64,000 nucleotides of DNA from an uncultured Spirochaetales bacterium (GTDB lineage: Bacteria; Myxococcota_A; UBA9160; SMWR01). The DNA lies in contig CAZZFT010000003.1 in NCBI GenBank assembly GCA_964653555.1, forward strand, positions 13,642 through 77,641, in the 5' to 3' direction. This document shows, piece after piece, positions 1 through 64,000 of the stretch. Position 1 is the stretch's first letter. The number at the start of each line of letters is the position of its first letter. The notes beneath the pieces were generated by a model. It was not told where the DNA came from, did not search any database, and saw nothing but the letters and a program-made list of their open reading frames with translations. The translations under genes were made by a program, and so were the position numbers.

Positions 1-42
1 CCCGGCGCCCGCTCGCACCGGGGCCTGATCCACGCCCGACGC

Positions 43-798
43 TCAGCGCAGGTAGGAGAAGCCGCCGTTCACCGCGAGGGTCTCGCCGGTGATGTAGCCC
101 GAGTCGGGTCCGCACAGGAAGACGACGGCGCGGCCGATGTCGGCCTCGGGCTCTCCCAGGCGGCCCAGGGGCAGGCGCTTCTGCGACTGGCGGAACGCCT
201 CGGGGTTGGCCTCGGCCTGCTTGCGCAGCATCGGATTCCAGGCCGCCGGCAGGATCGCGTTCACGCGGATCCCGTCGCCGGCCCACTCCACGGCGGCCGC
301 CCGGGTGAGGGAGAGCACCGCCGCCTTCACCGCCGCGTAGCCGCCCAGCCCGCGCGGCTCGGGCGTCGAGCTCGCGCTCGAGCCCACGTTCACCACCACG
401 CCGCCGCCGCGCAGGTGGGGATGGCAGCGCTTCATGAAGCGCAGCACGGCCAGGGGCCCCGTCTCCCAGCCCAGCGCGAGCGCCTCGTCCTCGAGCTCGA
501 GGAGGGGGCCGAGCGGGTAGCTGGCGGCGTTGTTGATCAGCACGTCCAGACGCCCGAGACGCTCGACGGTCTGCCGGACGCAGGCGTCGATCTGGGCGGG
601 GTCGGTGACGTCGCACACGATCGCCTCGGCGCGGCGTCCGCGGCGCTCGATCTCCTTGCAGCTCTCCTCCAGCGTCGACGCCGTGCGTCCGGCCACCGCC
701 ACGTCGGCACCCTCGGCGGCGAGCGCCCAGGCGATGCCCTGCCCGATGCCCTGGCCGCCCCCGGTGACCAGGGCCACCCGTCCTTCCTGGGTTCCCAT
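43..798 (-). CDS. SDR family oxidoreductase
   Basis: C-terminal part of ORF 43..1701. ATG at 798 follows a GAGGAGG RBS. TGGGQGIG, NNA and YAAVK motifs. Confidence 0.9.
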   Translation of the reverse strand: MGTQEGRVALVTGGGQGIGQGIAWALAAEGADVAVAGRTASTLEESCKEIERRGRRAEAIVCDVTDPAQIDACVRQTVERLGRLDVLINNAASYPLGPLLELEDEALALGWETGPLAVLRFMKRCHPHLRGGGVVVNVGSSASSTPEPRGLGGYAAVKAAVLSLTRAAAVEWAGDGIRVNAILPAAWNPMLRKQAEANPEAFRQSQKRLPLGRLGEPEADIGRAVVFLCGPDSGYITGETLAVNGGFSYLR

Positions 799-827
799 GT
801 GCGCTTCCTCCTCGTCGATTGATGTGT

Positions 828-1673
828 TCATTTCGCAGCCGGATCGGGCCGGTACACTCGAATCGGTCGGAACTTCTTGAACAGCTCGGGCTGCTGGGAC
901 CAGGGACGGCCCGCGGTCAGCCCCCCGTCTACGACGAAGTTCTGGGCGGTGACGTAGGTGGCGGCGTCGCTGGCGAGCCACAGGGCGAGGCGCCCGATGT
1001 CCTCGGGCTCGCCGGCGCGCTCGATCGGCTGGGACGCCGCCATCTGCCGCTTCGCCACCTCGGCCGGATCCTCTCCCGACTCCGAGCGGCCGACGGTGGA
1101 GAGGGCGAGGGGGGTCGCGATGAAGCCCGGCGAGATCGAGTTCACGCGCACCCCGCGCGGGCCCAGCTCGAGCGCGACGGAGCGGGTGAGCTGGACGACC
1201 GCCGCCTTCGCCGCCGCGTAGGCGTGAGAGGAGTAGCCTCCCGCCAGGGCAGCGACGCTGGCCGTGTTGACGATCGCCCCGCCCTGGCGACACAAGAGCG
1301 GCGCCGCGTGCTTCATCCCCAGGAACACACCCCGCACCAGCACGGCGAAGGTGAGATCGAACTCCTCCACGGGCGTCTCGTGGATCGGACCGAAGACGCC
1401 CCCGAAGCCCGCATTGTTGAAGATGCAGTCGAGCCTTCCCCACTCGCTCTCGGCCCGGGCCACCAGGGCCTTCACGTCCTGCTCCCGGCTCACCTCGGTG
1501 CGCTGGAAGCGCGCCGCGCTGCCCAGCTCGCGCGCGACGCTCTCGCCCCGCTCCTGCTGCATGTCGCCGATCAGCACCCGGGCGCCGGCCTCGACGAACA
1601 GCCGGGCGGTGCCCTCGCCGATCCCGCTCGCCCCGCCCGTGATGATCGCGACGCGTCCGTCCAGCTCTGCCAT
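828..1673 (-). CDS. SDR family oxidoreductase
   Basis: TGGASGIG, NNAG and YAAAK motifs; 281 aa. Confidence 0.92.
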   Translation of the reverse strand: MAELDGRVAIITGGASGIGEGTARLFVEAGARVLIGDMQQERGESVARELGSAARFQRTEVSREQDVKALVARAESEWGRLDCIFNNAGFGGVFGPIHETPVEEFDLTFAVLVRGVFLGMKHAAPLLCRQGGAIVNTASVAALAGGYSSHAYAAAKAAVVQLTRSVALELGPRGVRVNSISPGFIATPLALSTVGRSESGEDPAEVAKRQMAASQPIERAGEPEDIGRLALWLASDAATYVTAQNFVVDGGLTAGRPWSQQPELFKKFRPIRVYRPDPAAK

Positions 1674-1697
1674 GTAGCCTCCCTGGGCCGCGCCGCG

Positions 1698-2441
1698 TCA
1701 CTCCAGCGCGTCGACCTGCCGCACCGCGGTGCCCTCGGCCAGCAGATCGACCAGGGCGAAGGATCCCGAGCGGATCGGCGAGCTGGCGTAGTAGGCGTGG
1801 ACGTCCTCGCCGCCGACGCGACGGTGCTCGTCGAGGTGACCCAGGGCGACGTAGTGGGCGCCGAGCGCCGTCAGCTCGTGGTCCTCGATCTGGTAGGAGA
1901 AACGGCGGTGGTAGGCGGAGGTCACGTGGATGCCGTGCGCCATCGCGATCCGCCAGTGGGGCCGCTCACCGTCCGCCGGCCAGTCGGGTGCGGCCGCGGC
2001 CGGCCGGAAGTCCTCGAAGTGCGTGTGCGCCTGTCCCCAGACCGACAGGCCCGCCCCGTCGAGCGCGACCAGCTCGCCCTCGGCCTCCGCGATCACCCGC
2101 ACGTTGGCCGGGAAGAGATGGGCGCAGCGCACCCAGGGGCTGCTCGCCATGTAGGGGTCGTGGTTCCCGGGCAGGATCACCACCGGGACCCCGATCCGCT
2201 CCAGCGCCTGCGCGGCCCGGGCCACCACCGCTTCGCGCACCTTGGGATGGTCGAAGAAGTCGCCCGCGATCAGCACCGCGTCCACCTGATCGCGCCGGGC
2301 CACGACGGCGAGCGCCTCCAGGGCGTCCAGGGGCTTCGGTCCGGGCGTGGGCAGATCGCACCCGACGTGCAGATCCGAGGTGTGCAGCAGCCGCACGCGG
2401 TGACCGGGCCGGGGGGAGCGGGAGACGGGGGCGGCGCTCAC
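1698..2441 (-). CDS. Metallophosphoesterase, SbcD/Mre11-like nuclease domain
   Basis: HTSDLH, GDFFD, PGNHD, AHG and YVALGH motifs. GTG start overlaps the stop of the upstream ligase (GTGA). Confidence 0.82.
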   Translation of the reverse strand: MSAAPVSRSPRPGHRVRLLHTSDLHVGCDLPTPGPKPLDALEALAVVARRDQVDAVLIAGDFFDHPKVREAVVARAAQALERIGVPVVILPGNHDPYMASSPWVRCAHLFPANVRVIAEAEGELVALDGAGLSVWGQAHTHFEDFRPAAAAPDWPADGERPHWRIAMAHGIHVTSAYHRRFSYQIEDHELTALGAHYVALGHLDEHRRVGGEDVHAYYASSPIRSGSFALVDLLAEGTAVRQVDALE

Positions 2442-4054
2442 GGCTGCTCTCCGCCGTCGCGCAGCACGGTCTTGCGGATCTTCCCCATTGCGTTGCGCGG
2501 AAACTCGCGGACGAAGCGGAACTCCGACGGGACCTTGTAACGCGCCAGGTGCTCGGCACAGTGGGCGCGCAGGGCCTCCGCGTCGACGGAGATCCCGGGC
2601 TCGCTCTGCACGTAGGCGACCACGCGTTCGCCGAGGCGCGGGTCGGGAACGCCGATCACGGCGCAGGCGATGACCCGCTCGTGGGCGTGCAGCACCCGCT
2701 CGATCTCGGCCGGGTAGACGTTCGCGCCGCCGCGCAGGATCAGCTCCTTGCGGCGACCGCGCAGACGGAGATCGCCCTCCCCGTCGAGGGCGCCGAGATC
2801 GCCGGTCCGCAGCAGCCCCCCGCGCAGCGCCTCCCGCGACGCCTCGGGCTGGTTCCAGTAGCCGAGGAAGGGCGTGTACCAGCCGGCGAAGGGCCCCTCG
2901 CTGGCGGGGCCGACGCACACTTCACCGACCTCATCCGTCCCCACCGGGCGGTCCTGCTCGTCGCGGATGTGGATCGCCACCTGGGGACAGGCGCGGCCGC
3001 AGCCCTCGGCCCGGTAGGGATCCCCGGCCCGTGTTCGCGTCACCGCGGTCGGCGCCTCGGTGAGCCCGTAGCCGATCTGCACCTCCGTGCCGAAGCGCTC
3101 GCGATACAGCAGGCGGAAGGCCTCGGGGCAGTCGGCACCACCGACCTCGGGGCGGCGCAGCGTCGCCAGGTCGGCGGGCTTCACGTCCGGGTGCGTGAGC
3201 AGGTCGTGCAGCACGGTGGGGACGGCCGCGAAGTGTCCGATCCGCTCGCTGCGTACCCACTCGGCGATCCCCAGGGCGTCGATCCGGTCCATCGCCACGC
3301 ACGCGCTCCCGCACTGGAACGCCACCAGGGGCCCGAGCACCACCAGGTTCAAGATGGTGAGGGGCAGCACCACGCCCTGGGCCACCTCGGGCCCGTAGGT
3401 TCCCGCGCGCTGGGCGACCGCCCCGGGCAGCAGCAGGTTGTGCTGGCTGTGCACGGCGCCCTTGGGAAAACCGGTGGTGCCGCTCGTGTAGGCGATCGCG
3501 GCGGGCGCGAAGGGATCGATCGGGTTGCCGCGCAGCGGCGCCGGCGACGCGGCGCGGAGCGCGCGGGCGAAGTCGCTGTCGGGATCTCCGGGATCCGCGC
3601 CGAAGATCGCGACGAGCTCGGGCAGCTCGGCGCGACGGGGCTCGAGCTGCCCCCGCGCGTCGCGGTCGGCGAGCAGCAGGCGCGCCCCGCAGTCGCGCAG
3701 CAGGTAGGCCTTCTCGGGCGGCGCCAGGGCGCGATTGACGCCCACCCAGATCGCCCCCAGACGCATCGCGCCGAGGAAGGCCACGACGATCTCCGTGTCG
3801 TTGGGGAGCGAGACGGCGATCCGGTCCCCGGGAGCGACGCCGGCGTCGGCAAAGCACCGGGCCGCGCGGTTCGCAGCCTCGTCGAGCTCCGCATAGCGGT
3901 AGCGCGCGTGGCGACCGACCAGCGCCTCGCGATCCGGCTCCTCCCGCAGCGTCGCCTCCAGCACCTCGGCGATCGTCTGGGGGCCGCCCGGGATCTCTGG
4001 ACGCCGCGGCGACGGGACGAGCCCGTGGCGGCCGAGATCGAGCTCGTTCACCAA
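2438..4054 (-). CDS. AMP-binding acyl-CoA synthetase (CoA ligase)
   Basis: YTSGTTGFPKG, YGLTE, TGD and GKI motifs. Start could be 4054 or 4051. Confidence 0.92.
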   Translation of the reverse strand: MVNELDLGRHGLVPSPRRPEIPGGPQTIAEVLEATLREEPDREALVGRHARYRYAELDEAANRAARCFADAGVAPGDRIAVSLPNDTEIVVAFLGAMRLGAIWVGVNRALAPPEKAYLLRDCGARLLLADRDARGQLEPRRAELPELVAIFGADPGDPDSDFARALRAASPAPLRGNPIDPFAPAAIAYTSGTTGFPKGAVHSQHNLLLPGAVAQRAGTYGPEVAQGVVLPLTILNLVVLGPLVAFQCGSACVAMDRIDALGIAEWVRSERIGHFAAVPTVLHDLLTHPDVKPADLATLRRPEVGGADCPEAFRLLYRERFGTEVQIGYGLTEAPTAVTRTRAGDPYRAEGCGRACPQVAIHIRDEQDRPVGTDEVGEVCVGPASEGPFAGWYTPFLGYWNQPEASREALRGGLLRTGDLGALDGEGDLRLRGRRKELILRGGANVYPAEIERVLHAHERVIACAVIGVPDPRLGERVVAYVQSEPGISVDAEALRAHCAEHLARYKVPSEFRFVREFPRNAMGKIRKTVLRDGGEQP

Positions 4055-4060
4055 GCCTCC

Positions 4061-4831
4061 TCAGGGCCGCATGTACCAGCCACCGCTCACGTTCAGCGCC
4101 TCGCCGGTGATGAAGCCGGCGCGGCGCTCGGAGGCGAGGAAGGCGATCGCCTCGACGACGTCCTGGCTGGTTCCGTAGCGCCGCAGCGGCGTGTCCTGCT
4201 TCAGGGCCGCGAACTGCGACTCGAACTTCTGGACGAAGCGGGAGTCGATCAGCCCCGGCGCCACCGCGTTGCAGCGGATGCCGTGGGGGCCGAGCTCGTG
4301 GGCGACGTTTCGCATCAGCGAGAAGAGCGCCGCCTTCGCCACCGAGTAGGCGGGCTCGCCACGCTCCTCGTTCGGATTGCCGATCCAGCCGGCGACCGAG
4401 GAGATGTAGACGATGTTGCCGCGCCGGCGCTGGACCATGCCGGGCAGCACCTTGTGGGTCAGGTAGAAGTTGGCGTTCAGGCTCACGTCGAGGGTGCGGT
4501 CCCAGTCGGCGGGGTCGTAGTCGACCATGTGCCCGAGCTTGTTCTCGGCCGCGTTGCACACCAGCACGTCGACGCCGCCGAGCTCGTCGTCGGCCGCCGC
4601 GATCATGCGGTCGACGGCGGCACGGTCGGCGATGTCGAGATGGAAGTCGAGCACGCGCGCGCCCGTCTCGTCGCGGATCCGCCCGGCCCAGCGCCCGTTG
4701 CGGGCCGCGTGCACGTCGCAGATCACGACGTTCGCGCCCTCCTGGGCGAAGCGCAGCGCCGTCGGACCGCCGATGCAGTCTCCCCCGCCCCCGGTCACCA
4801 GGACCGACTGTCCTTCGAACTCCCGCTCCAC
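4061..4831 (-). CDS. SDR family oxidoreductase
   Basis: TGGGGDCIG glycine loop with an insertion; YSVAK catalytic motif. Confidence 0.9.
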   Translation of the reverse strand: MEREFEGQSVLVTGGGGDCIGGPTALRFAQEGANVVICDVHAARNGRWAGRIRDETGARVLDFHLDIADRAAVDRMIAAADDELGGVDVLVCNAAENKLGHMVDYDPADWDRTLDVSLNANFYLTHKVLPGMVQRRRGNIVYISSVAGWIGNPNEERGEPAYSVAKAALFSLMRNVAHELGPHGIRCNAVAPGLIDSRFVQKFESQFAALKQDTPLRRYGTSQDVVEAIAFLASERRAGFITGEALNVSGGWYMRP

Positions 4832-4843
4832 GGGCCCCTCCCC

Positions 4844-6037
4844 TCAGTCCGCCGAAACGAGCCGGCGTCCGTTGTCGCGCAGCACCATGCGAAGCTGGTC
4901 CTCCGGCAGCCGCCCCTCGAGCTGGGAGGGGAAGCGCTCGGGATTCTCGAGCCCCTCCGGGTGCGGGTAGTCGGAGCCGAACACGACCTGGCTCGCCCCG
5001 AGCAGATCCACCAACGCCACGTGGTCTTCCTCGTGATAGGGATTGACGAAGACGTGGCGCTTGAAGATCTCGCTGGGGAGCCCGGGCGGGCGCCCTCCCG
5101 GCCAGGGACCGTTGCGTCCCATGCCCTTCATCTTGTCCATCGCCTTCATCAGGTAGGGCACCCACAGGCTGCCGTTCTCGACCGAGAAGACCTTCACCTT
5201 CGGGTAGCGCCCGAAGAAGTTGTGGTAGATGAGCGACGAGATCGTGTCCATGATCGGCCGATCGCCGTAGAAGTTCGTCCACTGGAACGCGGACTGGCTG
5301 TGCGAAGAGGGCCGGGGCTGCTCGCCCCAGTGGACACTGAACAGCTCGTTGTAGCCCGACTCTCCCACGTGAAAGGCGACGGTGACCCCGGCCTCGTTCG
5401 CGCGCGACCAGAAGGCGTCGAACACGGGGTGGCCCGGCGCCTGGCCGCCGACGGGCCCGGGAAGCATCGCGACCATGCGGGCGCCCCGCTCCAGCACCCA
5501 CTCCAGCTCCTTCACGGCCGCGTCCACGTCGCGCAGCGAGATCATCGCCGGGGTGTAGATGCGCCCGTCGCGGGCGAGCCCCCACTCGTCGTCGAGCCAT
5601 CGGTTGAAGGCGCGGTAGTTGGCGTAGAGCGCCCCCACGTCGTCCTTGAGCATCGGCTCGAGGCACACGCCCAGGGTGGGGAAGAGGATGCACGACTCGA
5701 TGCCGCGTGCGTCCATGAACGCGACCCGCGCGCTGCGGTCGCGGGCCTCGGGCCGGATCGGCTCGACCACCCCCGAGTCCTCGGGGATCTCCTTGGTCAG
5801 CGTGCGCAGGAACTCGCGCAGCGACCCCGGGCGCATCGCCGTGTCGAAGTTGAAGTCGGTGTCGTCGAGGAAGTTGAAACGACGGTCTCCGATGTAGATG
5901 CGGTCCTTGCCGTTCTCGTCCTTGCGCGCCTGGACGGCGAGGTCCCGGTAGCCGGGCTCGATGTAGCGGGTGAAGGCGTCCCGGCCCTCGTAGTAGTGGT
6001 TGTCGGCGTCGAACAGGCCATAGCTCAGCTTCGACAT
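4844..6037 (-). CDS. Amidohydrolase family 2 protein
   Basis: DADNH, FH and FGSDYPHPEG motifs. Confidence 0.9.
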   Translation of the reverse strand: MSKLSYGLFDADNHYYEGRDAFTRYIEPGYRDLAVQARKDENGKDRIYIGDRRFNFLDDTDFNFDTAMRPGSLREFLRTLTKEIPEDSGVVEPIRPEARDRSARVAFMDARGIESCILFPTLGVCLEPMLKDDVGALYANYRAFNRWLDDEWGLARDGRIYTPAMISLRDVDAAVKELEWVLERGARMVAMLPGPVGGQAPGHPVFDAFWSRANEAGVTVAFHVGESGYNELFSVHWGEQPRPSSHSQSAFQWTNFYGDRPIMDTISSLIYHNFFGRYPKVKVFSVENGSLWVPYLMKAMDKMKGMGRNGPWPGGRPPGLPSEIFKRHVFVNPYHEEDHVALVDLLGASQVVFGSDYPHPEGLENPERFPSQLEGRLPEDQLRMVLRDNGRRLVSAD

Positions 6038-6047
6038 CGCGCACTCC

Positions 6048-6833
6048 TCATCGCGCGTGCTTCTCGAGGAAGTCGCGCAGCGCCCGATTCACCGGCTCGG
6101 GATGGGTGAGATTGGGGGCGTGGGCCGCGCCCGGAACCACGACCAGCCCCTGGCAGGCGGGCAGCTCGTCACGCAGTCCCTCGGCGACCGAGAGGTCGAA
6201 GGCCACGTCGCGATCGCCGTGGATCACCAGGGACGGGCACGCGATCTCCTTCACGCGCGCAAAGATCTCGTCGCGACCCAGCACCGTATTCCAGGGCTCG
6301 TTCCACTGCGAGGGCGCCCGGCTCTGCCACTTCGCAATCCAGGTCGACGCGTCGTAGGCCGCGCCGAACACCAGCTCGGCCATGCCCGTGGCGGTCTCGC
6401 CGAGGGGCCCGTCCTCGACCCAGGTGCGCTGGGTGGCCCGATAGGCCTCGAGGGTCGCTGCGTCGAAGGACGCCGCCGCGGTGTCGATCAGCACCAGGGC
6501 GCGCACCCGGTCGGGGTGGGCGAGCGCCGCCCGCAGCGCGGTGAAGCCGCCCTGGGACATGCCGACGAAGGTGGCCCGGTCGAGGCCCACCCGGTCGAGC
6601 AGCGCCACGCAGTCCGCGGCGGAATCCCAGTAGTCGAAGGGGCCGCGGCATTCGCTCATCCCGTGACCGCGCGCATCCCAGGTGATGCAGCGGAAGTCGC
6701 CACTCAGGGCGCGCACCTGGGCGTCGAACATTCCGTGATCGAGCAGGAACCCGTGGCTGAACAGAACGGCCGGCCCGCTCCCCCCGGAATCCTCGTAGTA
6801 GAGGCGGTTGCCTCGAACCTCGGCGAAGGGCAT
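6048..6833 (-). CDS. Alpha/beta hydrolase
   Basis: HG, DARGHG and GMSQG nucleophile elbow; C-terminal AAH. Confidence 0.9.
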   Translation of the reverse strand: MPFAEVRGNRLYYEDSGGSGPAVLFSHGFLLDHGMFDAQVRALSGDFRCITWDARGHGMSECRGPFDYWDSAADCVALLDRVGLDRATFVGMSQGGFTALRAALAHPDRVRALVLIDTAAASFDAATLEAYRATQRTWVEDGPLGETATGMAELVFGAAYDASTWIAKWQSRAPSQWNEPWNTVLGRDEIFARVKEIACPSLVIHGDRDVAFDLSVAEGLRDELPACQGLVVVPGAAHAPNLTHPEPVNRALRDFLEKHAR

Positions 6834-8072
6834 CTAGCGGAACTCCGGCATCACCTTGGTGGCGAAGAGCTCGAGCTGCCGGTCCTGCACGTGACGGGGC
6901 GTGCTCCCCTGACAGAAGAAGTTCCAGGACAGCCACTCGAGGTCGCCGTCCGCGTGACAGCGGACCAGCGGCTCCATCGCTCGTTTGATGTCGTCGACGG
7001 TACCGCAGAGCTGGTAGCCCTTCTCGATCATCCGCTTCACCGCCACCTCGTTGCTCGGAAACTTGAGCGGCCGCTGGTTCGGATCGTCCTCGGGATTCCG
7101 GAACAGCTCGAGGAAGCCGAAGTTCCCGAAGTAGTGCTGGTAGGAGTAGCCGGTGGTGTCGGCGGCCAGCTGGAAGGCCTCTTCGTAGGTGTCTCCGATG
7201 CAGATCGCCCGCACGCAGCCGCAGTTCTCGCCGAGGCCGAACTCGAAGCCCTTCTCGCCGGCGATGCGCCGGTACTCGCGACACATCTCCAGGAACTTCG
7301 CCGGGTCCCCCTCCCAGATCCAGGGCAGCCAGCCGTGCTCGGCGCAGTTGACGAGCGACGGCATTCCACCGGTGACCGGGATCGAGATCGGCGGGTGGGG
7401 CTCCTGGTAGGGCCGCGGACAGACGCCGATCTTGCGGATCACGCCCTCGTCGTCGATCTCGCCGTCGGCGCCGTAGGTACGCGTGTAGTCCACGGCGGCC
7501 CAGCCCTCGATGCCCGTATCGTGGGGATAGGGGACCTGGAAGTACTTGCCGTCGTAGTCGAAGCAGTCCTTCGTCCAGGCCTGGACGAGGATTTCGACCG
7601 CCTCGTCGTAGCGCTCCCGGTTGGCGAGGTCGGCGGCCGAGCGATCGCCCGTGGCGACGGTGCCGCCCTGCCCCAACACCTGCATCCAGCGCTTCTGGTA
7701 GCCGCGCGCGAAGGCGACGCCGACGCGGCCCTGGGTGAGCTGGTCGAGGATCGCCAGATCCTCCGCGGCCCGGATCGGGTTGGCGGAGGTCATCACGATC
7801 GACATCGGGATGAATCGGATCTGCTTCGTCCGGGCGGCGAAGTCGGCGAAGAGCAGGATTGGATTGACCGACAGCTCGTTCCCCTCGGTGTGGAAGTGGT
7901 GCTCCGTGGTGGAGAAGGCGTCGATTCCCAGCTGGTCGGCCGTGATCGCGAGATGGCGCAGCTCCTCGAGCATCATCTGGTAGCGCTCGGTGCTGCGCCC
8001 CACCGGACGCAGCCGTTCACGCTCCTCGAGCGTCGCCGGAACCGTGGGCATGGCGAACAGGTCGATCTTCAT
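6834..8072 (-). CDS. LLM-class (luciferase-like) flavin-dependent oxidoreductase
   Basis: TEHHF, PIRAAEDLAILDQLTQGR and PRPYQEPHPP motifs. Confidence 0.9.
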   Translation of the reverse strand: MKIDLFAMPTVPATLEERERLRPVGRSTERYQMMLEELRHLAITADQLGIDAFSTTEHHFHTEGNELSVNPILLFADFAARTKQIRFIPMSIVMTSANPIRAAEDLAILDQLTQGRVGVAFARGYQKRWMQVLGQGGTVATGDRSAADLANRERYDEAVEILVQAWTKDCFDYDGKYFQVPYPHDTGIEGWAAVDYTRTYGADGEIDDEGVIRKIGVCPRPYQEPHPPISIPVTGGMPSLVNCAEHGWLPWIWEGDPAKFLEMCREYRRIAGEKGFEFGLGENCGCVRAICIGDTYEEAFQLAADTTGYSYQHYFGNFGFLELFRNPEDDPNQRPLKFPSNEVAVKRMIEKGYQLCGTVDDIKRAMEPLVRCHADGDLEWLSWNFFCQGSTPRHVQDRQLELFATKVMPEFR

Positions 8073-8088
8073 CCCGATCTCCTCGTGG

Positions 8089-9360
8089 TCATTGGAAGCG
8101 GCTCCGGATCCACTCGCAGATCCGCTGGACGGCCGTCTCCTGGCCGCTGCGGTCCTGCATTCCGCCCGGCCCGTAGCCGAGGTGGTCCCCCTTGATGCGG
8201 TGGATCTCCTTGTCCGGGGCGGGCGAGGCTTCGTAGATCGCGTCGGTATCGCAGGACAGGACGGCGTTGTCGCCGAGATAGGCGATCACCAGCGTGGGAA
8301 TCGCGATCCGGGGCAGCGCGTCGAGCGTCGAGGCGCGCGAGCTGTGGCCCGACCAGGTCGACAGCCAGGCGCGGGGCGTCTGGTACTTGCCGAAGCCGGC
8401 CTCCAGATAGTTGAACAGATCGGGACGCGTCGAGAAGAAGGAGCCGATTGCGCGGTCGCTCGGGTGGAGCGACGGATCCGTGTAGGCGGGATTGGCCTCG
8501 GTCCGGTGGATCGCCATGTAACGGCCCAGCAGACCCCGGCGCAGGCACCACTGCTGCTCGGCGAAGGGGAGGCTCTCGAAGTCGGGTGCTCCCACCCGCG
8601 CGAGGTAGTGGCGCTGCTCCGCCACGAACCCGCGCGCGATCGCGTCGATGCGCGCCACCCGGGCGAGCTGTCCGGCCCGGTAGCATTCGAGGAAGGACGG
8701 GTCGTACTTCGAGGGCTGGGGCAGCGGACGGAACCCGTTCGCCGGATCGTACATGTCGAGGGCGGGATCGATCGAGAGCGGATCGTTCTCGTCGACCAGC
8801 GAGGGATCGATGATCACGTTCATCAGCTTCCCCTCGCCCAGGTGGGTGGCGAGCTGGACGATGCCGTCCGCCTCGGGCAGGTCGAAGCCGTTCAGGTCGC
8901 AGGCATCGCCCGCGGCGGTGTCGCGCAGACGTCCCGGCGGCGGCGTCGCCGCCTGGGACTGGTAGAAGGAGTAGAGGGCGCCTCCGCCGCTGTTGCCGAG
9001 CAGGACGACGCGCTCGAAGCCGCGATCGCGCAGGTGCCGGACGCCGGCCGCAACGTCGAGCAGCAGGCGCTCCTTGATGCAGTTGACGTCGTTGTTGATG
9101 AAGCGGCCGGCCTGGCCCCAGGCGGCGACGCCCGCCTCGAGCAGACCCGGCATGGCGTAGTGACGCTGCATGTCGCCGCGCGGGTGCATCATCATCGCCA
9201 CGACCCGCTCGCCGCCGCGCCGGTGCAGCAGGCCGTGGGACTCGCCGCCGTCCTCGGCCACGAGCGGCACCGGCTCGGGCGAGACGCCGGCGGGAAGCCC
9301 GCCGTAGGACCACAGGCTGGGACCGAGCGCGGGGTAGCGGGCGATGGCCGGGATCGTCAC
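8089..9360 (-). CDS. Alpha/beta hydrolase fold protein
   Basis: LLGNSGGG elbow; C-terminal GD...GDH putative acid and His residues. Confidence 0.75.
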   Translation of the reverse strand: MTIPAIARYPALGPSLWSYGGLPAGVSPEPVPLVAEDGGESHGLLHRRGGERVVAMMMHPRGDMQRHYAMPGLLEAGVAAWGQAGRFINNDVNCIKERLLLDVAAGVRHLRDRGFERVVLLGNSGGGALYSFYQSQAATPPPGRLRDTAAGDACDLNGFDLPEADGIVQLATHLGEGKLMNVIIDPSLVDENDPLSIDPALDMYDPANGFRPLPQPSKYDPSFLECYRAGQLARVARIDAIARGFVAEQRHYLARVGAPDFESLPFAEQQWCLRRGLLGRYMAIHRTEANPAYTDPSLHPSDRAIGSFFSTRPDLFNYLEAGFGKYQTPRAWLSTWSGHSSRASTLDALPRIAIPTLVIAYLGDNAVLSCDTDAIYEASPAPDKEIHRIKGDHLGYGPGGMQDRSGQETAVQRICEWIRSRFQ

Positions 9361-9363
9361 GGC

Positions 9364-10497
9364 TCAGTCTCCCTTTCCCTCGGTGAGCTGCACGTGGGCG
9401 CGCAGGGCGGCCCGCGCGGCGGGCGTCATCTTCAGCGGCTGCACCGCGTCGATGTTCACCGCCTGGATGTCGTTGATGCCGACCTCGACCCAGTGCTCGT
9501 CCGCCAGGGTGCGGAGCGTCTCGCCGGGGCCGTGCACGGCACCGCGCGGGTGCCACATGATCGAGGTCCCCTCCATCGGGATGCCGTCGACGTTGCCCGC
9601 GTGCAGGAAGCCGATCTCGTCGTAGTCGACGTTGCGGTGGTAGTAGGGGAGCCGGGGCGCCTCGCGGTCGCGCTGGAAGGGATGCGGCACGAAGTTGCAC
9701 AGGATCCAGCCCGGCGCGCGGAACAGCGCGAAGGCGGTCGGGGGGACGTGGTTGCGGTCGGCGCTGATCGGACGGAAGTCGGTGTTGTGGAAGCGGAAGG
9801 GGAACAGGTCGCCCTTCCAGCCCACTACGTCGATCGGATGGGTGTCGAAGAAGAAGGCGGTCAGCTCGCCGCCGCGCTGCACGCGCAGCTCGTACTCCTC
9901 GCCGGCGGCCGCCGACAGGGCCTTCGGCTCGGGCACTTCGATCACGTCCGGATCGAAGGGGTTGTGGCGCCCGAGCAGCGTGTGCTCGGCGAAGTCGATC
10001 TCGCCGCGCGACTCGATGTGGAGCAGATAGTTGTCCGTCGTGCGCGGCACGATGCGCTGGGTGATCCCCTTCGGAACCACGAGGTAATCGCCGGGCCGGA
10101 AGTCGAGGGGACCGAACTCGGTCTCCAGCGTCCCCTCCCCGCGGTGCACGAACCACATCTCGTCGGCGTCGGCGTTGCGGAAGTAGAAGGGCAGCGGCTC
10201 GCGCCGCTGGCTCACCGAGACGACGAGATCCTCGTTGTGCCACAGGACGGCGCGCTCCGCGCGCGCGTCCTCGGCGTCGGGCGCCCTCACCTGCTCGCCG
10301 TCGACGTCGCCGGGGGCGTAGTGGCCTTCGACCCGGACCCAGCGGGTGGGCTCGTTGACGCGGTACACCTCGGCGACGCGACCCTGGAAGCCGCCGCGGC
10401 CGATCTCCTCCTCCTTCAGCCCCTTCGGAACCCGGATGTGGGCCTGCCGGGGGAACTGACCCTTGGCGCGGTGGATCCAGGAGTTCTTCATGCGCAT
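9364..10497 (-). CDS. hmgA: Homogentisate 1,2-dioxygenase-like ring-cleavage dioxygenase
   Basis: FRNADADE, PIDVVGWKG, HVPPT, YHRNVDYDE and HGP motifs. ATG at 10497 follows GGAGG. Confidence 0.75.
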   Translation of the reverse strand: MRMKNSWIHRAKGQFPRQAHIRVPKGLKEEEIGRGGFQGRVAEVYRVNEPTRWVRVEGHYAPGDVDGEQVRAPDAEDARAERAVLWHNEDLVVSVSQRREPLPFYFRNADADEMWFVHRGEGTLETEFGPLDFRPGDYLVVPKGITQRIVPRTTDNYLLHIESRGEIDFAEHTLLGRHNPFDPDVIEVPEPKALSAAAGEEYELRVQRGGELTAFFFDTHPIDVVGWKGDLFPFRFHNTDFRPISADRNHVPPTAFALFRAPGWILCNFVPHPFQRDREAPRLPYYHRNVDYDEIGFLHAGNVDGIPMEGTSIMWHPRGAVHGPGETLRTLADEHWVEVGINDIQAVNIDAVQPLKMTPAARAALRAHVQLTEGKGD

Positions 10498-10522
10498 CGT
10501 CCTCCGGCGAGTGGCGTCGCCC

Positions 10523-11314
10523 TCACTCGAACTTCGGAGAGGCCGACTTCGCGGCGATGCCGCAGTCGGCGACGAAGTTCGCTCCCGATACGTAGGACGC
10601 CTCGTCCGAGGCGAGGAACAGCGCCACGGCGGCCATCTCCTCGGGCTTGCCGAGGCGGCCGAAGGGGATCTGCTTGTAGTAGCGGTCGAGCGACCCTTCG
10701 TTGCCCGGCATCTGGTCGACGAAGGCGAGCAGCGGGGGCGTGGCGATCGGCCCCGGACAGATCGCGTTGATCCGGATCCCGTACTCGGCGTTCTCGATCG
10801 CCGCCGTCTCGGTGAGGCTGAGCACCGCGCGCTTCGCGGCCGAGTAGGGGGCCAGGGTGATCTCCGAGCGCACGCCGGCGCCCGAGGACACGTTGATGAT
10901 CGAGCCGCTGCGCTGGGCGCGCATCGGCACCAGCGCCGCGCGGATCGCATAGAAGGTCCCGTCGAGGGTGACGCTGAAGTTGCTGCGCCACTCCTCGTCG
11001 GTGAGGGCGTCCAGCGTGCCGATCGTCATGAAGAACGCGCAGTTCATCAGCACGTCGAGGCGCCCGTAGCGGGAGACCGCCTCCTGGATCAGGGTGTCCA
11101 CCTGGGCCGAATCGGAGACGTCGGCGGGGAACGCGACGCCCACGCCCCCGGCGGCCTCGATCTCCTTCGCGACCACGCCGGCGGCGTCGCCGTTGAGGTC
11201 GTTCACCACCACCTTCGCGCCCTCGGCGGCGAAGCGCAGGGCCGAGGCCCGTCCAATGCCCGAGCCGCCTCCCGTGACCACGGCGACCTTGCCTGCGATG
11301 CGACCCTGGCTCAT
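10523..11314 (-). CDS. SDR family oxidoreductase
   Basis: TGGGSGIG and YSAAK motifs. Confidence 0.92.
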   Translation of the reverse strand: MSQGRIAGKVAVVTGGGSGIGRASALRFAAEGAKVVVNDLNGDAAGVVAKEIEAAGGVGVAFPADVSDSAQVDTLIQEAVSRYGRLDVLMNCAFFMTIGTLDALTDEEWRSNFSVTLDGTFYAIRAALVPMRAQRSGSIINVSSGAGVRSEITLAPYSAAKRAVLSLTETAAIENAEYGIRINAICPGPIATPPLLAFVDQMPGNEGSLDRYYKQIPFGRLGKPEEMAAVALFLASDEASYVSGANFVADCGIAAKSASPKFE

Positions 11315-11366
11315 CGGCTCCCCTCCCCTGCCGGGGCTGTCGCGCCGCGCGCCCCGGGGTGCCTCC

Positions 11367-11382
11367 CTGACAATTCTATCAA
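11367..11382 (-). promoter_or_regulatory. Conserved 16-bp operator copy (TTGATAGAATTGTCAG on - strand)
   Basis: Matches the recurrent motif. Lies upstream of the 11-gene minus-strand operon and contains a TAGAAT -10-like hexamer. Confidence 0.65.
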
Positions 11383-11417
11383 CACAGTCGCATCATACGC
11401 CCGGGAGCGCCGCGAGT

Positions 11418-12380
11418 TCAACGGTCGACTGACGTCCCCGCGTAGAACTGCTGCGCCCAACGCCGGAAGGCGGGAATCGGCCCGTCCCCCTCGCACAGGG
11501 CGGGCTGGGCGCGGTAGCGCTTGTTCTCCCAGATCGCGAAGTCCTGCTCCACGACCTTCGCCTGCTCGTCCATCTGCGCCGTCAGGTCGGCGATCGCCTG
11601 CTCCTCCCCGCGCCCGTCCCGTCGCCCGATCACGCCGTGGAAGAGCTCGGTGACCTCGTCGTCGACCGGCGTGATCGCCGTGACGCTGAGCGTCGCGAAG
11701 GCGCCCGTGTAGTAGTTGGCGCAGTAGCCAAGCCCCCAGTTGTAGGCGCGCAGGTGGAGGTCGGTGCTGGGGCCGGCCACCGGGGAGTGCTCGTAGCGGG
11801 TGTCGATCCGCCAGGTGAAGAGCGGGCCCTCGAAGCTCTCGCTGCGATCGTCGGGAGCCGCCATCGAGTGGACCTGCGCGAAGTGGGGCCAGTCGATCGC
11901 GTTCTCCATGATCTCCTGGGGCTGGGTGCGCAGCGTCCACCGGTAGCGGATCCAGCGCGAGGTCCAGTCGGGCGAGCCGTACTCGGGCAGCTTCGGGATC
12001 TGCCACGAAGGCGGCTTGCCCTCGGCGTGGTGCCAGAGGTAGATGCGATCGTCCACCTCGCAGACGGGATAGCTCCGGGTGCGCGCCGCGGGCGGAATGC
12101 GCTTCGCGTAGGGGATCTCCACGCAGCGCCCGTCCCCGTTCCAGCGCCAGCCGTGGAAGGGACAGCGGATCGTCACGCCCTCGACGCGGCCGCCGACGCC
12201 GAGGTGGGCGCCCAGATGCGCGCAGTAGGCGTCGAGCACGCGCGCGGCCCCGCCCTGCTCGCGGAAGGCCACCAGCTCGCGGCCGAGGTAGCGCAGAGGC
12301 TTCACGTCGCCGGCGGCGAGCTCGTCGGAGTAGAGGATCTGGAACCAGCCGTTCGGCGTTCCGAAGGGGAATCGCGGCAT
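11418..12380 (-). CDS. Rieske [2Fe-2S] oxygenase, KshA/Nvd-like (paralog 1)
   Basis: PNGWF; CAHLG...CPFHGW Rieske motif; ENAIDWPHFxxVH and QDFAIW iron ligands. ATG at 12380. Confidence 0.9.
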   Translation of the reverse strand: MPRFPFGTPNGWFQILYSDELAAGDVKPLRYLGRELVAFREQGGAARVLDAYCAHLGAHLGVGGRVEGVTIRCPFHGWRWNGDGRCVEIPYAKRIPPAARTRSYPVCEVDDRIYLWHHAEGKPPSWQIPKLPEYGSPDWTSRWIRYRWTLRTQPQEIMENAIDWPHFAQVHSMAAPDDRSESFEGPLFTWRIDTRYEHSPVAGPSTDLHLRAYNWGLGYCANYYTGAFATLSVTAITPVDDEVTELFHGVIGRRDGRGEEQAIADLTAQMDEQAKVVEQDFAIWENKRYRAQPALCEGDGPIPAFRRWAQQFYAGTSVDR

Positions 12381-12454
12381 CTTCGCCTCCGTCCGCTGCA
12401 CCCGCTCGCGGAGACCGGCCTCTCGCACCCGGGGCGATCGCCGGCGCGGCGGAT

Positions 12455-12470
12455 CTGATAGGATACTCAG
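12455..12470 (+). promoter_or_regulatory. Conserved 16-bp operator copy (CTGATAGGATACTCAG)
   Basis: In the divergent Rieske/LLM intergenic region. Identical to the reverse complement of 38488-38503. Confidence 0.8.
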
Positions 12471-12499
12471 TTGAGGCCGAAGGCGATACCCGGGGCACG

Positions 12500-13513
12500 A
12501 TGATCCAGTTCCGACTCCGCTACGACCTGCGCTGTCCGGCAGCCCTGGGAAGCGACCCGGTCGCTCTCTACGCGGCTGCCCTCGCCCAGTGTCGCTGGGC
12601 CGATCGGCTCGGCTTCGAGTCCGTGATCCTCTCGGAGCACCACGGAGTCGAGGACGGCTACCTGCCCGCCGCGACGGTGTTCGGCGCCGCGGTGGCCGGC
12701 TGCACGCGCGGCCTGCGCATCCGGCTCGCGGCGCTCGTGGCCGCGCTCCACGATCCGCTGCGCCTCGCCGAGGAGCTCGCCGTGCTCGATCTCGCGAGCG
12801 GCGGAAGGCTGGACCTGGTGCTGGCCAACGGCTACGTGGCGGAGGAGTTCGCGATGTTCGGGCGCACCGTCGCCGAGCGCGCCCGCGCGGTGGAGGAGGC
12901 GGTCGAGGTGCTCGAGCGCGCGTGGAGCGGCCAGCCCTTCGTCCACCGCGGCCGCACGGTGCGCGTGACGCCGCGACCCGCGCAGCGTCCGCGCCCCCCG
13001 ATCTGGCTCGGTGGGTCGTCGCGGCCCGCCGCGCGACGCGCCGCGCGGATCGCCGACGGCTTCGCTCCCTCCACACCGGCGAGCTGGGAGGACTACCGTG
13101 AGGCGCTGCGCGAGCGCGGCGCGGCCGATCCCGGACCCCTCCCGCGCTCGGCGGGGGGCATGTTCCTGCACGTCGCGGAGGATCCCGACGCCGCCTGGGA
13201 GCGCATCGCGCCGCACGCGCTGCACGAGATGAACTCCTACGGCCGCTGGGCCGCGGCGTCGGGCGCGGACACCGGCTACGTCTCCGTCGAGGACGCGGAC
13301 GCGCTGCGCGCGCGCGGCCTGTATCGCGTGATCACGCCGAAGGCCTGCGTGGAGCTGCTCGCGAAGATGGGTGCGGGGGGCAGCTTCACGCTCCATCCCC
13401 TGATGGGCGGCCTCGATCCGGACCTCGCCTGGCAGAGTCTCGCGCTGATCGAGCACGAGGTGCTCCCGGCCCTCGATGCGGAGCTGCGGCCCGCACCCCG
13501 GCCCGGGGACTAG
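12500..13513 (+). CDS. LLM-class flavin-dependent oxidoreductase
   Basis: SEHH, DPLRLAEELAVLDLASGGR and PRPAQRPRPPIW motifs. Confidence 0.9.
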   Translation: MIQFRLRYDLRCPAALGSDPVALYAAALAQCRWADRLGFESVILSEHHGVEDGYLPAATVFGAAVAGCTRGLRIRLAALVAALHDPLRLAEELAVLDLASGGRLDLVLANGYVAEEFAMFGRTVAERARAVEEAVEVLERAWSGQPFVHRGRTVRVTPRPAQRPRPPIWLGGSSRPAARRAARIADGFAPSTPASWEDYREALRERGAADPGPLPRSAGGMFLHVAEDPDAAWERIAPHALHEMNSYGRWAAASGADTGYVSVEDADALRARGLYRVITPKACVELLAKMGAGGSFTLHPLMGGLDPDLAWQSLALIEHEVLPALDAELRPAPRPGD

Positions 13514-15474
13514 GGAAGCGGCAGCGCGAAGGCCACCAGGGCGTCGCCCGAGGCACTGAAGCCGTGCCCGCCCGCCGCGATCACCACGAACTGCCTGCCG
13601 TCGCGCCGGATGCGGTAGGTGAGCGGGGTGGCGTTGCCCGTGAAGGGCAGCCGGTGGCTCCAGATCTCCTCGCCGTCCGCCAGATCGAAGGCGCGCAGGA
13701 ACTTGTCCGTGGTGGCGGCGATGAACACGAGGCCCGAGGCCGTCACGATCGAGCCGCCGCCGAAGTTGGGCGTGCCCAGGCGCAGCCAGATCGGAAAGGG
13801 CGCCATGTCCCGCGTCGTCCCCAGCACCGACTCCCACCGCACTTCGCCGCTCGCGAGGTCCACCCCCACCAGCGTTCCCCAGGGCGGCGGATTGCAGGGA
13901 GCACCGAGCGGCGAGAGGACCGGCCCGCGGTAGGCGCCGTAGGGCGTTCCGCGCATCGGGTAGAACTCGAGGGGGAACCGGGCGACCTTCCGCTCGGGCA
14001 GCGTCTCGTAGATCTCGCGCGGGATCAGGCGCACCTCCGCGATCGCGCGGGTGACGTTGGCGACCAGGATGCCGGCGTGCGGCTCGAAGGCGATCCCGCC
14101 CCAGTTCATCCCCCCGGCCGGCCCGGGATACTCGAGCGTCCCTTCCTCGGTGGGCGGGGTGAAGATTCCGTCGTTGCGCAGCGACTCCAGCTTCTCCCGA
14201 CAGCGCCCGCGGTCCCAGAACGTGAAGCCGAACGCGTCCTCCGGCCCGACCCGCTGCGGATGGAGCGGCGGCGGATGGGTCGGGAAGGGCTGGGTGGGCG
14301 AGAGCGCCTCCCCCAGCGCGCCGCCCTGGGGCACGGGGCGCTCCTCCACCGGGTAGAGCGGGACGCCGGTCTCCCTGTCGAGCAGGAAGACGTTGCCGAC
14401 CTTCGTCGCCTGGGCCAGCGCCGGCACGCCGTTCGCCACCGCAGCGTCCTGGAAGAGCAGCGGCGCCGTGCCGACGTCGTAGTCCCAGACGTCGTGGTGC
14501 ACGGTCTGGAAGTGCCACGCGACGCCTCCATCTTCGAGGCGCAGCGCCACGACGGAGCTCGAGTAGTAGTCGAGTCCCTTGCGTTCGCCGCCGTAGAGGT
14601 CCGGCGCGGCGTTGCCGGTGGGAACGAAGACGAGCCCCCGCTCCGCGTCGCCCGACAGGATCGACCACACGTTGGGCGTGCCGGGAGCGTAGGCGGGGCC
14701 CCCGGACGTCTCCGGCCGCGACACCCCGGGCGGGACCGGGTCCCAGGCCCAGAGCAGGCGACCGCTCCGGGCGTCGAAGGCGCGCACCACGCCGCTCGGC
14801 GCATCGACGCGGACGTTGTCGGCCACGAAGGACCCCACCACCACGCGATCGCGCAGGACCAGCGGAGGGGAAGTGGTGTAGTACTCCCAGTCGGGGGCCT
14901 CGCCGATGCCCGCGCGCAGGTTCACGCGCCCCGCGGAGCCGAAGTCGGTGCAGGGCGCGCCCGTCCGCGCGTCGAGGGCGATCAGCTCCGAGTCCGTGGT
15001 CGCGGTGTAGATCCGCGCGCTGCAGACGGCGTCCTTCGGCGCCGCGGCGTCGCGCCAGTAGGAGACGCCGCGGCACGTGTAGAAGTAGGGCCCGCCGAGC
15101 CGCTCGATGCGGAGCTTCGGGTCGAAGGTCCAGCGCTCGGCGCCGGTCTCCGGGTCGAGGGCGATCACCCGGTTCAGGCCCGTGCAGAAGTAGAGCGTGT
15201 CGTCGACGACGATCGGCGTCGCTTCGAAGGTGGTGCGCGCCCCGCCGTCGCTGCCGTCGCGCACGTCGCCGTGGTGGTAGACCCAGGCGACGTCGAGGGC
15301 GTCCACGTTGCCGGGATCGATCTGGGTGAGCGGCGAGGCGTGCGTGTTGCCGGCGTCGCCGCCCTGCACGGGCCAGTCGGCGACCGGGCCCGAGTAGTCG
15401 ATCTCGACCGGCGCGCCGCAGCCCGAGAGCAGCGCGGCCGCCACCGCCGCGATCGCGAGACGTCCGGCGTCCAT
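13510..15474 (-). CDS. PQQ-dependent dehydrogenase (glucose/quinate family) with lipoprotein-like signal
   Basis: FEATP, CRGVSYW, VHHDVWDYD and CNPPPWG motifs; N-terminal LLSGC lipobox. Confidence 0.88.
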   Translation of the reverse strand: MDAGRLAIAAVAAALLSGCGAPVEIDYSGPVADWPVQGGDAGNTHASPLTQIDPGNVDALDVAWVYHHGDVRDGSDGGARTTFEATPIVVDDTLYFCTGLNRVIALDPETGAERWTFDPKLRIERLGGPYFYTCRGVSYWRDAAAPKDAVCSARIYTATTDSELIALDARTGAPCTDFGSAGRVNLRAGIGEAPDWEYYTTSPPLVLRDRVVVGSFVADNVRVDAPSGVVRAFDARSGRLLWAWDPVPPGVSRPETSGGPAYAPGTPNVWSILSGDAERGLVFVPTGNAAPDLYGGERKGLDYYSSSVVALRLEDGGVAWHFQTVHHDVWDYDVGTAPLLFQDAAVANGVPALAQATKVGNVFLLDRETGVPLYPVEERPVPQGGALGEALSPTQPFPTHPPPLHPQRVGPEDAFGFTFWDRGRCREKLESLRNDGIFTPPTEEGTLEYPGPAGGMNWGGIAFEPHAGILVANVTRAIAEVRLIPREIYETLPERKVARFPLEFYPMRGTPYGAYRGPVLSPLGAPCNPPPWGTLVGVDLASGEVRWESVLGTTRDMAPFPIWLRLGTPNFGGGSIVTASGLVFIAATTDKFLRAFDLADGEEIWSHRLPFTGNATPLTYRIRRDGRQFVVIAAGGHGFSASGDALVAFALPLP

Positions 15475-16512
15475 TCAGCGGCGGTCGTGGCGGACGGCCG
15501 GGTCGTCGCCGACGCGGACCAGCATCTTGCCCCGATTGCGGCCGACCAGCACCCCGATCAGCGCCTCGGCGGCCGACTCGATGCCCGGGAGGATCGTCTC
15601 CTCCGAGTGCAGCAGTCCCGCCTCGATCCAGGCGCTCACGTCCTCGCGGAAGCGCTCCATGCGGTGGGCGAAGTTGTTCACCGTGAAGCCCGCAACCGTG
15701 ACCTGTCGCGTGATCAGCTGGAACAGGTTGCTCGGTCCGGGCGGCGGCGTCGCGTCGTTGTACTGGGAGACCATGCCGCACAGCGCGATCCGCCCGAGCG
15801 GGCGGATGTGATCGATCGCCGCCTCGAGGTGACGACCTCCCACGTTGTCGAAGTACACGTCGATCCCGCCGGGACAGCACTCGCTCAACGCCTCTCCCGG
15901 GTCCGCGCTGCGGTAGTCGAAGCAGTGGTCGAAGCGCAGCACCTCGGTCACCCACTTCGCCTTCTCCGGTGAGCCCGCGCTTCCCACCACGCGACAGCCT
16001 CCGATGCGCGCGATCTGGCCGGCGATGCTGCCGACCGCCCCGGCCGCTCCGGAGACGAAGACGGTCTCGCCCGGCCGGATCTGCGCCACGTCGAGCACGC
16101 CCGCCCAAGCGGTGAGGCCGGTCATTCCGAGCGCGCCCAGATAGAGCGAGAGCGGCCGCTCCGGGCTCACGGGTTGCACCTCCGCGGCGCCGCACAGCGA
16201 CCACTCCCGGAAGCCCGCCATGTGCGTCACGCAGTCGCCGGGGGAGAGGCCCGGCACACGCGATTCCACCACCTCTCCCACGGCGCCGCCGTACAGGGGC
16301 TCGCCCACGCGGAAGGGAGGCAGCAGGTAGTCCTCGTCGTCGCGCATCAGGCCGCGCATGAAGGGATCGACGGAGAGATGGACGTTGCGGACCAGCACCT
16401 GCCCCTCGCCCGGCGAGGGGACGGCCACCTCGGCGAGCGCGAAGTCCTCCGGCTGGGGCGCGCCGGCGGGGCGCCGGCGCAGCTGCACCTCGCGGCTTCG
16501 GCGGTCGGACAC
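15475..16512 (-). CDS. NADP-dependent oxidoreductase (MDR, prostaglandin/alkenal reductase type)
   Basis: LSVDPFMR, LGMTGLTA, VSGAAGAVG and YFDNVGG motifs. Confidence 0.92.
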   Translation of the reverse strand: MSDRRSREVQLRRRPAGAPQPEDFALAEVAVPSPGEGQVLVRNVHLSVDPFMRGLMRDDEDYLLPPFRVGEPLYGGAVGEVVESRVPGLSPGDCVTHMAGFREWSLCGAAEVQPVSPERPLSLYLGALGMTGLTAWAGVLDVAQIRPGETVFVSGAAGAVGSIAGQIARIGGCRVVGSAGSPEKAKWVTEVLRFDHCFDYRSADPGEALSECCPGGIDVYFDNVGGRHLEAAIDHIRPLGRIALCGMVSQYNDATPPPGPSNLFQLITRQVTVAGFTVNNFAHRMERFREDVSAWIEAGLLHSEETILPGIESAAEALIGVLVGRNRGKMLVRVGDDPAVRHDRR

Positions 16513-16560
16513 GGGATCTCCTCGACCGGGCGCAGATCGCGTCCCCCGGCTCGCTCACTG

Positions 16561-16576
16561 TTGATACTATGCTCAG
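16561..16576 (+). promoter_or_regulatory. Conserved 16-bp operator copy (TTGATACTATGCTCAG)
   Basis: In a divergent intergenic region; overlaps a TATGCT -10-like hexamer. Confidence 0.75.
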
Positions 16577-16614
16577 AACCGGTCCGAGGGCAACGAGAAT
16601 CGCAGGAGGCGGCG

Positions 16615-17148
16615 ATGGCTGACAGGGAGACGCGCGATCCGGCAGTCCAGGAGCTGTTGGACAAGCAGGCGATCCACGAGGTGCTGATGCGCTACTGCCG
16701 CGGCGTCGATCGGCGCGACGAGGATCTCCTGTGCAGCGTGTTCCACCCCGACGCGCTGGACGAGCACGGTGTCTTCGACGGCAATGCCCTCGAGTTCGCA
16801 CACATGGCGGTGGACATGCTGAAGCAGTTCACCGCGACCTCGCACATGATCCTGAACGAGTACGTCCAGCTCGAGGGAGACTCGGCGCACGTCGAGTCCT
16901 ACGTGCTGGCGAGCCACCGCTCCGAGCGCGACGGGCGCAAGATCGACATGACCATGGGAGCCCGCTACGTGGACCGCTTCGAGCGGCGCGGAGGTGAGTG
17001 GCGGATCGCCCATCGCGCCGTGGTGCACGACTGGAACCGCGAGCAGACGGTCGAGGCGGAGTGGCCCGAGGCGATCCGCTTCATCCAGGGCCGCCGGGAC
17101 CGAAGAGACCGCTTCTACCGCCCCGACCGGGCGCCCGTTTCTTCTTGA
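16615..17148 (+). CDS. NTF2/SnoaL-like protein
   Basis: YCRGVDRRD...FHPDA and RYVDRFERRGGEWRI motifs. AGGAGG RBS before the ATG at 16615. Confidence 0.88.
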   Translation: MADRETRDPAVQELLDKQAIHEVLMRYCRGVDRRDEDLLCSVFHPDALDEHGVFDGNALEFAHMAVDMLKQFTATSHMILNEYVQLEGDSAHVESYVLASHRSERDGRKIDMTMGARYVDRFERRGGEWRIAHRAVVHDWNREQTVEAEWPEAIRFIQGRRDRRDRFYRPDRAPVSS

Positions 17149-17212
17149 GTCATATGTCAGCTGCGACTAGGCTGGCGCGGCGGGCGCGGCGCCGCCCGGG
17201 AGGCCGATCCAG

Positions 17213-19273
17213 GTGACGGTGGACCGCTACCCCCATCTGCTCTCCCCGCTGCGGATCGGTCCGGTCCGGGTGCGCAACCGGATCCTCCAGAGCGCGCACG
17301 AGAAGTTCTTCCACCAGCGCGACGGGCTCACCACCCGGCGCGACCTGCACTACCAGCGCGAGCGCGCCGAGGGGGGCGCGGGGCTGCTGATCACGGGGCA
17401 CCGGCCGGTGCATCCGACCTCGCCGCCGCCCTCCCGCGGCTTCCCCTTCGGCTACCGCAAGGAGTTCGCTCGCGCGGAGCGCGCGGTCACCGCAGCCGTG
17501 CACGAGGCCGGCGCCGCGATCTTCGCGCAGATCAACCACGTGGGGATGTGCGGCTCCGGCAGCGCTCTCGACGACTACCGCTTCCTGCTGGCGCCCTCCT
17601 CCTTCGCCTCGGTCGCCTTCAACGAGACACCGAAGGCGATGGAGGAAGCGGACTTCGCGATGCTGGAGCAGGCGTTCGCGGACACCGCCGCGGTGGCCTG
17701 CGAGAGCGGATACGACGGCGTCGAGCTCCACATGGCCAACGGCTACCTGCTCCACCAGTTCATGACCCCCGTCTACAACAAGCGCCGCGACGAGTACGGG
17801 GGCTCGCTCGACGGCCGCCTGCGCTTCCCGCTGCGCGTGCTCCGGGCGGTGCGCGAGCGGGTAGGCCGCGACGTGGCCCTCGGCGTGCGGCTCTCGGTCT
17901 CCGACATGATGGCCGGGGGGCTCGAGGCCGAGGAGTGGGCGGAGATCGCCCAGCGCATCGAGGCGACCGGTTGGATCGACTTCGTCGACACCAGCGCCGG
18001 TACCTACAACAGCGGCGCGTGGTCGGTGACGCCGGGCGATCTGGAGCGAGGCTGGGCGCTCGAGCGCGCCGCGCTGCTCAAGAAGGCACTGCGCGCGGTC
18101 CCGCTGTTCGCGGTCGGAGGGATCGGCGACCCGGAGATGGCGGAGCGCGCGATCGCCACCCAGGCCGCCGACATGGTGGCCATGACCCGCGCGCTGATCG
18201 CCGACCCGGCGCTGCCGCGCAAGCTCGCCGAGGGGCGCGAGTCGGAGATCGTCCACTGCATCCGCTGCAACCAGGGCTGCACCGGACGAATCGTGCTCGG
18301 CCGCCCGGTCACCTGCATTCTGAACCCGGCCGCCGGACGCGAGGAACGCTTCGGCGGCGCGCCCCGGCCGGCGCACACTCCCGGGCGCTGGGTGGTGGTG
18401 GGCGGCGGGCCGGCGGGAATGAAGGCCGCGGCGGGCCTGGCCCAGCGCGGGCACCGGGTGACGCTGCTCGAGCGCGAAGGCGAGCTCGGCGGGCAGGTGC
18501 GCTGGATCCTGGCGACGCCGCGCCGCGACGGCTTCGCCCATCTCGTTCGGGATCTCGCGGGCGAGCTCGCGCGGCGCCGGGTCGAGGTGCGGCTCGGTGT
18601 CGCCGCCGACGAGGCGTCGGTGCTCGCCCTGGCGCCCGACGGCGTCGTGCTGGCGACCGGCTCCCGGCCCGAGCGCAGCGGTCGCAGCCCCGTCGCGCCC
18701 GAGGTGGACGTGCTGCCGGGCCTGGAGCTCTCGCCGCTGCTGACCGGCCTCGACGCCCTGCGCGATCCCGAGCGCGTCGGACACCGGGTGCTGCTGCTCG
18801 ACGACGAGGGCAGTCGTTATGCGCTCGGTGTCGCGGAGAAGCTGGCGCAGGACGGCCACGAGGTGCACGTGGTCACGCGCTTCAACGCGATCGGTCCCGC
18901 GACCGCCGTCACCCTCGACCAGGGCGTACTCTACGCGGCGCTGTTCGGGCTCGGCGTGGTCTTCGAGACGAACCACTGGGTGCGCCGCCTCGAGGCCGAC
19001 GGGGCCCTGGTCTACAACCTCTACACCGGAGTCGAACGGCGCCTGGAGGGCTTCGACTCGGTGGTGCTGGTCGGGGCCCACGTGCCCGAGGACGAGCTCC
19101 ATCACGCGCTGGCCGGGCGCGTCGCGCGGCTGCACCGGATCGGCGACTGCCTCGCGCCGCGTCGCCTCGATCAGGCGCTCTACGAGGGATTCCTGGCGGG
19201 TCGGGAGCAGCTCGACCTTCCGGAACGCTTCATCGACGTGGGAGAGCTGGAAGGTCCGCTCCCCGCGCCCTAG
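17213..19273 (+). CDS. NADH:flavin oxidoreductase (OYE-like) with FAD domain, FadH/TMADH type
   Basis: GYLLHQF, NKRRDEYGGS, CIRCNQGC Fe-S motif and VVGGGPAG. Confidence 0.9.
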   Translation: MTVDRYPHLLSPLRIGPVRVRNRILQSAHEKFFHQRDGLTTRRDLHYQRERAEGGAGLLITGHRPVHPTSPPPSRGFPFGYRKEFARAERAVTAAVHEAGAAIFAQINHVGMCGSGSALDDYRFLLAPSSFASVAFNETPKAMEEADFAMLEQAFADTAAVACESGYDGVELHMANGYLLHQFMTPVYNKRRDEYGGSLDGRLRFPLRVLRAVRERVGRDVALGVRLSVSDMMAGGLEAEEWAEIAQRIEATGWIDFVDTSAGTYNSGAWSVTPGDLERGWALERAALLKKALRAVPLFAVGGIGDPEMAERAIATQAADMVAMTRALIADPALPRKLAEGRESEIVHCIRCNQGCTGRIVLGRPVTCILNPAAGREERFGGAPRPAHTPGRWVVVGGGPAGMKAAAGLAQRGHRVTLLEREGELGGQVRWILATPRRDGFAHLVRDLAGELARRRVEVRLGVAADEASVLALAPDGVVLATGSRPERSGRSPVAPEVDVLPGLELSPLLTGLDALRDPERVGHRVLLLDDEGSRYALGVAEKLAQDGHEVHVVTRFNAIGPATAVTLDQGVLYAALFGLGVVFETNHWVRRLEADGALVYNLYTGVERRLEGFDSVVLVGAHVPEDELHHALAGRVARLHRIGDCLAPRRLDQALYEGFLAGREQLDLPERFIDVGELEGPLPAP

Positions 19274-19274
19274 G

Positions 19275-19304
19275 GCGGCGGGTCCCAAGTTGGGACCGCG
19301 CCGC
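19275..19304. other. Intergenic stem-loop
   Basis: GCGGCG-GGTCCCAA / TTGGGACC-G-CGCCGC inverted repeat with no U-tract. Confidence 0.4.
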
Positions 19305-19341
19305 TCGACGAGATCCATCGACGAACAGGAGGGAAGATCCC

Positions 19342-19731
19342 ATGGCGAAGGACGCATTCGACGTCGCAACCCGTTTCTTCGGAGCGATCGAGGCCGGAGA
19401 CGTGGACGAGGTGAGGGACGTGTACGCACCGGACGTGGTGATCTGGCACAACACCGACGACATCGAGAAGACCCGCGAGGAGAACCTGGCGACGCTGACC
19501 TGGGCGATCGAGAACGTCGAGGGCCTGCGCTACGAGAACGTGCGCCGCTATCGCATCGACGGCGGCTTCGTGCAGCAGCACACCTGCCGCGGCCGCCATC
19601 GCAAGAACGGCAAGGAGATGATCCTGCCCGCGGTGGTCGTGTGTCAGGTGAAGAACGGCCACATCACCCGCCTCGACGAGTACTTCGACTCCACCCAGGC
19701 GCCCGAAGGTGTGCCGGCCGTGGAACGGTGA
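19342..19731 (+). CDS. NTF2/SnoaL-like (ketosteroid isomerase-like fold) protein
   Basis: YAPDVVIWHN, GFVQQH and ITRLDEYFDS motifs; AGGAGG RBS. Confidence 0.87.
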   Translation: MAKDAFDVATRFFGAIEAGDVDEVRDVYAPDVVIWHNTDDIEKTREENLATLTWAIENVEGLRYENVRRYRIDGGFVQQHTCRGRHRKNGKEMILPAVVVCQVKNGHITRLDEYFDSTQAPEGVPAVER

Positions 19732-20336
19732 GCGCGCCGATGGACGCAATCGAGGCGATGGGAACCTGCCGGGCGATCCGACACCTGCGGCCCGACCCGG
19801 TTCCCGACGAGCTGCTCCACAAGGTGCTGCAGGCGGCGATCTGCGCTCCCAGCCCCGGCAACAGCCAGGGCTGGGACTTCGTGGTGGTGCGCGACGCGTC
19901 GACGCGGCGCCGCATCGGCGACGCGGTCCGGGCGGCGATGGCGCCGGTGCTCGCGTCGATGCCCGAGGGCGACGACCCCTCGCGCAACCGGACGCTGCGC
20001 GGGCTCCGCTATCTGGTGGACCACCTGGGCGACGCACCGGTGCTGATCTTCGTCTGCGGCATCCCGATCTATCCCGCTGCCAACCCGCAGGAGGAGTACG
20101 TCTGGTCGACGCTCTACCCGGCGGCCCAGAACCTGGTGGTCGCGGCGCGATCGCTCGGCCTGGGCACCGTCTTCTCCCATCTCCACCGCCCGGCCGAGGC
20201 GGCGGTGCGGGAGATCCTGGAGCTGCCCGCCGAGGCGCGGATCGCGGTGACCATCCCGCTCGGCTGGCCCGACCGGCCCTTCGGACCGGTCAAGCGCGAG
20301 CCGCTGGAGAAGTCCCTGCACTGGGATCGCTGGTAG
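19728..20336 (+). CDS. Nitroreductase family protein
   Basis: RAIRHL, APSPGNSQGWDFVVV and AAQNLVVAARSLGLG motifs. GTGA overlap with the previous gene. Confidence 0.9.
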   Translation: MSAPMDAIEAMGTCRAIRHLRPDPVPDELLHKVLQAAICAPSPGNSQGWDFVVVRDASTRRRIGDAVRAAMAPVLASMPEGDDPSRNRTLRGLRYLVDHLGDAPVLIFVCGIPIYPAANPQEEYVWSTLYPAAQNLVVAARSLGLGTVFSHLHRPAEAAVREILELPAEARIAVTIPLGWPDRPFGPVKREPLEKSLHWDRW

Positions 20337-20682
20337 CCGTCTTCCCCGCACAGTCCGTCACGCGCTCGTCGACCAGGAACATGACCATCCGTTCCCGGTC
20401 GATGAAGCGCTCCTCGTCCTCGCCGATCTCGCGGCCCGCCTCCGATTGGAGGTAGGCCACGGCGGCGTCGAACTGCTCGCGCGTGTCCCACCAGAACTCG
20501 GTCACGCAGTCGAAGGGGAGCTCGCCGGCGCTCCCCTCCGGCAGCACGTGGTTGCGCACGTTGCCGCGCAGGCCGGGGAAGTGGGAGAGCACCAGGGGCA
20601 CGTGCACCTGCTCGTAGTGCCGGAGGAAGTCCTCCCGGGAGAGATCTCGCCGGCGGGGTACCAGCAGCATCCCCTTGACCAT
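20290..20682 (-). CDS. EthD-like domain protein
   Basis: LSREDFLRHYEQVHVPL, FDCVTEFWW and DEERFID motifs. The 3' end overlaps the nitroreductase. Confidence 0.8.
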   Translation of the reverse strand: MVKGMLLVPRRRDLSREDFLRHYEQVHVPLVLSHFPGLRGNVRNHVLPEGSAGELPFDCVTEFWWDTREQFDAAVAYLQSEAGREIGEDEERFIDRERMVMFLVDERVTDCAGKTATSDPSAGTSPAARA

Positions 20683-20689
20683 CGCTCTA

Positions 20690-20758
20690 CCTCCTAGCCC
20701 GGCACGGCTCGCCTTCGGCTCGCTGCGCGTCGGCGGACTCTCGAGTCCGCCTCCTAGC
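20690..20758. repeat. Short intergenic repeat element, copy A
   Basis: 36-bp core 32/36 identical to 42043-42078. Bounded by the direct repeat CCTCCTAGC and ends in a hairpin. Confidence 0.65.
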
Positions 20759-21626
20759 GCGAGGTCCGGTACTTCATCCCCGACGCCTCGCGGCCGCCGT
20801 GGGCGGCGTCGCGCATCTCGAGCGCCTGCTTCAGGCCGTGCTCGCGCGCCGTGGCGAAGAACGACTTGTCGAAGTCCGAGCCGTGTCCCAGCGAGCCGTA
20901 GATCCAGCCGATCTGGCGCAGCACCCGGGCGCCGAGAACGTTCATCACCATGTTGATGGCGGCCTTGTTGGCGGCCACGTTCTGCGGTGGCATCGCGGCG
21001 ATCTCCTCGGCACAGCGCCGCACCTCGTCGAGGAGCTGCGCCGCGGGCACCACCCGGTTCACCAGCCCGTAGCGCTCCGCCTCCTCGGCGGTCAGCGCCT
21101 TGCCCAGCAGCTGCCATTCCTTGGTCTTCTTCTCGCCGATCATCAGCGGGATCAGCGGGTTGATGCCGGCCCCTCCGGCGCGCATCTGCTCGAAGCTCAG
21201 GATCGTGCCCTCGGCGGCGAAGACCAGATCCGCGCCCAGCGCGGTGTGCACCGCCTGGGGACCGAGGAAGCCGTGAACGGCGGCGATGATCGGCTTCGAG
21301 ATTTCGCGCAGCACGAACTCGGGGGGCTCCTCCCGCGTGCGCTTGAGCGGGCGCATCACGAAGCTCCCCGACAGATAGTCCTCGGCGACCTCGTAGAGGT
21401 CGTGCCCGGCGCTGAAGCAGGGTCCGTTCCCCCGCAGGACGATCACGCGGACGCTGTCGTCCTCCTCGGCGTCCTGGAAGGCGCCCTGGATGTCCCGGTG
21501 CATCTGCCAGTTGATCGCGTTGCGCCGATCGGGTCGGTCGAGCGCGATCCACAGGACCGGGCCCTCCTGCGACAGCTCCAGGGTCTCGTAGCCGCCCTTC
21601 GCGCCCGCTCCGTTGCTCGCGCCCAT
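20754..21626 (-). CDS. Enoyl-CoA hydratase/isomerase family protein (atypical)
   Basis: DRPDRRNA, FSAGHDL and AEEAERYGLVNRVVP motifs; non-canonical oxyanion segment. Confidence 0.85.
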   Translation of the reverse strand: MGASNGAGAKGGYETLELSQEGPVLWIALDRPDRRNAINWQMHRDIQGAFQDAEEDDSVRVIVLRGNGPCFSAGHDLYEVAEDYLSGSFVMRPLKRTREEPPEFVLREISKPIIAAVHGFLGPQAVHTALGADLVFAAEGTILSFEQMRAGGAGINPLIPLMIGEKKTKEWQLLGKALTAEEAERYGLVNRVVPAAQLLDEVRRCAEEIAAMPPQNVAANKAAINMVMNVLGARVLRQIGWIYGSLGHGSDFDKSFFATAREHGLKQALEMRDAAHGGREASGMKYRTSR

Positions 21627-21728
21627 CGCCGCACCTCCTCCCTCGGGACCCCCGAGGCCAGCACCGCCCTGTGTCGCACCGGAATTCGGACCCGGCTCGC
21701 AGATCCCCCGTCGCCGGGCGGCGAATTG

Positions 21729-21744
21729 CTGATAGAATACTCAC
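21729..21744 (+). promoter_or_regulatory. Conserved 16-bp operator copy (CTGATAGAATACTCAC)
   Basis: In the divergent crotonase/amidohydrolase region; contains TAGAAT. Confidence 0.78.
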
Positions 21745-21781
21745 CTCGCCGGGCCCGAACCAGCGAAAACGGAGGCGCGCG

Positions 21782-22966
21782 ATGCAGACGATCGAGACCC
21801 CGACCTCTCTCGCGGACGTCCGCGTCGTCGACACGGACACCCACGTCGTGGAGCCTCCGGACCTGTGGGTGTCGCGGGTGCCGAAGCGCTGGGCCGAGCG
21901 GGTGCCCCACGTGGCACGGCATCCCCAGACCGGCAACCACCACTGGCGGATCGGCGACCACTGGCTGATGGCGGTCGGCTTCTACGCCGCGGCCGGCTGG
22001 AAGGAGTTCCCGCCCCACTCCCCCGCCGAGCTCGAGGACGTGGATCCCGGCACCTGGAAGGCTGCCGAGCGGCTCGAGCGGATGGACGAGTACGGCATCT
22101 GGGCGCAGGTGCTGTACCCGAACCTGATCGGCTTCGAGGCGCCGCTGTTCATGCAGCTCGACCCCGAGATCTCGCTCGCCTGTACCCGCGCCTACAACGA
22201 CTTCATCAGCGAGTTCGCGAGCGCGGATCCGAAGCGGCTGATCCCGATCACGATGCTGCCCTTCTGGGACCTCGAAGCCTCGGTGGCCGAGATGGAGCGC
22301 TGCCGGGCGATGGGCCACCGGGGCGTCCTGTTCGCCAACCGCTACGAGATGATCGGGCTGCCCCCCTTCTACCACCGCCACTGGGACCCGATCCTCGCCG
22401 CGGCCCAGGATCTCGACCTCTCCCTGAACTTCCACGTCGGCTTCTCCTCGGCGATGGACGGCGCGGCGAGCGGCATGAGCGAGCGGCTGGCGCACTTCGA
22501 CCCGCGCAGCGCGGCGAAGGCCACCAGCCTGGGCCTGCTCGGCAACGCCGAGACGATCGCGACCGTGGTGACCTGCGGAGTGTGCGACCGCTTCCCGCGC
22601 CTCAAGTTCGTCTCCGTCGAGAGCGGCTTCGGCTACATCCCCTATCTGATGGAATCGCTCGACTGGCACTGGAAGGGCTACGGCGCCCACCTCGAGTCGC
22701 CAATGCTGCCGAGCGAGTACTTCCGAAGACAGGTCTACGGCTGCTTCTGGTTCGAGCGCCAGTCGATTCCCCTGCTCGCCGAGTATCCCGACAACTTCAT
22801 GTTCGAGACCGACTACCCGCACCCGACCAGCCTCGCGCCAGGGCCCTGCTCCCCGGCCGAGCTGCCGCGGGACCACATCGCGGGCGCCTTCGAAAGCGTG
22901 CCCCTCGACGTGGCATGGAAGGCACTGCACGGCAACGCAGCGCGCGTCTACCACCTCGCCGACTGA
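21782..22966 (+). CDS. Amidohydrolase family 2 protein
   Basis: DTDTHVVEP, RAYNDF, SVESG and FETDYPH motifs; GGAGG RBS. Confidence 0.9.
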   Translation: MQTIETPTSLADVRVVDTDTHVVEPPDLWVSRVPKRWAERVPHVARHPQTGNHHWRIGDHWLMAVGFYAAAGWKEFPPHSPAELEDVDPGTWKAAERLERMDEYGIWAQVLYPNLIGFEAPLFMQLDPEISLACTRAYNDFISEFASADPKRLIPITMLPFWDLEASVAEMERCRAMGHRGVLFANRYEMIGLPPFYHRHWDPILAAAQDLDLSLNFHVGFSSAMDGAASGMSERLAHFDPRSAAKATSLGLLGNAETIATVVTCGVCDRFPRLKFVSVESGFGYIPYLMESLDWHWKGYGAHLESPMLPSEYFRRQVYGCFWFERQSIPLLAEYPDNFMFETDYPHPTSLAPGPCSPAELPRDHIAGAFESVPLDVAWKALHGNAARVYHLAD

Positions 22967-22984
22967 GGCGGAAGGGGGGGAACG

Positions 22985-23398
22985 ATGGCCGACTTCATCG
23001 CGATCCAGCAGCTGCTCTCCCGCTACTGCTGGGCCCACGACTCGCGCGACCTCGAGCTGCTGGGCGCGTGCTTCGCGAAGGACGCGACTGCCCTGGGACA
23101 GCGCGGCCGCGACGCGATCGTGGCCCGCTATGCCGAGGGCTATCAGCAGCTCACGGCCCAGCGCCGCCACATCCTGACCAACTTCTTCTTCGTCGAAGAG
23201 GGCGAGCAGGAAGCGGTCATCCAGTCCTACATCACGCTCTACCTGATTCGCGACGAGAAGATCTCGCTGCACCTCACCGGCGTGTACCGCGACCGGGTCG
23301 TGCTCGAGGAGGGGCAGTGGCGGATCCAGAGCCGCGACGCGACGATCGACGTGCCCTACGACCCGGGCGACACGCCCAAGGCGCCCGCCTCCCGCTGA
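22985..23398 (+). CDS. NTF2/SnoaL-like protein
   Basis: RYCWAHD, RRHILTN and GVYRD...WRI motifs. Confidence 0.85.
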   Translation: MADFIAIQQLLSRYCWAHDSRDLELLGACFAKDATALGQRGRDAIVARYAEGYQQLTAQRRHILTNFFFVEEGEQEAVIQSYITLYLIRDEKISLHLTGVYRDRVVLEEGQWRIQSRDATIDVPYDPGDTPKAPASR

Positions 23399-23434
23399 GC
23401 GACCCGGGAAGGGCCAGGCCCCTCCCGACGGGCC

Positions 23435-24598
23435 TCAGTCGCGCAGCAGCTCCTGGGCGATGATCAGCTTCCGCACCTCGGTGGTGCCCGCGCCGATCTC
23501 GAGCAGCTTGATCGCGCGGTAGAGCCGGTTGATCTCGGTCTCCCAGATGTAGCCGTTCCCGCCGTGGATCTGCACCGCGTGGTCGAGGACGCGGTTCATC
23601 GAGTCGGCGGCGTAGAGCACGGAGGCGGCGGAGAGTGAGTGCGCCCAGCCCCGCCCGCCCTCTCCGTGGGGCAGATCGTTCAGCGACTCGAGGCAGTGGT
23701 AGTTGTAGGCGCGCAGCGTCTCGACGAGCACGTACATCTCGGCGAGGCGCGACTGGATCATCTGGAAGCTCGCGATCGGCTGACCGAACTGCCGACGGCT
23801 GCGCGCATAGGCCACGGAGAGTTCGAGCGCGCGCTCGACCACGCCGAGGCACAGGGGCGCGATCATCGCGCGCTCGAGATCGAGGCCGCTCATCAGACAG
23901 CGCACGCCCTCGTTCTCGCCGCCCAGGCGGTTGGCGGCGGGGACGCGACAGCCGTCGAAGGTGAGCTCCGCCGTCTGCGAGCCGCGGAAGCCCATCTTCT
24001 CCAGCTTCTGGGTGACAGCGATGCCGGGCGAAGCCATGTCGACGACGAAGGCGGAGATGCCCCGCGCCCCGGCCTCGACGTTCGTCTTCGCGTAGAGGAG
24101 CGCCAGGTCGGCGATCGGGCCGTTGGTGATGTAGAGCTTGCGGCCGTCGATCACGTAGTCGTCACCGTCGCGCCGCGCCGTCGTGGCCATGCTGCCGAGG
24201 GCGTCCGAGCCGGCTCCGGGCTCGGTGAGCGCCAGGCATCCGATCCGCGAGCCGTCGCAGAGACCGGGCAGGAAGCGCTCGCGCTGCGCGTCGTCGGCGT
24301 TGCGCAGGATGTTGTTCAGGCACAGGTTCTCGTGGGCGACCCAGGAGAGCGCGAAGGCGTGGTTCCAGCGGGCGAAGCCCTGGAGGACCAGTCCGCTCGC
24401 GAACAGGTCGAGCCCCGCCCCACCCAGGTCGGGCGGCGCCGTGACGCCCAGGTAGCCCTCCTTGCCGAGAGCGCGGAAGGCCTCGTCCGGCCACCACTCC
24501 TCGTCGTCCATGCGGCGGGCCAGCGGGGCGAGACGCTCGCGCCCGAAGCGGTCGGCGGCGTCCAGGATCTGCAGGCGCTCCGGGGTCAAGCCGCTCAT
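23435..24598 (-). CDS. Acyl-CoA dehydrogenase (isovaleryl-CoA dehydrogenase-like)
   Basis: LALTEPGAGSD, KLYITNGP, QIHGGNGY and EIGAGTTE motifs. Confidence 0.9.
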   Translation of the reverse strand: MSGLTPERLQILDAADRFGRERLAPLARRMDDEEWWPDEAFRALGKEGYLGVTAPPDLGGAGLDLFASGLVLQGFARWNHAFALSWVAHENLCLNNILRNADDAQRERFLPGLCDGSRIGCLALTEPGAGSDALGSMATTARRDGDDYVIDGRKLYITNGPIADLALLYAKTNVEAGARGISAFVVDMASPGIAVTQKLEKMGFRGSQTAELTFDGCRVPAANRLGGENEGVRCLMSGLDLERAMIAPLCLGVVERALELSVAYARSRRQFGQPIASFQMIQSRLAEMYVLVETLRAYNYHCLESLNDLPHGEGGRGWAHSLSAASVLYAADSMNRVLDHAVQIHGGNGYIWETEINRLYRAIKLLEIGAGTTEVRKLIIAQELLRD

Positions 24599-24621
24599 TC
24601 CAGGTCGCCCTCCGCGAGCGA

Positions 24622-24724
24622 TGAGTCTTCCTCAGAGATTTGCTGAGGACCCGAGGCCCAAACGCGGGCTCTCTGGGGCTATTGATAGCACTTGCGGGGG
24701 CGAGGACGAAATGAGGTAGACTCA
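24622..24724. promoter_or_regulatory. Pair of TGAG-N5-CTCA palindromic boxes (candidate TetR operator)
   Basis: TGAGTCTTCCTCA (24622-24634) and TGAGGTAGACTCA (24712-24724) are 12/13 identical as an inverted pair. Each sits next to one of the divergent start codons. Confidence 0.65.
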
Positions 24725-24729
24725 AAATC

Positions 24730-25515
24730 ATGGCGAACTCCGAGTCCGTCCGCGGTGAGATCCGCGGTGCCGCCCAGTGGATCACGATCGACCGGCCCGA
24801 GGAGCGCAATGCCTTCGACGACACCGTCCTGCGCGGCATCGCCCACCACCTGCGCGCCGCCCAGGCTGACGAGTCGGTGCGGGCCGTCGTGCTCACCGGC
24901 GCCGGCGACCGCGCCTTCTGCGCGGGGGGAGACCTGAAGTCGGGCGGAGGCGGTCCGTTCCAGGTGGATCCCTCCCGTCCGCGCAATGCCGTCGTCGAGC
25001 TGTTCCGGGAGTTCGAGCGCTGCGAGCTGCCCACGATCGCGCGCGTCAACGGTCATGCGCTGGCCGGCGGGCTGGGACTGGTGTGCGCGTGCGACCTGGC
25101 GGTCGCGAGCTCGAACGCCACCCTGGGCGTGCCCGAGACCGGCGTCGGCCTGTTCCCGATGATGATCCTGCCCTACCTCCAGCGCACGCTGCCGCGCCGG
25201 AAGCTGCTGGAGTGGTGCATCACGGGCGTGCGCTGGACGGCGGAAGAGGCCCTGGAGGCCCAGCTGCTGAACTACGTCGTGCCGCCGGAGGAGCTCGACG
25301 CGAAGGTGGAGTGGCTGCTGTCGCGCATCGTGGACAAGTCGCCCACCGCGATCCGCCTGGGCAAGATGGGATTCCACGCGCTCCAGGACATGTCGCTGCC
25401 CGAGGCCCTCGAGTACGCCCAGCTGATGCTGCCGATGATGGGCCAGACCGAGGACGCGCGGGAGGGATTCGCGGCCTTCCGAGCCCGACGGCCTCCGCGC
25501 TGGACGGGACGTTAG
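24730..25515 (+). CDS. Enoyl-CoA hydratase (AtuE/LiuC-like)
   Basis: AFCAGGDL, ALAGGLGL and PETGVGL motifs; gene context. Confidence 0.88.
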   Translation: MANSESVRGEIRGAAQWITIDRPEERNAFDDTVLRGIAHHLRAAQADESVRAVVLTGAGDRAFCAGGDLKSGGGGPFQVDPSRPRNAVVELFREFERCELPTIARVNGHALAGGLGLVCACDLAVASSNATLGVPETGVGLFPMMILPYLQRTLPRRKLLEWCITGVRWTAEEALEAQLLNYVVPPEELDAKVEWLLSRIVDKSPTAIRLGKMGFHALQDMSLPEALEYAQLMLPMMGQTEDAREGFAAFRARRPPRWTGR

Positions 25516-26186
25516 GTGGCCGAGCGGGAGCGCCGCAGCACGCGGCGCTCGGAGCGGGAACGCGAGATCCTCGAGGCTGCGCGCGCGGTGTTCGCAGAGC
25601 GGGGCTACGCCCAGGGCTCGGTCGCCGAGATCGCCGAGCGGGTCGGCGTCGTCGAGGGGACGATCTACACCTATTTCGCCACGAAGCGCGAGCTCCTGCT
25701 CCGGGTGGTGGCCGATTTCTACGAGAACCTGATTCGCGAGGTGGAGTCGGGACTCCGCTCGATCCGCGGCGCGGAGAACCGGCTGCGCTTCCTGATCGCG
25801 CGCCACCTCCAGGTGTTCGTGCAGGACCTGGGCATCTGCCGGGTGTTGCTCTCCGAGATCCGCCCCGACCCCAACCTCTACGGGGACGCCGTGCGCGAGC
25901 TCAACCGGCGCTACACCGCCCTCGCCCTCGAGGTGATCGAGCAGGGCATCCGCTCCGGCGAGCTGCGCCGCGACGTCGCGCCGACGGTGCTGCGCGACCT
26001 GATCTACGGGGGCATCGAGCACGCCCTGTGGCGCTTCGTCCACGGAGGCAAGCGGATCGAGATCGAGACGCTCGGGGAGCAGCTCGGCGACGCGCTGCTG
26101 CGCGGCGCCCTCCACGCGGAGGACGACACGGCGGAGCGGCTCGAGCGCGCCCTGTCGGCGCTCGAGCGCCGCGCCGGGGCGCCCTC

Positions 26187-26190
<4 letters not shown>
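25516..26190 (+). CDS. TetR family transcriptional regulator
   Basis: ILEAARAVFAERGY...IAERVGVVEGTIYTYFATK helix-turn-helix. Confidence 0.92.
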
Positions 26191-27665
<1,475 letters not shown>

Positions 27666-27667
27666 CA

Positions 27668-28186
27668 ATGGAACCCCTGTTCGAGGTGGGCGGCCGGACG
27701 TTGCGCGTGGTCCCGATCCTCCGCGGGAGCGGCTTCGACCTCGAGATCGACGGGCGCCCGGCGGAGGCCGCTCTGGCGCCGCTCGCGCCCGGGGAGTTCG
27801 AGCTCCGCTGCGACGGAGGTGTGGAGCGCGTCTTCCTGGCCCAGGAAGGCGACCGCGTGTTCGTACACCTGCGCGGGCGCGCGCTCGAGGTGACCGTCGT
27901 CGACCCGCTCGAGCGGGCGCGGCAGCAGACGCGCGCGCGCCTCGGCGCGGGCGAGATCTTCGCGCCGATGCCCGGGGTCGTGGTGGAGGTGCTCGCGGCG
28001 ATCGGCGACGCGGTCCGCCCGGGTGACACGCTGCTCGTGATCGAGAGCATGAAGCTCCAGACGGCGATCCCGGCTGAGCGCGAGGGGCGCGTCGCGGCGC
28101 TGCCCGTCGCGCTGGGGGCGAGCTTCCGGCGCGGCGACGTGCTCGCCCGGATCGAGAGCGCTCCCGCGGAGGCCCTGCCCGCATGA
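27668..28186 (+). CDS. Biotin carboxyl carrier protein (BT + biotinyl domain)
   Basis: APMPG and ESMKL biotinylation motif; own GGAGGA RBS. Confidence 0.9.
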   Translation: MEPLFEVGGRTLRVVPILRGSGFDLEIDGRPAEAALAPLAPGEFELRCDGGVERVFLAQEGDRVFVHLRGRALEVTVVDPLERARQQTRARLGAGEIFAPMPGVVVEVLAAIGDAVRPGDTLLVIESMKLQTAIPAEREGRVAALPVALGASFRRGDVLARIESAPAEALPA

Positions 28187-29790
28187 GGCGCATCGAGAGC
28201 CGGATCGACGTGCGCTCACCCGCCTTCCGGCGCTACGCGGCGGCCGCCCGGGAGCGGGTCGCGGATTTCCGCGAGCGCCAGCGCGCCGCTCGCTACGACC
28301 GCCCGGAGCGGGACCTCCGCCGGCTCGAGCGGCTCGGCAAGCTCCCGGTGCGCGAGCGGATCGAGAAGCTGCTCGACCCCGGCACGCCCTTCCTCGAGCT
28401 GTCCTCCCTCGCCGCCTGCACCGAGTACGAGGGGGAGGCGAAGTCGGCGAGCGTGGTGGTGGGGCTGGGCGTCGTGGCGGGCCGGGAGGTCGTGGTTCGC
28501 GCCGACGATCCCAGCGTGAAGGGAGGCGCCTGGTATCCGCTCACGGTGAAGAAGATCGTGCGCAGCCTGGACGTGGCGATCGAGAACCGCCTGCCGATGG
28601 TCCACATGTGCGACAGCGCCGGAGGCTTCCTGCCCCTCCAGGCCGATCTCTTCCCCGACCGCTACGCCGCGGGCCGCATCTTCCGCAACCAGTCGATCCT
28701 GTCGAAGCTCGACGTGCCCCAGCTCTCCCTGGTGTTCGGGCACTGCACCGCCGGCGGTGCCTACATCCCCTCCCTCTCGGACTACTCGGTGATCGTGCGC
28801 GGCAACGGCGGCATCTTCCTCGGCGGTCCGCCGCTCGTGAAGGCGGCCACCGGCGAGATCGTCGACGCCGACGCGCTCGGCGGCGCCGACGTCCACACGC
28901 GCGTGAGCGGCGTCGCCGACTACTCCGCCGACTCGGAGGAGGAGGCGATCGCGCTCGGGCGCGAGATCGTCGCCCAGTGGACGCGGCCCGAGAAGGCGCG
29001 CATCGAGACGCGCGAGCCCGAGGACCCCCACTACGACCCCGAAGAGCTCCACGGAATCGTGCCGGACGACATCAAGGTCCAGTTCGACATGCGCGAGGTG
29101 ATCGCGCGCATCGTGGACGGCAGCTGGTTCCACGAGTACCAGCCCGACTACGGAACGACGCTGGTGTGCGGCTACGCGTGGATCTGGGGCATGAAGGTCG
29201 GCCTCCTCGCCAACAACGGCGTGCTGTTCAACGACAGCTCGCTCAAGGGCGCCCACTTCATGGAGCTGTGCAACCAGAACCGCACGCCCCTCGTCTTCCT
29301 CCAGAACATCACCGGCTTCATGGTCGGGAGCGAGGCGGAGTCGCGCGGCATCTGCAAGGACGGCGCCAAGATGATCATGGTGCAGTCGTGCAGCGAGGTG
29401 CCGAAGCTGACGGTGATGGTCAACGGCTCCTTCGGAGCCGGCAACTACGGGATGTGCGGGCGCGCCTTCGACGGCCGCTTCCTGTTCGCGTGGCCGAACC
29501 ACCAGATCGGCGTGATGGGCGCCGAGCAGGCCGCCAACACCCTGGCGGAGGTGAAGATCCGCCAGCTCGAACGGGAGGGACGCACGCTGGGAGAGCCCGA
29601 GATCGAGGCGATCCGCGCTCCCATCCTCGAATCGTACCGCCGCGAGCTCTCGGCCTACTACTCGACCTCCCACCTCTGGGACGATGGGATCCTCGACCCG
29701 GTCGACACGCGCAACGCCCTGGGCATCGCCCTGTCGGCCGCGCTGAACGCCCCGATCGGGACGCCCCGCTACGGAGTGCTGCGCCTGTGA
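28183..29790 (+). CDS. Acyl-CoA carboxylase carboxyltransferase subunit (AtuC/LiuB-like)
   Basis: RERIEKLLDPG, CTAGGAY, GPPLVKAATGE and GAGNYGMCGR motifs. Confidence 0.92.
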   Translation: MRRIESRIDVRSPAFRRYAAAARERVADFRERQRAARYDRPERDLRRLERLGKLPVRERIEKLLDPGTPFLELSSLAACTEYEGEAKSASVVVGLGVVAGREVVVRADDPSVKGGAWYPLTVKKIVRSLDVAIENRLPMVHMCDSAGGFLPLQADLFPDRYAAGRIFRNQSILSKLDVPQLSLVFGHCTAGGAYIPSLSDYSVIVRGNGGIFLGGPPLVKAATGEIVDADALGGADVHTRVSGVADYSADSEEEAIALGREIVAQWTRPEKARIETREPEDPHYDPEELHGIVPDDIKVQFDMREVIARIVDGSWFHEYQPDYGTTLVCGYAWIWGMKVGLLANNGVLFNDSSLKGAHFMELCNQNRTPLVFLQNITGFMVGSEAESRGICKDGAKMIMVQSCSEVPKLTVMVNGSFGAGNYGMCGRAFDGRFLFAWPNHQIGVMGAEQAANTLAEVKIRQLEREGRTLGEPEIEAIRAPILESYRRELSAYYSTSHLWDDGILDPVDTRNALGIALSAALNAPIGTPRYGVLRL

Positions 29791-30629
29791 GGCCCCGGCG
29801 CGACCAGGTGCTCTCGCGTCCGAGCGTGTTCCGCCCCGAGCTCCTGCGCGGACGCGCCGCCCTGGTGAGTGGAGGGGGCACCGGGATCGGCCAGGGCATC
29901 GCGCTCCTGCTCGCCGAGCTCGGCGCCGACGTGGTGGTGTGTGGCCGGCGAGAGCAGCCCCTCGCCGAGACGTGCGAGCTGCTCGCCGCGACCGGGGTGC
30001 GCTGCCTGGCGATTTCCACCGACATCCGGGAGCCCGAGCAGGTGGACGCGCTGTTCGCGCGGGCGACGGACGAGCTCGGCGTGCTGGACCTGGTGGTCAA
30101 CAACGCCGGCGGCCAGTTCCCGCAGCACGCGATCGACGTCTCCGACAAGGGCTGGCGGGCCGTCGTCGACACCAACCTGAACGGGACCTGGACGATGATG
30201 CAGCGTGCGGCCCGCCACTGGCGCGCGGCCGAGCGACCCGGCGTGATCGTGAACATCGTGGCCCCCTACCTCCGCGGGATGTACGGCCTGGTCCACACCG
30301 TCGCGGCGCGGGCGGCCGTGGTGCACGCCTCGCGCAACGTGGCGGTCGAGTGGGCGCCGCACGGCATCCGCGTCAACTGCGTGCTGCCCGGCGGCATCGC
30401 GACGCGCGGACTGGAGACCTACGCCCCCGAGGTCCGGGAGCGGATGCGCGACGCCCACCCACTGCGCACGCTCGGCGAGATCCAGGACGTCGCCGAGGCC
30501 GTCGTGTACCTGGCCGCTCCGTCGGGACGCTTCGTCACCGGCGAGGTGTTGGTCCTCGACGGCGGGCTCCAGCTCCACGGCGAGCTTTGGCAGGCCGGCC
30601 GCCCCGAAGGCTGGGAGGAGGCGCCGTGA
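29787..30629 (+). CDS. SDR, AtuB/trans-2-enoyl-CoA reductase-like
   Basis: GGGTGIG, NNAGGQF and HTVAARAAV motifs. The start is uncertain (29787 or 29808). Confidence 0.82.
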   Translation: MRPRRDQVLSRPSVFRPELLRGRAALVSGGGTGIGQGIALLLAELGADVVVCGRREQPLAETCELLAATGVRCLAISTDIREPEQVDALFARATDELGVLDLVVNNAGGQFPQHAIDVSDKGWRAVVDTNLNGTWTMMQRAARHWRAAERPGVIVNIVAPYLRGMYGLVHTVAARAAVVHASRNVAVEWAPHGIRVNCVLPGGIATRGLETYAPEVRERMRDAHPLRTLGEIQDVAEAVVYLAAPSGRFVTGEVLVLDGGLQLHGELWQAGRPEGWEEAP

Positions 30630-32422
30630 GCTCGACCCGCGCCGTGCGGATCGCGAACATCTCGGGCTTCTACGGCGACCGGCTGGCCGCCGCGCGGGAG
30701 ATGCTCGAGGGCGAGCCGGTCGACTTCCTGACCGGCGACTACCTCGCCGAGCTCACGATGCTGATCCTGCACAAGGCGCGCTCGCGCGCGCCGGGCACCG
30801 GATACGCCGCGACCTTCCTGCGCCAGATGGAGGAGATCTGGGGCACCGCCTGCGACCGCGGCGTCCGCATCGTCGTGAACGCGGGCGGCCTCGAGCCGGC
30901 CGGAATGGCGGCGGAGCTGCACGCGCTGGCGGCGCGGCTGGGCCTGAAGGCCCGCGTCGCCTACCTCTCCGGCGACGACCTGCTGCCGCGGCTGGGCGAG
31001 CTCCAGGCGGCGGGACATCCCCTCGCCCACCTCGACCGGGGCATCCCGCTCTCGGCGCTCGACGCCGAGCCGGTCACCGCCAACGCCTATCTCGGCGCCT
31101 GGGGGATCGTCCAGGCGCTGCGCGGCGGAGCCGACGTGGTCGTGTGTCCCCGCGTCACCGACGCCTCGCTGGTGGTCGGCCCCGCCGCCTGGCACTTCGA
31201 CTGGGCGCGCGATGACTGGGACCGGCTCGCCGGGGCCGTGGTGGCCGGCCACGTGCTTGAGTGCGGGCCCCAGGCGACGGGCGGCAACTACGCCTTCTTC
31301 CAGGAAGTGCCGCGCTGGGTGAACCCGGGCTTCCCGATCGCCGAGATCGAGGCGGACGGCAGCTGCGTGATCACCAAGCAGCCGGGCACCGACGGCCTGG
31401 TCTCGGTGGGAACGGTGACGGCGCAGCTGCTCTACGAGCTGGGCGAGCCCGCCTACGCCAACCCGGATGTCGTCGCGCGCTTCGACTCGATCGAGCTCGC
31501 GCCCGCAGGACCCGATCGCGTGCGCATCTCCGGCGCGCGGGGGGAGCCGGCGCCCGCGCAGCTCAAGGTGTGCATCAACTACGTGGGGGGCTACCGGAAC
31601 GCGATGACCTTCGTGCTCACCGGCCTCGACGTCGAGGAGAAGGCGCGGCGGGCACGCGAGACCCTGCTCGCGAAGCTGGGAGGCGCCGAGCGCTTCGATG
31701 CGATCGAGTTCGACCTCGTCCGCAGCGACGCCCCCGATGCGGCCAGCAACGACCTGGCGAGCGCGTTCCTGCGGGTGACCGTGAAGAGCCGCGACGCGCG
31801 GCGCGTCGGTCGCGCCTTCTCGAACCAGGTGACCGAGATGCTGCTCGCGAGCTACCCGGGCATCTACACCACGACCCCGCCCAGCGCCGAGCGCGAGTTC
31901 GGCGTGTACTGGCCGACGCTCGTCCCCGCCCAGGAGGTGCATCCGATCGCAGTGCTGCACGACGGGAGCGAGGTCCCGGTTCCGCCGCTCGTGGCGACGC
32001 CCCTCGCGGAGCCCTTCGCGCCCCGGCCGCGCGCGCTCCCCGAGCCCCCAGCCGGCGCGACCGAGCGCGTCCCGCTCGGGACCGTGTTCGGCGCCCGGTC
32101 GGGCGACAAGGGTGGCAACGCGAACGTCGGCGTCTGGGCGCGCAGCGCGTCGGGCTACGCCTGGCTCGCCCGGTTCCTGACCGCGAAGCGCCTCGCCGAG
32201 CTGCTGCCCGAGCTGGCCCCTCTGGAGGTGCGACGCTTCGAGCTCCCGAACCTGTGGGCGCTGAACTTCGTCGTCGTCGGGCTGCTGGGCGAGGGGGTGG
32301 CGTCGTCGACGCGCAGCGACGCCCAGGCGAAGAGCCTGGGCGAGTTCCTGCGATCGCGCCTCGTCGACCTGCCCGTCGCACTCCGGGCCGACCGGCCTCG
32401 GCCCGCCGATCGGAGCGACTAG
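30626..32422 (+). CDS. atuA: Acyclic terpene utilization AtuA family protein
   Basis: SGFYGDR, DYLAELTM, ANAYLGAWGI, GHVLECG and ARSGDKGG motifs. Confidence 0.88.
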   Translation: MSSTRAVRIANISGFYGDRLAAAREMLEGEPVDFLTGDYLAELTMLILHKARSRAPGTGYAATFLRQMEEIWGTACDRGVRIVVNAGGLEPAGMAAELHALAARLGLKARVAYLSGDDLLPRLGELQAAGHPLAHLDRGIPLSALDAEPVTANAYLGAWGIVQALRGGADVVVCPRVTDASLVVGPAAWHFDWARDDWDRLAGAVVAGHVLECGPQATGGNYAFFQEVPRWVNPGFPIAEIEADGSCVITKQPGTDGLVSVGTVTAQLLYELGEPAYANPDVVARFDSIELAPAGPDRVRISGARGEPAPAQLKVCINYVGGYRNAMTFVLTGLDVEEKARRARETLLAKLGGAERFDAIEFDLVRSDAPDAASNDLASAFLRVTVKSRDARRVGRAFSNQVTEMLLASYPGIYTTTPPSAEREFGVYWPTLVPAQEVHPIAVLHDGSEVPVPPLVATPLAEPFAPRPRALPEPPAGATERVPLGTVFGARSGDKGGNANVGVWARSASGYAWLARFLTAKRLAELLPELAPLEVRRFELPNLWALNFVVVGLLGEGVASSTRSDAQAKSLGEFLRSRLVDLPVALRADRPRPADRSD

Positions 32423-32423
32423 C

Positions 32424-33497
32424 ATGTCGGCCCAGGGTGCACGGCGGAGACTCCGCGTCGATGGAGCGATCTTTCCGGGCGGCGACAACCTCTACGAGGG
32501 TCGGCTCGAGGACGTGCCCCTCCGGGCGCGCGCGCTGGAGGAGGAGGGCTACGACGGCCTGTTCACCCTCGACACGAACGTCGACCCCTTCGCCGCGCTC
32601 CTGCTCGCCGCAGAGCACACGCGGCGCATCGCCCTGGTGACGGGCGTGGCGATCGCCTTCGCGCGCTCGCCGGCGACCATGGCGCTCCAGGCCTGGAACC
32701 TCCAGCGCTACTCGGGCGGCCGCCTGATCCTGGGACTGGGCTCCCAGGTGCAGGCGCACATCGCCAAACGCTTCAGCATGCCCTGGTCGCAGCCGGCGGC
32801 GCGGATGCGCGAGTACATCCTCGCCCTGCGTGCCTTCTGGGACGCCTGGGGCCGGCGGCAGCCGCTCGCCTTCCGCGGCGAGTTCTACACCCACACGTTG
32901 ATGACGCCCGTCTTCGACCCCGGACCGAACGACGTCCCCGACCCGCGGATCCATCTCGGCGCGCTGGGCCCCCGGATGGTGGCGGTCGCCGGAGAGGTCG
33001 CCGACGGCCTGTTCGGACATCCCTTCTCGACGGTGAGGTTCTTCGAGCAGGTCCAGCGACCCGCCCTCGAGCAGGGGCTCGCGCGCTCGCAGCGACCGCG
33101 CGAGGGCTTCGAAGTGTCCTCGATGATCATGACGATCACCGGCCGCGACGACGCCGAGATCGCCGCCGCCGACTTCGCGATCCGCAAGCTGCTCACCTTC
33201 TACGCGTCGACGCCCGCCTACCGACGCGTGCTCGAGGTGCACGGCTGGGGCGACCTGCAGCCCGAGCTCAACCGGATGTCCAAACAGGGACGCTGGGACG
33301 AGATGGCCGAGCTCGCGACGGAGGAGATGATCGACGCGTTCGCGGTGAAGGGCCGCCCCGAGGAGATCCCGCAGCGGATCGCCGAGCGCTGCGCGGGCCG
33401 TGTCGACCGCGTCACGCTCTACGCGCCCTACCCCACGGCGGCGAGTCTGTGGCCGCCGATCGTCCGGGGCATCCAGGCACAGGAGGTCCAGCGGTGA
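32424..33497 (+). CDS. LLM-class oxidoreductase, probable F420-dependent type
   Basis: AIAFARSP, LGLGSQVQAHI and FYASTPAY motifs. The exact start is uncertain. Confidence 0.85.
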   Translation: MSAQGARRRLRVDGAIFPGGDNLYEGRLEDVPLRARALEEEGYDGLFTLDTNVDPFAALLLAAEHTRRIALVTGVAIAFARSPATMALQAWNLQRYSGGRLILGLGSQVQAHIAKRFSMPWSQPAARMREYILALRAFWDAWGRRQPLAFRGEFYTHTLMTPVFDPGPNDVPDPRIHLGALGPRMVAVAGEVADGLFGHPFSTVRFFEQVQRPALEQGLARSQRPREGFEVSSMIMTITGRDDAEIAAADFAIRKLLTFYASTPAYRRVLEVHGWGDLQPELNRMSKQGRWDEMAELATEEMIDAFAVKGRPEEIPQRIAERCAGRVDRVTLYAPYPTAASLWPPIVRGIQAQEVQR

Positions 33498-34321
33498 CGA
33501 GCGCCAGCGGCAACGAGGACGCCGTCCTCGAGAGCGAGACCCACGGTCCGGTGCGTCTGCTCCGGCTCAACCGACCCGAGCGCAAGAACGCCCTCTCGGA
33601 CGCCCTCGGCTGGGCGGTCGTCGCGGCCGTCGAAGAGGCGGCGCACGACGACGCGATCCGGGTCGTCGCACTGACCGGTCGCGGCGACGCCTTCTGCTCG
33701 GGCGTGGATCTCGGCGACGCGCCAGCCGCGGGCGCCGCGCGCGGGCCGCTCTCGGAGCAAGACGATCGCGTGGACGACCTGGGCTGGGTGGGCCGGTTCC
33801 CGCTGGTGATGCGCGTCGCCTGCGACAAGCCGGTGGTGGCGGGCGTGAACGGCGTCGCCGTCGGCGCCGGCATGGCGCTCGCGATGTGCGCCGACCTCCG
33901 CATCGCCGGCTCTCGCGCGCGCTTCCACCCCGGATACGTGCGCGCCGGCACCTCGCCCGACGGCGGCCTGAGCTGGACGCTGCCCCAGCTGATCGGGAGC
34001 GAGCGAGCGCTGCGCTTCCTGCTGGAGCAGCGGATGATCGACGCCGAGGAGGCGCTGCGGCTGGGCCTCGTCGGCGAGCTGGTAGAGGCGGATGCGCTCG
34101 AGGAACGCCTGCTCGCCTACTGCGCGCTGCTGGCCGAGGCGGCGCCGCTGGCCGTGCGTCAGACCAAGCGGCTGGTGCACCGCGCGGGCCTCGGGACGGA
34201 CCTCGAAGCCCATCTTCGGGACGAGATGCGCTACGTCTACCGGGGCTTGCGCAGCGAGGACGGCCGCGAGGCGGTCGCGGCGCTGCTGGCCAAGCGCAAG
34301 CCCGTGTTCCACGGGCGTTAG
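33494..34321 (+). CDS. Enoyl-CoA hydratase/isomerase
   Basis: LNRPERKNAL, AFCSGVDL, GAGMALA and PDGG motifs; GTGA overlap. Confidence 0.9.
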   Translation: MTSASGNEDAVLESETHGPVRLLRLNRPERKNALSDALGWAVVAAVEEAAHDDAIRVVALTGRGDAFCSGVDLGDAPAAGAARGPLSEQDDRVDDLGWVGRFPLVMRVACDKPVVAGVNGVAVGAGMALAMCADLRIAGSRARFHPGYVRAGTSPDGGLSWTLPQLIGSERALRFLLEQRMIDAEEALRLGLVGELVEADALEERLLAYCALLAEAAPLAVRQTKRLVHRAGLGTDLEAHLRDEMRYVYRGLRSEDGREAVAALLAKRKPVFHGR

Positions 34322-34346
34322 GCGTCGGGCGATGCGGGAGCGCCGC

Positions 34347-35147
34347 TCAGAAGACCAGGTAGCCGCCGTCGAGGGTGATCTCGTCGCCCGTGTGGAAGCG
34401 CGACAGCTCGGACGCCAGGTAGACGGCGATCCCCTCCAGGTCCGCGGGCGTGCCCCAGCGGCGCGCCGGCGTGCGCTGGCGGATGCTCCGATCGAGCTTC
34501 TCGTGGGCGCGCGCCGGAGCCGTGGCCTGGGTCTCGATCCAGCCCGGGCGCAGTGCGTTCACCTGGATGTCGTGGCGCGCGAGGGCCACCGCCGCCGACC
34601 GGACCAGCGCTCCCACGCCGCCCTTCGAGGCGGCGTAGTTGGGCTCGTGGGGCATGCCGTGCAGCGCGCCGATCGAGGTCACGGCGACGAGCTTCCCCCC
34701 ACCGCCGCGCTCGACCATGTGGCGCGCCGCTTCGCGAAAGCACAGGAACACCCCGGTCAGGTTCACCGCCAGCACCCGGTTCCAGTCGTCGAGGGTCATC
34801 TCCAGGAAGGGTCGCGGCTGGCCGAGGCCCGCGTTGGCGAAGCACGAGTCGATGCGGCCGAAGCGCGCGAGCGCTTCGCGCATGCCCCGGACGACGTCCT
34901 CCTCGTGCGCCACGTCGATCCGGAAGGTCGCCACCTCGGCGCCCAGATCGGCGAGCTCCTGGGCCGCGGCGGCGTTCTTGGCCTCGTCGCGCCCGGCGAT
35001 CGCGACCCGGGCTCCGGCCCGCGCCAGACCGCGGGCCAGGCCCAGCCCGATGCCGCCGTTGCCGCCGGTGATCAACGCGACGTGCCCGGACAGGTCGAAG
35101 CCGGCGCCCTCGGACGACGGTGCGCTCTCTCGCGACGACGGCGGCAC
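34347..35147 (-). CDS. SDR family oxidoreductase
   Basis: FDLSGHVALITGGNGGIG and YAASK motifs. The start is uncertain. Confidence 0.87.
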   Translation of the reverse strand: MPPSSRESAPSSEGAGFDLSGHVALITGGNGGIGLGLARGLARAGARVAIAGRDEAKNAAAAQELADLGAEVATFRIDVAHEEDVVRGMREALARFGRIDSCFANAGLGQPRPFLEMTLDDWNRVLAVNLTGVFLCFREAARHMVERGGGGKLVAVTSIGALHGMPHEPNYAASKGGVGALVRSAAVALARHDIQVNALRPGWIETQATAPARAHEKLDRSIRQRTPARRWGTPADLEGIAVYLASELSRFHTGDEITLDGGYLVF

Positions 35148-35167
35148 GCGGCGGACTCTACCGCGCC

Positions 35168-36349
35168 GTGAGCGAGACGGTCGAGGTGTTCCGCATCGAC
35201 GTGCCGGAGGCGGTGATCGACGACCTGCGCGAGCGGCTCGCCCGCTCACGGCTCCCCGAGCCGATCGCCGGTGCGGGCTGGGACTACGGGGTGGACCTCG
35301 CGTGGCTGCGCGATCTGCTCGTGCACTGGCGCGCGCACTACGACTGGCGCGCCTGGGAACGGCGGCTGAACACGCTTCCCCAGTTCCGAACCTGGCTCGA
35401 CGGGCACGGAATCCACTTCGTGCACCGCCGCTCGCCCGAGCCCGGCGCCCTCCCGCTGCTCCTGGCCCACGGCTGGCCCGGCTCCTTCTTCGAGTTCCAC
35501 AAGGTGGTCGAGCCTCTCGCCGACCCGCGCGCCCACGGCGGTCGGCCCGAGGACGCCTTCCACGTGGTCTGTCCGTCGATGCCCGGATACGCCTTCTCCG
35601 ATCCGCCGCGCGCGCCCGGCGTCGACGCCCGGAGCATCGCCGCGCTCTTCGCCGGCCTGATGCGGCGGCTGGGCTACGCGCGCTATGGCGTCCAGGGCGG
35701 TGACTGGGGATCGGCGGTCGCGAGCTGGATGGCGCTGCTCGCGCCCGAAGCCTGCTGCGGCATCCACCTCAACCTGTTGATCGTGCCGCGCCCGCGCGAC
35801 GATGATCCGGCCGCGCTGACCGCGCCCGAGCGCGAGGCCTACGAAGCCACGCGGCGCTTCCTCGCCAGCGGTCCGGTCCACGTGACGGTGCAGGGCCAGG
35901 AGCCCGATGCGCTCGGCGTCGCGCTCGAGGATTCGCCGGCGGGGCTCGCGGCCTGGATCGCGCCGCGGCTGCGCGCGTGGAGCGACTGCGGCGGCGATCT
36001 CGAGCGCCGCTTCCCCCGTGATGAGCTCCTGACTCATCTGACGCTGTACTGGGTGACGCGCTCGATCACGACGTCGATGCGCCTGTACCGCGAGGCGCAG
36101 CACGCCGGAGCCCTCGGCCGCCCCCGCGAGCGGATCGAGGTGCCGACGGGCTGCGCCCTGTTCCCGCGCGAGCTGTTCCGTCCGCCGCGGCGCTGGGTGG
36201 AGCGCGCCTATCGCGTCGAGCGCTGGACCGAGATGCCGCGGGGCGGTCACTTCGCCGCGCTCGAGGAGCCGGAGCTGCTGATCGAGGACGTGCGCGCCTT
36301 CTTCCGGCCTCTGCGCGGATCGAGCGGCGTCCGGCGCGCGGAACCGTGA
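35168..36349 (+). CDS. Epoxide hydrolase (microsomal type)
   Basis: N-terminal FRIDVP..DDLRERL, HGWPGS, QGGDWG and GGHFAALE motifs. Confidence 0.9.
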   Translation: MSETVEVFRIDVPEAVIDDLRERLARSRLPEPIAGAGWDYGVDLAWLRDLLVHWRAHYDWRAWERRLNTLPQFRTWLDGHGIHFVHRRSPEPGALPLLLAHGWPGSFFEFHKVVEPLADPRAHGGRPEDAFHVVCPSMPGYAFSDPPRAPGVDARSIAALFAGLMRRLGYARYGVQGGDWGSAVASWMALLAPEACCGIHLNLLIVPRPRDDDPAALTAPEREAYEATRRFLASGPVHVTVQGQEPDALGVALEDSPAGLAAWIAPRLRAWSDCGGDLERRFPRDELLTHLTLYWVTRSITTSMRLYREAQHAGALGRPRERIEVPTGCALFPRELFRPPRRWVERAYRVERWTEMPRGGHFAALEEPELLIEDVRAFFRPLRGSSGVRRAEP

Positions 36350-36408
36350 TAGGGTGGCGCGAAGCGAGGCCCACGACGCGGCGGCGACTTCTCCGGAGGG
36401 AGGTGGCG

Positions 36409-37095
36409 ATGGGGGCGACGGAGCGGGTGGAGGGGGTGGATCTCGTGCAGGGCATCGGTGGGACGGCCGAGATGGGTGGGATGCGCTGGACGCACGGCAT
36501 CGCCACCGGCGCGCTGATCGGCCTGCTCCTGCTGTTCGCGGCCTGCGAGCCGCAGGATCGGCGACCGGGACTGTGGCTCTCGGGCGAGCTCGTGACAGCG
36601 CCCGTCGACGACTGGTCGTTCACCGACGAGATCGGAGAGATCTTCGTCGAGACCCGTACGTGGTACGGAATCCCCCACTCCGTCACCACCGTCTGCGTCG
36701 CCCACGACGGCTCCCTCTACGTGCCGTCGGTCTACCTCGACGGCGGCGAGTTCCCCGACGCGCGCTACTGGAACCGCAACGTGGTGCGCGACCCGCGCGT
36801 GCGCCTGAAGATCGGGGACCGTCTCTACGAGCGGAAGGCGGTCCTGGTCGAGGATCCGGAGGAGTGGGACGCCGTGTTCGCCGCCTTCGGCCGCAAGTCC
36901 CCCTTCTGGAAGCAGCTCGGCGACACGCCCGCGGCCGAGCGCCCCCGGATCGTGTTCTTCCGGATGGATCCGCGAGAGGACGCCGAAGCGGTGTCTCAGG
37001 GGGCTTCCCAGGCTCCGGACGCGGCTTCGCTGCGGACCTCCGCCGCGTCGGACTCCAGGACGAAGCCGGCTGCGACGGCGTCCGCGAGCGCCTGA
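36409..37095 (+). CDS. Hypothetical exported/lipoprotein, possibly a split-barrel flavin-binding fold
   Basis: Hydrophobic segment ending LFAAC; PGLWLSG and WNRNVVRDPRVRLKI. Start is 36409 (has RBS) or 36481. Confidence 0.6.
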   Translation: MGATERVEGVDLVQGIGGTAEMGGMRWTHGIATGALIGLLLLFAACEPQDRRPGLWLSGELVTAPVDDWSFTDEIGEIFVETRTWYGIPHSVTTVCVAHDGSLYVPSVYLDGGEFPDARYWNRNVVRDPRVRLKIGDRLYERKAVLVEDPEEWDAVFAAFGRKSPFWKQLGDTPAAERPRIVFFRMDPREDAEAVSQGASQAPDAASLRTSAASDSRTKPAATASASA

Positions 37096-38474
37096 TCGAA
37101 GGCCGCGAGATACGCTTCGCGCGACGGGTACAGCTCCGCCAGCGTCTCGCTGTCGAAGGGGCGCGTGACGCCCAACAGGGAGCAGAACGGCCCGCCGTCG
37201 TTGCCGACCCCGGAAAGCATCGCCACGGGCACGTCGAGCTGCGGGGTGCGGATCCCGCCCAAGGCGTTACCGCGGCCGTCGCGCAGGATGCGGGGCGGGC
37301 TGCCGGGCACGGCGCCCAGACGCGCGGCTCGTGGCGCGGGCGTTCCCTCGCGGACCCAGCGGTCGAGGTGATCGAGCGCCGCCCGGAGCACGTAGCGCTG
37401 CGGGCCCGCGTTGCCCGGCAGGTCGCACGCCAGCCCGCCGACCTTCCCTCCCAGCGACCGCGCGGCGTCCGCTCCCGCGATGCGGAGCTGATACACGTCG
37501 GTGTGTGCGGTGCCGGCCACCTCCCAGAGGCGGAAGGCGGCGCCGTCCTGCTGGCGCGCCCCGTAGTAGCCGAGCACGGTCACATCGGTCTCGGTCTCGA
37601 AGGTGAGCACCGGGGTCGCGCGGTCCGTGCGGATGGCCGTCGGACTGGGCGCCGCGACATCCGCCTGCGGCGGCTGGGAAAGCGGTGCGCCGGAGCCGCC
37701 GCGCGCGTGGACGAGGAAGCCGTCGTACACGGCGGCGAGGGGCGCCACTGCGTCGATGTAGGTGGTCAGCCGCGCAGCCGATTGCGACATCCCGACGGCG
37801 ATCAGACGCCGAGCCGCGAGGCCGCCCAGCGGGTCCGTCTCGCCGGGGCTGCGCAGAGCCCGACCGGCCTGGGCGAAGATGTCGTAGGAGAAGCTGTCGC
37901 CGGGATGCCGCAGCGACCCGTAGCGCTCGGGGTCCCAGACCCGTAGTGCGCCCGCATTGCCGAAGGCGGCGCGAGGGTTGTCGCTCGGGAAGCCGACGAT
38001 GCCCACCTCCTGGGCCGACACACCCACCCAGGCATGGCCCCGCGCCAGCAGCAGCGGGTGCAGGAACGCCCAGTCGGCGGGGTTGTCGCCGCCTCCCGAG
38101 ACGTTCAGCCACTCGACGACGACGGTTCCGGAGAAGCGATCGGCTCGCGCGGGCCGTCGCACCAGGATCCGCGTCCGGTAGGGCGCCGACCCGGCGGGCT
38201 CGACCTGCCAGCGACCGTCGGGAGCGAGCTCGGCCGCGGGAGCGTAGCTGCGGGCGCTTCCCTCGACGAAGAACTCCTGCTCGACGTAGCCCGCCGCCGC
38301 GAGATCGATCGCGGTGGCGGAGAAGGCAGCGCCGTGTGCGCCTCCCGCGACGGGTCCCACGACGCGTGGGGCGTCGGCCGCGCCCGCGGTGGCGGCCCAC
38401 AGCGACACCCCCAGCGCGAGGCTCCGCCATTCGCACCGCGCCCGCGTTCGCCCCATCGCGTCTTTTCCCTTCAT
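36996..38474 (-). CDS. Secreted alpha/beta hydrolase domain protein
   Basis: Signal peptide; GYVEQEFF, FSGTVVVEWLN, GMSQSA and WEVAGTAH motifs. Confidence 0.8.
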   Translation of the reverse strand: MKGKDAMGRTRARCEWRSLALGVSLWAATAGAADAPRVVGPVAGGAHGAAFSATAIDLAAAGYVEQEFFVEGSARSYAPAAELAPDGRWQVEPAGSAPYRTRILVRRPARADRFSGTVVVEWLNVSGGGDNPADWAFLHPLLLARGHAWVGVSAQEVGIVGFPSDNPRAAFGNAGALRVWDPERYGSLRHPGDSFSYDIFAQAGRALRSPGETDPLGGLAARRLIAVGMSQSAARLTTYIDAVAPLAAVYDGFLVHARGGSGAPLSQPPQADVAAPSPTAIRTDRATPVLTFETETDVTVLGYYGARQQDGAAFRLWEVAGTAHTDVYQLRIAGADAARSLGGKVGGLACDLPGNAGPQRYVLRAALDHLDRWVREGTPAPRAARLGAVPGSPPRILRDGRGNALGGIRTPQLDVPVAMLSGVGNDGGPFCSLLGVTRPFDSETLAELYPSREAYLAAFDQALADAVAAGFVLESDAAEVRSEAASGAWEAP

Positions 38475-38487
38475 CGCGTCGCGGTTC

Positions 38488-38503
38488 CTGAGTATCCTAT
38501 CAG
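38488..38503 (-). promoter_or_regulatory. Conserved 16-bp operator copy (CTGATAGGATACTCAG on - strand)
   Basis: Exact reverse complement of 12455-12470; divergent region. Confidence 0.8.
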
Positions 38504-38539
38504 AATCACGCGGCCTCGCGCTGCGCTCGTGGAGGCCTC

Positions 38540-39343
38540 ATGTCGACCGTCCGTCTGGAGTTCCCCCTTCCGCACGTGGCCCTGATCACCCTCGATCGGC
38601 CGAAGCGCCTGAACGCACTGACGCTGGAGCTGCTGGAGGACTTCCGCGCGGCGCTGGATCGCATCGAGTCCGACGCGGATTGTCGCGCCGTCGTGCTGAC
38701 CGGGGCCGGACGCGCCTTCTGCGCGGGCCTCGATCTCGTCGACTCCGCGTCGCTGCTCGACCTCTCCGGAGCGGGCGGCGTGCAGAAGGGCATGTCGATC
38801 CAGAAGCCCTTCTCCGCGCTGGTACCGCGACTGCACGCGCTGCCCCAGCCGGTGGTGGCGGCGATCAACGGTCCGGCGGCCGGGGGTGGGCTGGCGCTCG
38901 CGCTCGGGGCCGACGTGCGCGTGGCCGCGCGCTCGGCGCTCTTCCTCGACGCCTTCATCGAGCTGGGACTGTCGGGCTGCGAGCTCGGCCTGAGCTACCT
39001 GCTGCCCCGGCTGATCGGGATGTCGCGCGCCGCCGAGCTGATCCTCACGGGACGGCACATCGACGCCGAGGAGGCGGAGCGGATCGGTCTGGTCAGCCGG
39101 ATCGTGGAGGACGGGGAAGCGGTCCCCGCGGCCCTCAAGATCGCCGAGCGCATCGCTGCCCACGCACCCTTCGGATCGCGGATGACCAAGCAGGTGTTGT
39201 GGACCAACCTGGACGCACCCTGTCTGCAATCGGCGATCGAGCTGGAGGCGCGCACCCAGGTGCTGAGCATGTTCACTCGCGATTTCGGCGAGCAGGTGGT
39301 GGCGCGGCGCGAGAAGCGGACGCCCCGCTACCAGGACCAATGA
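38540..39343 (+). CDS. Enoyl-CoA hydratase/isomerase
   Basis: AFCAGLDL, GGGLALAL and GLSGCELG motifs. Confidence 0.9.
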   Translation: MSTVRLEFPLPHVALITLDRPKRLNALTLELLEDFRAALDRIESDADCRAVVLTGAGRAFCAGLDLVDSASLLDLSGAGGVQKGMSIQKPFSALVPRLHALPQPVVAAINGPAAGGGLALALGADVRVAARSALFLDAFIELGLSGCELGLSYLLPRLIGMSRAAELILTGRHIDAEEAERIGLVSRIVEDGEAVPAALKIAERIAAHAPFGSRMTKQVLWTNLDAPCLQSAIELEARTQVLSMFTRDFGEQVVARREKRTPRYQDQ

Positions 39344-40479
39344 ACCGAGAGGAGACCTTCCCAGTGCGCCTCAGTGACTGCGACGACTATCCCTTCCACC
39401 AGACCGCGGAGCCCTTCGACAGGCCCGCCACCTCCGACTCCCACTTCAACGACGGCTACTACTTCGCCTTCTTCGACGGGGCGTCCTACTTCGCCTGCGG
39501 CCTGCGCTGGCACCCCAACAACAACGCCCTGGACGGATTCGCCGGGCTGGTCCACGGCGGCGAGCAGCGCAACCTGCGCTTCTCGCGCGCGCTGCGCCCC
39601 CGCTACGACGAGCTGGCCGTCGGTCCGCTGCGCCTCGAGATCCTCGCTCCGATGCGGCGCCACCGCCTCGTGCTCGCTCCCAACGAGCAGGGCTTCGAGT
39701 TCGACGTCGAGCTGGAGTCCTCCGCGCCCCCGATCTGCGAGGCGCGCGACCGCCACCACCGCTACGGCAAGCTGATCAACGACGTGCTGCGCGTCACCCA
39801 GCTCGCCCGGGCCTCGGGTTCCGCCCGCCGCGACGGCCGCGAGCTGGCGGTGCAGCGCTGGCACGCGGTCCGCGACCACTCCTGGGGAATCCGCACCAGC
39901 ATGGGGCCGACGACGCCGATCGGCGGCGTCGAGCTGCTTCCGGGGGAGGAGAGCCGGCGCGCCTTCCGAATCTGGCTGCCCTTCGAGGTGGAGACACATT
40001 GCGGTTTCGTCTGCACCCACGAGGACGGCGAGGGGAACCCGCTCGACTTCGAGGGGCGCCTCGACTACCCGGACGGGCGCTCGCATCCGCTGGTCGGCCT
40101 GAAGCACGACCTGGTCTACCACCCGGGCACGCGCGTGCTGGCGGGCGGTCGCCTCGCGCTGACCGATGCCGAGGGCCGGGAGCACGGCTACAGCGTGGCG
40201 ATGACCCCGGGCGCCGCCGCCTACGGGCAGGGATTCGGCTACTCACGCGGCTTCTGCGACGGCCGCGGCGCCGGTGTCTACCGCGGACCGGAGCTGGTGG
40301 AGGGCGACCGCTTCGACGTGTCCGACCCCGCCGTGCTCGGTGGGCCGCCCCACGTGGCCGCCGAACGCCGGGTGGGGCCGGTCGAGTTCCCGTGTCGGAT
40401 CGTGGACGACCGCGGCAGCCGCGGCATGGCGAACTTCGAGCACGTCCTCTATGGGCCCTACTCGCGCTATGGCCTCTGA
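39340..40479 (+). CDS. Hypothetical protein (probably beta-rich; DDYPFHQ / RDHSWG family)
   Basis: ATGA overlap with the upstream crotonase; protein-like composition; DDYPFHQ, FNDGYYF and RDHSWGIR motifs. Confidence 0.7.
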   Translation: MNREETFPVRLSDCDDYPFHQTAEPFDRPATSDSHFNDGYYFAFFDGASYFACGLRWHPNNNALDGFAGLVHGGEQRNLRFSRALRPRYDELAVGPLRLEILAPMRRHRLVLAPNEQGFEFDVELESSAPPICEARDRHHRYGKLINDVLRVTQLARASGSARRDGRELAVQRWHAVRDHSWGIRTSMGPTTPIGGVELLPGEESRRAFRIWLPFEVETHCGFVCTHEDGEGNPLDFEGRLDYPDGRSHPLVGLKHDLVYHPGTRVLAGGRLALTDAEGREHGYSVAMTPGAAAYGQGFGYSRGFCDGRGAGVYRGPELVEGDRFDVSDPAVLGGPPHVAAERRVGPVEFPCRIVDDRGSRGMANFEHVLYGPYSRYGL

Positions 40480-41530
40480 GCCGGCCTCGCTCCCCCACTC
40501 GCGAGTGGCGGCCGCGCTGGGTCCGTGGTTCGCGACGCAGCTCGGCGCGCGCACCGCACGGGTGGAGGACGTGCGCCGTCACGCCGAGGGATTCTCCTGG
40601 GAGACCTACACCGTCGGCGTGCGCTACCCGGATCCCGAGAGCGGAGAGGAGCGAGCGCGGGGCTTCGCGATCCGACGCGAGCCCGAGGACGGACTGGTGG
40701 CCCCCTACGACATCGTCGGGCAATACGACCTGCACGCGGCCGTGTCGAAGCACGACGGGATCCCGATGCCGCGTCTGCTGGCGCTGGAGCTCGACCGCTC
40801 GATCCTGGGCATGCCCTTCTACGCCATGGAGCGTCTGGAGGGTCGCGTCCCGGTGCCCAACGAGCGGCGGCCGTTCCGCGACGACGCCGAGCGCGACGCC
40901 GTGGGTCGCCAGTTCGTCGACGTCCTCGCGCGGATCCACGGCATCGACTGGCGCGCGGCGGGCCTCGATCTCGAGGGAGGCGGGTGCGCGCCCGGGGACG
41001 CGCCGCTGGCGGCCCTCGAGCGATGGGAGGACTACTACGCGCGCGCCCGGCTCGTCGAGGTGCCGATCCTGCGCGCCGCGATCGCCTGGCTGCGGGCGAA
41101 TCTCGCGGGCTCGGGACGCCTGGCCCTGTGCCACGGCGACTACCGCCTGGGAAACTTCATGATCCGCGACGGCCGCATCGTCGGCATCTTCGACTGGGAG
41201 CTCGGCCACGCCGGCGATCCCGCCGAGGACGTGGCCTGGTGCGCGCTGCCGGCGTTTCGCGGGCGCTCACCGCGGGCGTCGGCCATGCTGCCCCTGGAGG
41301 AGCTGCTCGACCGCTATCGCGACGCGACGGGTCTGCGGCCGGACCGGGAGACGCTGCGCTTCTGGACCGTGCTCGGCCAGCTCAAGGCGGCGGCGATCTT
41401 CCTGCGCGGCGGCCGCGCCTTCGAGGAACGACGCGCCTCCGACATCCGCCTCGCCGCGCTCGGCTATCGCGCGCTCTACCTGCTGCGCGAGATCGCCGCC
41501 GAGCTCGACATCCTTCCCAGGAGCGTCTGA
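40469..41530 (+). CDS. APH-family phosphotransferase (ACAD10/11 kinase or LvaA-like)
   Basis: LGMPFYAMERLEG, CHGDYRLGN and IFDWE motifs. Confidence 0.88.
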   Translation: MASEPASLPHSRVAAALGPWFATQLGARTARVEDVRRHAEGFSWETYTVGVRYPDPESGEERARGFAIRREPEDGLVAPYDIVGQYDLHAAVSKHDGIPMPRLLALELDRSILGMPFYAMERLEGRVPVPNERRPFRDDAERDAVGRQFVDVLARIHGIDWRAAGLDLEGGGCAPGDAPLAALERWEDYYARARLVEVPILRAAIAWLRANLAGSGRLALCHGDYRLGNFMIRDGRIVGIFDWELGHAGDPAEDVAWCALPAFRGRSPRASAMLPLEELLDRYRDATGLRPDRETLRFWTVLGQLKAAAIFLRGGRAFEERRASDIRLAALGYRALYLLREIAAELDILPRSV

Positions 41531-42024
41531 TGCAGAATTCGCTCGACCGCATCTTCGACGGGCTGTGCAGCACCCTGCGCGAGCGCGTGCTGCCCGAGGT
41601 GTCCGACCCCTGGGTCCGCATCCAGGTCGAGGCCGCGGTGGGCCTGCTCGCCCACCTCGCGGTGCGGGTGGAGTGGCGCTGCGCCGACCTCGCCGAGGAG
41701 GTGGCCGCCACGCGCGCGCTGCTCGCCGAGGCGACGGCGCGGGGCGGCACCGCGCCGGAGCTGCTGCGGGCTCGCGACGCGCTGGCGACGCCGGCTCCCG
41801 GCGCGAGCGACAACGCGCGCCTGGTCGCCGCGCGCAGCGACCTGCTGGAGGCCCTGGCCGGCGTACAGGAATGGGCCGCGCGCGAGGGCGACCCCGCCGC
41901 CGCGTCGCTGCGCGAGCCGCTGCGCCGGCTGCTCGCGGATCGCCTGGAGGCGGAGCTCGCGCTGCTGGCCGGGGCCCGCCGCGTCGCCGTCGGCGACACC
42001 GCAGCGCCGGCGTCGGCCTCCTAG
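41530..42024 (+). CDS. Small helical hypothetical protein (possible phosphotransferase partner)
   Basis: TGATG coupling to the kinase gene; amphipathic Ala/Leu-rich sequence. Confidence 0.65.
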   Translation: MQNSLDRIFDGLCSTLRERVLPEVSDPWVRIQVEAAVGLLAHLAVRVEWRCADLAEEVAATRALLAEATARGGTAPELLRARDALATPAPGASDNARLVAARSDLLEALAGVQEWAAREGDPAAASLREPLRRLLADRLEAELALLAGARRVAVGDTAAPASAS

Positions 42025-42095
42025 CCGGGCGGGCCCACCTTCGCTCGACTTCGCCTCGCTGCGCGTCGACCGACTCTCCCGGCCGGGAGAGCTAG
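42017..42095. repeat. Short intergenic repeat element, copy B
   Basis: Shares its start (CCTCCTAGCC.GGC) and 36-bp core with copy A. Ends in the perfect palindrome CTCTCCCGGCCGGGAGAG followed by CTAG. Confidence 0.65.
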
Positions 42096-43138
42096 CGGAA
42101 CTCCGGCATCACCCGCGTGGCGAAACGCTCGAGCGACGCCTCGGTCAGCGCGTGCTCGAGGCCTCCCCAGTTGACGAAGAGCATGTACTCGTCGAGTCCG
42201 AAGCGGGCGCGCAGCTCCTCGATCCGACGGGTCACCCGATCGGCGTCGCCGATCACGACGCGCCCGCCGTCGAAGAGCTGGTCGGGTGTCATGCTCTTCA
42301 CCGCGGGAGCCATCTGGGCGTAGGTCTCGTACTGCTTCGAGCGGACCTGGGTCGGGAAGTGGTCCGCCACCAGGCGCAGGTAGCGGGCCAGCGGCCCCTC
42401 CGTCTCGCGGCGGGCGCCGAGCGCGGTCTCGCCCACGTAGGTGTGCATCATCACCACCAGCCGGGGCGGCGGCTCCCCCTGTCCGAAGGCCTCGAGCTGC
42501 GCGCGCCAGGAGGCAAGCCGCTCGTCGGTCACCTCCAGCGGGGCCACGTAGGGCACCTGGAGGTTGTGGAGCCCGCGACGCGCCACCCAGGTCACGCTCT
42601 CGGGGCTCACCGCGGCCGCGTAGACGGGGGGATGGGGCTTTTGGAGGGGACGCGGCAGCACGCGCAGCCCGTCGGCGTTGGTGAAGCGACCCGCGTAGTC
42701 GAGGCGCTCGTCCTGCCAGGCGCGCAGCACCACGTCGACGCCCTCCTCGAGACGCTCCCGACCCTCGTCCTGGGAGATCCCCATCCCGTCGTACTCGAAG
42801 GCGAACAGGCCGCGACCCACGCCCCAGTCGAGGCGCCCGCCGGAGATCACGTCCAGGAAGGCGAAGTCCTCGGCGAGCCGGATCGGGTTGTCGAAGGGCA
42901 CCAGGCTGACCGCCGTGCCGAGGCGGATGCGCCGCGTGCGCGCGGCCAGGTGCGCCAGCATCAGCTGGGGACGCGGCTCGATCCCGCCGTAGGGCGTGAA
43001 GTGGTGCTCCGACACCCAGACGCCGTCGAAGCCCAGCTCCTCGGCCCGCTCCGCGAGGCGCGCGAAGTCCTCCAGGTAGCGTGGCACCGGCACGGCGTCG
43101 GCGAAGTGGTCGAAGATGCAGAAGATCGAGAAGCGCAC
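42092..43138 (-). CDS. LLM-class flavin-dependent oxidoreductase
   Basis: WVSEHHF, NPIRLAEDFAFLDVISGGR and PRPLQKPHPP motifs; GTG start inferred. Confidence 0.88.
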   Translation of the reverse strand: MRFSIFCIFDHFADAVPVPRYLEDFARLAERAEELGFDGVWVSEHHFTPYGGIEPRPQLMLAHLAARTRRIRLGTAVSLVPFDNPIRLAEDFAFLDVISGGRLDWGVGRGLFAFEYDGMGISQDEGRERLEEGVDVVLRAWQDERLDYAGRFTNADGLRVLPRPLQKPHPPVYAAAVSPESVTWVARRGLHNLQVPYVAPLEVTDERLASWRAQLEAFGQGEPPPRLVVMMHTYVGETALGARRETEGPLARYLRLVADHFPTQVRSKQYETYAQMAPAVKSMTPDQLFDGGRVVIGDADRVTRRIEELRARFGLDEYMLFVNWGGLEHALTEASLERFATRVMPEFR

Positions 43139-43148
43139 CCGGTGCGCG

Positions 43149-44123
43149 CTAGGCGGCAGACTCGGTGTCGGCGCCAGCCTCCTCGCTGTAGAACTGGCGC
43201 GCCCAGCGGCGGAACTCGGGGATCGGCCCGTCGCCATCGCAGAGCACCGGGTTCGGCCGGTACCTCTTGTTCTCCCAGATCCGGAAGTCCTGGTTGGTGA
43301 TGTTCTGCTGCTCGTCCATCTGCGCCTTGAGATCGGCCATCGCCTCTTCGTCGCTGCGCTCGCCCTTGCGGCCGATCACCGCGTTCGAGAACCACAGGGT
43401 GTCGCGATCGATTGGCGTCATGGTGCCGACGCTGAGCGTCTCGAAGGCGCCGTTGTAGTGGATCTTGCACAGACCCAGACCCCAGTTCTCGGCGACCAGG
43501 AACAGACGACGGCTCGGCCCGTCGACGACGTTCTCGTAGCCCGCGTCGATCACCCACTTGAACATCGGCCCGTCGAAGCTGTGCTCCTTGTGGGACGGGA
43601 CGTCCATCGAGTGCACCTGCTCGAAGTGGGGCCAGTCGATCGCGTTCTCCATGATCTCCTGGGGGTGCGTCTTCAGCTCCCAGGAGTACCGGGTCCAGCG
43701 GGAGGTCCAGTCCGGCGCGCCGAACTCGGGAATCTTCGGGATGCGGTAGCTGGGCGGCTTGCCCTCGGCGTGCCGCCACACCCAGATCTGCCCGTTCACC
43801 TCGTCGACCGGCCAGCTCCGCATCTGCGCCAGCTTCGGGATCTTCTTGCTGTAGGGGATCTCGACGCAGCGACCGTCCCCGTCGTAGCGCCAGCCGTGGA
43901 ACGGGCATCGCACGGTATCGCCCTGCACGCAGCCGCCGTGGGCGAGGTGCGCTCCCAGGTGCGCGCAGTAGGCCTCGAGCACGTGGACGCTTCCGCTCTC
44001 CCCCCGGAACGCGACCAGCTCCTCCTGGAGGAGCTGGATCGGCTTGAGCTCGCCGGGCGCCAGATCCTCCGAGAAGAGCACCATGAACCAGCCATTGGGA
44101 ATGCCGAGGGGACAGTCCGCCAT
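43149..44123 (-). CDS. Rieske [2Fe-2S] oxygenase, KshA/Nvd-like (paralog 2)
   Basis: PNGWF, CAHLG...CPFHGW, ENAIDWPHFEQVH and QDFRIW motifs. Confidence 0.9.
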   Translation of the reverse strand: MADCPLGIPNGWFMVLFSEDLAPGELKPIQLLQEELVAFRGESGSVHVLEAYCAHLGAHLAHGGCVQGDTVRCPFHGWRYDGDGRCVEIPYSKKIPKLAQMRSWPVDEVNGQIWVWRHAEGKPPSYRIPKIPEFGAPDWTSRWTRYSWELKTHPQEIMENAIDWPHFEQVHSMDVPSHKEHSFDGPMFKWVIDAGYENVVDGPSRRLFLVAENWGLGLCKIHYNGAFETLSVGTMTPIDRDTLWFSNAVIGRKGERSDEEAMADLKAQMDEQQNITNQDFRIWENKRYRPNPVLCDGDGPIPEFRRWARQFYSEEAGADTESAA

Positions 44124-44175
44124 GCGTATCCTCCACTTGGTGCCTTCTTCGGGCGGCGACGCCCGGAGCGACTTG

Positions 44176-44191
44176 CTGATAAGATGCTCAG
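44176..44191 (+). promoter_or_regulatory. Conserved 16-bp operator copy (CTGATAAGATGCTCAG)
   Basis: In the divergent Rieske/SDR region; followed closely by TAGAAT. Confidence 0.78.
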
Positions 44192-44288
44192 ATAGAATAG
44201 ACCCAGGCGCGCTGGAATTGCAATTCGCTTCTAGCCCGTTTCGCGGTTCGAGCCCGCTGGAGGGCGCGCCCGGAGTAGGATGGGGCGG

Positions 44289-45125
44289 ATGAGGGACCTG
44301 ACCCGACGGGTCGCGGTGATCACGGGCGGCGCCAGCGGCATCGGGCTGGCCACGGCACATGCGCTCGCCCGCCAAGGGGTCCGCCTGGTGCTGGCGGACA
44401 TCGAGCCGGACACCCTGGAGCGGGCCGTCGCCGAGCTCGCCGCCGGCGGCGCCGACGCGCTGGGCGTGCCCTGCGACGTCGGCGATCTCGACGCGGTGCG
44501 CGCGCTGGCGGAGGCGGCCTTCGCTCGCATGGGGGCGGTGCACATCGTGTTCAACAACGCCGGCGTGGCGGTGGGCGGACCGATCGCGGAGATGAAGCAC
44601 AGCGATTGGGAGTGGACCCTGCGCGTGAATCTGTGGGGGGCGATCCACGGCGTCGAGGTGTTTCTGCCGCGGCTGATCGAGCAGGGCGAGGGCGGCCACG
44701 TCCTGTTCACCGCCTCCTTCGCGGGCCTGGTCCCCAACCTCGGGCTCGGCCCCTACTGCGTGTCGAAGTACGGCGTGGTGGCGCTGGCCGAGGTGCTCCA
44801 GCGCGAGCTGAGGCCCCAGGGCATCGGGGTGTCGGTGTTGTGTCCGATGCGCGTCGGCACCCGGATCGGGAGCTCGGAGCGCAACCGGCCGGCCAGTCTC
44901 GGGGGACCCGAGGCCTCGCCGCGCGTCGCCGACCTGGGGGAGGACAACCCCGACATGGCGGGTCGCGTGCTCGAGGTGGACGACGTCGCGCAGCAGGTCG
45001 TCGACGCCATCCGCGCCGACCGCCTCTACGTCCTGCCCCACGCCGAGAGCCGCGAGGCGGTCCGGCGCCGCTTCGCGCGCATCGATCGCTGCTACGACGA
45101 GTCCGGTCCGCAGGCCTCCTCCTAG
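44289..45125 (+). CDS. SDR family oxidoreductase
   Basis: TGGASGIG, NNAGV and YCVSK motifs. Confidence 0.9.
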   Translation: MRDLTRRVAVITGGASGIGLATAHALARQGVRLVLADIEPDTLERAVAELAAGGADALGVPCDVGDLDAVRALAEAAFARMGAVHIVFNNAGVAVGGPIAEMKHSDWEWTLRVNLWGAIHGVEVFLPRLIEQGEGGHVLFTASFAGLVPNLGLGPYCVSKYGVVALAEVLQRELRPQGIGVSVLCPMRVGTRIGSSERNRPASLGGPEASPRVADLGEDNPDMAGRVLEVDDVAQQVVDAIRADRLYVLPHAESREAVRRRFARIDRCYDESGPQASS

Positions 45126-45178
45126 CTGGCGCGGCGCCCGGGCGCCGGCCGCGAGAGGGTTGGCAGGGCCGGCGCATG

Positions 45179-45194
45179 CTGATAGAAGGGTCAG
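45179..45194 (+). promoter_or_regulatory. Operator-like copy (CTGATAGAAGGGTCAG)
   Basis: Lies 20 bp upstream of the amidohydrolase start; matches both ends of the motif. Confidence 0.6.
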
Positions 45195-45214
45195 GAGCCG
45201 CCGGGAGGAATCCG

Positions 45215-46336
45215 ATGCGCAACGGACACCCGATCGTCGACGCCGACGGGCACGTGGTGGAGCCCCTCGACCTCTGGGACCGCTACATCGACGGGGAGTT
45301 CCACGACCGTCGTCCGATCACGGAGCCCCAGTTCATCACGGTGGAGGGCTGCAAGATGTCGCGTCTCGGGCTGTCCGAGCCCGATTCGGACTACGACATC
45401 GAGGAGTTCAACAAGGGCGCGGGCTACGACTGGCAGCAGAACTTCGGAGCGCAGGCCCTGAAGGGCTTCACCGCCGAGACCTACCTCGAGATGATGGACG
45501 CGGAGGGTCTCGACCGGATGGTGCTCTACCCGAGCAAGGGCCTGTACGCCGCCTCGGTCGAGCACATGGACGGCCGACTCTCGGCGGCGATCTGCCGCGC
45601 CTACAACCGATGGCTGCGCGACTTCTGCGACGCGGCGCCCGACCGCCTGATCGGCGTGGCGGTGACCGCCCTCCACGATCCGCTGCTGGCCGCCGAGGAG
45701 GCCCGTTACGGGGTGGAGGAGCTCGGGCTGCGCGGGTGCACGGTGCGACCCAATCCCTATGCAGGCCGCAACCTGGAGGACCCGGCCTACGACGTCTTCT
45801 ACGCGGAGATCGCTCGACTGGACGTCCCGCTCGCCATCCACGAGGGCGCCGGCGCCTGCATGCCCCAGTACGGGGAGCGCCACCGGTCGCGCCTCGCCCG
45901 CCACGCGATGTGCCACACCATGGAGCAGATGGGCGCCGCCTTCAGCATGACCGCAGGCGGCGTGATGGAGCGGCACCCCACCCTGCGCGTCGCGCTGCTC
46001 GAGGCCGGCGGGGGCTGGCTCCCCTACTGGCTCGACCGGCTCGACGAGCACGCCCACTGGCTCCGCCACGCGAGCAACGAGACCGGTCACCTGACGATGC
46101 GGCCGAGCGACTACTTCCGCCGTCAGGGCTGGATCCACGTCGAGCCCGACGACCCCTGCTTCCGCTCGGTGATCGACTTCCTGGGTGCGGACCGCGTCGT
46201 CTGGGCGACCGACTACCCCCATCCCGACGGCCGCTTCCCGGGCGTGGTGGACGGGATCTTCGAGGCCAAGGGGCTCTCGCCGAGAGAGATCGAGCTCTAC
46301 GCGGGAGGCAACGCGCAGGTGCTCTACGGACTCTAG
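45215..46336 (+). CDS. Amidohydrolase family 2 protein
   Basis: DADGHVVEP, RAYNRW, LEAGGGW and WATDYPHPD motifs. Confidence 0.9.
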   Translation: MRNGHPIVDADGHVVEPLDLWDRYIDGEFHDRRPITEPQFITVEGCKMSRLGLSEPDSDYDIEEFNKGAGYDWQQNFGAQALKGFTAETYLEMMDAEGLDRMVLYPSKGLYAASVEHMDGRLSAAICRAYNRWLRDFCDAAPDRLIGVAVTALHDPLLAAEEARYGVEELGLRGCTVRPNPYAGRNLEDPAYDVFYAEIARLDVPLAIHEGAGACMPQYGERHRSRLARHAMCHTMEQMGAAFSMTAGGVMERHPTLRVALLEAGGGWLPYWLDRLDEHAHWLRHASNETGHLTMRPSDYFRRQGWIHVEPDDPCFRSVIDFLGADRVVWATDYPHPDGRFPGVVDGIFEAKGLSPREIELYAGGNAQVLYGL

Positions 46337-46391
46337 TGCGTCGACGCCTCGGGCCCCGGGCACGGCGGGGACGGGAGCGGGAGGTGACCGG

Positions 46392-47189
46392 ATGTCGCGT
46401 TCGATCGATCGGCGGGGAGAGCCCCTCGAGAGCCCCGACTCCGCTGCCTGGCACAACGAGGCGGGGCGTCCGATGGCGCCCGGCCTGCCCGGGCTCGACG
46501 CACGCGCCGAGCTGGCCCTGCTGGCCCGGATCCTGTTCCGCGAGGGCTACGACGAGAATCTCGCCGGCCACATCAGCGCGAAGCAGCCCGACGGGACCTT
46601 CCTGGTCACGCCCTACGGCCTCACCTGGGACGAGCTTCGCGCTTCGGACCTGATGCGCGTGGACCTCGAGAACGGCAAGGTGCTCGAGGGGAAGTGGACG
46701 GTGACGGTCGCGATCGAGCTGCACGTCGAGCTCCACCGCGCCCGCAGCGACATCGGGGTCGCGGTCCACAACCACCCGCGCTTCGCGACGGTGTGGGCTG
46801 CGCGTCACCAGGTGCCGCCGATCTACGACCAGACCTCCACGATGCTGGGCGGGCCGCTCGCACTGCTCGACGAGTACGGCGGGGGCGTGCGCGAGACCTC
46901 CCAGTCCCAGGCCGCCGTTCGCGCCCTCGGCGACGCGCAAGCGGTGCTGCTGGCGAACCACGGCGTGCTCGTCGTCGCGCGCGACGTCCGCCAGGCCTAC
47001 CTGCGCTCGATCGCCGTGGAGCGGCGCTGCCGCATCGCCTGGTACGTGGAGGCGCTGGGCGGTGGCACCCCGATGCGCGACGAGGTGGCGACGGTCGGCG
47101 GCCGGATGATGGACGAGAACGGCTGGCCCGGCAGCTTCGAGGCACTGGCGCGCCGGGAGCTGCGCCGCGATCCCTCCGTCCTGGAGTAG
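46392..47189 (+). CDS. Class II aldolase/adducin family protein
   Basis: AGHIS, LHVELH, VHNH and LANHG motifs. Confidence 0.88.
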   Translation: MSRSIDRRGEPLESPDSAAWHNEAGRPMAPGLPGLDARAELALLARILFREGYDENLAGHISAKQPDGTFLVTPYGLTWDELRASDLMRVDLENGKVLEGKWTVTVAIELHVELHRARSDIGVAVHNHPRFATVWAARHQVPPIYDQTSTMLGGPLALLDEYGGGVRETSQSQAAVRALGDAQAVLLANHGVLVVARDVRQAYLRSIAVERRCRIAWYVEALGGGTPMRDEVATVGGRMMDENGWPGSFEALARRELRRDPSVLE

Positions 47190-47204
47190 CGACCGCGCGC
47201 CGAT

Positions 47205-47666
47205 TCAGCCGCGCGCGGGCAGGGAGCGCTCGGCGACGGTCTCCTCGGTGCGCCAGACGCTGGTGAGCTCGAGTCGCCGGATCCGCCAGCCCGCCGACCC
47301 GCGCACCAGGGAGTGGCGATACACGGCGCCCTCAGTGATGCGCAGCTCGCCCTCGGGCTGCGGCGCGACGAGCCGCGCCCACAGGCTCACCCGCGTGCGC
47401 GCCGAGTCGCCCGCCAGGTCGACGCGCAGGTTCGAGAGCAGATGCTGGCTGGCCGCGATCGGCGTCATCGATTCTTCCAGGAAGGCGAGCACGGCGTCGC
47501 GTCCCTCGAAGCTGCCGAACCCGTCGTAGTGGCAGGCGACGTCTTCGGTGAAGACGCGCTCGGCGAGGCCCTTCCAGTCGTGGTCGTCGACGCAGGTCGC
47601 GTACTCGGTCAGGAGATCGGAGATCGCCTGGCGGTCCCGCAGGTCGCGCACGTCCGTTTCGCCCAT
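47205..47666 (-). CDS. NTF2/SnoaL-like protein
   Basis: DRQAISDLLTEYATCVD, SQHLLSN and GWRI motifs. Confidence 0.87.
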   Translation of the reverse strand: MGETDVRDLRDRQAISDLLTEYATCVDDHDWKGLAERVFTEDVACHYDGFGSFEGRDAVLAFLEESMTPIAASQHLLSNLRVDLAGDSARTRVSLWARLVAPQPEGELRITEGAVYRHSLVRGSAGWRIRRLELTSVWRTEETVAERSLPARG

Positions 47667-47678
47667 TCCGATGGCTCC

Positions 47679-48551
47679 TCAGCCGACCCGCGCGATGACG
47701 CGGTCGGCGAAGTCCTCGAGCGCCCGGCGCTTGTCGTCGATCGACGAGCTGGGCTTCCCGAGCTGGAAGGCCAGCGGCCACAGCACCGCGTCCACGCCCA
47801 GGTCGGCGCAGCGGCGCGCGTCCTCCACCGTGGGAAGACTGGCGAGCGGCACGAGCACGGAGAACGGCTCCCGGCTGCGCCCGGCCTCGCGACGCAGCGC
47901 GTCCAGGCGCCGCGTCCAGTCCTCGACTTCGCTCACGTCGCAGCCGGAGGCGATCCAGCCGTCCCCGAGCCGGGCCGCCCGCCGCAGCGCCGGCTCGCTC
48001 TGGCCGCCGATCCAGATCGGGATCGGCTCCGCGGGCGTGGGGTGCATCCAGATCGGATCGAAGTCGAAGAAGCGGCCGTGGTGCTCCACCGGACCGCCCG
48101 AGGCCCACAGCTTCCGCATCACCTCGATCATCTCGTCGGTGCGGCGACCGCGCGTGTGGAAGTCCCGGCCGAGCTGGTCGAACTCCTCCTTCATCCAGCC
48201 CACGCCCGCACCCAGGGCGACGCGGCCGCCGGCGATCCGGGACACGGTGGCCAGCGACTTCGCCACCTCGAGCGGATGGCGCAGCGGCAGGATCATCACC
48301 GCGTGGCTGAGCCACAGCGTCCGGGTGGCGCCACCGATCGCGGCGAGCAGCGCTCCCGGCTCGAGCCACGGCGTGTCCTTGGCGAAGCCCGGCTTGCCGT
48401 CCTCCGAGTAGGGATAGGCCGACGCCATCTTCTCCGGATAGAAGAGATGGTCCGAGGCGACGACGCCGTGGAAGCCGACCGCCTCGGCGATCCGCGCGAC
48501 CTCGACGATCTGCTCGGGCTCGGTGTGGGACAGTGCTTGCCAGAATCTCAT
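47679..48551 (-). CDS. LLM-class oxidoreductase, probable F420-dependent type
   Basis: SDH, LPLRHPLEVAK, GVGWMKEEF and ALRRAARLGDGW motifs. Confidence 0.88.
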   Translation of the reverse strand: MRFWQALSHTEPEQIVEVARIAEAVGFHGVVASDHLFYPEKMASAYPYSEDGKPGFAKDTPWLEPGALLAAIGGATRTLWLSHAVMILPLRHPLEVAKSLATVSRIAGGRVALGAGVGWMKEEFDQLGRDFHTRGRRTDEMIEVMRKLWASGGPVEHHGRFFDFDPIWMHPTPAEPIPIWIGGQSEPALRRAARLGDGWIASGCDVSEVEDWTRRLDALRREAGRSREPFSVLVPLASLPTVEDARRCADLGVDAVLWPLAFQLGKPSSSIDDKRRALEDFADRVIARVG

Positions 48552-48576
48552 CCGGATCCCTCCGACTCGCCGCGGC

Positions 48577-49977
48577 TCAGCGGGAGCCCTCTCGCCGGCG
48601 CTCTGCGAGCTGTTCGCAGATCTGCTGGTGAACCGCCTCGGTCAGGCGGAAGCGGGTGAACATCGCGATCCCGATCAGGAAGGCGACGCAGGGGACGATT
48701 CCGTAGAGGGCGCGCAGGGCGAGCTTCGTCGCCTCGGTCTGCTCCGCGTTCGCCTGGTAGCCGACCCACTGCATCACTCCACCGACCAGGATCACCATGA
48801 TCCCCGAGGCGCTCTTCACCACGAAGTTCAGAGCGGCGAAGTAGGCGCCCTCCTTCCGCTCGCCCGTCTCGTACTCGTCGTGGTCGACGACGTCGGCCTG
48901 GATCGCGGGGGCGATTGCCTGGGCACAGCCTCCGGCCACGCCGTTCACGATCGACAGCACGATCACGTACCAGGCACCCCCCTCCCAGACGAAGAACAGC
49001 GCGCCGTAGCCCGCGGCGCTGACCGACATCGACGCCAGCCACAGCGTCCGCTTGGGGTAGCGGTGGGCGAGCGCCACCCAGATCGGAATCGTCGCGATCT
49101 GGGGCAGGAAGTAGGCCAGGAAGGAGGCCTCCATGATGTCGGGCATCTTCACGACGTAGAGCACGATGAAGGGCTTGAGCACACCGAGCGCGCCGATCCC
49201 GAGGATCTCGACGAAGTAGACCCCGAGCAGGAGTCGGCCGTGGGGATTGCGCCAGACGTCGCGATAGGCGCGCATCGGGCTCGATCCGCCGCGATGACGG
49301 AAGTCGGGCCGCTCGCGGAGTCGCGACACGGACCATCCGGTCACCAGCACGATCAGCGCACCCACGCCGAGCGACAGCCACAGGCCGGCCTGGCGCGGAT
49401 CGGCGGCGCTGCGCAGCACGTACAGGCCGCCCGTGAAGGCGAACAACGACCCGATCGCGCGCAGCCCGCCGCGCGCGCCGAAGATGCGGGCGCGGTCCTC
49501 GCGCCGGGAGGAGAGCTCCGCCCCGAGCGCGTAGTGGGGCACCTCGAAGATGGTGAGGGCCGCCATGTAGCCGAAGACGGCGATCGTCACCCACGCGGTG
49601 AGCCAGCCGCCCGCGAGCGCGTCGGGAGGGCTCCACACCATCACCGAGGTGACCACGAAGGCCAGCGCCGAGGCGAGGATCCACGGCCGGCGACGCCCCG
49701 ACCGGAGCGTGGTGCGATCGCTCAGGTATCCGGCCAGGGGATCGGTGACGGCGTCCCACACCCGGGAGAGGCCGAAGATCAGGCTGATCGTCGCCGGTGC
49801 CATCAGCAGCACATCCGTGCCGAAGCGCACGAAATAGGTGAAGACGAGCTGCGTCATGAAGAACACCGGGATCAGCGGCGCCGCGTAGGCGGCGATCGTC
49901 GACGCCGGGAGCCGGACCTCGGCGGCCGCGGGCGCTGCGGCGACGCGCGCCGTCGCGGTCGATCCGATCGAGCTCAT
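48577..49977 (-). CDS. MFS transporter (GPH/MelB-like)
   Basis: Multiple TM helices; DAVTDPLAGYLSD, GRRRPWI and ERKEG motifs. Confidence 0.9.
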   Translation of the reverse strand: MSSIGSTATARVAAAPAAAEVRLPASTIAAYAAPLIPVFFMTQLVFTYFVRFGTDVLLMAPATISLIFGLSRVWDAVTDPLAGYLSDRTTLRSGRRRPWILASALAFVVTSVMVWSPPDALAGGWLTAWVTIAVFGYMAALTIFEVPHYALGAELSSRREDRARIFGARGGLRAIGSLFAFTGGLYVLRSAADPRQAGLWLSLGVGALIVLVTGWSVSRLRERPDFRHRGGSSPMRAYRDVWRNPHGRLLLGVYFVEILGIGALGVLKPFIVLYVVKMPDIMEASFLAYFLPQIATIPIWVALAHRYPKRTLWLASMSVSAAGYGALFFVWEGGAWYVIVLSIVNGVAGGCAQAIAPAIQADVVDHDEYETGERKEGAYFAALNFVVKSASGIMVILVGGVMQWVGYQANAEQTEATKLALRALYGIVPCVAFLIGIAMFTRFRLTEAVHQQICEQLAERRREGSR

Positions 49978-50066
49978 CAGTCCACCTCGTTCGGGTTGGG
50001 AACGGGTCGCGCCCCCGTCGCGAACTCCCTGCGACGGCGAGCATCGGATCGCCAGGCCCGGCTATA

Positions 50067-50082
50067 CTGAGCATCCTATCAG
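50067..50082 (-). promoter_or_regulatory. Conserved 16-bp operator copy (CTGATAGGATGCTCAG on - strand)
   Basis: In the divergent MFS/thiolase region; overlaps TATACT (50063-50068). Confidence 0.8.
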
Positions 50083-50125
50083 AACGACTGGACCCCAGGT
50101 CCAGGATTATCGGAGGAAGATCGAG

Positions 50126-51355
50126 ATGGCCGAGGCGTGGATCATCGACGGCGTGCGCTCGCCGCGCGGGCGGGGCAAGCCGGGCAAGGGTGGGCTCGCC
50201 CATCTCCATCCCCAGCGCGTCCTCGCGCAGGTGCTGAACGCGCTGCGCGACCGGGTCGGATTCGACCCCGCGGAGGTCGACGACGTCGTCGTCGGCTGCG
50301 GAGCCGGAAACGGCGACCACGCACACGACATCGCCCGCATGTCGGTGCTCGACGCGGGATGGTCGACCGCGGCTCCGGGCGTCACCCTGCACCGCTTCTG
50401 CGGCTCGGGACAGCAGGCGGTGAACTTCGCCGCCATGGGCATCCTCGCCGGCCATCAGGACCTGGTGATCGGAGGCGGTGTCGAATCCATGTCCCGCTAC
50501 GCGCCGCTGCACGCGCACGGCTTCCACGCCAACAACGAGCACCTGTTCCGGCGCCATCCGATGGTTCCCCAGGGCATCTCCGCCGACCTGATCGCGACAC
50601 TGGAGGGGTTCACGCGCGAGGACTGCGACCGCTACGCGGTGCGCAGCCAGGAGCGCGCGGCCGCCGCCATCGCCGACGGCCGCTTCGACCGCAGCCTGGT
50701 CCCGATCCACAACGAGGACGGCTCCCTCGCCCTCGACCGCGACGAGCATCCGCGGGCGGGCACCACGCCCGAGAGCCTCGCCCAGCTACCGGCCTCCTTC
50801 GAGAAGATGGGCACGACGGTGATGGAGGGCTACGAAAAGAGCTTCGACGAGCTGTGCCGCGACGTGTACCCGCAGATCGACAAGGTCGACCACGTGCACC
50901 ATGCGGGCAACTCGTCCGGGGTGGTGGACGGCGCCAGCGCGATCCTGCTCGCCTCGCCGGAGTACGCGCGCGCCCACGGTCTCGCGCCGCGGGCGCGGAT
51001 CGTGATGACGGCCACGGTGGGCACCGAGCCCGTGATCATGCTCACCGCCCCGGAGCCGGCGGCACGCGCCTGCCTCGAGCGCGCCGGCATGGGCTACGGC
51101 GACATCGATCTATTCGAGGTGAACGAGGCCTTCGCATCGGTGGTGCTGAAGTTCCTCAAGGACTCGGGCGTCGACCCGGAGCGCGTCAACCCCAACGGCG
51201 GCGCGATCGCCCTCGGCCACCCGATCGGCGGCACCGGACCGATGCTCATCCAGACCGTGCTCGACGAGCTGGAGCGGCGCGATCTCGCCACCGGCCTGGT
51301 CACGATGTGCACCGGCGGCGGGATGGGCACGGCGACGATCATCGAGAGGATCTGA
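50126..51355 (+). CDS. Acetyl-CoA C-acyltransferase (thiolase)
   Basis: RFCGSG, NEAF, GHPIG and MCTGGG motifs. Confidence 0.93.
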   Translation: MAEAWIIDGVRSPRGRGKPGKGGLAHLHPQRVLAQVLNALRDRVGFDPAEVDDVVVGCGAGNGDHAHDIARMSVLDAGWSTAAPGVTLHRFCGSGQQAVNFAAMGILAGHQDLVIGGGVESMSRYAPLHAHGFHANNEHLFRRHPMVPQGISADLIATLEGFTREDCDRYAVRSQERAAAAIADGRFDRSLVPIHNEDGSLALDRDEHPRAGTTPESLAQLPASFEKMGTTVMEGYEKSFDELCRDVYPQIDKVDHVHHAGNSSGVVDGASAILLASPEYARAHGLAPRARIVMTATVGTEPVIMLTAPEPAARACLERAGMGYGDIDLFEVNEAFASVVLKFLKDSGVDPERVNPNGGAIALGHPIGGTGPMLIQTVLDELERRDLATGLVTMCTGGGMGTATIIERI

Positions 51356-51367
51356 GCGGGTCGCGGA

Positions 51368-52156
51368 TCAGTGGAAGTGGTGACCGCAGTTCACGTTCAG
51401 GGCCTGGCCGGTGATCCCGCGCGCGAGGTCCGAGGCCATGAACACGACTGCGTCGGCCACCTCCTCGGGGCGCGCGATCCGGCGCAGCGGTAGCTGATCG
51501 GCGACCGCCCGCTCGAGCGCCTCGGCCGTCGTGCCCTGCTCCGACGCCATCTGCTCGAAGTAGGCGGCGACCCCGGGACCCCAGATGTAGCTGGGGACGA
51601 TCGCGTTGACGCGGATGCCGTAGCGGCCCACCTCGAGGGCGAGCGTGCGCGTGGCGGCGTGGAGCGCCCCCTTCGAGGCGACGTAGGGGCCATGGCGCTC
51701 GAAGGGAATCCGGATCTCGGTGGTGTTGATCATCACGATCGCGCCCCGGGAGCGCCGGCGCATGTGCGGGATCACCGCCCGGGACAGGCGCAGGGAGCCG
51801 AGCAGGTTGACCCGCATCGGCTCGAGCCAGGCGTCGGCGTCGAGGTCGGCGTCCTCGATCGGGGTGTCGAGGTCACCGGTGGTGAAGGCGCTGTTCACGA
51901 GGACGTCGATGCGACCGAAGCGCTCCTGGGCCGCGGCGACGAGGCGGTCGCAGTCTTCGGCAGCGGAGACGTCCGTCACGACGCAGTGCGCGCGCCCGCC
52001 GACCGACTCGACCTCCTTGGCGACCGACTCGAGGCGCTCGGCGCTGCGCGCCGCGAGCACGACGTTCGCGCCCTCGCGACCGAAGGCGAGCGCCATGCCC
52101 CGTCCGAGGCCGGGACCGATTCCCGTGATGATGCAGCAGCGGTCGTGGAGCAGCAC
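51368..52156 (-). CDS. SDR family oxidoreductase
   Basis: TGIGPGLG, VNSA and YVASK motifs. Confidence 0.9.
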   Translation of the reverse strand: MLLHDRCCIITGIGPGLGRGMALAFGREGANVVLAARSAERLESVAKEVESVGGRAHCVVTDVSAAEDCDRLVAAAQERFGRIDVLVNSAFTTGDLDTPIEDADLDADAWLEPMRVNLLGSLRLSRAVIPHMRRRSRGAIVMINTTEIRIPFERHGPYVASKGALHAATRTLALEVGRYGIRVNAIVPSYIWGPGVAAYFEQMASEQGTTAEALERAVADQLPLRRIARPEEVADAVVFMASDLARGITGQALNVNCGHHFH

Positions 52157-52168
52157 GGCGTCTCCGCG

Positions 52169-52963
52169 TCAGTGGAAGTAGCCCCCGCAGTTCACGTCGA
52201 GCGACTGCCCGGTGACGATGCGGGAGAGGTCCGAGGCGAAGAAGACGACCGCGTCGGCCACCTCGCTCGCATCGACCAGACGGTGAAGGGCGTGCTCCTC
52301 GCGCAGACGATCCCGCAGCACCTCCTCGGCGGATCCTTCCCGCGCGGCGCGTGCCTCGAGAGCGGCGCGCAGGTGCGGCCCCTCGATCCAGCCCGGAACG
52401 ACCGTGTTCACGCGAATGCCGTGGGGCCCGAGCTCGCGGGCGAGCAGCCGCGCGGCCGCCAGCAGCGCGCCGCGCGCGAGGAGCACCGGTCCGGCGCCTT
52501 CGAGAGCGAGGCGCTCTTCGACGGAACCGATCATCACGATCGAGCCGCTGCCCAGCCGGCGCATCGCCCGCGCCACCTCCTGGGCGAGGGCGAGCGCCTC
52601 GAACACCTCCCCCTCGAGCGCGCGCCGCCAGGAGGCGAGGTCCGCCTCCGCGGTCTCCTCGGCCGCGGGCGTGCCCCGGGGCGGCCCGAGCACGAGCGCG
52701 TCGATGCGGCCCCAGGTCTGGACGGCCGTCTCCACCAGCCGGCGGCCCTCGCCGGCCTGCGACAGGTCCGCGGTGAGCGCGGTCGCGCTTCCGCCCTGCG
52801 CGCGGATCCCGGCGACCGCCTCCGCCAGGGCGTCGCTGCGCGGCCCGACCAGCACCAGGCGCGCTCCCTCGCGCGCCAGGGCCGAGGCGACGGATGCCTC
52901 CAGCTCCGGGCCGAGCCCGACCACCAGGGCGACGCGTTCGGTCAGCAGCCCGGCCTCCGGCAT
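52169..52963 (-). CDS. SDR-fold protein lacking canonical catalytic residues
   Basis: Paralog of the downstream SDR. GLGPELE replaces the Gly loop and VLLAR replaces YxxxK. Confidence 0.8.
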   Translation of the reverse strand: MPEAGLLTERVALVVGLGPELEASVASALAREGARLVLVGPRSDALAEAVAGIRAQGGSATALTADLSQAGEGRRLVETAVQTWGRIDALVLGPPRGTPAAEETAEADLASWRRALEGEVFEALALAQEVARAMRRLGSGSIVMIGSVEERLALEGAGPVLLARGALLAAARLLARELGPHGIRVNTVVPGWIEGPHLRAALEARAAREGSAEEVLRDRLREEHALHRLVDASEVADAVVFFASDLSRIVTGQSLDVNCGGYFH

Positions 52964-52970
52964 CGTCCCC

Positions 52971-53939
52971 TCAGTCCCCGCCCGCGCCGGCCGACGACGG
53001 CCCGTAGAACTGCCGCGCCCAGCGCCGGTACTCGCCGATCGGCCCGTCGCCGTCGCACAAGACCGGCGTCGGCCGATAGGTCTTGTTCTCCCAGATCGCG
53101 AAGTCCTGGGAGGTGATGTGCTGCTGCTCGTCCATCTGGGTGCGCAGCTCGGCCAGGGCCTCCTGCTCGCTGCGGGAGCCCTTCCGACCGATCACGGAGT
53201 TCGTGAAGCGTACGAGGCCCTCGTCGATCGGCGTGATCGTTCCGATGCTGCGCGTCTCGAAGGCTCCGTTGTAGTGGATCGTGTTGAAGCCGAGCCCCCA
53301 GTTCTCGGCCACCAGGTACAGCTCGCGACTGGGACCGCCCACCTCGTTCTCGTAGCCCGCATCGATCACCCAGCGGAACATGGGCCCCTCGAAGGAGCAC
53401 TCGCGGTGGCTCGGCACGTCCATCGCGTGCACCTGCTCGAAGTGCGGCCAGTCGATCGCGTTCTCCATCATCTCCTGGGGATGGGTGCGCAGCTCCCAGC
53501 TGTACCGGGTCCAGGTGGAGGTCCACTCGGCCGCGCCGTACTCCGCGATCCGCGGGATCCGGAAGCTCGGCGGCTCGCCACCGGCGTGGTGCCACACGTA
53601 GACCTGTCCGTTCCGCTCTTCGACGGGCCAGGAGCGGATGCGTGCTCGGGGCGGAATCCGACGCGCGTAGGGAATCTCGAGGCACTCGCCCTTCGCGTCG
53701 TAGCACCAGCCGTGGAAGGGACAGCGGAGGCGGTTGCCCTCCACGCGGCCGCCGTGCCCGAGATGTGCGCCGAGATGCGCGCAGTAGGCCTCCACCACGG
53801 CGGCCTCTCCGTCCTCGCCCCGAAACAGCACGAGCTCCTGACCGAACACGTGGATCGGCAGCAGCGCGCCGGGCGCCAGATCCTCGGAGAAGGCGATCTG
53901 GAACCAGCCGTTGGGCATGGCCAGTGCGTGAGCCGCCAT
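52971..53939 (-). CDS. Rieske [2Fe-2S] oxygenase, KshA/Nvd-like (paralog 3)
   Basis: PNGWF, CAHLG...CPFHGW, ENAIDWPHFEQVH and QDFAIW motifs. GAGGAGG RBS before the ATG at 53939. Confidence 0.9.
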   Translation of the reverse strand: MAAHALAMPNGWFQIAFSEDLAPGALLPIHVFGQELVLFRGEDGEAAVVEAYCAHLGAHLGHGGRVEGNRLRCPFHGWCYDAKGECLEIPYARRIPPRARIRSWPVEERNGQVYVWHHAGGEPPSFRIPRIAEYGAAEWTSTWTRYSWELRTHPQEMMENAIDWPHFEQVHAMDVPSHRECSFEGPMFRWVIDAGYENEVGGPSRELYLVAENWGLGFNTIHYNGAFETRSIGTITPIDEGLVRFTNSVIGRKGSRSEQEALAELRTQMDEQQHITSQDFAIWENKTYRPTPVLCDGDGPIGEYRRWARQFYGPSSAGAGGD

Positions 53940-53983
53940 CGGTTCTGTGCCCCTCCTCGCGAAGCCGGACTCCATCGTGACTT

Positions 53984-53999
53984 CTGATAATACGCTCAG
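53984..53999 (+). promoter_or_regulatory. Conserved 16-bp operator copy (CTGATAATACGCTCAG)
   Basis: In the divergent Rieske/TetR region. Confidence 0.75.
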
Positions 54000-54283
54000 C
54001 TCCTGGCGACCTCAACGAAAGAAACGTCGCGGAGCTTGAAACGGGTGTTCTAGTGGTGCGCCGCACGGAGTGAGGGCGAACTCGCCGCGAGCCGCCCCGG
54101 TTCTCGCTTGCCACGGGGGCGCTCGCCCGCCAAGCTGTGCGCCCAACGCCCGCGGGCCGCGATGCGGGATCGAACGCCGGCGCCGTCGGCGACGAAGCGG
54201 GCGGACCCGCGCCGGGATCCGAAGACCGAACCGCCGTCGCGACGGGCGCGCACGAACGGGCAGCAATGCGCAGGGAGACGAAC

Positions 54284-54931
54284 ATGGGGAGGAAGACGAA
54301 GGCGACCGCACCCGAGGCGAAGACCGAGCGGCGCATGGACGCGGACCGCCGTCGCGCACAGCTGCTCGAGTGCGCGATTCGCGTCGCGAGCCGGCAGGGT
54401 CTCGGCAGCAGCCCCCACGCGGCCACCGCCCGGGAAGCGAACGTCTCCGTCCCGACCGTGTTCGCCTACTTCCGCAGTCGGCAGGATCTGTTGCGCGCCA
54501 TCGTCGAGGACGTGGAGCGCCTGTACAGCGAGCTGGGGGCCGAGCACCTATCCCGCGACAAGCCGGCGCCGGAGGCGATGTTCGAGTTCCTGCGCGCCTG
54601 CGCGCAGACGGCGGCGACCGATCCCGATCGGGTCCGGGTCTGGCTCGACTGGAGCTCCACGGTGGGATCCGAGGTCTGGCCGCTGTACGTGGACTTCCAC
54701 GATCGTTCGATCCGCCGGATGGCCGCGCTCGTCCGCCGGGGCCAGCGCGAGGGCACCATCCCCCGCGACGTGGACGCCCTGGACGCCGCGCGGCTGCTGT
54801 TCGCCTCCGGCCACACCGTGGCCCAGATGATGTTCTCGAAGACTCCCGAGAAGACCGTGCGCCGGTTCCAGAACCACGTGATCTCGTCGGCGCTGCACCT
54901 CGAACCGTCGCATCCGGGTCTGCAGGACTAG
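54284..54931 (+). CDS. TetR family regulator resembling Vibrio LuxR/HapR/SmcR
   Basis: HTH segment HAATAREANVSVPTVFAYF; C-domain VWLDWSSTVGSEVWPLY; GGGAG RBS before the ATG at 54284. Confidence 0.85.
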   Translation: MGRKTKATAPEAKTERRMDADRRRAQLLECAIRVASRQGLGSSPHAATAREANVSVPTVFAYFRSRQDLLRAIVEDVERLYSELGAEHLSRDKPAPEAMFEFLRACAQTAATDPDRVRVWLDWSSTVGSEVWPLYVDFHDRSIRRMAALVRRGQREGTIPRDVDALDAARLLFASGHTVAQMMFSKTPEKTVRRFQNHVISSALHLEPSHPGLQD

Positions 54932-54966
54932 CGGGAGCGCGATCTCGCGGCGCGAGGGGCGGGGCC

Positions 54967-56238
54967 TCAGAGCAACATCGTCGCGGGAGACTCGACCAGG
55001 GAGCGGAAGGCCGCGAGGAGCCGGGCGCCGATGGCGCCGTCGATCGCGCGGTGGTCGGCGGCCAGCGTGACGATCGCCGTCCGCCGCACCACGGGCTGGC
55101 CCTCGCGCGCGACCACTCGCGGCTCCACCGCCCCCACGCCCAGGATGCACGCCTGGGGCACGTTGAGGATCGGGAACAGCCGCCGCACGCCGTACATGCC
55201 CAGGTTCGAGAGCGTGGCGGTGCCCCCGGCGTACTCCTCGGGGAGCAGTCGCCCCTGCTGGGCGCGCGCGACCAGGTCGTGCAGCTCGCGGGCGATCGCG
55301 CCGAGCCCCTTGCCGTCGGCGCCGCGCACGACCGGCGTCACGAGCCCGCGCTCCGAAGCGACCGCCACCGCGAGATCGACGCGCTCGTGCATGCGGAGGC
55401 CGCCGTCGCGCCAGGAGACGTTCGCCTCGGGGACCCGGCGCAGCGCGAGTGCCGCGATCCGCACCAGGAGGTCGTTCACGGTCAGCGCCGGTCCGCCGTC
55501 GGCGTCGCGCCCCTCGTTCAGCTCGCGGCGCAGGGCGAGCAGCCGCTCGGCGTCGCACTCCACGTCCAGATAGAAGTGCGGCGCCGTCCGCTTCGCCTCC
55601 GCGAGCCGCTCGGCCGCCGTGCGCCGGGCGACGCTGAGACGCTCGTCGCGCCCGGGCGGAGCCGCCTCCAGGACCGGCAGCACCGCTGCCGACGCGGTCG
55701 CCGGTGCCGGGCCGCGCGCGGACGGGGGGGCGGCGGACGGAGATCGTCGCTGCCCGCCGAGCGCCCGCTCCACGTCGAGGCGCACGATGCGTCCGCCGTG
55801 ACCCGACCCGGCCAGCTCGCCGAGATCGAGTCGCGCCTGCGCCGCCATCCGCCGCGCCAGGGGAGTGGCGCGCAGCGCCTCGGAGGGCGGAGGCGGGGGC
55901 GAAGCCGGCACGGCGGGCGGGCTGGCGTTCGCCGCGGAGGGCTCCTCGGCAGCCACCGGGCCGGGTGCGGGCGCCGCTCCGACGCGCTCGCTCGTGTCCT
56001 CGGCCGCCCGCATCCGCGCGAGCAGCGTCCCCACCGCGACGCCTTCGGTGCCCTCGGCGATCAGGATCTCGGCGAGCACGCCCGCCGCCTCCGCCTCCAG
56101 CTCGACGGTGGACTTGTCGGTCTCGACCTCCGCCAGCAGGTCACCGGGTCGGACGGCGTCGCCCACCCGCTTGTGCCAGGCCACCAGCGTGGCCTCGGCC
56201 GTGGAGGCCGAGAGCTCCGGCAGACGGATCTCGATCAC
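54967..56238 (-). CDS. Dihydrolipoamide acyltransferase (E2)
   Basis: Lipoyl motif ETDKS, ATPLARR binding domain, DHRAIDG active site. Confidence 0.92.
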   Translation of the reverse strand: MIEIRLPELSASTAEATLVAWHKRVGDAVRPGDLLAEVETDKSTVELEAEAAGVLAEILIAEGTEGVAVGTLLARMRAAEDTSERVGAAPAPGPVAAEEPSAANASPPAVPASPPPPPSEALRATPLARRMAAQARLDLGELAGSGHGGRIVRLDVERALGGQRRSPSAAPPSARGPAPATASAAVLPVLEAAPPGRDERLSVARRTAAERLAEAKRTAPHFYLDVECDAERLLALRRELNEGRDADGGPALTVNDLLVRIAALALRRVPEANVSWRDGGLRMHERVDLAVAVASERGLVTPVVRGADGKGLGAIARELHDLVARAQQGRLLPEEYAGGTATLSNLGMYGVRRLFPILNVPQACILGVGAVEPRVVAREGQPVVRRTAIVTLAADHRAIDGAIGARLLAAFRSLVESPATMLL

Positions 56239-58616
56239 GCGCGACCTCCCGCGGCGATCGCGTCGAGGCGGGCCCGTGCCGCCGCCTCGATCCAGGCCTC
56301 GGCGTCGAGGCCGTGATGGCGGTACAGGGCGGCCAGATCACCGGACTGGCCGAAGCTCTCCACGCCGAGTGACACGACACGGTGTCGACCGACCGCTCCC
56401 AGCCAGGAGAGCGCCGCCGGGTGCCCGTCGAGTCCCGTCACGAGCGCGGCCTCGGGTGCGAGCCGTGCGAGCAAGGCCTCGATCGGCGCGCGCCGCGCCG
56501 CCCGGCCGGCGGCGCGCTCCGCCTGGGCGGCGCGCCAGTCGCGGTGGAGCCGGTCCGCCGAGGTCACCGCCAGCAGGCCGATCCCCGGCAGGTCGGCGGC
56601 GAGAGCCGCGTGGGCGGCGAAGGCCTCCGGGGCGATCGCGCCCATGTAGACGAGCGCGAGCGGCGCCTCGCCGGTCGGCTCGATCGCCCAGTAGGCGCCG
56701 GCAACCACCGCGTCGGCGAGCTCGGGCGTCATCTCGCGCTCGGGCTGCTCCAGCGACCGCGTCGAGAGCCGCAGGCACACCGATCCCCCGTCGGGCGCCT
56801 GCATGTGCTCGAGCGCGAAACGCATCACCACCGCTAGCTCGTCGACGTAGGCGGGCTCGAAGGCCAGCAGGCCCGGCTGGCCCATGCACACGAGCGGGGT
56901 CGACACGGACTGGTGGGCGCCGCCTTCGGGCGCCAGCGTGATGCCCGAGGGCGTCGCCACCAGCAGGAAGCGTGCGTCCTGGTAGCAGGCGTAGTTGAGC
57001 GCATCGAGTCCGCGCGCGATGAAGGGGTCGTAGAGGGTTCCGATCGGCAGCAGCCGCGCCCCGAACAGCGGGCCGGCGAGACCGAGGGCGGCGAGCAGGA
57101 TGAACAGGTTGTTCTCCGCGATCCCCAGCTCGAAGTGCTGCCCGCCCGGCGACACCTCCCAGCTCTGGGCCGAGACCACGTTCTCGCGCCGGAACAGGTC
57201 CTCCTGGGTGAGCCGGTTGTAGACACCGCGCCGGTTCACCCAGGCCCCGAGGTTCGTCGAGACCGTCACGTCCGGCGACGCGGTGACGATCCGGTCGGCG
57301 ATCGGGCCGCCGCTTCGCGCGAGCTCGGCGAGCAGCCGCCCGAAACCCTCCTGGGTGGAGGCGCGCGCGGCGCGGCGCAGCGCGAGCGTGCGGGGGACCG
57401 GGATCGGGGCGGTCGCGTGACGGCGCTGGGTCTGGCGCGCGAAGGGCACCGACGCGAGGAACTCGCGCAGCGACGCCTCCGGCACGTCGAGGCCCGCAAA
57501 GGGCTCCCACTCGGCTCCTTCCGGCACCGCCTGCTCGGCGCGGAAGGACTCCATCTGCTCCGGGGTCATCAGCCCGGCGTGGTTGTCCTTGTGGCCCGCG
57601 AAGGGAAGCCCGTAACCCTTGATCGTGTAGGTCAGGAAGCAGGTCGGCGTGTCGCCGCTCGCGCGGTGGAAGGCCTCGAGCACGGTCTCGAGATCGTGCC
57701 CCCCGAGATTGGTCATCAGCGCGTGGAGGTCGGCGTCGTCGTGGCTCGCCAGCAGCTCGCGAAGGCCCGCGTCCCCGCCGAGATCGCGAAGTAGCGCGTC
57801 GCGCCAGCCCGCGCCGCCCTTGTAGACCAGTGCCGAGTAGAGGGAGTTCGGACAGCCGTCGATCCAGCGCCGCAGCGCGTCGCCGCCCGGACCGCGGAAG
57901 GCGGCTTCGAGGCGCTTGCCGTACTTGAGCACCTCCACGTCCCAGCCCATCGACCCGAACAGGGTCTCGATGCGCTGCCCGAGCCGGTCCTGCACGACGC
58001 GGTCGAGGCTCTGGCGGTTGTAGTCGATGATCCACCAGGTGTTGCGGACCTGGTACCGCCAGCCCTCGAGCAGTGCCTCGAACACGTTGCCCTCGTCGAG
58101 CTCCGCGTCGCCGACCAGCGCGATCATGCGACCGGGCGGCGCGTCGTCCGCCACCAGCTTCCGACTCCGCAGGTGGTCCTGGACCAGCGACGCGAAGAGC
58201 GTCATCGCGACGCCGAGACCGACCGAGCCGGTCGAGAAGTCGACGTCGTCGCCGTCCTTGGTGCGCGACGGGTACGACTGGGCACCGCCGAAGGCGCGGA
58301 AGCGCTCCAGCGCGTCGCGCGAGGCGCGTCCCAGCAGGTACTGGATCGCGTGGAACACGGGGCTCGCGTGGGGCTTCACCGCGACCCGGTCCTCGGGCCG
58401 CAGCACGTCGAAGTAGAGCGCCGCCATCAGCGTGACCACCGAGGCGCAGGAGGCCTGGTGTCCGCCGACCTTCAGGCCGTCCGAGTGGGGGCGCAGGTGA
58501 TTCGCGTGATGGATCGTCCACGCCGAGAGCCAGAGCAGCTTGCGCTCCAGCGCGCGCAGACAGCGCAGGCGCTCGAGCTCGCCCTGCCCCGCTTCGGCCC
58601 TCGCTGCGTCCGCCAT
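56235..58616 (-). CDS. Homodimeric 2-oxoacid dehydrogenase E1 (AceE/transketolase-like)
   Basis: KVGGHQAS, STGSVGLG, GDAELDEG TPP motif, ELGIAE and EGGAHQS. ATG at 58616. Confidence 0.88.
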   Translation of the reverse strand: MADAARAEAGQGELERLRCLRALERKLLWLSAWTIHHANHLRPHSDGLKVGGHQASCASVVTLMAALYFDVLRPEDRVAVKPHASPVFHAIQYLLGRASRDALERFRAFGGAQSYPSRTKDGDDVDFSTGSVGLGVAMTLFASLVQDHLRSRKLVADDAPPGRMIALVGDAELDEGNVFEALLEGWRYQVRNTWWIIDYNRQSLDRVVQDRLGQRIETLFGSMGWDVEVLKYGKRLEAAFRGPGGDALRRWIDGCPNSLYSALVYKGGAGWRDALLRDLGGDAGLRELLASHDDADLHALMTNLGGHDLETVLEAFHRASGDTPTCFLTYTIKGYGLPFAGHKDNHAGLMTPEQMESFRAEQAVPEGAEWEPFAGLDVPEASLREFLASVPFARQTQRRHATAPIPVPRTLALRRAARASTQEGFGRLLAELARSGGPIADRIVTASPDVTVSTNLGAWVNRRGVYNRLTQEDLFRRENVVSAQSWEVSPGGQHFELGIAENNLFILLAALGLAGPLFGARLLPIGTLYDPFIARGLDALNYACYQDARFLLVATPSGITLAPEGGAHQSVSTPLVCMGQPGLLAFEPAYVDELAVVMRFALEHMQAPDGGSVCLRLSTRSLEQPEREMTPELADAVVAGAYWAIEPTGEAPLALVYMGAIAPEAFAAHAALAADLPGIGLLAVTSADRLHRDWRAAQAERAAGRAARRAPIEALLARLAPEAALVTGLDGHPAALSWLGAVGRHRVVSLGVESFGQSGDLAALYRHHGLDAEAWIEAAARARLDAIAAGGRA

Positions 58617-58775
58617 CGCCTCTCCCGTGCCGGTCGGCCCGAGCCCCGATCCGGAGCCAGGGTACTGCCTGCGAGAGGACCGAAGATTGCGATGATGCCA
58701 ATATTCGACCCTCATTCAGCAACCTAGATCCATTCCACCCTTGATTATGGCGATTTTATTGCTCAACATCCGATC

Positions 58776-59261
58776 GTGGCGGCAGATCTGGACGAGATCG
58801 ACCGGCGCATCCTGGGCCAGCTCCAGGAGAACGCGCGGATCTCCAACGTGGAGCTGGCGGCAGCGGTGGGCCTGTCCCCCTCGCCCTGCTTGCGACGCGT
58901 GCGCGATCTCGAGGCGGAGGGCGTGATCCGGGGCCACGTCACCCTGCTCGACCCGATCCGGCTGGGCCTCGGCGTGAGCGTCTTCGTCCAGGTGCGGCTC
59001 GAGAGGCAGGTCGAGGAGGCGCTCGAGACCTTCGAGGCCGCGGTGTCGAGCCGACCCGAGGTCGTCGAGTGCTACCTGATGACGGGCGACGCCGACTACC
59101 TGCTGCGCGTCGTGGTGCCCGACCTGCCGGCCTACGAGCGCCTGATGATCGACCACCTCACGCGCATTCCCGGGGTGTCGAACATCCGCTCCAGCTTCTC
59201 GCTGAAGCAGGTCAAGTACCGGACCCAGCTTCCTCTCGACATGACCTCCGACGATTCCTGA
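58776..59261 (+). CDS. Lrp/AsnC family transcriptional regulator
   Basis: LDEIDRRIL...[16 protein letters not shown] and [13 protein letters not shown] motifs. Confidence 0.93.
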
Positions 59262-59299
59262 TCCGGCTCGGAGGCGCGTGTCGCGCCGAACCTTTCTGA

Positions 59300-59350
59300 T
59301 TGACACCGGACCGGCGTGGCGGGTAGCGTCGCTCCTGACATGTTCATCAG
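59300..59350 (+). promoter_or_regulatory. Candidate sigma70 promoter followed by a weak operator-like site
   Basis: TTGACA (59300-59305), 18-bp spacer, TAGCGT (59324-59329), then CTGACATGTTCATCAG (59335-59350). Confidence 0.45.
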
Positions 59351-59401
59351 CAGCTTTCTGCGCCCTCGAGAGGGCACTGGGGAAGCCGAGGGGGAATCCA
59401 G

Positions 59402-60412
59402 TTGAGGTCGATACTTCGGTCGTTCGCGAGCGCCCTGCTGCTCGTCGCGCCGCTGCTGACGGTCACCGGCCAGGCAGCGGACGCGCAGAGCTTCTATTCG
59501 ATCAGCGGCACGATCAACATGAAGTACGCCGCGTTCCCGAAGATCTTCATCGGCCCGAGGACGGCCGTGGCCCAGGGCACGGGCGTGGGCGTAGTGGACT
59601 TCTCGATACCGCCCGATCTGTGGAAGACCTCCACCGTCAAGTTCGGCGTGTACCCCGCCTATCCGTCGGTCGCACAGGTGTTGGCGACGTCGACCACCAG
59701 CCATCCGTCACCGGCCAATCTGGCCGCCGGTAGCGGCCCCGGCAGCCTCGCCTGGTGTCCGCCGGCCGGCAATCCGGTGAACCCGGTCTGCACGAACCCC
59801 GCGGCCGCGACGGCGGGACTGAACGGGCTGCTCGTGTACAGCGCCGGGCCGAACCAGTTCGGCGGCTCGATCAACCTGATCACGCACGTCAAGGGCGAGG
59901 TCTCCCGCCGGATCGCGACGGGCCCGAGCCAGTTCAATCACGTCCCCGTGTCCAGCACCGGAGCCTGGCTCGCGGGCGGACCCTACGAGGGCTCGATCTT
60001 CGCGCAGCGTCCCCCCGGCGTGATCACCCAGAGCCCGGTGCTCGGGCCCAGCGGCTCGATCCAGACGCCGGGCTTCTACGTCGGTCTGGGACCGACGCCG
60101 CCCTCGATCCTCCAGACCGGACTTCCCCTGACCACGGGCATGATCGTGGGTCGGGATTCCCGGCCGTCTCCGTTCACGCTCACGCTCAGCGGCTATGACA
60201 ACCGCAACGCCTCGGGCGTCGGGACGATCCAGCTCGTCGGCGGCTCGTTCTTCAATCAGCCCGCGGCCAGTCCGGCGCAGTCCTTCCCGGGGAACACCAC
60301 CATCAAGCTGACACTGCCCGAGCCGAGCGCCGTGGCTGGCCTCGCCATCGGGGCCGTGGCGCTGCTGGGTCTCTGGCGCCTGGCGAAGCGCCGCGACGGA
60401 ACACGCAGCTGA
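59402..60412 (+). CDS. PEP-CTERM-like sorted surface protein
   Basis: N-terminal signal peptide; Gly/Pro/Thr/Ser-rich body; C-terminal LPEP + TM helix + KRR. Confidence 0.82.
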   Translation: MRSILRSFASALLLVAPLLTVTGQAADAQSFYSISGTINMKYAAFPKIFIGPRTAVAQGTGVGVVDFSIPPDLWKTSTVKFGVYPAYPSVAQVLATSTTSHPSPANLAAGSGPGSLAWCPPAGNPVNPVCTNPAAATAGLNGLLVYSAGPNQFGGSINLITHVKGEVSRRIATGPSQFNHVPVSSTGAWLAGGPYEGSIFAQRPPGVITQSPVLGPSGSIQTPGFYVGLGPTPPSILQTGLPLTTGMIVGRDSRPSPFTLTLSGYDNRNASGVGTIQLVGGSFFNQPAASPAQSFPGNTTIKLTLPEPSAVAGLAIGAVALLGLWRLAKRRDGTRS

Positions 60413-60634
60413 CAGCGGTTCCCAAAGCGCCGAGCCGGGGAGCGAGGACGAGCGGGACGCGGATGTCTCCGCCTCCCGCCGTCCCTCGATCTGTCACGCG
60501 AACCAGCCGACGAGCGCGCCTTCGCGCTGGAGGGCGCGTCTTCCAGCTGGCGACGCTCGGCTTGAGCGGCGCTGGCACCGAACCTCTCGCGACCTCCGTC
60601 GCCGTGATGCGGCGCCGCCCCCGAGGAGGACACC

Positions 60635-62092
60635 GTGATCGAGCGCAAGGAGCTGTTCATCGGCGGCCGCTGGGAAGCGCCGGTCGTCTCCGCGCAGACC
60701 GACGTCATCTCCCCGGCGACCGAGGAGGTCGTCGCGACGGTCCCGGCCACATCGCCGGCCGACGTCGACCGCGCCGTAGCCGCTGCGCGCACCGCCTTCG
60801 ATGACGGCGCGTGGTCGGCGCTACCCGCCGAGGACCGGGCCGCCGCGCTAGACCGGCTCGCCGGCGAGCTCGAGGCGCGCGTTGCAGAGTTCTCCCATGC
60901 CATCACACTATGCATGGGCGCCCCGGTCCAACTCTCGGGCCCGCAGGTGTTCCTCGCCGCGATGGTGCTGCGTTCGGACGCCGCGCTCGTGCGCGAGTTC
61001 CCGTTCACCGAGATCCGCCGCGGGGCGCTGCTGCCCGCATCGGTCGAGCACGAGCCGGTCGGCGTCGTCGCGACCATCCCGGCGTGGAACGGCTCGCTGC
61101 TGATGAACGTGCTCAAGATGGGGCCTGCCCTCGCCGCGGGTTGTACCGTCGTCGCAAAGCCGGCCGCCCAGGCGCCCCTCGACGCGCTGCTCCTCGCCGA
61201 GGCAGTCGAGGCCGCCGGCTTCCCCGATGGGGTCGTGAGCATCCTCCCCGGCGGCGGCGACATCGGGGCCTACCTCGTCGAGCACCCGGACGTGGACATG
61301 GTGTCGTTCACGGGATCGGTCGCGACGGGGCGCCAGGTGGGCGAGTCCTGCGGGCGGCAGCTCAAGCGCTGCACGCTCGAACTCGGCGGGAAGTCGGCCG
61401 CGATCGTGCTCGATGACGCCCACCTCGGCACCCTCGCCGCGGGCATCGCGATGGGGTCCTTCGCCAACTCCGGCCAGATGTGCAACGGCTTCACCCGGCT
61501 GATCGTCCCCGAGGCACGCCACGATGACTTCGTCGACGCGGTCGTCGCCGCCGTCCGCCAACTCGCCGTCGGGGATCCCTTCGACGAGGCCACGATGCTC
61601 GGCCCGCTGGGCTCCGCGGCGCAGCGCGACCGCGTCGAGTCGTACATCCGGGCCGGGCTCGAGGAGGGCGCGACCCTCGCCGTCGGCGGTGGTCGTCCCG
61701 AGCACCTCGAACGCGGCTACTACGTCGAGCCAACGGTGTTCGTGAACGTCGACAACTCCATGCGCATCGCCCGCGAGGAGATCTTCGGCCCGGTCCTTTC
61801 GGTCATCCCCTACGACGGGAGCGAGGAGGTCGCGATCCGCATCGCCAACGACTCCGAGATGGGACTGCACGGCGCCGTGTTCAGCGCCGACGAGGCCCGT
61901 GCGTACCGCATCGGTCGGCGCATCCGCACCGGGACGTTCTCGATCAACGGGTTCTCCGTGAACCCGGGCGTGCCGTTCGGTGGCTACAAGGACTCCGGGC
62001 TCGGTCGGGAGTCCGGGATCGAAGGCCTCAAGTCGTTCCTCGAGGTCAAGACCATCCACCTCACCGAAGATCTCGCGACCGAACTGAGCTGA
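60635..62092 (+). CDS. Aldehyde dehydrogenase
   Basis: FTGS, LELGGKS, NSGQMC and EEIFGP motifs. Confidence 0.94.
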   Translation: MIERKELFIGGRWEAPVVSAQTDVISPATEEVVATVPATSPADVDRAVAAARTAFDDGAWSALPAEDRAAALDRLAGELEARVAEFSHAITLCMGAPVQLSGPQVFLAAMVLRSDAALVREFPFTEIRRGALLPASVEHEPVGVVATIPAWNGSLLMNVLKMGPALAAGCTVVAKPAAQAPLDALLLAEAVEAAGFPDGVVSILPGGGDIGAYLVEHPDVDMVSFTGSVATGRQVGESCGRQLKRCTLELGGKSAAIVLDDAHLGTLAAGIAMGSFANSGQMCNGFTRLIVPEARHDDFVDAVVAAVRQLAVGDPFDEATMLGPLGSAAQRDRVESYIRAGLEEGATLAVGGGRPEHLERGYYVEPTVFVNVDNSMRIAREEIFGPVLSVIPYDGSEEVAIRIANDSEMGLHGAVFSADEARAYRIGRRIRTGTFSINGFSVNPGVPFGGYKDSGLGRESGIEGLKSFLEVKTIHLTEDLATELS

Positions 62093-62122
62093 ACCGACCC
62101 CGACCCGACCAGGAGCACCCTC

Positions 62123-63199
62123 GTGAAGGCAGCCCTCTACACCGGTTCCTCCGAGGTCCTGACGGTCGAGGACGTGCAGCCGCTGGCGCCCGGGCCCCGG
62201 GACGTCATCGTGCAGGTCGAGGCCGCCGGCGTGTGCCACAGCGACCTCGGGATCCTGCGCCACGCCCCGCCCGGGTTCCCGACCGCCGTGCTCGGTCACG
62301 AGGCTGCGGGGCGCATCGTGGAGGTCGGCACCGAGGTCAGGACCCTCCAGCAGGGCGACCGCGTCGTCAGCACCATCATCGCCTCGTGCGGCCGCTGCTA
62401 CTTCTGCACCCGTGGTGAGGTGTACCTGTGCGCCGACCCCGACAACGTCGCGTTCCGGCCACGCCACAAGCTCGCCTCCGGCGATGTGGCCGTCGCGTTT
62501 GCTGGGCTCGGCGCGTTCGCGGAACGCATCATCGGCGACGAGGGATCGTTCGTGAAGGTCGACACGGATCTCCCCGCCGAACAGCTCGCGCTGCTGGGGT
62601 GCGGGCTGTCCACGGGGCTGGGGGCCGCCCTCCACACCGGCGGCGTCACCTTCGGCGACTCCGTCGTCGTGATCGGTACCGGCGGCGTCGGGATGGCGGC
62701 CGTGCAGGGGGCACGCATCGCCGGCGCGGGACGGATCATCGCCGTCGATCTCGTCGAGATGAAGCGCACGCATGCGTTGACCCTCGGAGCGACCGACGAG
62801 ATCGACCCTTCCGCTGGCGATGCGGTGGAAGCGGTCCGGGAGCTCACGGGGGGTCTGGGCGCCGACGTGGTCATCGAGGCGGTCGGGGCGGAGCCGACGA
62901 TCACCCAGGGCAACGCGATGCTGCGCCGTGGCGGCACGCTCGTCCTCGTGGGCATGCCGCGGGCCGGTACCACCGTGACCATCGACCCCATCGACGTGGG
63001 GTGGGGCGGCAAACGCATCGTCGGATGCGTGTTCGGGAACACCCACGCGCAACGTGACATTCCCCGCTACGTGCAGTTGGCGGAGCGGGGCCTGCTCGAT
63101 CTCGACGCGATGGTGAGCCGCACGCTCCCGCTCGACGAGATCAACGATGCCTTCTCCGCGCTCGAATCCGGAGAGGTCATCCGGTCCGTGATCCGCTGA
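62123..63199 (+). CDS. Zn-dependent alcohol dehydrogenase
   Basis: GVCHSD, GHE, CGRCYFC...C and GTGGVG motifs. Confidence 0.93.
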   Translation: MKAALYTGSSEVLTVEDVQPLAPGPRDVIVQVEAAGVCHSDLGILRHAPPGFPTAVLGHEAAGRIVEVGTEVRTLQQGDRVVSTIIASCGRCYFCTRGEVYLCADPDNVAFRPRHKLASGDVAVAFAGLGAFAERIIGDEGSFVKVDTDLPAEQLALLGCGLSTGLGAALHTGGVTFGDSVVVIGTGGVGMAAVQGARIAGAGRIIAVDLVEMKRTHALTLGATDEIDPSAGDAVEAVRELTGGLGADVVIEAVGAEPTITQGNAMLRRGGTLVLVGMPRAGTTVTIDPIDVGWGGKRIVGCVFGNTHAQRDIPRYVQLAERGLLDLDAMVSRTLPLDEINDAFSALESGEVIRSVIR

Positions 63200-63265
63200 C
63201 GACCGGGGATGCTGCGGGCCGCAGAGCGGATCCGCGAGGAGACCGCCCGGCGAAGCCCTCCCCCG

Positions 63266-64000
63266 TCACGAGGCGCCGAAGGCGGCCGCGCGAGTGGCGG
63301 CGTTCTGACGCACGCTCGCGTAGAAGAGCGCCACATCGAGCCAGTGGTAGTTGTCCTGGCCGAGATAGAAGGGCACATCGCCGAAGCCATCGGAGCGGAT
63401 CTGCGTCACGCGCAGAACCCCGTCTAGGCACTGCGCGTCGGCGACCGCCGGCACGATGCGTCCTTCCGCAAGGGAGAGTCCGCCGGGATTCCCATCGTGC
63501 GGTACGCGAGCCCCGTCGGTCTGCCAGCTGAGCGGGTTGACGCAGACGGCGTCGCTCATGTCCATGAACGGCTGCCAGCCCGGCCCCCCCGTCTGCCACG
63601 AGACCAGGCAACCGGTTGCCGCCGCCGACGTACAGACCGGGATGTCCGGGAGCTTCGCGGCGATCTCGGCTCTCGGGACCGCGTAGCCGATTGGATACGC
63701 CGCCACGAGCCGGGACCGCAGCGCCGTGCCCGAGACGCGCCGCTCGAGGAGCGTCACCACGTGGCGAGCCCCCTGGCTGTGTCCGGCGACGATGAAGGGC
63801 GTATCGCCGCCGATCCGAGCGAGGAAGGACTCGAACGCCGCCTCGACGTCGCCGTAGGCGACGTCGAGGGCGCGAGCCCCTCCCCCCTCCAAGTCGAAGA
63901 AGGATCCGAGGCTCGCCTGCCGGTAGCGCGGCGCATAGACGGCGCAGCAGCCGTCGAAGACGCTCGCCTGACCGCGCAGGACGAATCTGTCGGTGAGCTG
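63266..64000 (-). CDS. DUF3089-like alpha/beta hydrolase (5' end outside window)
   Basis: Frame is open to the window edge; QASVF, YAPRYRQA, AGHSQG and CVNPLSW motifs. Confidence 0.82.
   Translation of the reverse strand, partial: QLTDRFVLRGQASVFDGCCAVYAPRYRQASLGSFFDLEGGGARALDVAYGDVEAAFESFLARIGGDTPFIVAGHSQGARHVVTLLERRVSGTALRSRLVAAYPIGYAVPRAEIAAKLPDIPVCTSAAATGCLVSWQTGGPGWQPFMDMSDAVCVNPLSWQTDGARVPHDGNPGGLSLAEGRIVPAVADAQCLDGVLRVTQIRSDGFGDVPFYLGQDNYHWLDVALFYASVRQNAATRAAAFGAS

Follow-up and report, generated by a model that had tools for sequence, protein, structure and literature searches.

A recurrent 20-bp box on a catabolic island of an uncultured bacterium and its probable reader, a LuxR/HapR-type TetR regulator

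A 20-bp box recurs in the intergenic regions of a ~95-kb catabolic island of an uncultured bacterium, which we analysed in a window of 64,000 nucleotides (all coordinates are those of the window) and in the remainder of the contig and genome. These boxes are probably the operators of a TetR-family protein of the LuxR/HapR type that is encoded on the island itself (54266..54931, + strand) and would serve as the one ligand-released repressor of the island. Computation established how far the boxes exceed expectation, which family the protein belongs to, that its clade is associated with the same box type elsewhere, and that protein and DNA covary.

Distribution and architecture of the boxes

A preliminary description of the window had listed nine sites of the form TGATA-N6-TCA and judged their recurrence unlikely to be chance. 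Searching with this pattern returned all nine, each at the position and on the strand it had given, against a mean of 0.12 sites in 100 dinucleotide shuffles (maximum 2; none of the 100 gave nine); the fuller 16-mer, with up to three mismatches, occurs 8 times in the window versus 0.39 expected. Within these nine sites, TGATA, the A at position 9 and TCA are invariant as described, and the 16-mers at 12455(+) and 38488(-) are identical. Our own gene calls, with starts from a codon-usage-based caller, likewise place all nine between genes, seven of them in divergent regions and two (11367 and 45179) in tandem ones.

Across the 5.56-Mb genome the pattern is found at 14 places, 12 of which fall on one 110-kb contig that makes up 2% of the genome; the motif is not a genome-wide feature and is near-absent from the other 98%. 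Position matrices gave 17 boxes on this contig, 11 of them in the window. The nine reported sites are all genuine, but two weaker boxes, at 17143-17162(-) and 59333-59352(-), had been missed. All 17 boxes are intergenic, compared with an intergenic share of 5.7% of the contig, and they are spread over 16 intergenic regions and ~95 kb, with a single box in 15 of the 16 regions. Eleven of the 17 promoter-capable intergenic regions of the window carry a box, and those without one lie in sub-clusters that carry a regulator of their own, either a FadR-like TetR or an Lrp/AsnC protein. In six genomes of the same genus, the island segment, a close orthologue of the TetR and the excess of the motif are missing together.

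The contig boxes share the consensus nTKCTGAyA-N6-TCAGrA, a 20-bp imperfect palindrome of which the 16-bp unit first reported, although real, is only the core. Information is limited to these 20 bp: the flanks have an identity of 0.29-0.30 versus 0.287 expected by chance, which rules out a dispersed repeat element, and they contain neither a conserved -35 at a fixed distance nor any other signal. Every one of the 17 boxes retains the core TGAyA-N6-TCA with its spacing. Conservation does not extend to the outer TTAT/ATAA arms of the family box, and of the 34 arms, 23 have C beside TGA and 8 have T. The left arms of the boxes are strong and the right half-sites weak, an asymmetry that is partly an effect of how the sites were oriented.

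Boxed promoter regions of the island

Genes for KshA-like Rieske oxygenases, flavin/F420-type monooxygenases and β-oxidation abound on the island, which probably serves the breakdown of polycyclic or terpenoid-like substrates. Its boxes sit mostly mid-way in short divergent regions (71-156 bp), at 18-57 nt from start codons. Box 1 (11365..11384, -; the site reported at 11367) separates two tandem genes, a KshA-like Rieske gene (11418-12428, -) and an SDR gene (10523-11314, -); 8 nt upstream of the box is the end of a predicted sigma-70-like promoter, TTGAAC-18-TATGAT (11421-11392, -), from which transcription would be expected to start at the box. Box 2 (12453..12472, +) is centred in the 71 bp that separate the KshA-like Rieske gene (-) from a divergent luciferase-like monooxygenase gene (12500-13513, +). 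Box 3 (16559..16578, +) lies in a 102-bp divergent region between an oxidoreductase/PQQ-ADH operon (-) and a SnoaL/OYE/SnoaL/nitroreductase operon (+), and the newly found box 4 (17143..17162, -), a TGACA variant, stands between the SnoaL gene (end 17148) and the OYE gene (start 17213) of the latter. Box 5 (21727..21746, +) falls in the 155-bp divergent region between ECH/EthD (-) and Amidohydro_2/SnoaL (+) genes, and box 6 (38486..38505, -), the 16-mer of which is that of box 2, in a 131-bp divergent region between an Abhydrolase_10 gene (-) and an ECH/Rv3169-family/APH operon (+).

Further along, box 7 (44174..44193, +) is placed in a 156-bp divergent region between KshA-like Rieske/LLM (-) and SDR (+) genes. 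Box 8 (45177..45196, +), in a tandem region, precedes the start codon of an Amidohydro_2 gene (45215-46336) by 18 nt, with only a Shine-Dalgarno-like GGGAGG in between. Box 9 (50065..50084, -) belongs to a 148-bp divergent region between an MFS_2(GPH)/LLM/SnoaL operon (-) and a thiolase gene (+). Box 10 (53982..54001, +; reported at 53984) lies in a divergent region, 42 nt from a KshA-like Rieske gene (-) and 264 nt from the TetR gene (+), and contains the -10 (TATTAT) of a predicted sigma-70-like promoter on the - strand. The second new site, box 11 (59333..59352, -), was found between the Lrp/AsnC gene and a gene for a secreted protein of no assigned family (59402-60412), and is the best non-training match of the genome-wide matrix scan, at 20.6 bits.

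The candidate regulator is of the LuxR/HapR type

The gene at 54266..54931(+), which the preliminary description had put forward as the regulator (at about 54284), encodes a protein of 221 amino acids with a Pfam TetR_N HTH; both its family and the boxes in front of its homologues support that choice. The top 18 PDB sequences are all LuxR, HapR, SmcR or OpaR, with E values of 3e-25 to 1e-18 compared with 6e-11 for the next TetR, and these Vibrio regulators are its best solved relatives over nearly the full length. A profile of seven clade sequences gave 4e-48 to 2e-41 for the LuxR/HapR group versus 3e-13. Unlike the Vibrio regulators, the protein stays far below the equivalog cut-off of the NCBIfam HapR model NF040929, with 82.5 of 350 bits (82.4 in the whole-genome search); its kinship with the quorum-sensing regulator is remote and does not amount to orthology. 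No other gene of the genome encodes a strong member of this family, and the Pfam scan, which covered 97 of the 100 contig genes, found only two other regulators and no LuxR/GerE-type domain. The Rfam model of the Qrr sRNAs, part of the LuxO quorum-sensing cascade, had no match in the genome, nor in any of 14 control genomes.

Membership of KstR was also considered and rejected (NF033703, 25.5 bits versus a cut-off of 280), and KstR2 structures matched the clade profile at an E value of about 1e-10. KstR and KstR2 are TetR-family regulators of actinobacterial steroid catabolism; their operators are numerous and occupy short divergent promoter regions of large clusters that carry KshA-type Rieske oxygenase, ECH, ACAD and thiolase genes. 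The island would resemble them in placing many operators across a large catabolic cluster under one TetR-family protein, but the TetR subfamily and the operator sequence are different, and the host here is Gram-negative, its contig carrying TonB/ExbBD and a TonB-dependent receptor.

The same box type accompanies the TetR clade in other genomes

Homologues of the TetR were found in 76 loci, 73 of them usable, with identities of 31-49% for the homologues used. TGA-N8-TCA occurs at most 330 bp upstream of the homologue in 52 of the 73. When a strict box was defined as TGA-N8-TCA plus at least 5 of 8 outer flank matches, the flanks lying outside the search pattern, 57 boxes were counted in the 24,090 bp upstream of the homologues (49 of the 73 loci, directly upstream), versus 9 in 742,495 bp elsewhere, a density ~195-fold that of the rest of the loci; six of these nine stand before the operon gene that precedes the homologue. 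A proximal box is absent in 21 of the 73 loci, four of which have one 1.3-1.6 kb upstream. The boxes upstream of the homologues take the form TTATTGATA-N4-TGTCAATA, the dyad being given also as TTATTGATA-N4-TATCAATAA (20-22 bp), and have the consensus TTATTGATAAAATTGTCAATAG. A matrix made from these foreign boxes alone finds island sites at 7 of the 10 best places in the genome; together with the boxes in most promoter regions of the window, this agrees with the earlier suggestion of one regulator at most promoters.

The box type tracks the TetR clade in other phyla at variable spacing, the members coming from records titled Myxococcota, Binatia, and delta- and gammaproteobacterial MAGs, and from Solimonas and Sphingobium isolates. 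Most homologues have one or two boxes between the regulator gene and one divergent gene, which encodes an AurF-like diiron oxygenase in 29 of 58 loci, and match the classical local TetR layout exactly. The protein described here shares with classical TetR/tetA-type repressors an HTH, a dyad operator and a box in its own divergent promoter region. Unlike them, its regulon would have grown to 17 boxes over ~95 kb, and no AurF-like gene lies next to the TetR gene; four copies are found elsewhere in the genome, without boxes.

Relation to the Vibrio box

As judged from sequence, the box of the homologues is the V. alginolyticus LuxR box given in PMC8034623 as TTATTGATAAATTTATCAATAA, with a 9-4-9 layout; its consensus also agrees with the HapR box arms, YTATTGA...AATAR (PMC2677876). 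The island boxes likewise have TGAyA and TCA six bases apart in a 9-4-9 dyad, with the same critical bases: those first reported as invariant fall on G5, A6, A8, T15 and A17, whose mutations PMC2628434 ranks as the five most deleterious for V. harveyi LuxR. T3C and A18G, in which the island boxes depart from the family box, are both among the five most benign mutations given there.

Unlike the Vibrio box, the local one has nTKC in place of the outer TTAT arms, with C beside TGA, and the recognition helix of the TetR has Ala at the position of Vibrio LuxR Asn55, a residue that contacts the methyl of T4/T19'. Sorted by the residue at this position, the homologues have T beside TGA in 58 of 64 arms with F, 24 of 24 with H, 27 of 32 with V and 5 of 8 with N, compared with 3 of 12 with Ala. 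In the sequences compared, the local change from T to C beside TGA goes with the replacement of Asn55 by Ala in the TetR, a covariation that was noticed post hoc and draws on few, non-independent lineages (four Ala loci besides this genome).

A regulon of many promoters, unusual for TetR proteins, would be a further likeness to Vibrio LuxR/HapR. Unlike in Vibrio, the targets here are catabolic enzymes and transporters, not group-behaviour genes, and the host is an uncultured non-Vibrio bacterium whose order-level relatives include a record titled Myxococcota.

Proposed mechanism and alternatives

We infer the following mechanism. A dimer of the TetR would recognise the 20-bp imperfectly palindromic operator and, when bound, obstruct RNA polymerase at both flanking promoters, thereby repressing ~45 genes for KshA-like Rieske oxygenases, luciferase-like monooxygenases, SDRs, amidohydrolases, SnoaL-like proteins, β-oxidation enzymes, the MFS_2 transporter and the TonB-dependent receptor. 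Some substrate or intermediate would free it from the boxes. The TetR may repress its own gene too, an autoregulation presumably weaker here than in relatives because box 10 lies far from its start codon and closer to the divergent Rieske gene. The geometry of the boxes fits repression, since they are central in short divergent regions and close to start codons, and since the two sigma-70-like predictions put a box on the start site or the -10.

The same TetR might instead act at the same boxes as an activator or in a dual manner, as Vibrio LuxR/HapR does, which we consider unlikely. Both activation and repression are described for the Vibrio family in the literature covered here. In Vibrio, asymmetric sites accompany activation, and activated sites retain only one good 9-mer arm (PMC8034623); the strong left and weak right arms of the island boxes recall this, but their asymmetry is in part that of the chosen orientation. 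The lack of a conserved -35 at a fixed distance would also suit activator-dependent promoters. On the other hand, the boxes are too near Shine-Dalgarno-bearing start codons for an upstream activator site, a mid-position in short divergent regions is what one classically sees with repressors, and nearly all boxed regions have one box, compared with a median of 3 sites in the activated Vibrio promoters of the same source (PMC8034623).

It is distinctly improbable that the boxes are operators of another DNA-binding protein encoded elsewhere, such as an AHL-type LuxR, and that the link to the TetR is coincidental. The lux boxes of AHL-type LuxR proteins have the form CTG-N10-CAG, a frame with which CTGA-N8-TCAG is compatible, and the regulator scan covered 97 of the 100 contig genes. 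These 97 genes include no other regulator type, however; the association of TetR and box is independent in the 49 foreign loci, whose matrix recovers the island boxes; and the map of critical bases and the Asn55/T4 covariation both fit the TetR.

Still less probable is a promoter element without a dedicated regulator, either a housekeeping extended -10 (TGnTAnnnT) or the signature of an alternative sigma factor. Seven of the nine sites first reported read TGATAnnnT in one register, in line with the overlap with -10-like hexamers noted at the time, and the two tandem-region sites among them face the downstream gene. Yet the overlap is not general, as TAnnnT (positions 5-10) is found in only 7 of all 17 contig boxes; the last T of the -10 varies, whereas the TCA six bases further on is invariant. 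Moreover, the lack of any -35 or other flank signal, the near-absence of the motif from the rest of the genome and the occurrence of the box type with the TetR clade in other phyla, at variable spacing, argue against a promoter element. A chance origin, or one from the remains of a dispersed repeat or mobile element, has nothing in its favour beyond the repetition and is extremely improbable in view of the shuffles, the chance-level flanks and the intergenic position of every box.

LuxR/HapR-type regulators outside the vibrios

The part of the literature considered here presents LuxR/HapR-type TetRs as peculiar to Vibrio, with degenerate sites and regulons of unusually large size. Our comparison suggests that a widespread, uncharacterised clade outside the vibrios keeps the 9-4-9 box, and that its members are normally local regulators beside an AurF-like diiron oxygenase gene. 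It further suggests that the member described here became the master switch of a ~95-kb catabolic island, and that one change in the recognition helix, from the Asn55 equivalent to Ala, re-tuned its specificity, matched by T to C beside TGA. This wider reading, taken as a whole, is tentative, with slightly less than even confidence. If true, the quorum-sensing master regulators of Vibrio would originate among ordinary ligand-sensing catabolic repressors, and the altered helix and box would form a natural specificity-switch pair.

For the uncultured bacterium, an anonymous repeat becomes a testable regulon with one named candidate gene, 17 mapped boxes and about 45 targets, and the box can mark the limits of the island's regulon in annotation. 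For the family, the same box architecture accompanies distant homologues from several other phyla, of which most look like simple local regulators and one would have expanded its regulon across a whole island; this provides an evolutionary context for the Vibrio regulators, and the Asn55/T4 covariation bears on how the LuxR/HapR subfamily reads DNA.

Recurrence of a 20-bp box on a single contig

A pattern search of the window recovered nine TGATA-N6-TCA sites, with exactly the coordinates and strands of the preliminary description, compared to a mean of 0.12 and a maximum of 2 in 100 dinucleotide-preserving shuffles. With up to three mismatches to the 16-mer CTGATAGGATRCTCAG, eight of the nine were retrieved against 0.39 expected. 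The sites at 12455 and 38488 are indeed identical. Our own gene calls, made with a codon-usage scorer trained on the long ORFs of the genome, likewise place all nine sites in intergenic regions, seven of them divergent. The G+C content of the window is 68–75%. Throughout the assembly (5.56 Mb, 327 contigs), TGATA-N6-TCA occurs at 14 places, 12 of which are on C3, the 109,585-bp contig whose bases 13642–77641 form the window; the motif therefore belongs to the locus and not to the promoters of the organism in general. C3 and the whole genome have an equal G+C content (0.714 and 0.712).

The information content is limited to the 20 bp of a box whose core is the 16-bp unit, and the identity of the flanks is at chance level. 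In total, the set grows from nine sites to 17 boxes between C3:10156 and C3:104939. All 17 lie in intergenic DNA (16 regions), which makes up only 5.7% of C3. The window holds 11 of them, distributed over 11 of its 17 non-convergent intergenic regions of at least 40 bp and 7 of its 10 divergent regions. Two of these had been missed by the original pattern: box 4 (17143-17162, − strand), a TGACA variant between the SnoaL and OYE genes, and box 11 (59333-59352, − strand), a TGATG variant that precedes the gene of a secreted protein of unassigned family. The regions without a box include those of an Atu-like operon and of an E1/E2-Lrp gene pair, each of which has its own regulator.

A genome-wide scan using a matrix built only from boxes of other genomes put C3 sites at 7 of the 10 best places, and also exposed the TGACA-type boxes that are outside the reach of the original pattern. 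Using a matrix from 16 C3 boxes, which themselves score 23.8–34.8 bits, the best non-training site is 59333-59352 (20.6 bits), again intergenic and on C3, and the best sites on other contigs reach up to 20.0 bits. The best box off the island (C76:11582-11603, 18.8–20.0 bits; locus L103), also among the ten best places of the foreign matrix, is flanked by SDR and Amidohydro_2 genes in the same order as around box 8 (45177-45196, + strand), and is plausibly a real, 18th site of the regulon. A candidate on contig C29, between the genes of another TetR and an MFS protein, is probably the own site of that other TetR; a further one, on contig C7, lies upstream of a carboxylesterase gene.

A distant relative of LuxR and HapR encoded next to box 10

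Pfam scans of 97 of the 100 called C3 genes revealed only three regulators: a FadR-like TetR (25516-26190) inside the Atu-like operon, an Lrp/AsnC protein (58776-59261) divergent from the 2-oxoacid dehydrogenase E1/E2 pair, and the 221-residue candidate TetR (54266-54931, + strand), whose only Pfam match is a weak one to TetR_N. Among solved structures, the 18 that match it best are without exception LuxR, HapR, SmcR or OpaR (E-values of 3e-25 to 1e-18), and the next TetR follows at 6e-11. These four proteins are TetR-type quorum-sensing master regulators of vibrios. A profile of seven members of the clade of the candidate matches LuxR, HapR and SmcR over nearly the full length (4e-48 to 2e-41), compared to 3e-13 for the next TetR. 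The best NCBIfam match is the HapR model at 82.5 bits, far below its equivalog cut-off of 350 bits. By these matches, the candidate is a distant LuxR/HapR relative and not an orthologue. A second match to the HapR model in the genome, on contig C79, is weaker (47.6 bits) and was rejected; the palindrome upstream of it is a different one, and it lacks a box. Limited literature searches returned no description of HapR-type members outside Vibrio, which may still be in print.

The distance from box 10 (53982-54001, + strand) to the start codon of the TetR gene is unusually long, at 264 nt (53999-54266). The frame is open as far back as 54074 and contains a GTG at 54137, and the resulting extension is unlike any relative. 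The leader has no Rfam match, nor was an inverted repeat found in 53940-54270. The Rfam Qrr model matches nothing in this genome, and likewise nothing in any of the 14 control genomes.

Conservation of the box upstream of TetR homologues

Homologues with 31–45% identity are present in 5 of 40 related genomes. In three of these loci, TGAyA-N6-TCA lies directly 5′ of the homologue. The boxes there are single or paired, and the spacing of the pairs varies from locus to locus, which speaks for an operator unit rather than a −35/−10 pair. A broader scan, of one genome per species, yielded 76 homologous loci, with record titles that name Myxococcota, Binatia, “delta proteobacterium”, Gammaproteobacteria MAGs, Solimonas soli and Sphingobium algorifonticola. 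Three of them (L047, L083 and L086) were dropped, as the match begins far inside the protein or at the edge of the locus, with no usable upstream region left. In 52 of the remaining 73 loci, a loose TGA-N8-TCA is found within 330 bp upstream of the homologue, at a density of 2.78 per kb compared to 0.14 per kb over the remainder of the loci, where the matches in relatives mostly lack the outer arms.

The search pattern was derived from the motif of this genome and does not include the flanks, which in the foreign boxes are conserved as TTAT...ATAA. Strict boxes, with at least 5 of 8 flank matches, number 57 in the 24,090 bases upstream (from 49 of the 73 loci) and 9 in the 742,495 bases elsewhere, an upstream enrichment of about 195-fold; six of these nine precede the gene upstream of the TetR in the same operon. 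The consensus of the 61 unique foreign sites, TTATTGATAAAATTGTCAATAG, is the box that has been published for LuxR of V. alginolyticus, TTATTGATAAATTTATCAATAA, in which the layout is 9-4-9 (PMC8034623), and also fits the HapR arms YTATTGA ... AATAR quoted in PMC2677876.

Further strict boxes within 6 kb are few in the foreign loci, and members of the clade elsewhere have the look of common local TetRs, in which one or two boxes occupy the space between the regulator gene and its one divergent neighbour. That divergent partner is an AurF-like diiron oxygenase gene, such as L012:3446-4582 (− strand), in 29 of the 58 loci (of 73) with a callable upstream neighbour, which hints at an ancestral target of the clade and perhaps at its ligand pathway. 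The four AurF-like genes of the present genome (on contigs C37, C50, C31 and C30) have no boxes. Apart from SDR and LLM paralogues, a tblastn search of the proteins of C3 against 79 foreign loci found no set of targets that is conserved.

Base-by-base fit and covariation with the DNA-contacting residue

In the alignment, position p of the 16-bp unit corresponds to p+3 of the 22-bp Vibrio box and to p+2 of the 21-bp V. harveyi numbering; the latter map rests on letters named in the text of the paper, which fit the alignment. The invariant T2 G3 A4. A6 and T13. A15 of the preliminary description thus become T4 G5 A6. A8 and T15. A17. In V. harveyi LuxR, the five most deleterious substitutions named in PMC2628434 are G5T, A6C, A8G, T15C and A17C, and T3C and A18G are among the five most benign. 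These two changes, T3C and A18G, are precisely what distinguishes CTGA...TCAG, the local form, from TTGA...TCAA. The positions named as important for SmcR are T4, A17 and possibly 11 (PMC8191795), the last of which is the invariant A9 of the 16-bp unit.

In the LuxR-DNA crystal structure, as described in PMC8034623, the side chain of Asn55 contacts the T immediately outside TGA (T4/T19′) at its methyl group. We compared the clade residue at this position with the base next to TGA in either arm of the boxes, omitting those with fewer than four A/T in the central eight bases. T is found in 58 of 64 arms with Phe, 24 of 24 with His, 27 of 32 with Val and 5 of 8 with Asn, and in 3 of 12 with Ala (four loci), 2 of 6 with Ser (two loci) and 0 of 4 with Leu (one locus). 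The TetR of this genome has Ala; over the 34 arms of the 17 local boxes, the base is C 23 times, T 8 times, G twice and A once. The closest relative found, on a metagenome contig (49% identity), combines Ala with a CTGATA...GTCAC-type box. This covariation, seen post hoc in few related lineages, is what direct pairing of protein and DNA would predict.

Promoter context and probable mode of action

The preliminary description had proposed that one regulator, the TetR at ~54.3 kb, controls most operons, and the comparative evidence supports this proposal; as to its sign, we infer that the bound TetR would act as a repressor. Repression is favoured for four reasons. First, boxes are roughly centred in short divergent regions (71, 102, 131, 148, 155 and 156 bp), in which both promoters must overlap the central box. 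The boxes are 18–57 nt from the nearest start codon, and most of these starts are preceded by a Shine-Dalgarno-like sequence. Second, box 8 ends 18 nt before the ATG of the Amidohydro_2 gene and must cover its start site or −10. Third, of the predicted sigma-70-like promoters, one would start transcription at box 1 (11365-11384, − strand), and another, that of the Rieske gene 52971-53939, has its −10 within box 10. The consensus scan gave three sites in 11000-22000 (0.4 expected) and one in 38000-54500 (0.5 expected); two of these four touch a box, which is no more than suggestive. Fourth, 15 of the 16 regions have a single box, as do Vibrio-repressed promoters (PMC8034623). Against repression counts the weak right arm of the local boxes, since asymmetric Vibrio sites go with activation (PMC8191795 and PMC8034623).

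The sequence TGATAGGAT raised the alternative that the motif is an extended −10 promoter. It is rejected as the main explanation because of the link to the TetR, the lack of a flank signal, and the presence of TAnnnT in only 7 of the 17 boxes. The overlap with −10-like hexamers noted earlier thus holds for those seven and not as a general property, and a −10 inside a box may merely reflect the A/T-rich spacer found throughout the family box. Box orientation in tandem regions gave no usable signal: both such sites among the nine point toward the downstream gene, and of the two added ones, one points the opposite way and one is readable both ways.

Gene content of the island

Judging from its domains (Pfam, with ten genes also compared to NCBIfam), C3 is a catabolic island. 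It encodes many luciferase-like monooxygenases, SDRs, Amidohydro_2 and SnoaL-like proteins, in addition to OYE, a PQQ alcohol dehydrogenase, enoyl-CoA hydratases, acyl-CoA dehydrogenases, a thiolase and acyl-CoA synthetases. Its transport genes comprise an MFS_2/GPH transporter, a TonB-dependent receptor and TonB/ExbBD, the latter two indicating that the host is Gram-negative. Three paralogues of a KshA-like Rieske oxygenase (11418-12428, 43149-44123 and 52971-53939, all − strand) have a 4-beta-methylsterol monooxygenase as best NCBIfam match, far under the cut-off. Their starts lie 24–50 nt from a box, on the side opposite to the TGATA-first direction, and no reductase or ferredoxin partner was noticed next door.

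The Atu-like carboxylase block (24730-34321, + strand) consists of ECH, the FadR-like TetR, biotin carboxylase, BCCP, carboxyltransferase, SDR, AtuA, LLM and ECH genes, with its own TetR within the operon. Its 131-bp divergent promoter region contains neither a box nor an inverted repeat, and searches of the boxless regions 24590-24740 and 58610-58785 found no inverted repeats. Three paralogues of ~330 residues (59402-60412, + strand; C3:78360-79358, + strand; C3:89953-90924, − strand; the last two being L002:861-1859 and L002:12454-13425) are 59–83% identical, begin with a stretch that resembles a signal peptide, and match neither Pfam nor NCBIfam. Two of them lie directly behind boxes, and a role in uptake or at the cell surface is possible for these island proteins. 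A tRNA-like leader behind box 7 (44174-44193, + strand) led to a search with ARAGORN, which found no tRNA in the window, and Rfam at gathering thresholds gave no match there. DNA near-identical to 44100-54000 (58–67% of sampled words) is present in three runs other than the possible source run, from three studies with wetland or salt marsh metagenome labels.

Distribution in the genus and biological meaning

Several of the six same-genus genomes searched are incomplete, and the absences reported here apply to these six. None has a syntenic copy of the island segment, the best match being 68% over 0.66 kb, at the level of paralogues; none has a close orthologue of the TetR, with two matches at 31% and 39%; and none has an excess of the motif, with loose-pattern counts of 4, 4, 1, 4, 1 and 2 compared to 15 here, and 0–3 for the reversed-pattern control. 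The loose pattern was run on 41 related genomes and is too degenerate for those of lower G+C, so that only same-genus counts were kept. As island, TetR orthologue and motif excess are all missing in these relatives, regulator, island and boxes go together, and the regulon appears to be expanded in this lineage. Altogether, we consider it fairly probable that a LuxR/HapR-type TetR and its box, outside the vibrios, run a catabolic island.

What the first reader, a model, noticed from the sequence alone, without database searches (positions are those of the whole stretch)
54284..54931. TetR regulator with signatures of the Vibrio quorum-sensing master regulators LuxR/HapR/SmcR in a high-GC non-Vibrio genome
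Seen: GLGSSPHAATAREANVSVPTVFAYFRSRQDL and RVWLDWSSTVGSEVWPLY. As I recall them, the matching Vibrio LuxR segments are GIGRGGHADIAEIAQVSVATVFNYFPTREDL and KVWFEWSASTRDEVWPLF, so the similarity extends into the normally divergent C-terminal domain. The recalled SmcR consensus core (TGATWWRWTWNTNA) has the same spacing as TGATAGGATACTCA here, and one box lies in this gene's own upstream region. No autoinducer synthase or LuxO-type gene is in the window. Inference: this is a LuxR/HapR-like protein acting as a metabolite-responsive catabolic repressor, which could shed light on the natural ligand or ancestry of that subfamily.
Basis: partly seen in the sequence, partly recalled or inferred. Interest (0 to 1): 0.85.

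Follow-up and report, generated by a model that had tools for sequence, protein, structure and literature searches.

The report
HapR-like repressor of a catabolic island
A regulator distantly related to the Vibrio quorum-sensing master regulators sits in a high-GC environmental genome, where it most likely switches off a large breakdown-pathway gene island through about a dozen copies of a LuxR-type DNA box.

Summary
Window 54284-54931 (+) encodes a 215-aa TetR protein. Its nearest solved relatives by sequence and by fold are all Vibrionaceae HapR/LuxR/SmcR/OpaR (E 3e-25 to 1e-18; next TetR 6e-11).

It is not an orthologue. It scores 82.6 bits against the NCBIfam cut-off of 350. It falls in its own clade, away from the Vibrio clade. 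It lacks N55, L139 and N142, and shares 4 of 18 SmcR pocket residues. No LuxS, LuxI-type or Qrr gene was found in the genome.

It belongs to a large unstudied family: 571 loci in species-representative genomes, mostly Binatia, 'delta', Gamma- and Alphaproteobacteria and Myxococcota. Members of this family carry a LuxR-type box (consensus TTATTGATAGAATTGTCAATAG) in their own promoters.

Here a variant box, CTGATAGGATACTCAG, is almost confined to one contig: 13 of 15 genome-wide matches. It lies in promoter regions of genes for KshA-like oxygenases, luciferase-like monooxygenases, SDRs, hydratases, a thiolase and a transporter.

Best reading (0.65): a ligand-released repressor of this island, working like KstR. 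Binding and ligand are untested.

The parts
54284..54931 (+). HapR-like TetR-family regulator (P0001, 215 aa)
   Evidence: Translation. Pfam TetR_N. NF040929 gives 82.6 bits against a cut-off of 350. PDB top 18 are all HapR/LuxR/SmcR/OpaR. AF2 model pLDDT 92.8. Foldseek top hits are HapR/SmcR/LuxR with TM 0.71-0.81.
53984..53999 (+). Box variant CTGATAATACGCTCAG in the divergent region between the KshA-like gene g52 and the TetR gene
   Evidence: It overlaps the -10-like TATTAT of a minus-strand promoter-like site.
52971..53939 (-). g52, a KshA-like Rieske oxygenase; first gene of a minus-strand run with two SDR genes (g51, g50)
   Evidence: Pfam KshA_C plus Rieske. Gene map.
50067..50082 (-). 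Box CTGATAGGATGCTCAG between the MFS_2 transporter g48 (then LLM g47, SnoaL g46) and the thiolase g49
   Evidence: Pfam.
45179..45194 (+). Weaker box CTGATAGAAGGGTCAG, 20 nt upstream of the Amidohydro_2 gene g44
44176..44191 (+). Box CTGATAAGATGCTCAG between the KshA-like g42 / LLM g41 (minus strand) and the SDR g43 (plus strand)
   Evidence: Pfam.
38488..38503 (-). Box CTGATAGGATACTCAG between Abhydrolase_10 g36 and the enoyl-CoA hydratase g37
   Evidence: Pfam.
21729..21744 (+). Box CTGATAGAATACTCAC between the hydratase g21 and Amidohydro_2 g22
   Evidence: Pfam.
17145..17160 (-). Box-like site CTGACATATGACTCAA between SnoaL g16 and the OYE/FMN reductase g17
16561..16576 (+). Box TTGATACTATGCTCAG between the MDR dehydrogenase g15 and SnoaL g16
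   Evidence: Pfam.
12455..12470 (+). Box CTGATAGGATACTCAG between the KshA-like g12 and the luciferase-like monooxygenase g13 (29 nt from its start)
   Evidence: Pfam.
11367..11382 (-). Box TTGATAGAATTGTCAG, 52 nt upstream of the SDR g11
59335..59350 (+). Box-like site CTGACATGTTCATCAG, 51 nt upstream of g57 (no Pfam hit)
25516..26190 (+). Second TetR (g26, FadR/YsiA-like) inside the Atu-like module g24-g31. No box lies nearby. It is the rival candidate for binding the box.
   Evidence: Pfam. NCBIfam NF053878 gives 100 bits against a cut-off of 200. No box between 21744 and 38488.

Best explanation
P0001 is a TetR-family dimeric repressor from a large, uncharacterised environmental sister radiation of the Vibrionaceae LuxR/HapR regulators.

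Inferred mechanism: it binds the 16-bp box CTGATAGGATACTCAG. This box is a local variant of the family's TTGAYA-N6-TCAA / LuxR-type operator. It lies 20-90 nt upstream of start codons in at least 11 promoter regions of the window, and at 13 sites on the 110-kb contig.

Binding would keep a catabolic island silent. The island encodes KshA-like Rieske oxygenases, luciferase-like monooxygenases, SnoaL-like proteins, SDRs, enoyl-CoA hydratases, a thiolase, an OYE reductase, amidohydrolases and an MFS_2 transporter. Repression would last until a pathway substrate or intermediate occupies the C-terminal pocket and releases the protein from DNA. That is the way KstR controls steroid catabolism.

Shown here: homology, fold, box distribution, and family-wide box conservation.
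Inferred: that this protein binds this box, that it represses, and that a ligand relieves repression. The ligand's identity is unknown; a terpenoid or alicyclic intermediate, or its CoA ester, is a guess from the gene content.
For: (1) Homology and fold.. There is a gap of 7 or more orders of magnitude in E-value between HapR-type chains and all other TetRs.

(2) The box is cluster-specific. TGATA-N5-CTCA occurs 9 times in the 5.56-Mb genome, 7 of them in the window. YTGAYA-N6-TCAR occurs 15 times, 13 of them on contig C3, which is 2% of the genome. All in-window sites are intergenic.

(3) Only one HapR-like gene was found in the genome.

(4) Few other regulators on C3. Two of the genome's 53 TetR_N hits lie there. 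None of the 21 sigma-70, 7 LysR, 11 IclR, 5 GntR, 10 AraC or 18 MarR_2 hits do.

(5) Independent family evidence. In 78 loci from other genomes, ATTGA-N8-TCAAT occurs 40 times in the 24.2 kb upstream of the HapR-like genes (33 of 78 loci). It occurs once in 86.9 kb of other non-ORF DNA and 5 times in 1,048 kb of ORF DNA. The consensus TTATTGATAGAATTGTCAATAG shares the TGATAG left half and the spacing with the window box. It also matches the published SmcR consensus TTATTGATWWRWTWNTNAATAA (PMC2859563, passages read).

(6) A 52%-identical orthologue locus, L012, also has at least 5 boxes in 20 kb, including CTGATATGGTGCTCAG. They lie next to SDR, SnoaL, OYE and hydratase homologues of window genes.

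(7) Repressor rather than activator. The Vibrio activation determinants are replaced: N55 by A61, L139 by R145, N142 by A148. In PMC8191795 (passages read), N55 substitutions lose activation but keep repression, and L139R and N142D are among the residues assigned to the RNAP-alpha interaction domain.

(8) The box at 53984 overlaps a -10-like hexamer.
Against: - No binding, expression or ligand data exist.
- The window box differs from the family consensus at the symmetric positions flanking TGA/TCA (C/G instead of T/A) and in the right half (CTCAG against GTCAA).
- The copy nearest the TetR gene is the most degenerate one. It faces the divergent gene, so autoregulation, which is typical of the family, is not evident.
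- The box is asymmetric and points towards the nearest downstream gene in most cases. It contains a TGnTAnnAT extended -10-like string, so part of its conservation may be promoter rather than operator.
- A second TetR (g26) and an Lrp (g56) lie in the window.
- Close orthologue contigs (81-84% identity) could not be fetched to test whether the box is conserved there.
- A sigma-70 consensus scan found a promoter-like site at only one box.
Confidence: 0.65

Rival explanations
1. The 16-bp box is the operator of a different regulator: the FadR/YsiA-like TetR g26, the Lrp g56, or a factor not detected. P0001 would then control only its immediate neighbours or something else.
For: g26 and g56 are encoded in the same island. 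The box copy next to the P0001 gene is the weakest. Not all regulator families were searched on C3.
Against: No box lies near the g26 operon. The family-wide operator of HapR-like proteins shares its half-site and spacing with the box. L012 has the boxes and a P0001 orthologue, but no g26 homologue was detected within +/-6 kb at E 1e-10.
Confidence: 0.12
2. P0001 is a local regulator only, for example of the divergent KshA-like/SDR operon. Under this reading the other boxes are bound weakly or not at all, and the multi-site pattern reflects duplicated promoter modules.
For: In 78 other family loci the box is essentially confined to the regulator's own promoter. The three KshA-like genes and the several LLM, SnoaL and SDR genes look like duplicated modules.
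Against: The best-conserved boxes (0-1 mismatch) are the distant ones, at 12455, 38488, 21729 and 50067. Conservation of a 16-mer across non-homologous promoter contexts argues for selection.
Confidence: 0.1
3. P0001 works like Vibrio LuxR/HapR: a dual activator and repressor whose level or activity follows cell density or a global signal rather than a pathway metabolite.
For: It is nearest to LuxR/HapR. It has many target sites. The box is asymmetric, and LuxR-activated promoters carry half-palindromes (PMC3705450, passages read).
Against: N55, L139 and N142 are replaced. No LuxS, LuxI-type synthase or Qrr was found in a 99.9%-complete genome, although the Qrr and LuxI searches had no positive control. 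All targets lie on one catabolic contig.
Confidence: 0.08
4. The motif is chiefly a promoter element, an extended -10 plus discriminator, read by the housekeeping or a dedicated sigma factor. It would not be a repressor site.
For: The box contains TGnTAnnAT and is oriented towards the downstream gene in most cases.
Against: A general promoter element would not be confined to one contig. None of the genome's 21 sigma-70-family genes lies on C3. The outer CTGA...TCAG is palindromic with the family operator's spacing.
Confidence: 0.05

Closest known systems
Vibrionaceae LuxR/HapR/SmcR/OpaR/LitR quorum-sensing master regulators (TetR family; NCBIfam NF040929)
   Same: - They are the nearest characterised relatives by sequence (E 3e-25 to 1e-18) and by fold (TM 0.71-0.81).
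- The recognition-helix residues are conserved (V50, T52, F54, Y56, F57, R60, R11, R17, H39), as is the VW(L/F)(D/E)WS...EVWPL(Y/F) motif.
- The operator has the same TGA-N8-TCA spacing and the same TGATA half-site as the SmcR consensus.
- There are many target promoters.
   Different: - Overall identity is 24%, and the score is 82.6 bits against a cut-off of 350.
- It forms a separate clade.
- N55, L139 and N142 are replaced.
- Only 4 of 18 pocket residues are identical.
- No Qrr, LuxS or LuxI was found.
- All targets are catabolic genes on one contig.
KstR (TetR-family repressor of the actinobacterial cholesterol-catabolism regulon)
   Same: By my own knowledge of KstR, it works the same way: one TetR repressor, many operators spread over a large catabolic island that includes KshA-type Rieske oxygenases, and release by a pathway CoA-thioester.
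   Different: It is not a relative. NF033703 gives 25.6 bits against a cut-off of 280, and KstR PDB chains score E about 3e-3. The operator sequence is different.
Uncharacterised environmental HapR-like TetRs, which JGI names 'TetR/AcrR family hemagglutinin/protease transcriptional regulator'
   Same: This is the family the protein actually belongs to. There are 35 word-sharing homologues and 206 50%-identity clusters at E<=1e-10. There are 571 loci in species-representative genomes. Members share motifs and the LuxR-type box.
   Different: Most members carry 1-2 boxes, only in their own promoter, and are followed by a luciferase-like monooxygenase gene (27 of 77 loci). Here the box is a C/G-flanked variant spread over at least 11 promoters, and the regulator gene stands alone.
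BetI (choline-responsive TetR repressor)
   Same: It is the next-best NCBIfam family: 42.4 bits, matching the N-terminal half.
   Different: The score is far below the cut-off of 201. The C-terminal domain is not matched, and there is no bet gene context.

Membership tests
LuxR/HapR/OpaR quorum-sensing regulators (NF040929 equivalog) | Whole-protein score at or above the curated cut-off (350 bits) | tested here: not met
   82.6 bits, matching only profile positions 6-132 of 200. A truncated Vibrio-type control, P0172, scores 308 bits.
LuxR/HapR/OpaR quorum-sensing regulators (NF040929 equivalog) | Falls inside the Vibrionaceae clade in a protein tree | tested here: not met
   Quick IQ-TREE of 136 rows. 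The 12 Vibrio rows plus P0152 form one clade (SH-aLRT 99). P0001 sits in a separate 6-row clade (100). The tree is unrooted, and an outgroup attempt was inconclusive.
LuxR/HapR/OpaR quorum-sensing regulators (NF040929 equivalog) | HapR/SmcR-type fold is the nearest solved structure | tested here: met
   All 23 rows listed above the first other TetR (2gfn, rank 44) are HapR, SmcR or LuxR. TMq is 0.64-0.81, against 0.65 for 2gfn and 0.65-0.71 for the other TetRs listed. phmmer against PDB agrees.
LuxR/HapR/OpaR quorum-sensing regulators (NF040929 equivalog) | Invariant N55 plus the RNAP-alpha contact residues L139 and N142, needed for activation | tested here: not met
   These are A61, R145 and A148 in P0001. 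N55 is N in 12 of 12 Vibrio rows and is not among the four commonest residues in the 123 other rows. The roles of these residues come from PMC8191795.
LuxR/HapR/OpaR quorum-sensing regulators (NF040929 equivalog) | Conserved putative ligand pocket (18 SmcR residues, PMC2859563) | tested here: not met
   4 of 18 residues are identical (W, S, V, A). The polar N133, N136, Q137, H167 and C170 become H, S, I, F and G.
LuxR/HapR/OpaR quorum-sensing regulators (NF040929 equivalog) | Embedded in a LuxO/Qrr/autoinducer circuit | tested here: inconclusive
   Qrr (RF00378), LuxS (PF02664) and Autoind_synth (PF00765) each gave 0 hits in G000. Only the LuxS search had positive controls. LuxO, CqsA and LuxM were not searched.
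LuxR/HapR/OpaR quorum-sensing regulators (NF040929 equivalog) | Binds a 20-22-bp box with TGA-N8-TCA core (SmcR consensus TTATTGATWWRWTWNTNAATAA) | not testable with these tools
   By sequence, the window box has the same spacing and fits 13 of 14 core positions. Binding itself needs an experiment.
Environmental HapR-like TetR family (unnamed) | Full-length similarity, the shared VWLDWS...WP motif and invariant H45, F63 and W132 | tested here: met
   Hits at 31-84% identity over 83-100% of the length. Alignment A1 gives the invariant columns.
Environmental HapR-like TetR family (unnamed) | ATTGA-N8-TCAAT box in the regulator's own promoter | tested here: inconclusive
   33 of 78 other loci have it. 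Here only a CTGA...TCAG variant lies 285 nt upstream, facing the divergent gene.
TetR family (PF00440) | N-terminal TetR HTH domain above the gathering score | tested here: met
   31.9 bits against a cut-off of 24, residues 27-73.
KstR (NF033703) | Score at or above the cut-off (280 bits) | tested here: not met
   25.6 bits. It is a functional analogy only.

The most novel reading that the evidence does not exclude
The Vibrionaceae quorum-sensing master regulators are one derived twig of a widespread family of ligand-responsive local repressors. That family already used the LuxR-type box, and typically sat in an operon with a LuxA-like (luciferase-family) flavin monooxygenase. The link between LuxR and luciferase-family enzymes, and the still unidentified 'native ligand' pocket, would then be inherited from a catabolic past. 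This genome shows a second, independent expansion of such a regulator into a multi-operon regulon: 13 operators on a 110-kb catabolic island.
Probability: 0.35. Interest if true: 0.75.

Novelty: new variant of a known kind. Interest (0 to 1): 0.6.

Why it matters
The native ligand of LuxR/HapR/SmcR proteins was still unidentified in January 2026 (PMC12977469, passages read). In the library searched, the literature treats the family as a Vibrio matter: all 24 papers listed of the 29 found with 'HapR-like / homolog / family' terms, bar one on Pseudomonas signalling, are Vibrio studies.

A broad non-Vibrio sister radiation shares the operator architecture, sits in monooxygenase or catabolic operons, and lacks the activation residues. 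That gives a concrete evolutionary frame, from local ligand-gated repressor to global quorum-sensing regulator. It also gives tractable proteins for ligand discovery.

For this genome, the finding predicts the regulon and the operator of a large, unstudied catabolic island, possibly for terpenoids or alicyclic compounds, in an uncultivated high-GC lineage.

The limit is that pocket residues differ (4 of 18). Any ligand found here need not carry over to Vibrio.

Tried and rejected
I replaced it with mismatch and pattern scans.
- Generic promoter element: rejected as the sole explanation, because the motif is confined to contig C3 and no sigma-factor gene lies there.
- A sigma-70 consensus scan over 10500-30000 and 36000-55900 found a promoter-like site overlapping only the box at 53984, plus two adjacent to the 11367 box. 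It is not informative for the others.
- Inverted-repeat search in the g24/g25 intergenic region for a g26 operator found 0 pairs. In the TetR leader it found only short GC palindromes.
- Rfam at gathering thresholds on the window gave 0 matches.
- Close orthologue loci. In 151 genomes of the same order the best non-self hit was 46% identical. Box conservation in the 81-84% orthologues (P0002-P0004) and in the 65-72% relatives (P0005-P0008; identities) therefore stays untested.
- Outgroup rooting. The outgroup ORFs taken from L003 and L011 were over-long high-GC ORFs, and the four outgroups did not form one side of a branch. The result is inconclusive and was not used.
- A family PWM scan of the genome ranked the window's C/G-flanked boxes low (13.7 and 10.1 bits). 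It did pick further T/A-flanked sites elsewhere on C3 (positions 97594, 89021, 10155, 10220, 78282).
- Complex prediction, the protein atlas, read mapping and tRNA tools were not used.
Full report
**1. What is there**

Window 54284-54931 (+) encodes a 215-aa protein, P0001. The ATG at 54284 follows an AGGGAG stretch and agrees with the N-termini of the 81-84% identical homologues. A longer GTG-initiated ORF from 54137 exists but has no such support.

Only the TetR_N domain passes a Pfam threshold (31.9 bits against 24). Several TetR C-terminal models score below their cut-offs.

The window has 71.5% G+C. It is part of contig C3 (109,585 bp) of a 5.56-Mb, 327-contig assembly that is 99.86% complete.

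**2. Relationship to LuxR/HapR**

- The best NCBIfam model is NF040929 (LuxR/HapR/OpaR quorum-sensing regulators), with E 2.9e-23 and 82.6 bits. The curated cut-off is 350 bits, and only profile positions 6-132 of 200 are matched. BetI is next at 42 bits.
- Against all PDB sequences, the 18 best distinct sequences are all HapR, LuxR, SmcR or OpaR from Vibrio or Photobacterium (E 3.1e-25 to 1.2e-18). The next TetR scores 5.7e-11.
- An AlphaFold2 model built on a 36-sequence alignment is confident (mean pLDDT 92.8, pTM 0.85).
- Its best Foldseek matches are again HapR, SmcR and LuxR, including the LuxR-DNA complexes 7amn and 7amt. TM-scores normalised by the query are 0.71-0.81 for most of them (0.64 for 8w39). 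The other TetRs listed reach 0.65-0.71.

**3. It is not a member of the Vibrio family proper**

- In a 136-row tree (quick IQ-TREE, SH-aLRT only, unrooted), 12 named Vibrio or Photodesmus proteins plus one representative form one tight clade (99). Two environmental sequences are their sisters (100). P0001 lies elsewhere, in a 6-row clade of its own (100).
- Whole-length identity to a Vibrio protein that carries all 18 SmcR pocket residues at SmcR numbering (P0186) is 49 of 205, or 24%. Only 4 of those 18 pocket residues are identical (residue list from PMC2859563).
- Similarity beyond the DNA-binding domain is essentially the helix junction VWLDWSSTVGSEVWPLY.
- The residues that make LuxR-type proteins activators are replaced: N55 by A61, L139 by R145 and N142 by A148. 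PMC8191795 (passages) calls N55 completely conserved in LuxR/HapR-type proteins. There, N55 substitutions abolish activation but not repression, and S76A, L139R and N142D mark the RNAP-alpha interaction domain.
- The DNA-reading residues V50, T52, F54, Y56, F57 and R60 and the arm residues R11 and R17 are kept.
- No LuxS, LuxI-type synthase or Qrr RNA was found in the genome. Only the LuxS search had working positive controls. LuxO, CqsA and LuxM were not searched.

**4. The family it does belong to**

- A word-indexed search found 35 homologues. Many are named by JGI 'TetR/AcrR family hemagglutinin/protease transcriptional regulator', which is an automatic HapR-type label.
- An exhaustive phmmer search of 1.84 billion cluster representatives found 2,107 proteins at E<=1e-3, 206 at E<=1e-10 and 29 at E<=1e-30.
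- In one genome per species (185,579 species), 571 stretches encode a relative.
- The best 80 come from Gammaproteobacteria (23), Binatia (18), 'Deltaproteobacteria' (14), Alphaproteobacteria (7), Myxococcota (7), Methylomirabilota (2) and others. Nearly all are MAGs; one isolate is Litoribrevibacter euphylliae.
- In the window's own order, 23 of 151 sampled genomes have a hit at E<=1e-25. The best non-self hit is 46% identical.
- None of 41 relatives reaches the NF040929 cut-off.

**5. The family has a LuxR-type operator**

In the 300 nt upstream of 78 of these genes, TGA-N8-TCA occurs 82 times (3.4 per kb), against 0.19 per kb in the rest of the loci.

With an intergenic control, the stricter pattern ATTGA-N8-TCAAT occurs as follows:

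| Region | Hits | Size |
|---|---|---|
| Upstream of the HapR-like genes (33 of 78 loci) | 40 | 24.2 kb |
| Other non-ORF DNA | 1 | 86.9 kb |
| ORF DNA | 5 | 1,048 kb |

Often two boxes lie 22 bp apart.

The consensus of 52 sites is TTATTGATAGAATTGTCAATAG (positions 4-7 and 16-19 were fixed by the selection). This is very close to the published SmcR consensus 5'-TTATTGATWWRWTWNTNAATAA-3' (PMC2859563). Operator architecture is thus shared across the whole radiation.

**6. The box in this genome**

- Extended, the site reads ttCTGATAgGATaCTCAg. It has a palindromic outer CTGA...TCAG, the family's TGATAG left half and the family spacing. It carries C/G instead of T/A next to TGA/TCA, and its right half is different.
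- Genome-wide, TGATA-N5-CTCA occurs 9 times, 7 of them in the window.
- YTGAYA-N6-TCAR occurs 15 times, 13 of them on C3. Ten are in the window and three are on C3 outside it. The site at 21729 ends in C and is an eleventh in-window box.
- All in-window sites are intergenic. Ten of the eleven lie 20-89 nt from the start codon of a same-strand gene or 26-102 nt from a divergently transcribed one. The site at 17145 lies 52 nt before g17.

The flanking genes (Pfam; NCBIfam) are:
- three KshA-like Rieske oxygenases (g12, g42, g52);
- luciferase-like monooxygenases (g13, g41, g47);
- SnoaL-like proteins;
- SDRs;
- enoyl-CoA hydratases;
- a thiolase;
- an OYE/FadH-type flavoenzyme;
- Amidohydro_2 proteins;
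- an Abhydrolase_10 protein;
- an MFS_2/GPH-type transporter.

A central Atu-like module (AtuA, biotin carboxylase, carboxyltransferase, acyl-CoA dehydrogenase, hydratase; g24-g31) carries its own FadR/YsiA-like TetR (g26) and has no box.

**7. Who binds the box?**

- The genome has a single HapR-like gene.
- Of its 53 TetR_N hits, only P0001 and g26 are on C3.
- None of the genome's sigma-70 (21), LysR (7), IclR (11), GntR (5), AraC (10) or MarR_2 (18) hits is on C3. An Lrp (g56) is in the window.
- The 52%-identical orthologue locus L012 has at least five boxes in 20 kb: three upstream of an SDR gene, one in an OYE-divergent region reading CTGATATGGTGCTCAG, and one upstream of a hydratase 69% identical to g21. 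No g26 homologue was detected within +/-6 kb at E 1e-10.

Together with section 5, this makes P0001 the most likely binder. It remains an inference.

**8. Mode of action**

The box nearest the TetR gene (53984-53999) is the most degenerate copy. It overlaps the -10-like hexamer of a minus-strand promoter-like site (TTGAGG-17-TATTAT) that faces the KshA-like gene g52. This fits repression by promoter occlusion of g52-g50, but it does not show autoregulation.

The other boxes contain a TGnTAnnAT string oriented towards the downstream gene. They may overlap -10 elements as well, but the sigma-70 consensus scan did not call them.

The missing activation residues (section 3) argue for a repressor-only protein. 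The pocket-forming helices are modelled with high confidence, but nothing here identifies the ligand. The gene content suggests a terpenoid, alicyclic or steroid-like substrate or its CoA esters; this is a guess.

**9. Comparison and novelty**

In function, the closest analogue is KstR: one TetR, many operators, and a large catabolic island with KshA-type oxygenases. This description of KstR is from my own knowledge; the two are not homologous beyond the TetR fold.

By descent, the closest relatives are the Vibrionaceae LuxR/HapR regulators, of which this is not a member.

In the paper library, 29 papers hold 'HapR-like', 'HapR homolog(ue)', 'HapR family' or 'SmcR-like'. Of the 24 listed, all but one (a Pseudomonas aeruginosa signalling paper) are Vibrio studies. 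A broader six-term search also showed no non-Vibrio characterisation among its 15 listed papers. I therefore found no description of this environmental family, although automatic annotation already labels its members HapR-like.

I rate it a new variant of a known kind. The family-wide operator conservation and the independent regulon expansion are the interesting parts.

**10. Limits**

- There are no experimental data.
- Trees were quick searches without a valid root.
- The gene map is my own codon-usage caller.
- Genes g1-g9 and the C3 flanks outside the window were not annotated.
- The close orthologue contigs were not obtainable.
- Paper supplements were not seen.

Noticed in passing
L020, L021, L034, L051, L056, L082 and 21 further loci: In 27 of 77 family loci a luciferase-like monooxygenase gene follows the HapR-like gene directly on the same strand. 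For several of these enzymes the NCBIfam LuxA model (NF052254) is among the top hits. It is the best hit for L034 (116 bits against a cut-off of 600). This is a recurrent pairing of a LuxR-type TetR with a LuxA-like enzyme outside Vibrio.
   Followed up: partly
window 23435-32422: An Atu-like acyclic-terpene module sits in the middle of the island: an acyl-CoA dehydrogenase, a hydratase, a FadR/YsiA-like TetR (g26), a biotin carboxylase, BCCP, a carboxyltransferase, an SDR and AtuA. It has its own TetR and no HapR-type box.
   Followed up: partly
G000 contig C3 outside the window (C3 positions 10155, 10220, 78282, 89021, 97594): The PWM built from other genomes' HapR-like promoters puts 5 of its 11 best genome-wide hits on C3 outside the window. 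These have T/A-type or mixed flanks, for example CTTCTGATAGAAATGTCAAGAT. The regulon probably extends over the whole 110-kb contig.
   Followed up: partly
L013, L016, L034, L037, L051, L066-L068, L071 and others: Many family promoters carry two boxes whose starts are 21-25 bp apart (22 bp in most), at about -60 and -38 from the start codon. This suggests two dimers on one face of the helix.
   Followed up: no
window 11418-12428, 43149-44123, 52971-53939: There are three paralogous KshA-like Rieske oxygenases (Pfam KshA_C plus Rieske), each next to a box. g12 and g52 had no NCBIfam hit at E<=1e-20; g42 was not scanned there. No reductase partner was looked for.
   Followed up: no
window 17213-19273 and 39340-41530: The OYE/FadH flavoenzyme g17 is closest to 'mycofactocin system FadH/OYE oxidoreductase 2' (617 bits, cut-off 793). 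g38 is an Rv3169-family protein (275 bits, cut-off 150) followed by an APH-type kinase. These are actinobacteria-like catabolic accessories in a non-actinobacterial setting.
   Followed up: no
window 54000-54283: There are about 285 nt between the box and the TetR start codon. The stretch is very GC-rich and has short GC palindromes. There was no Rfam hit. The TetR gene's own promoter was not located.
   Followed up: partly
window 54967-58616: Convergent with the TetR gene lie an E2 acyltransferase (lipoyl, E3-binding and catalytic domains) and a fused E1-like thiamine enzyme. An Lrp/AsnC regulator follows at 58776-59261.
   Followed up: no
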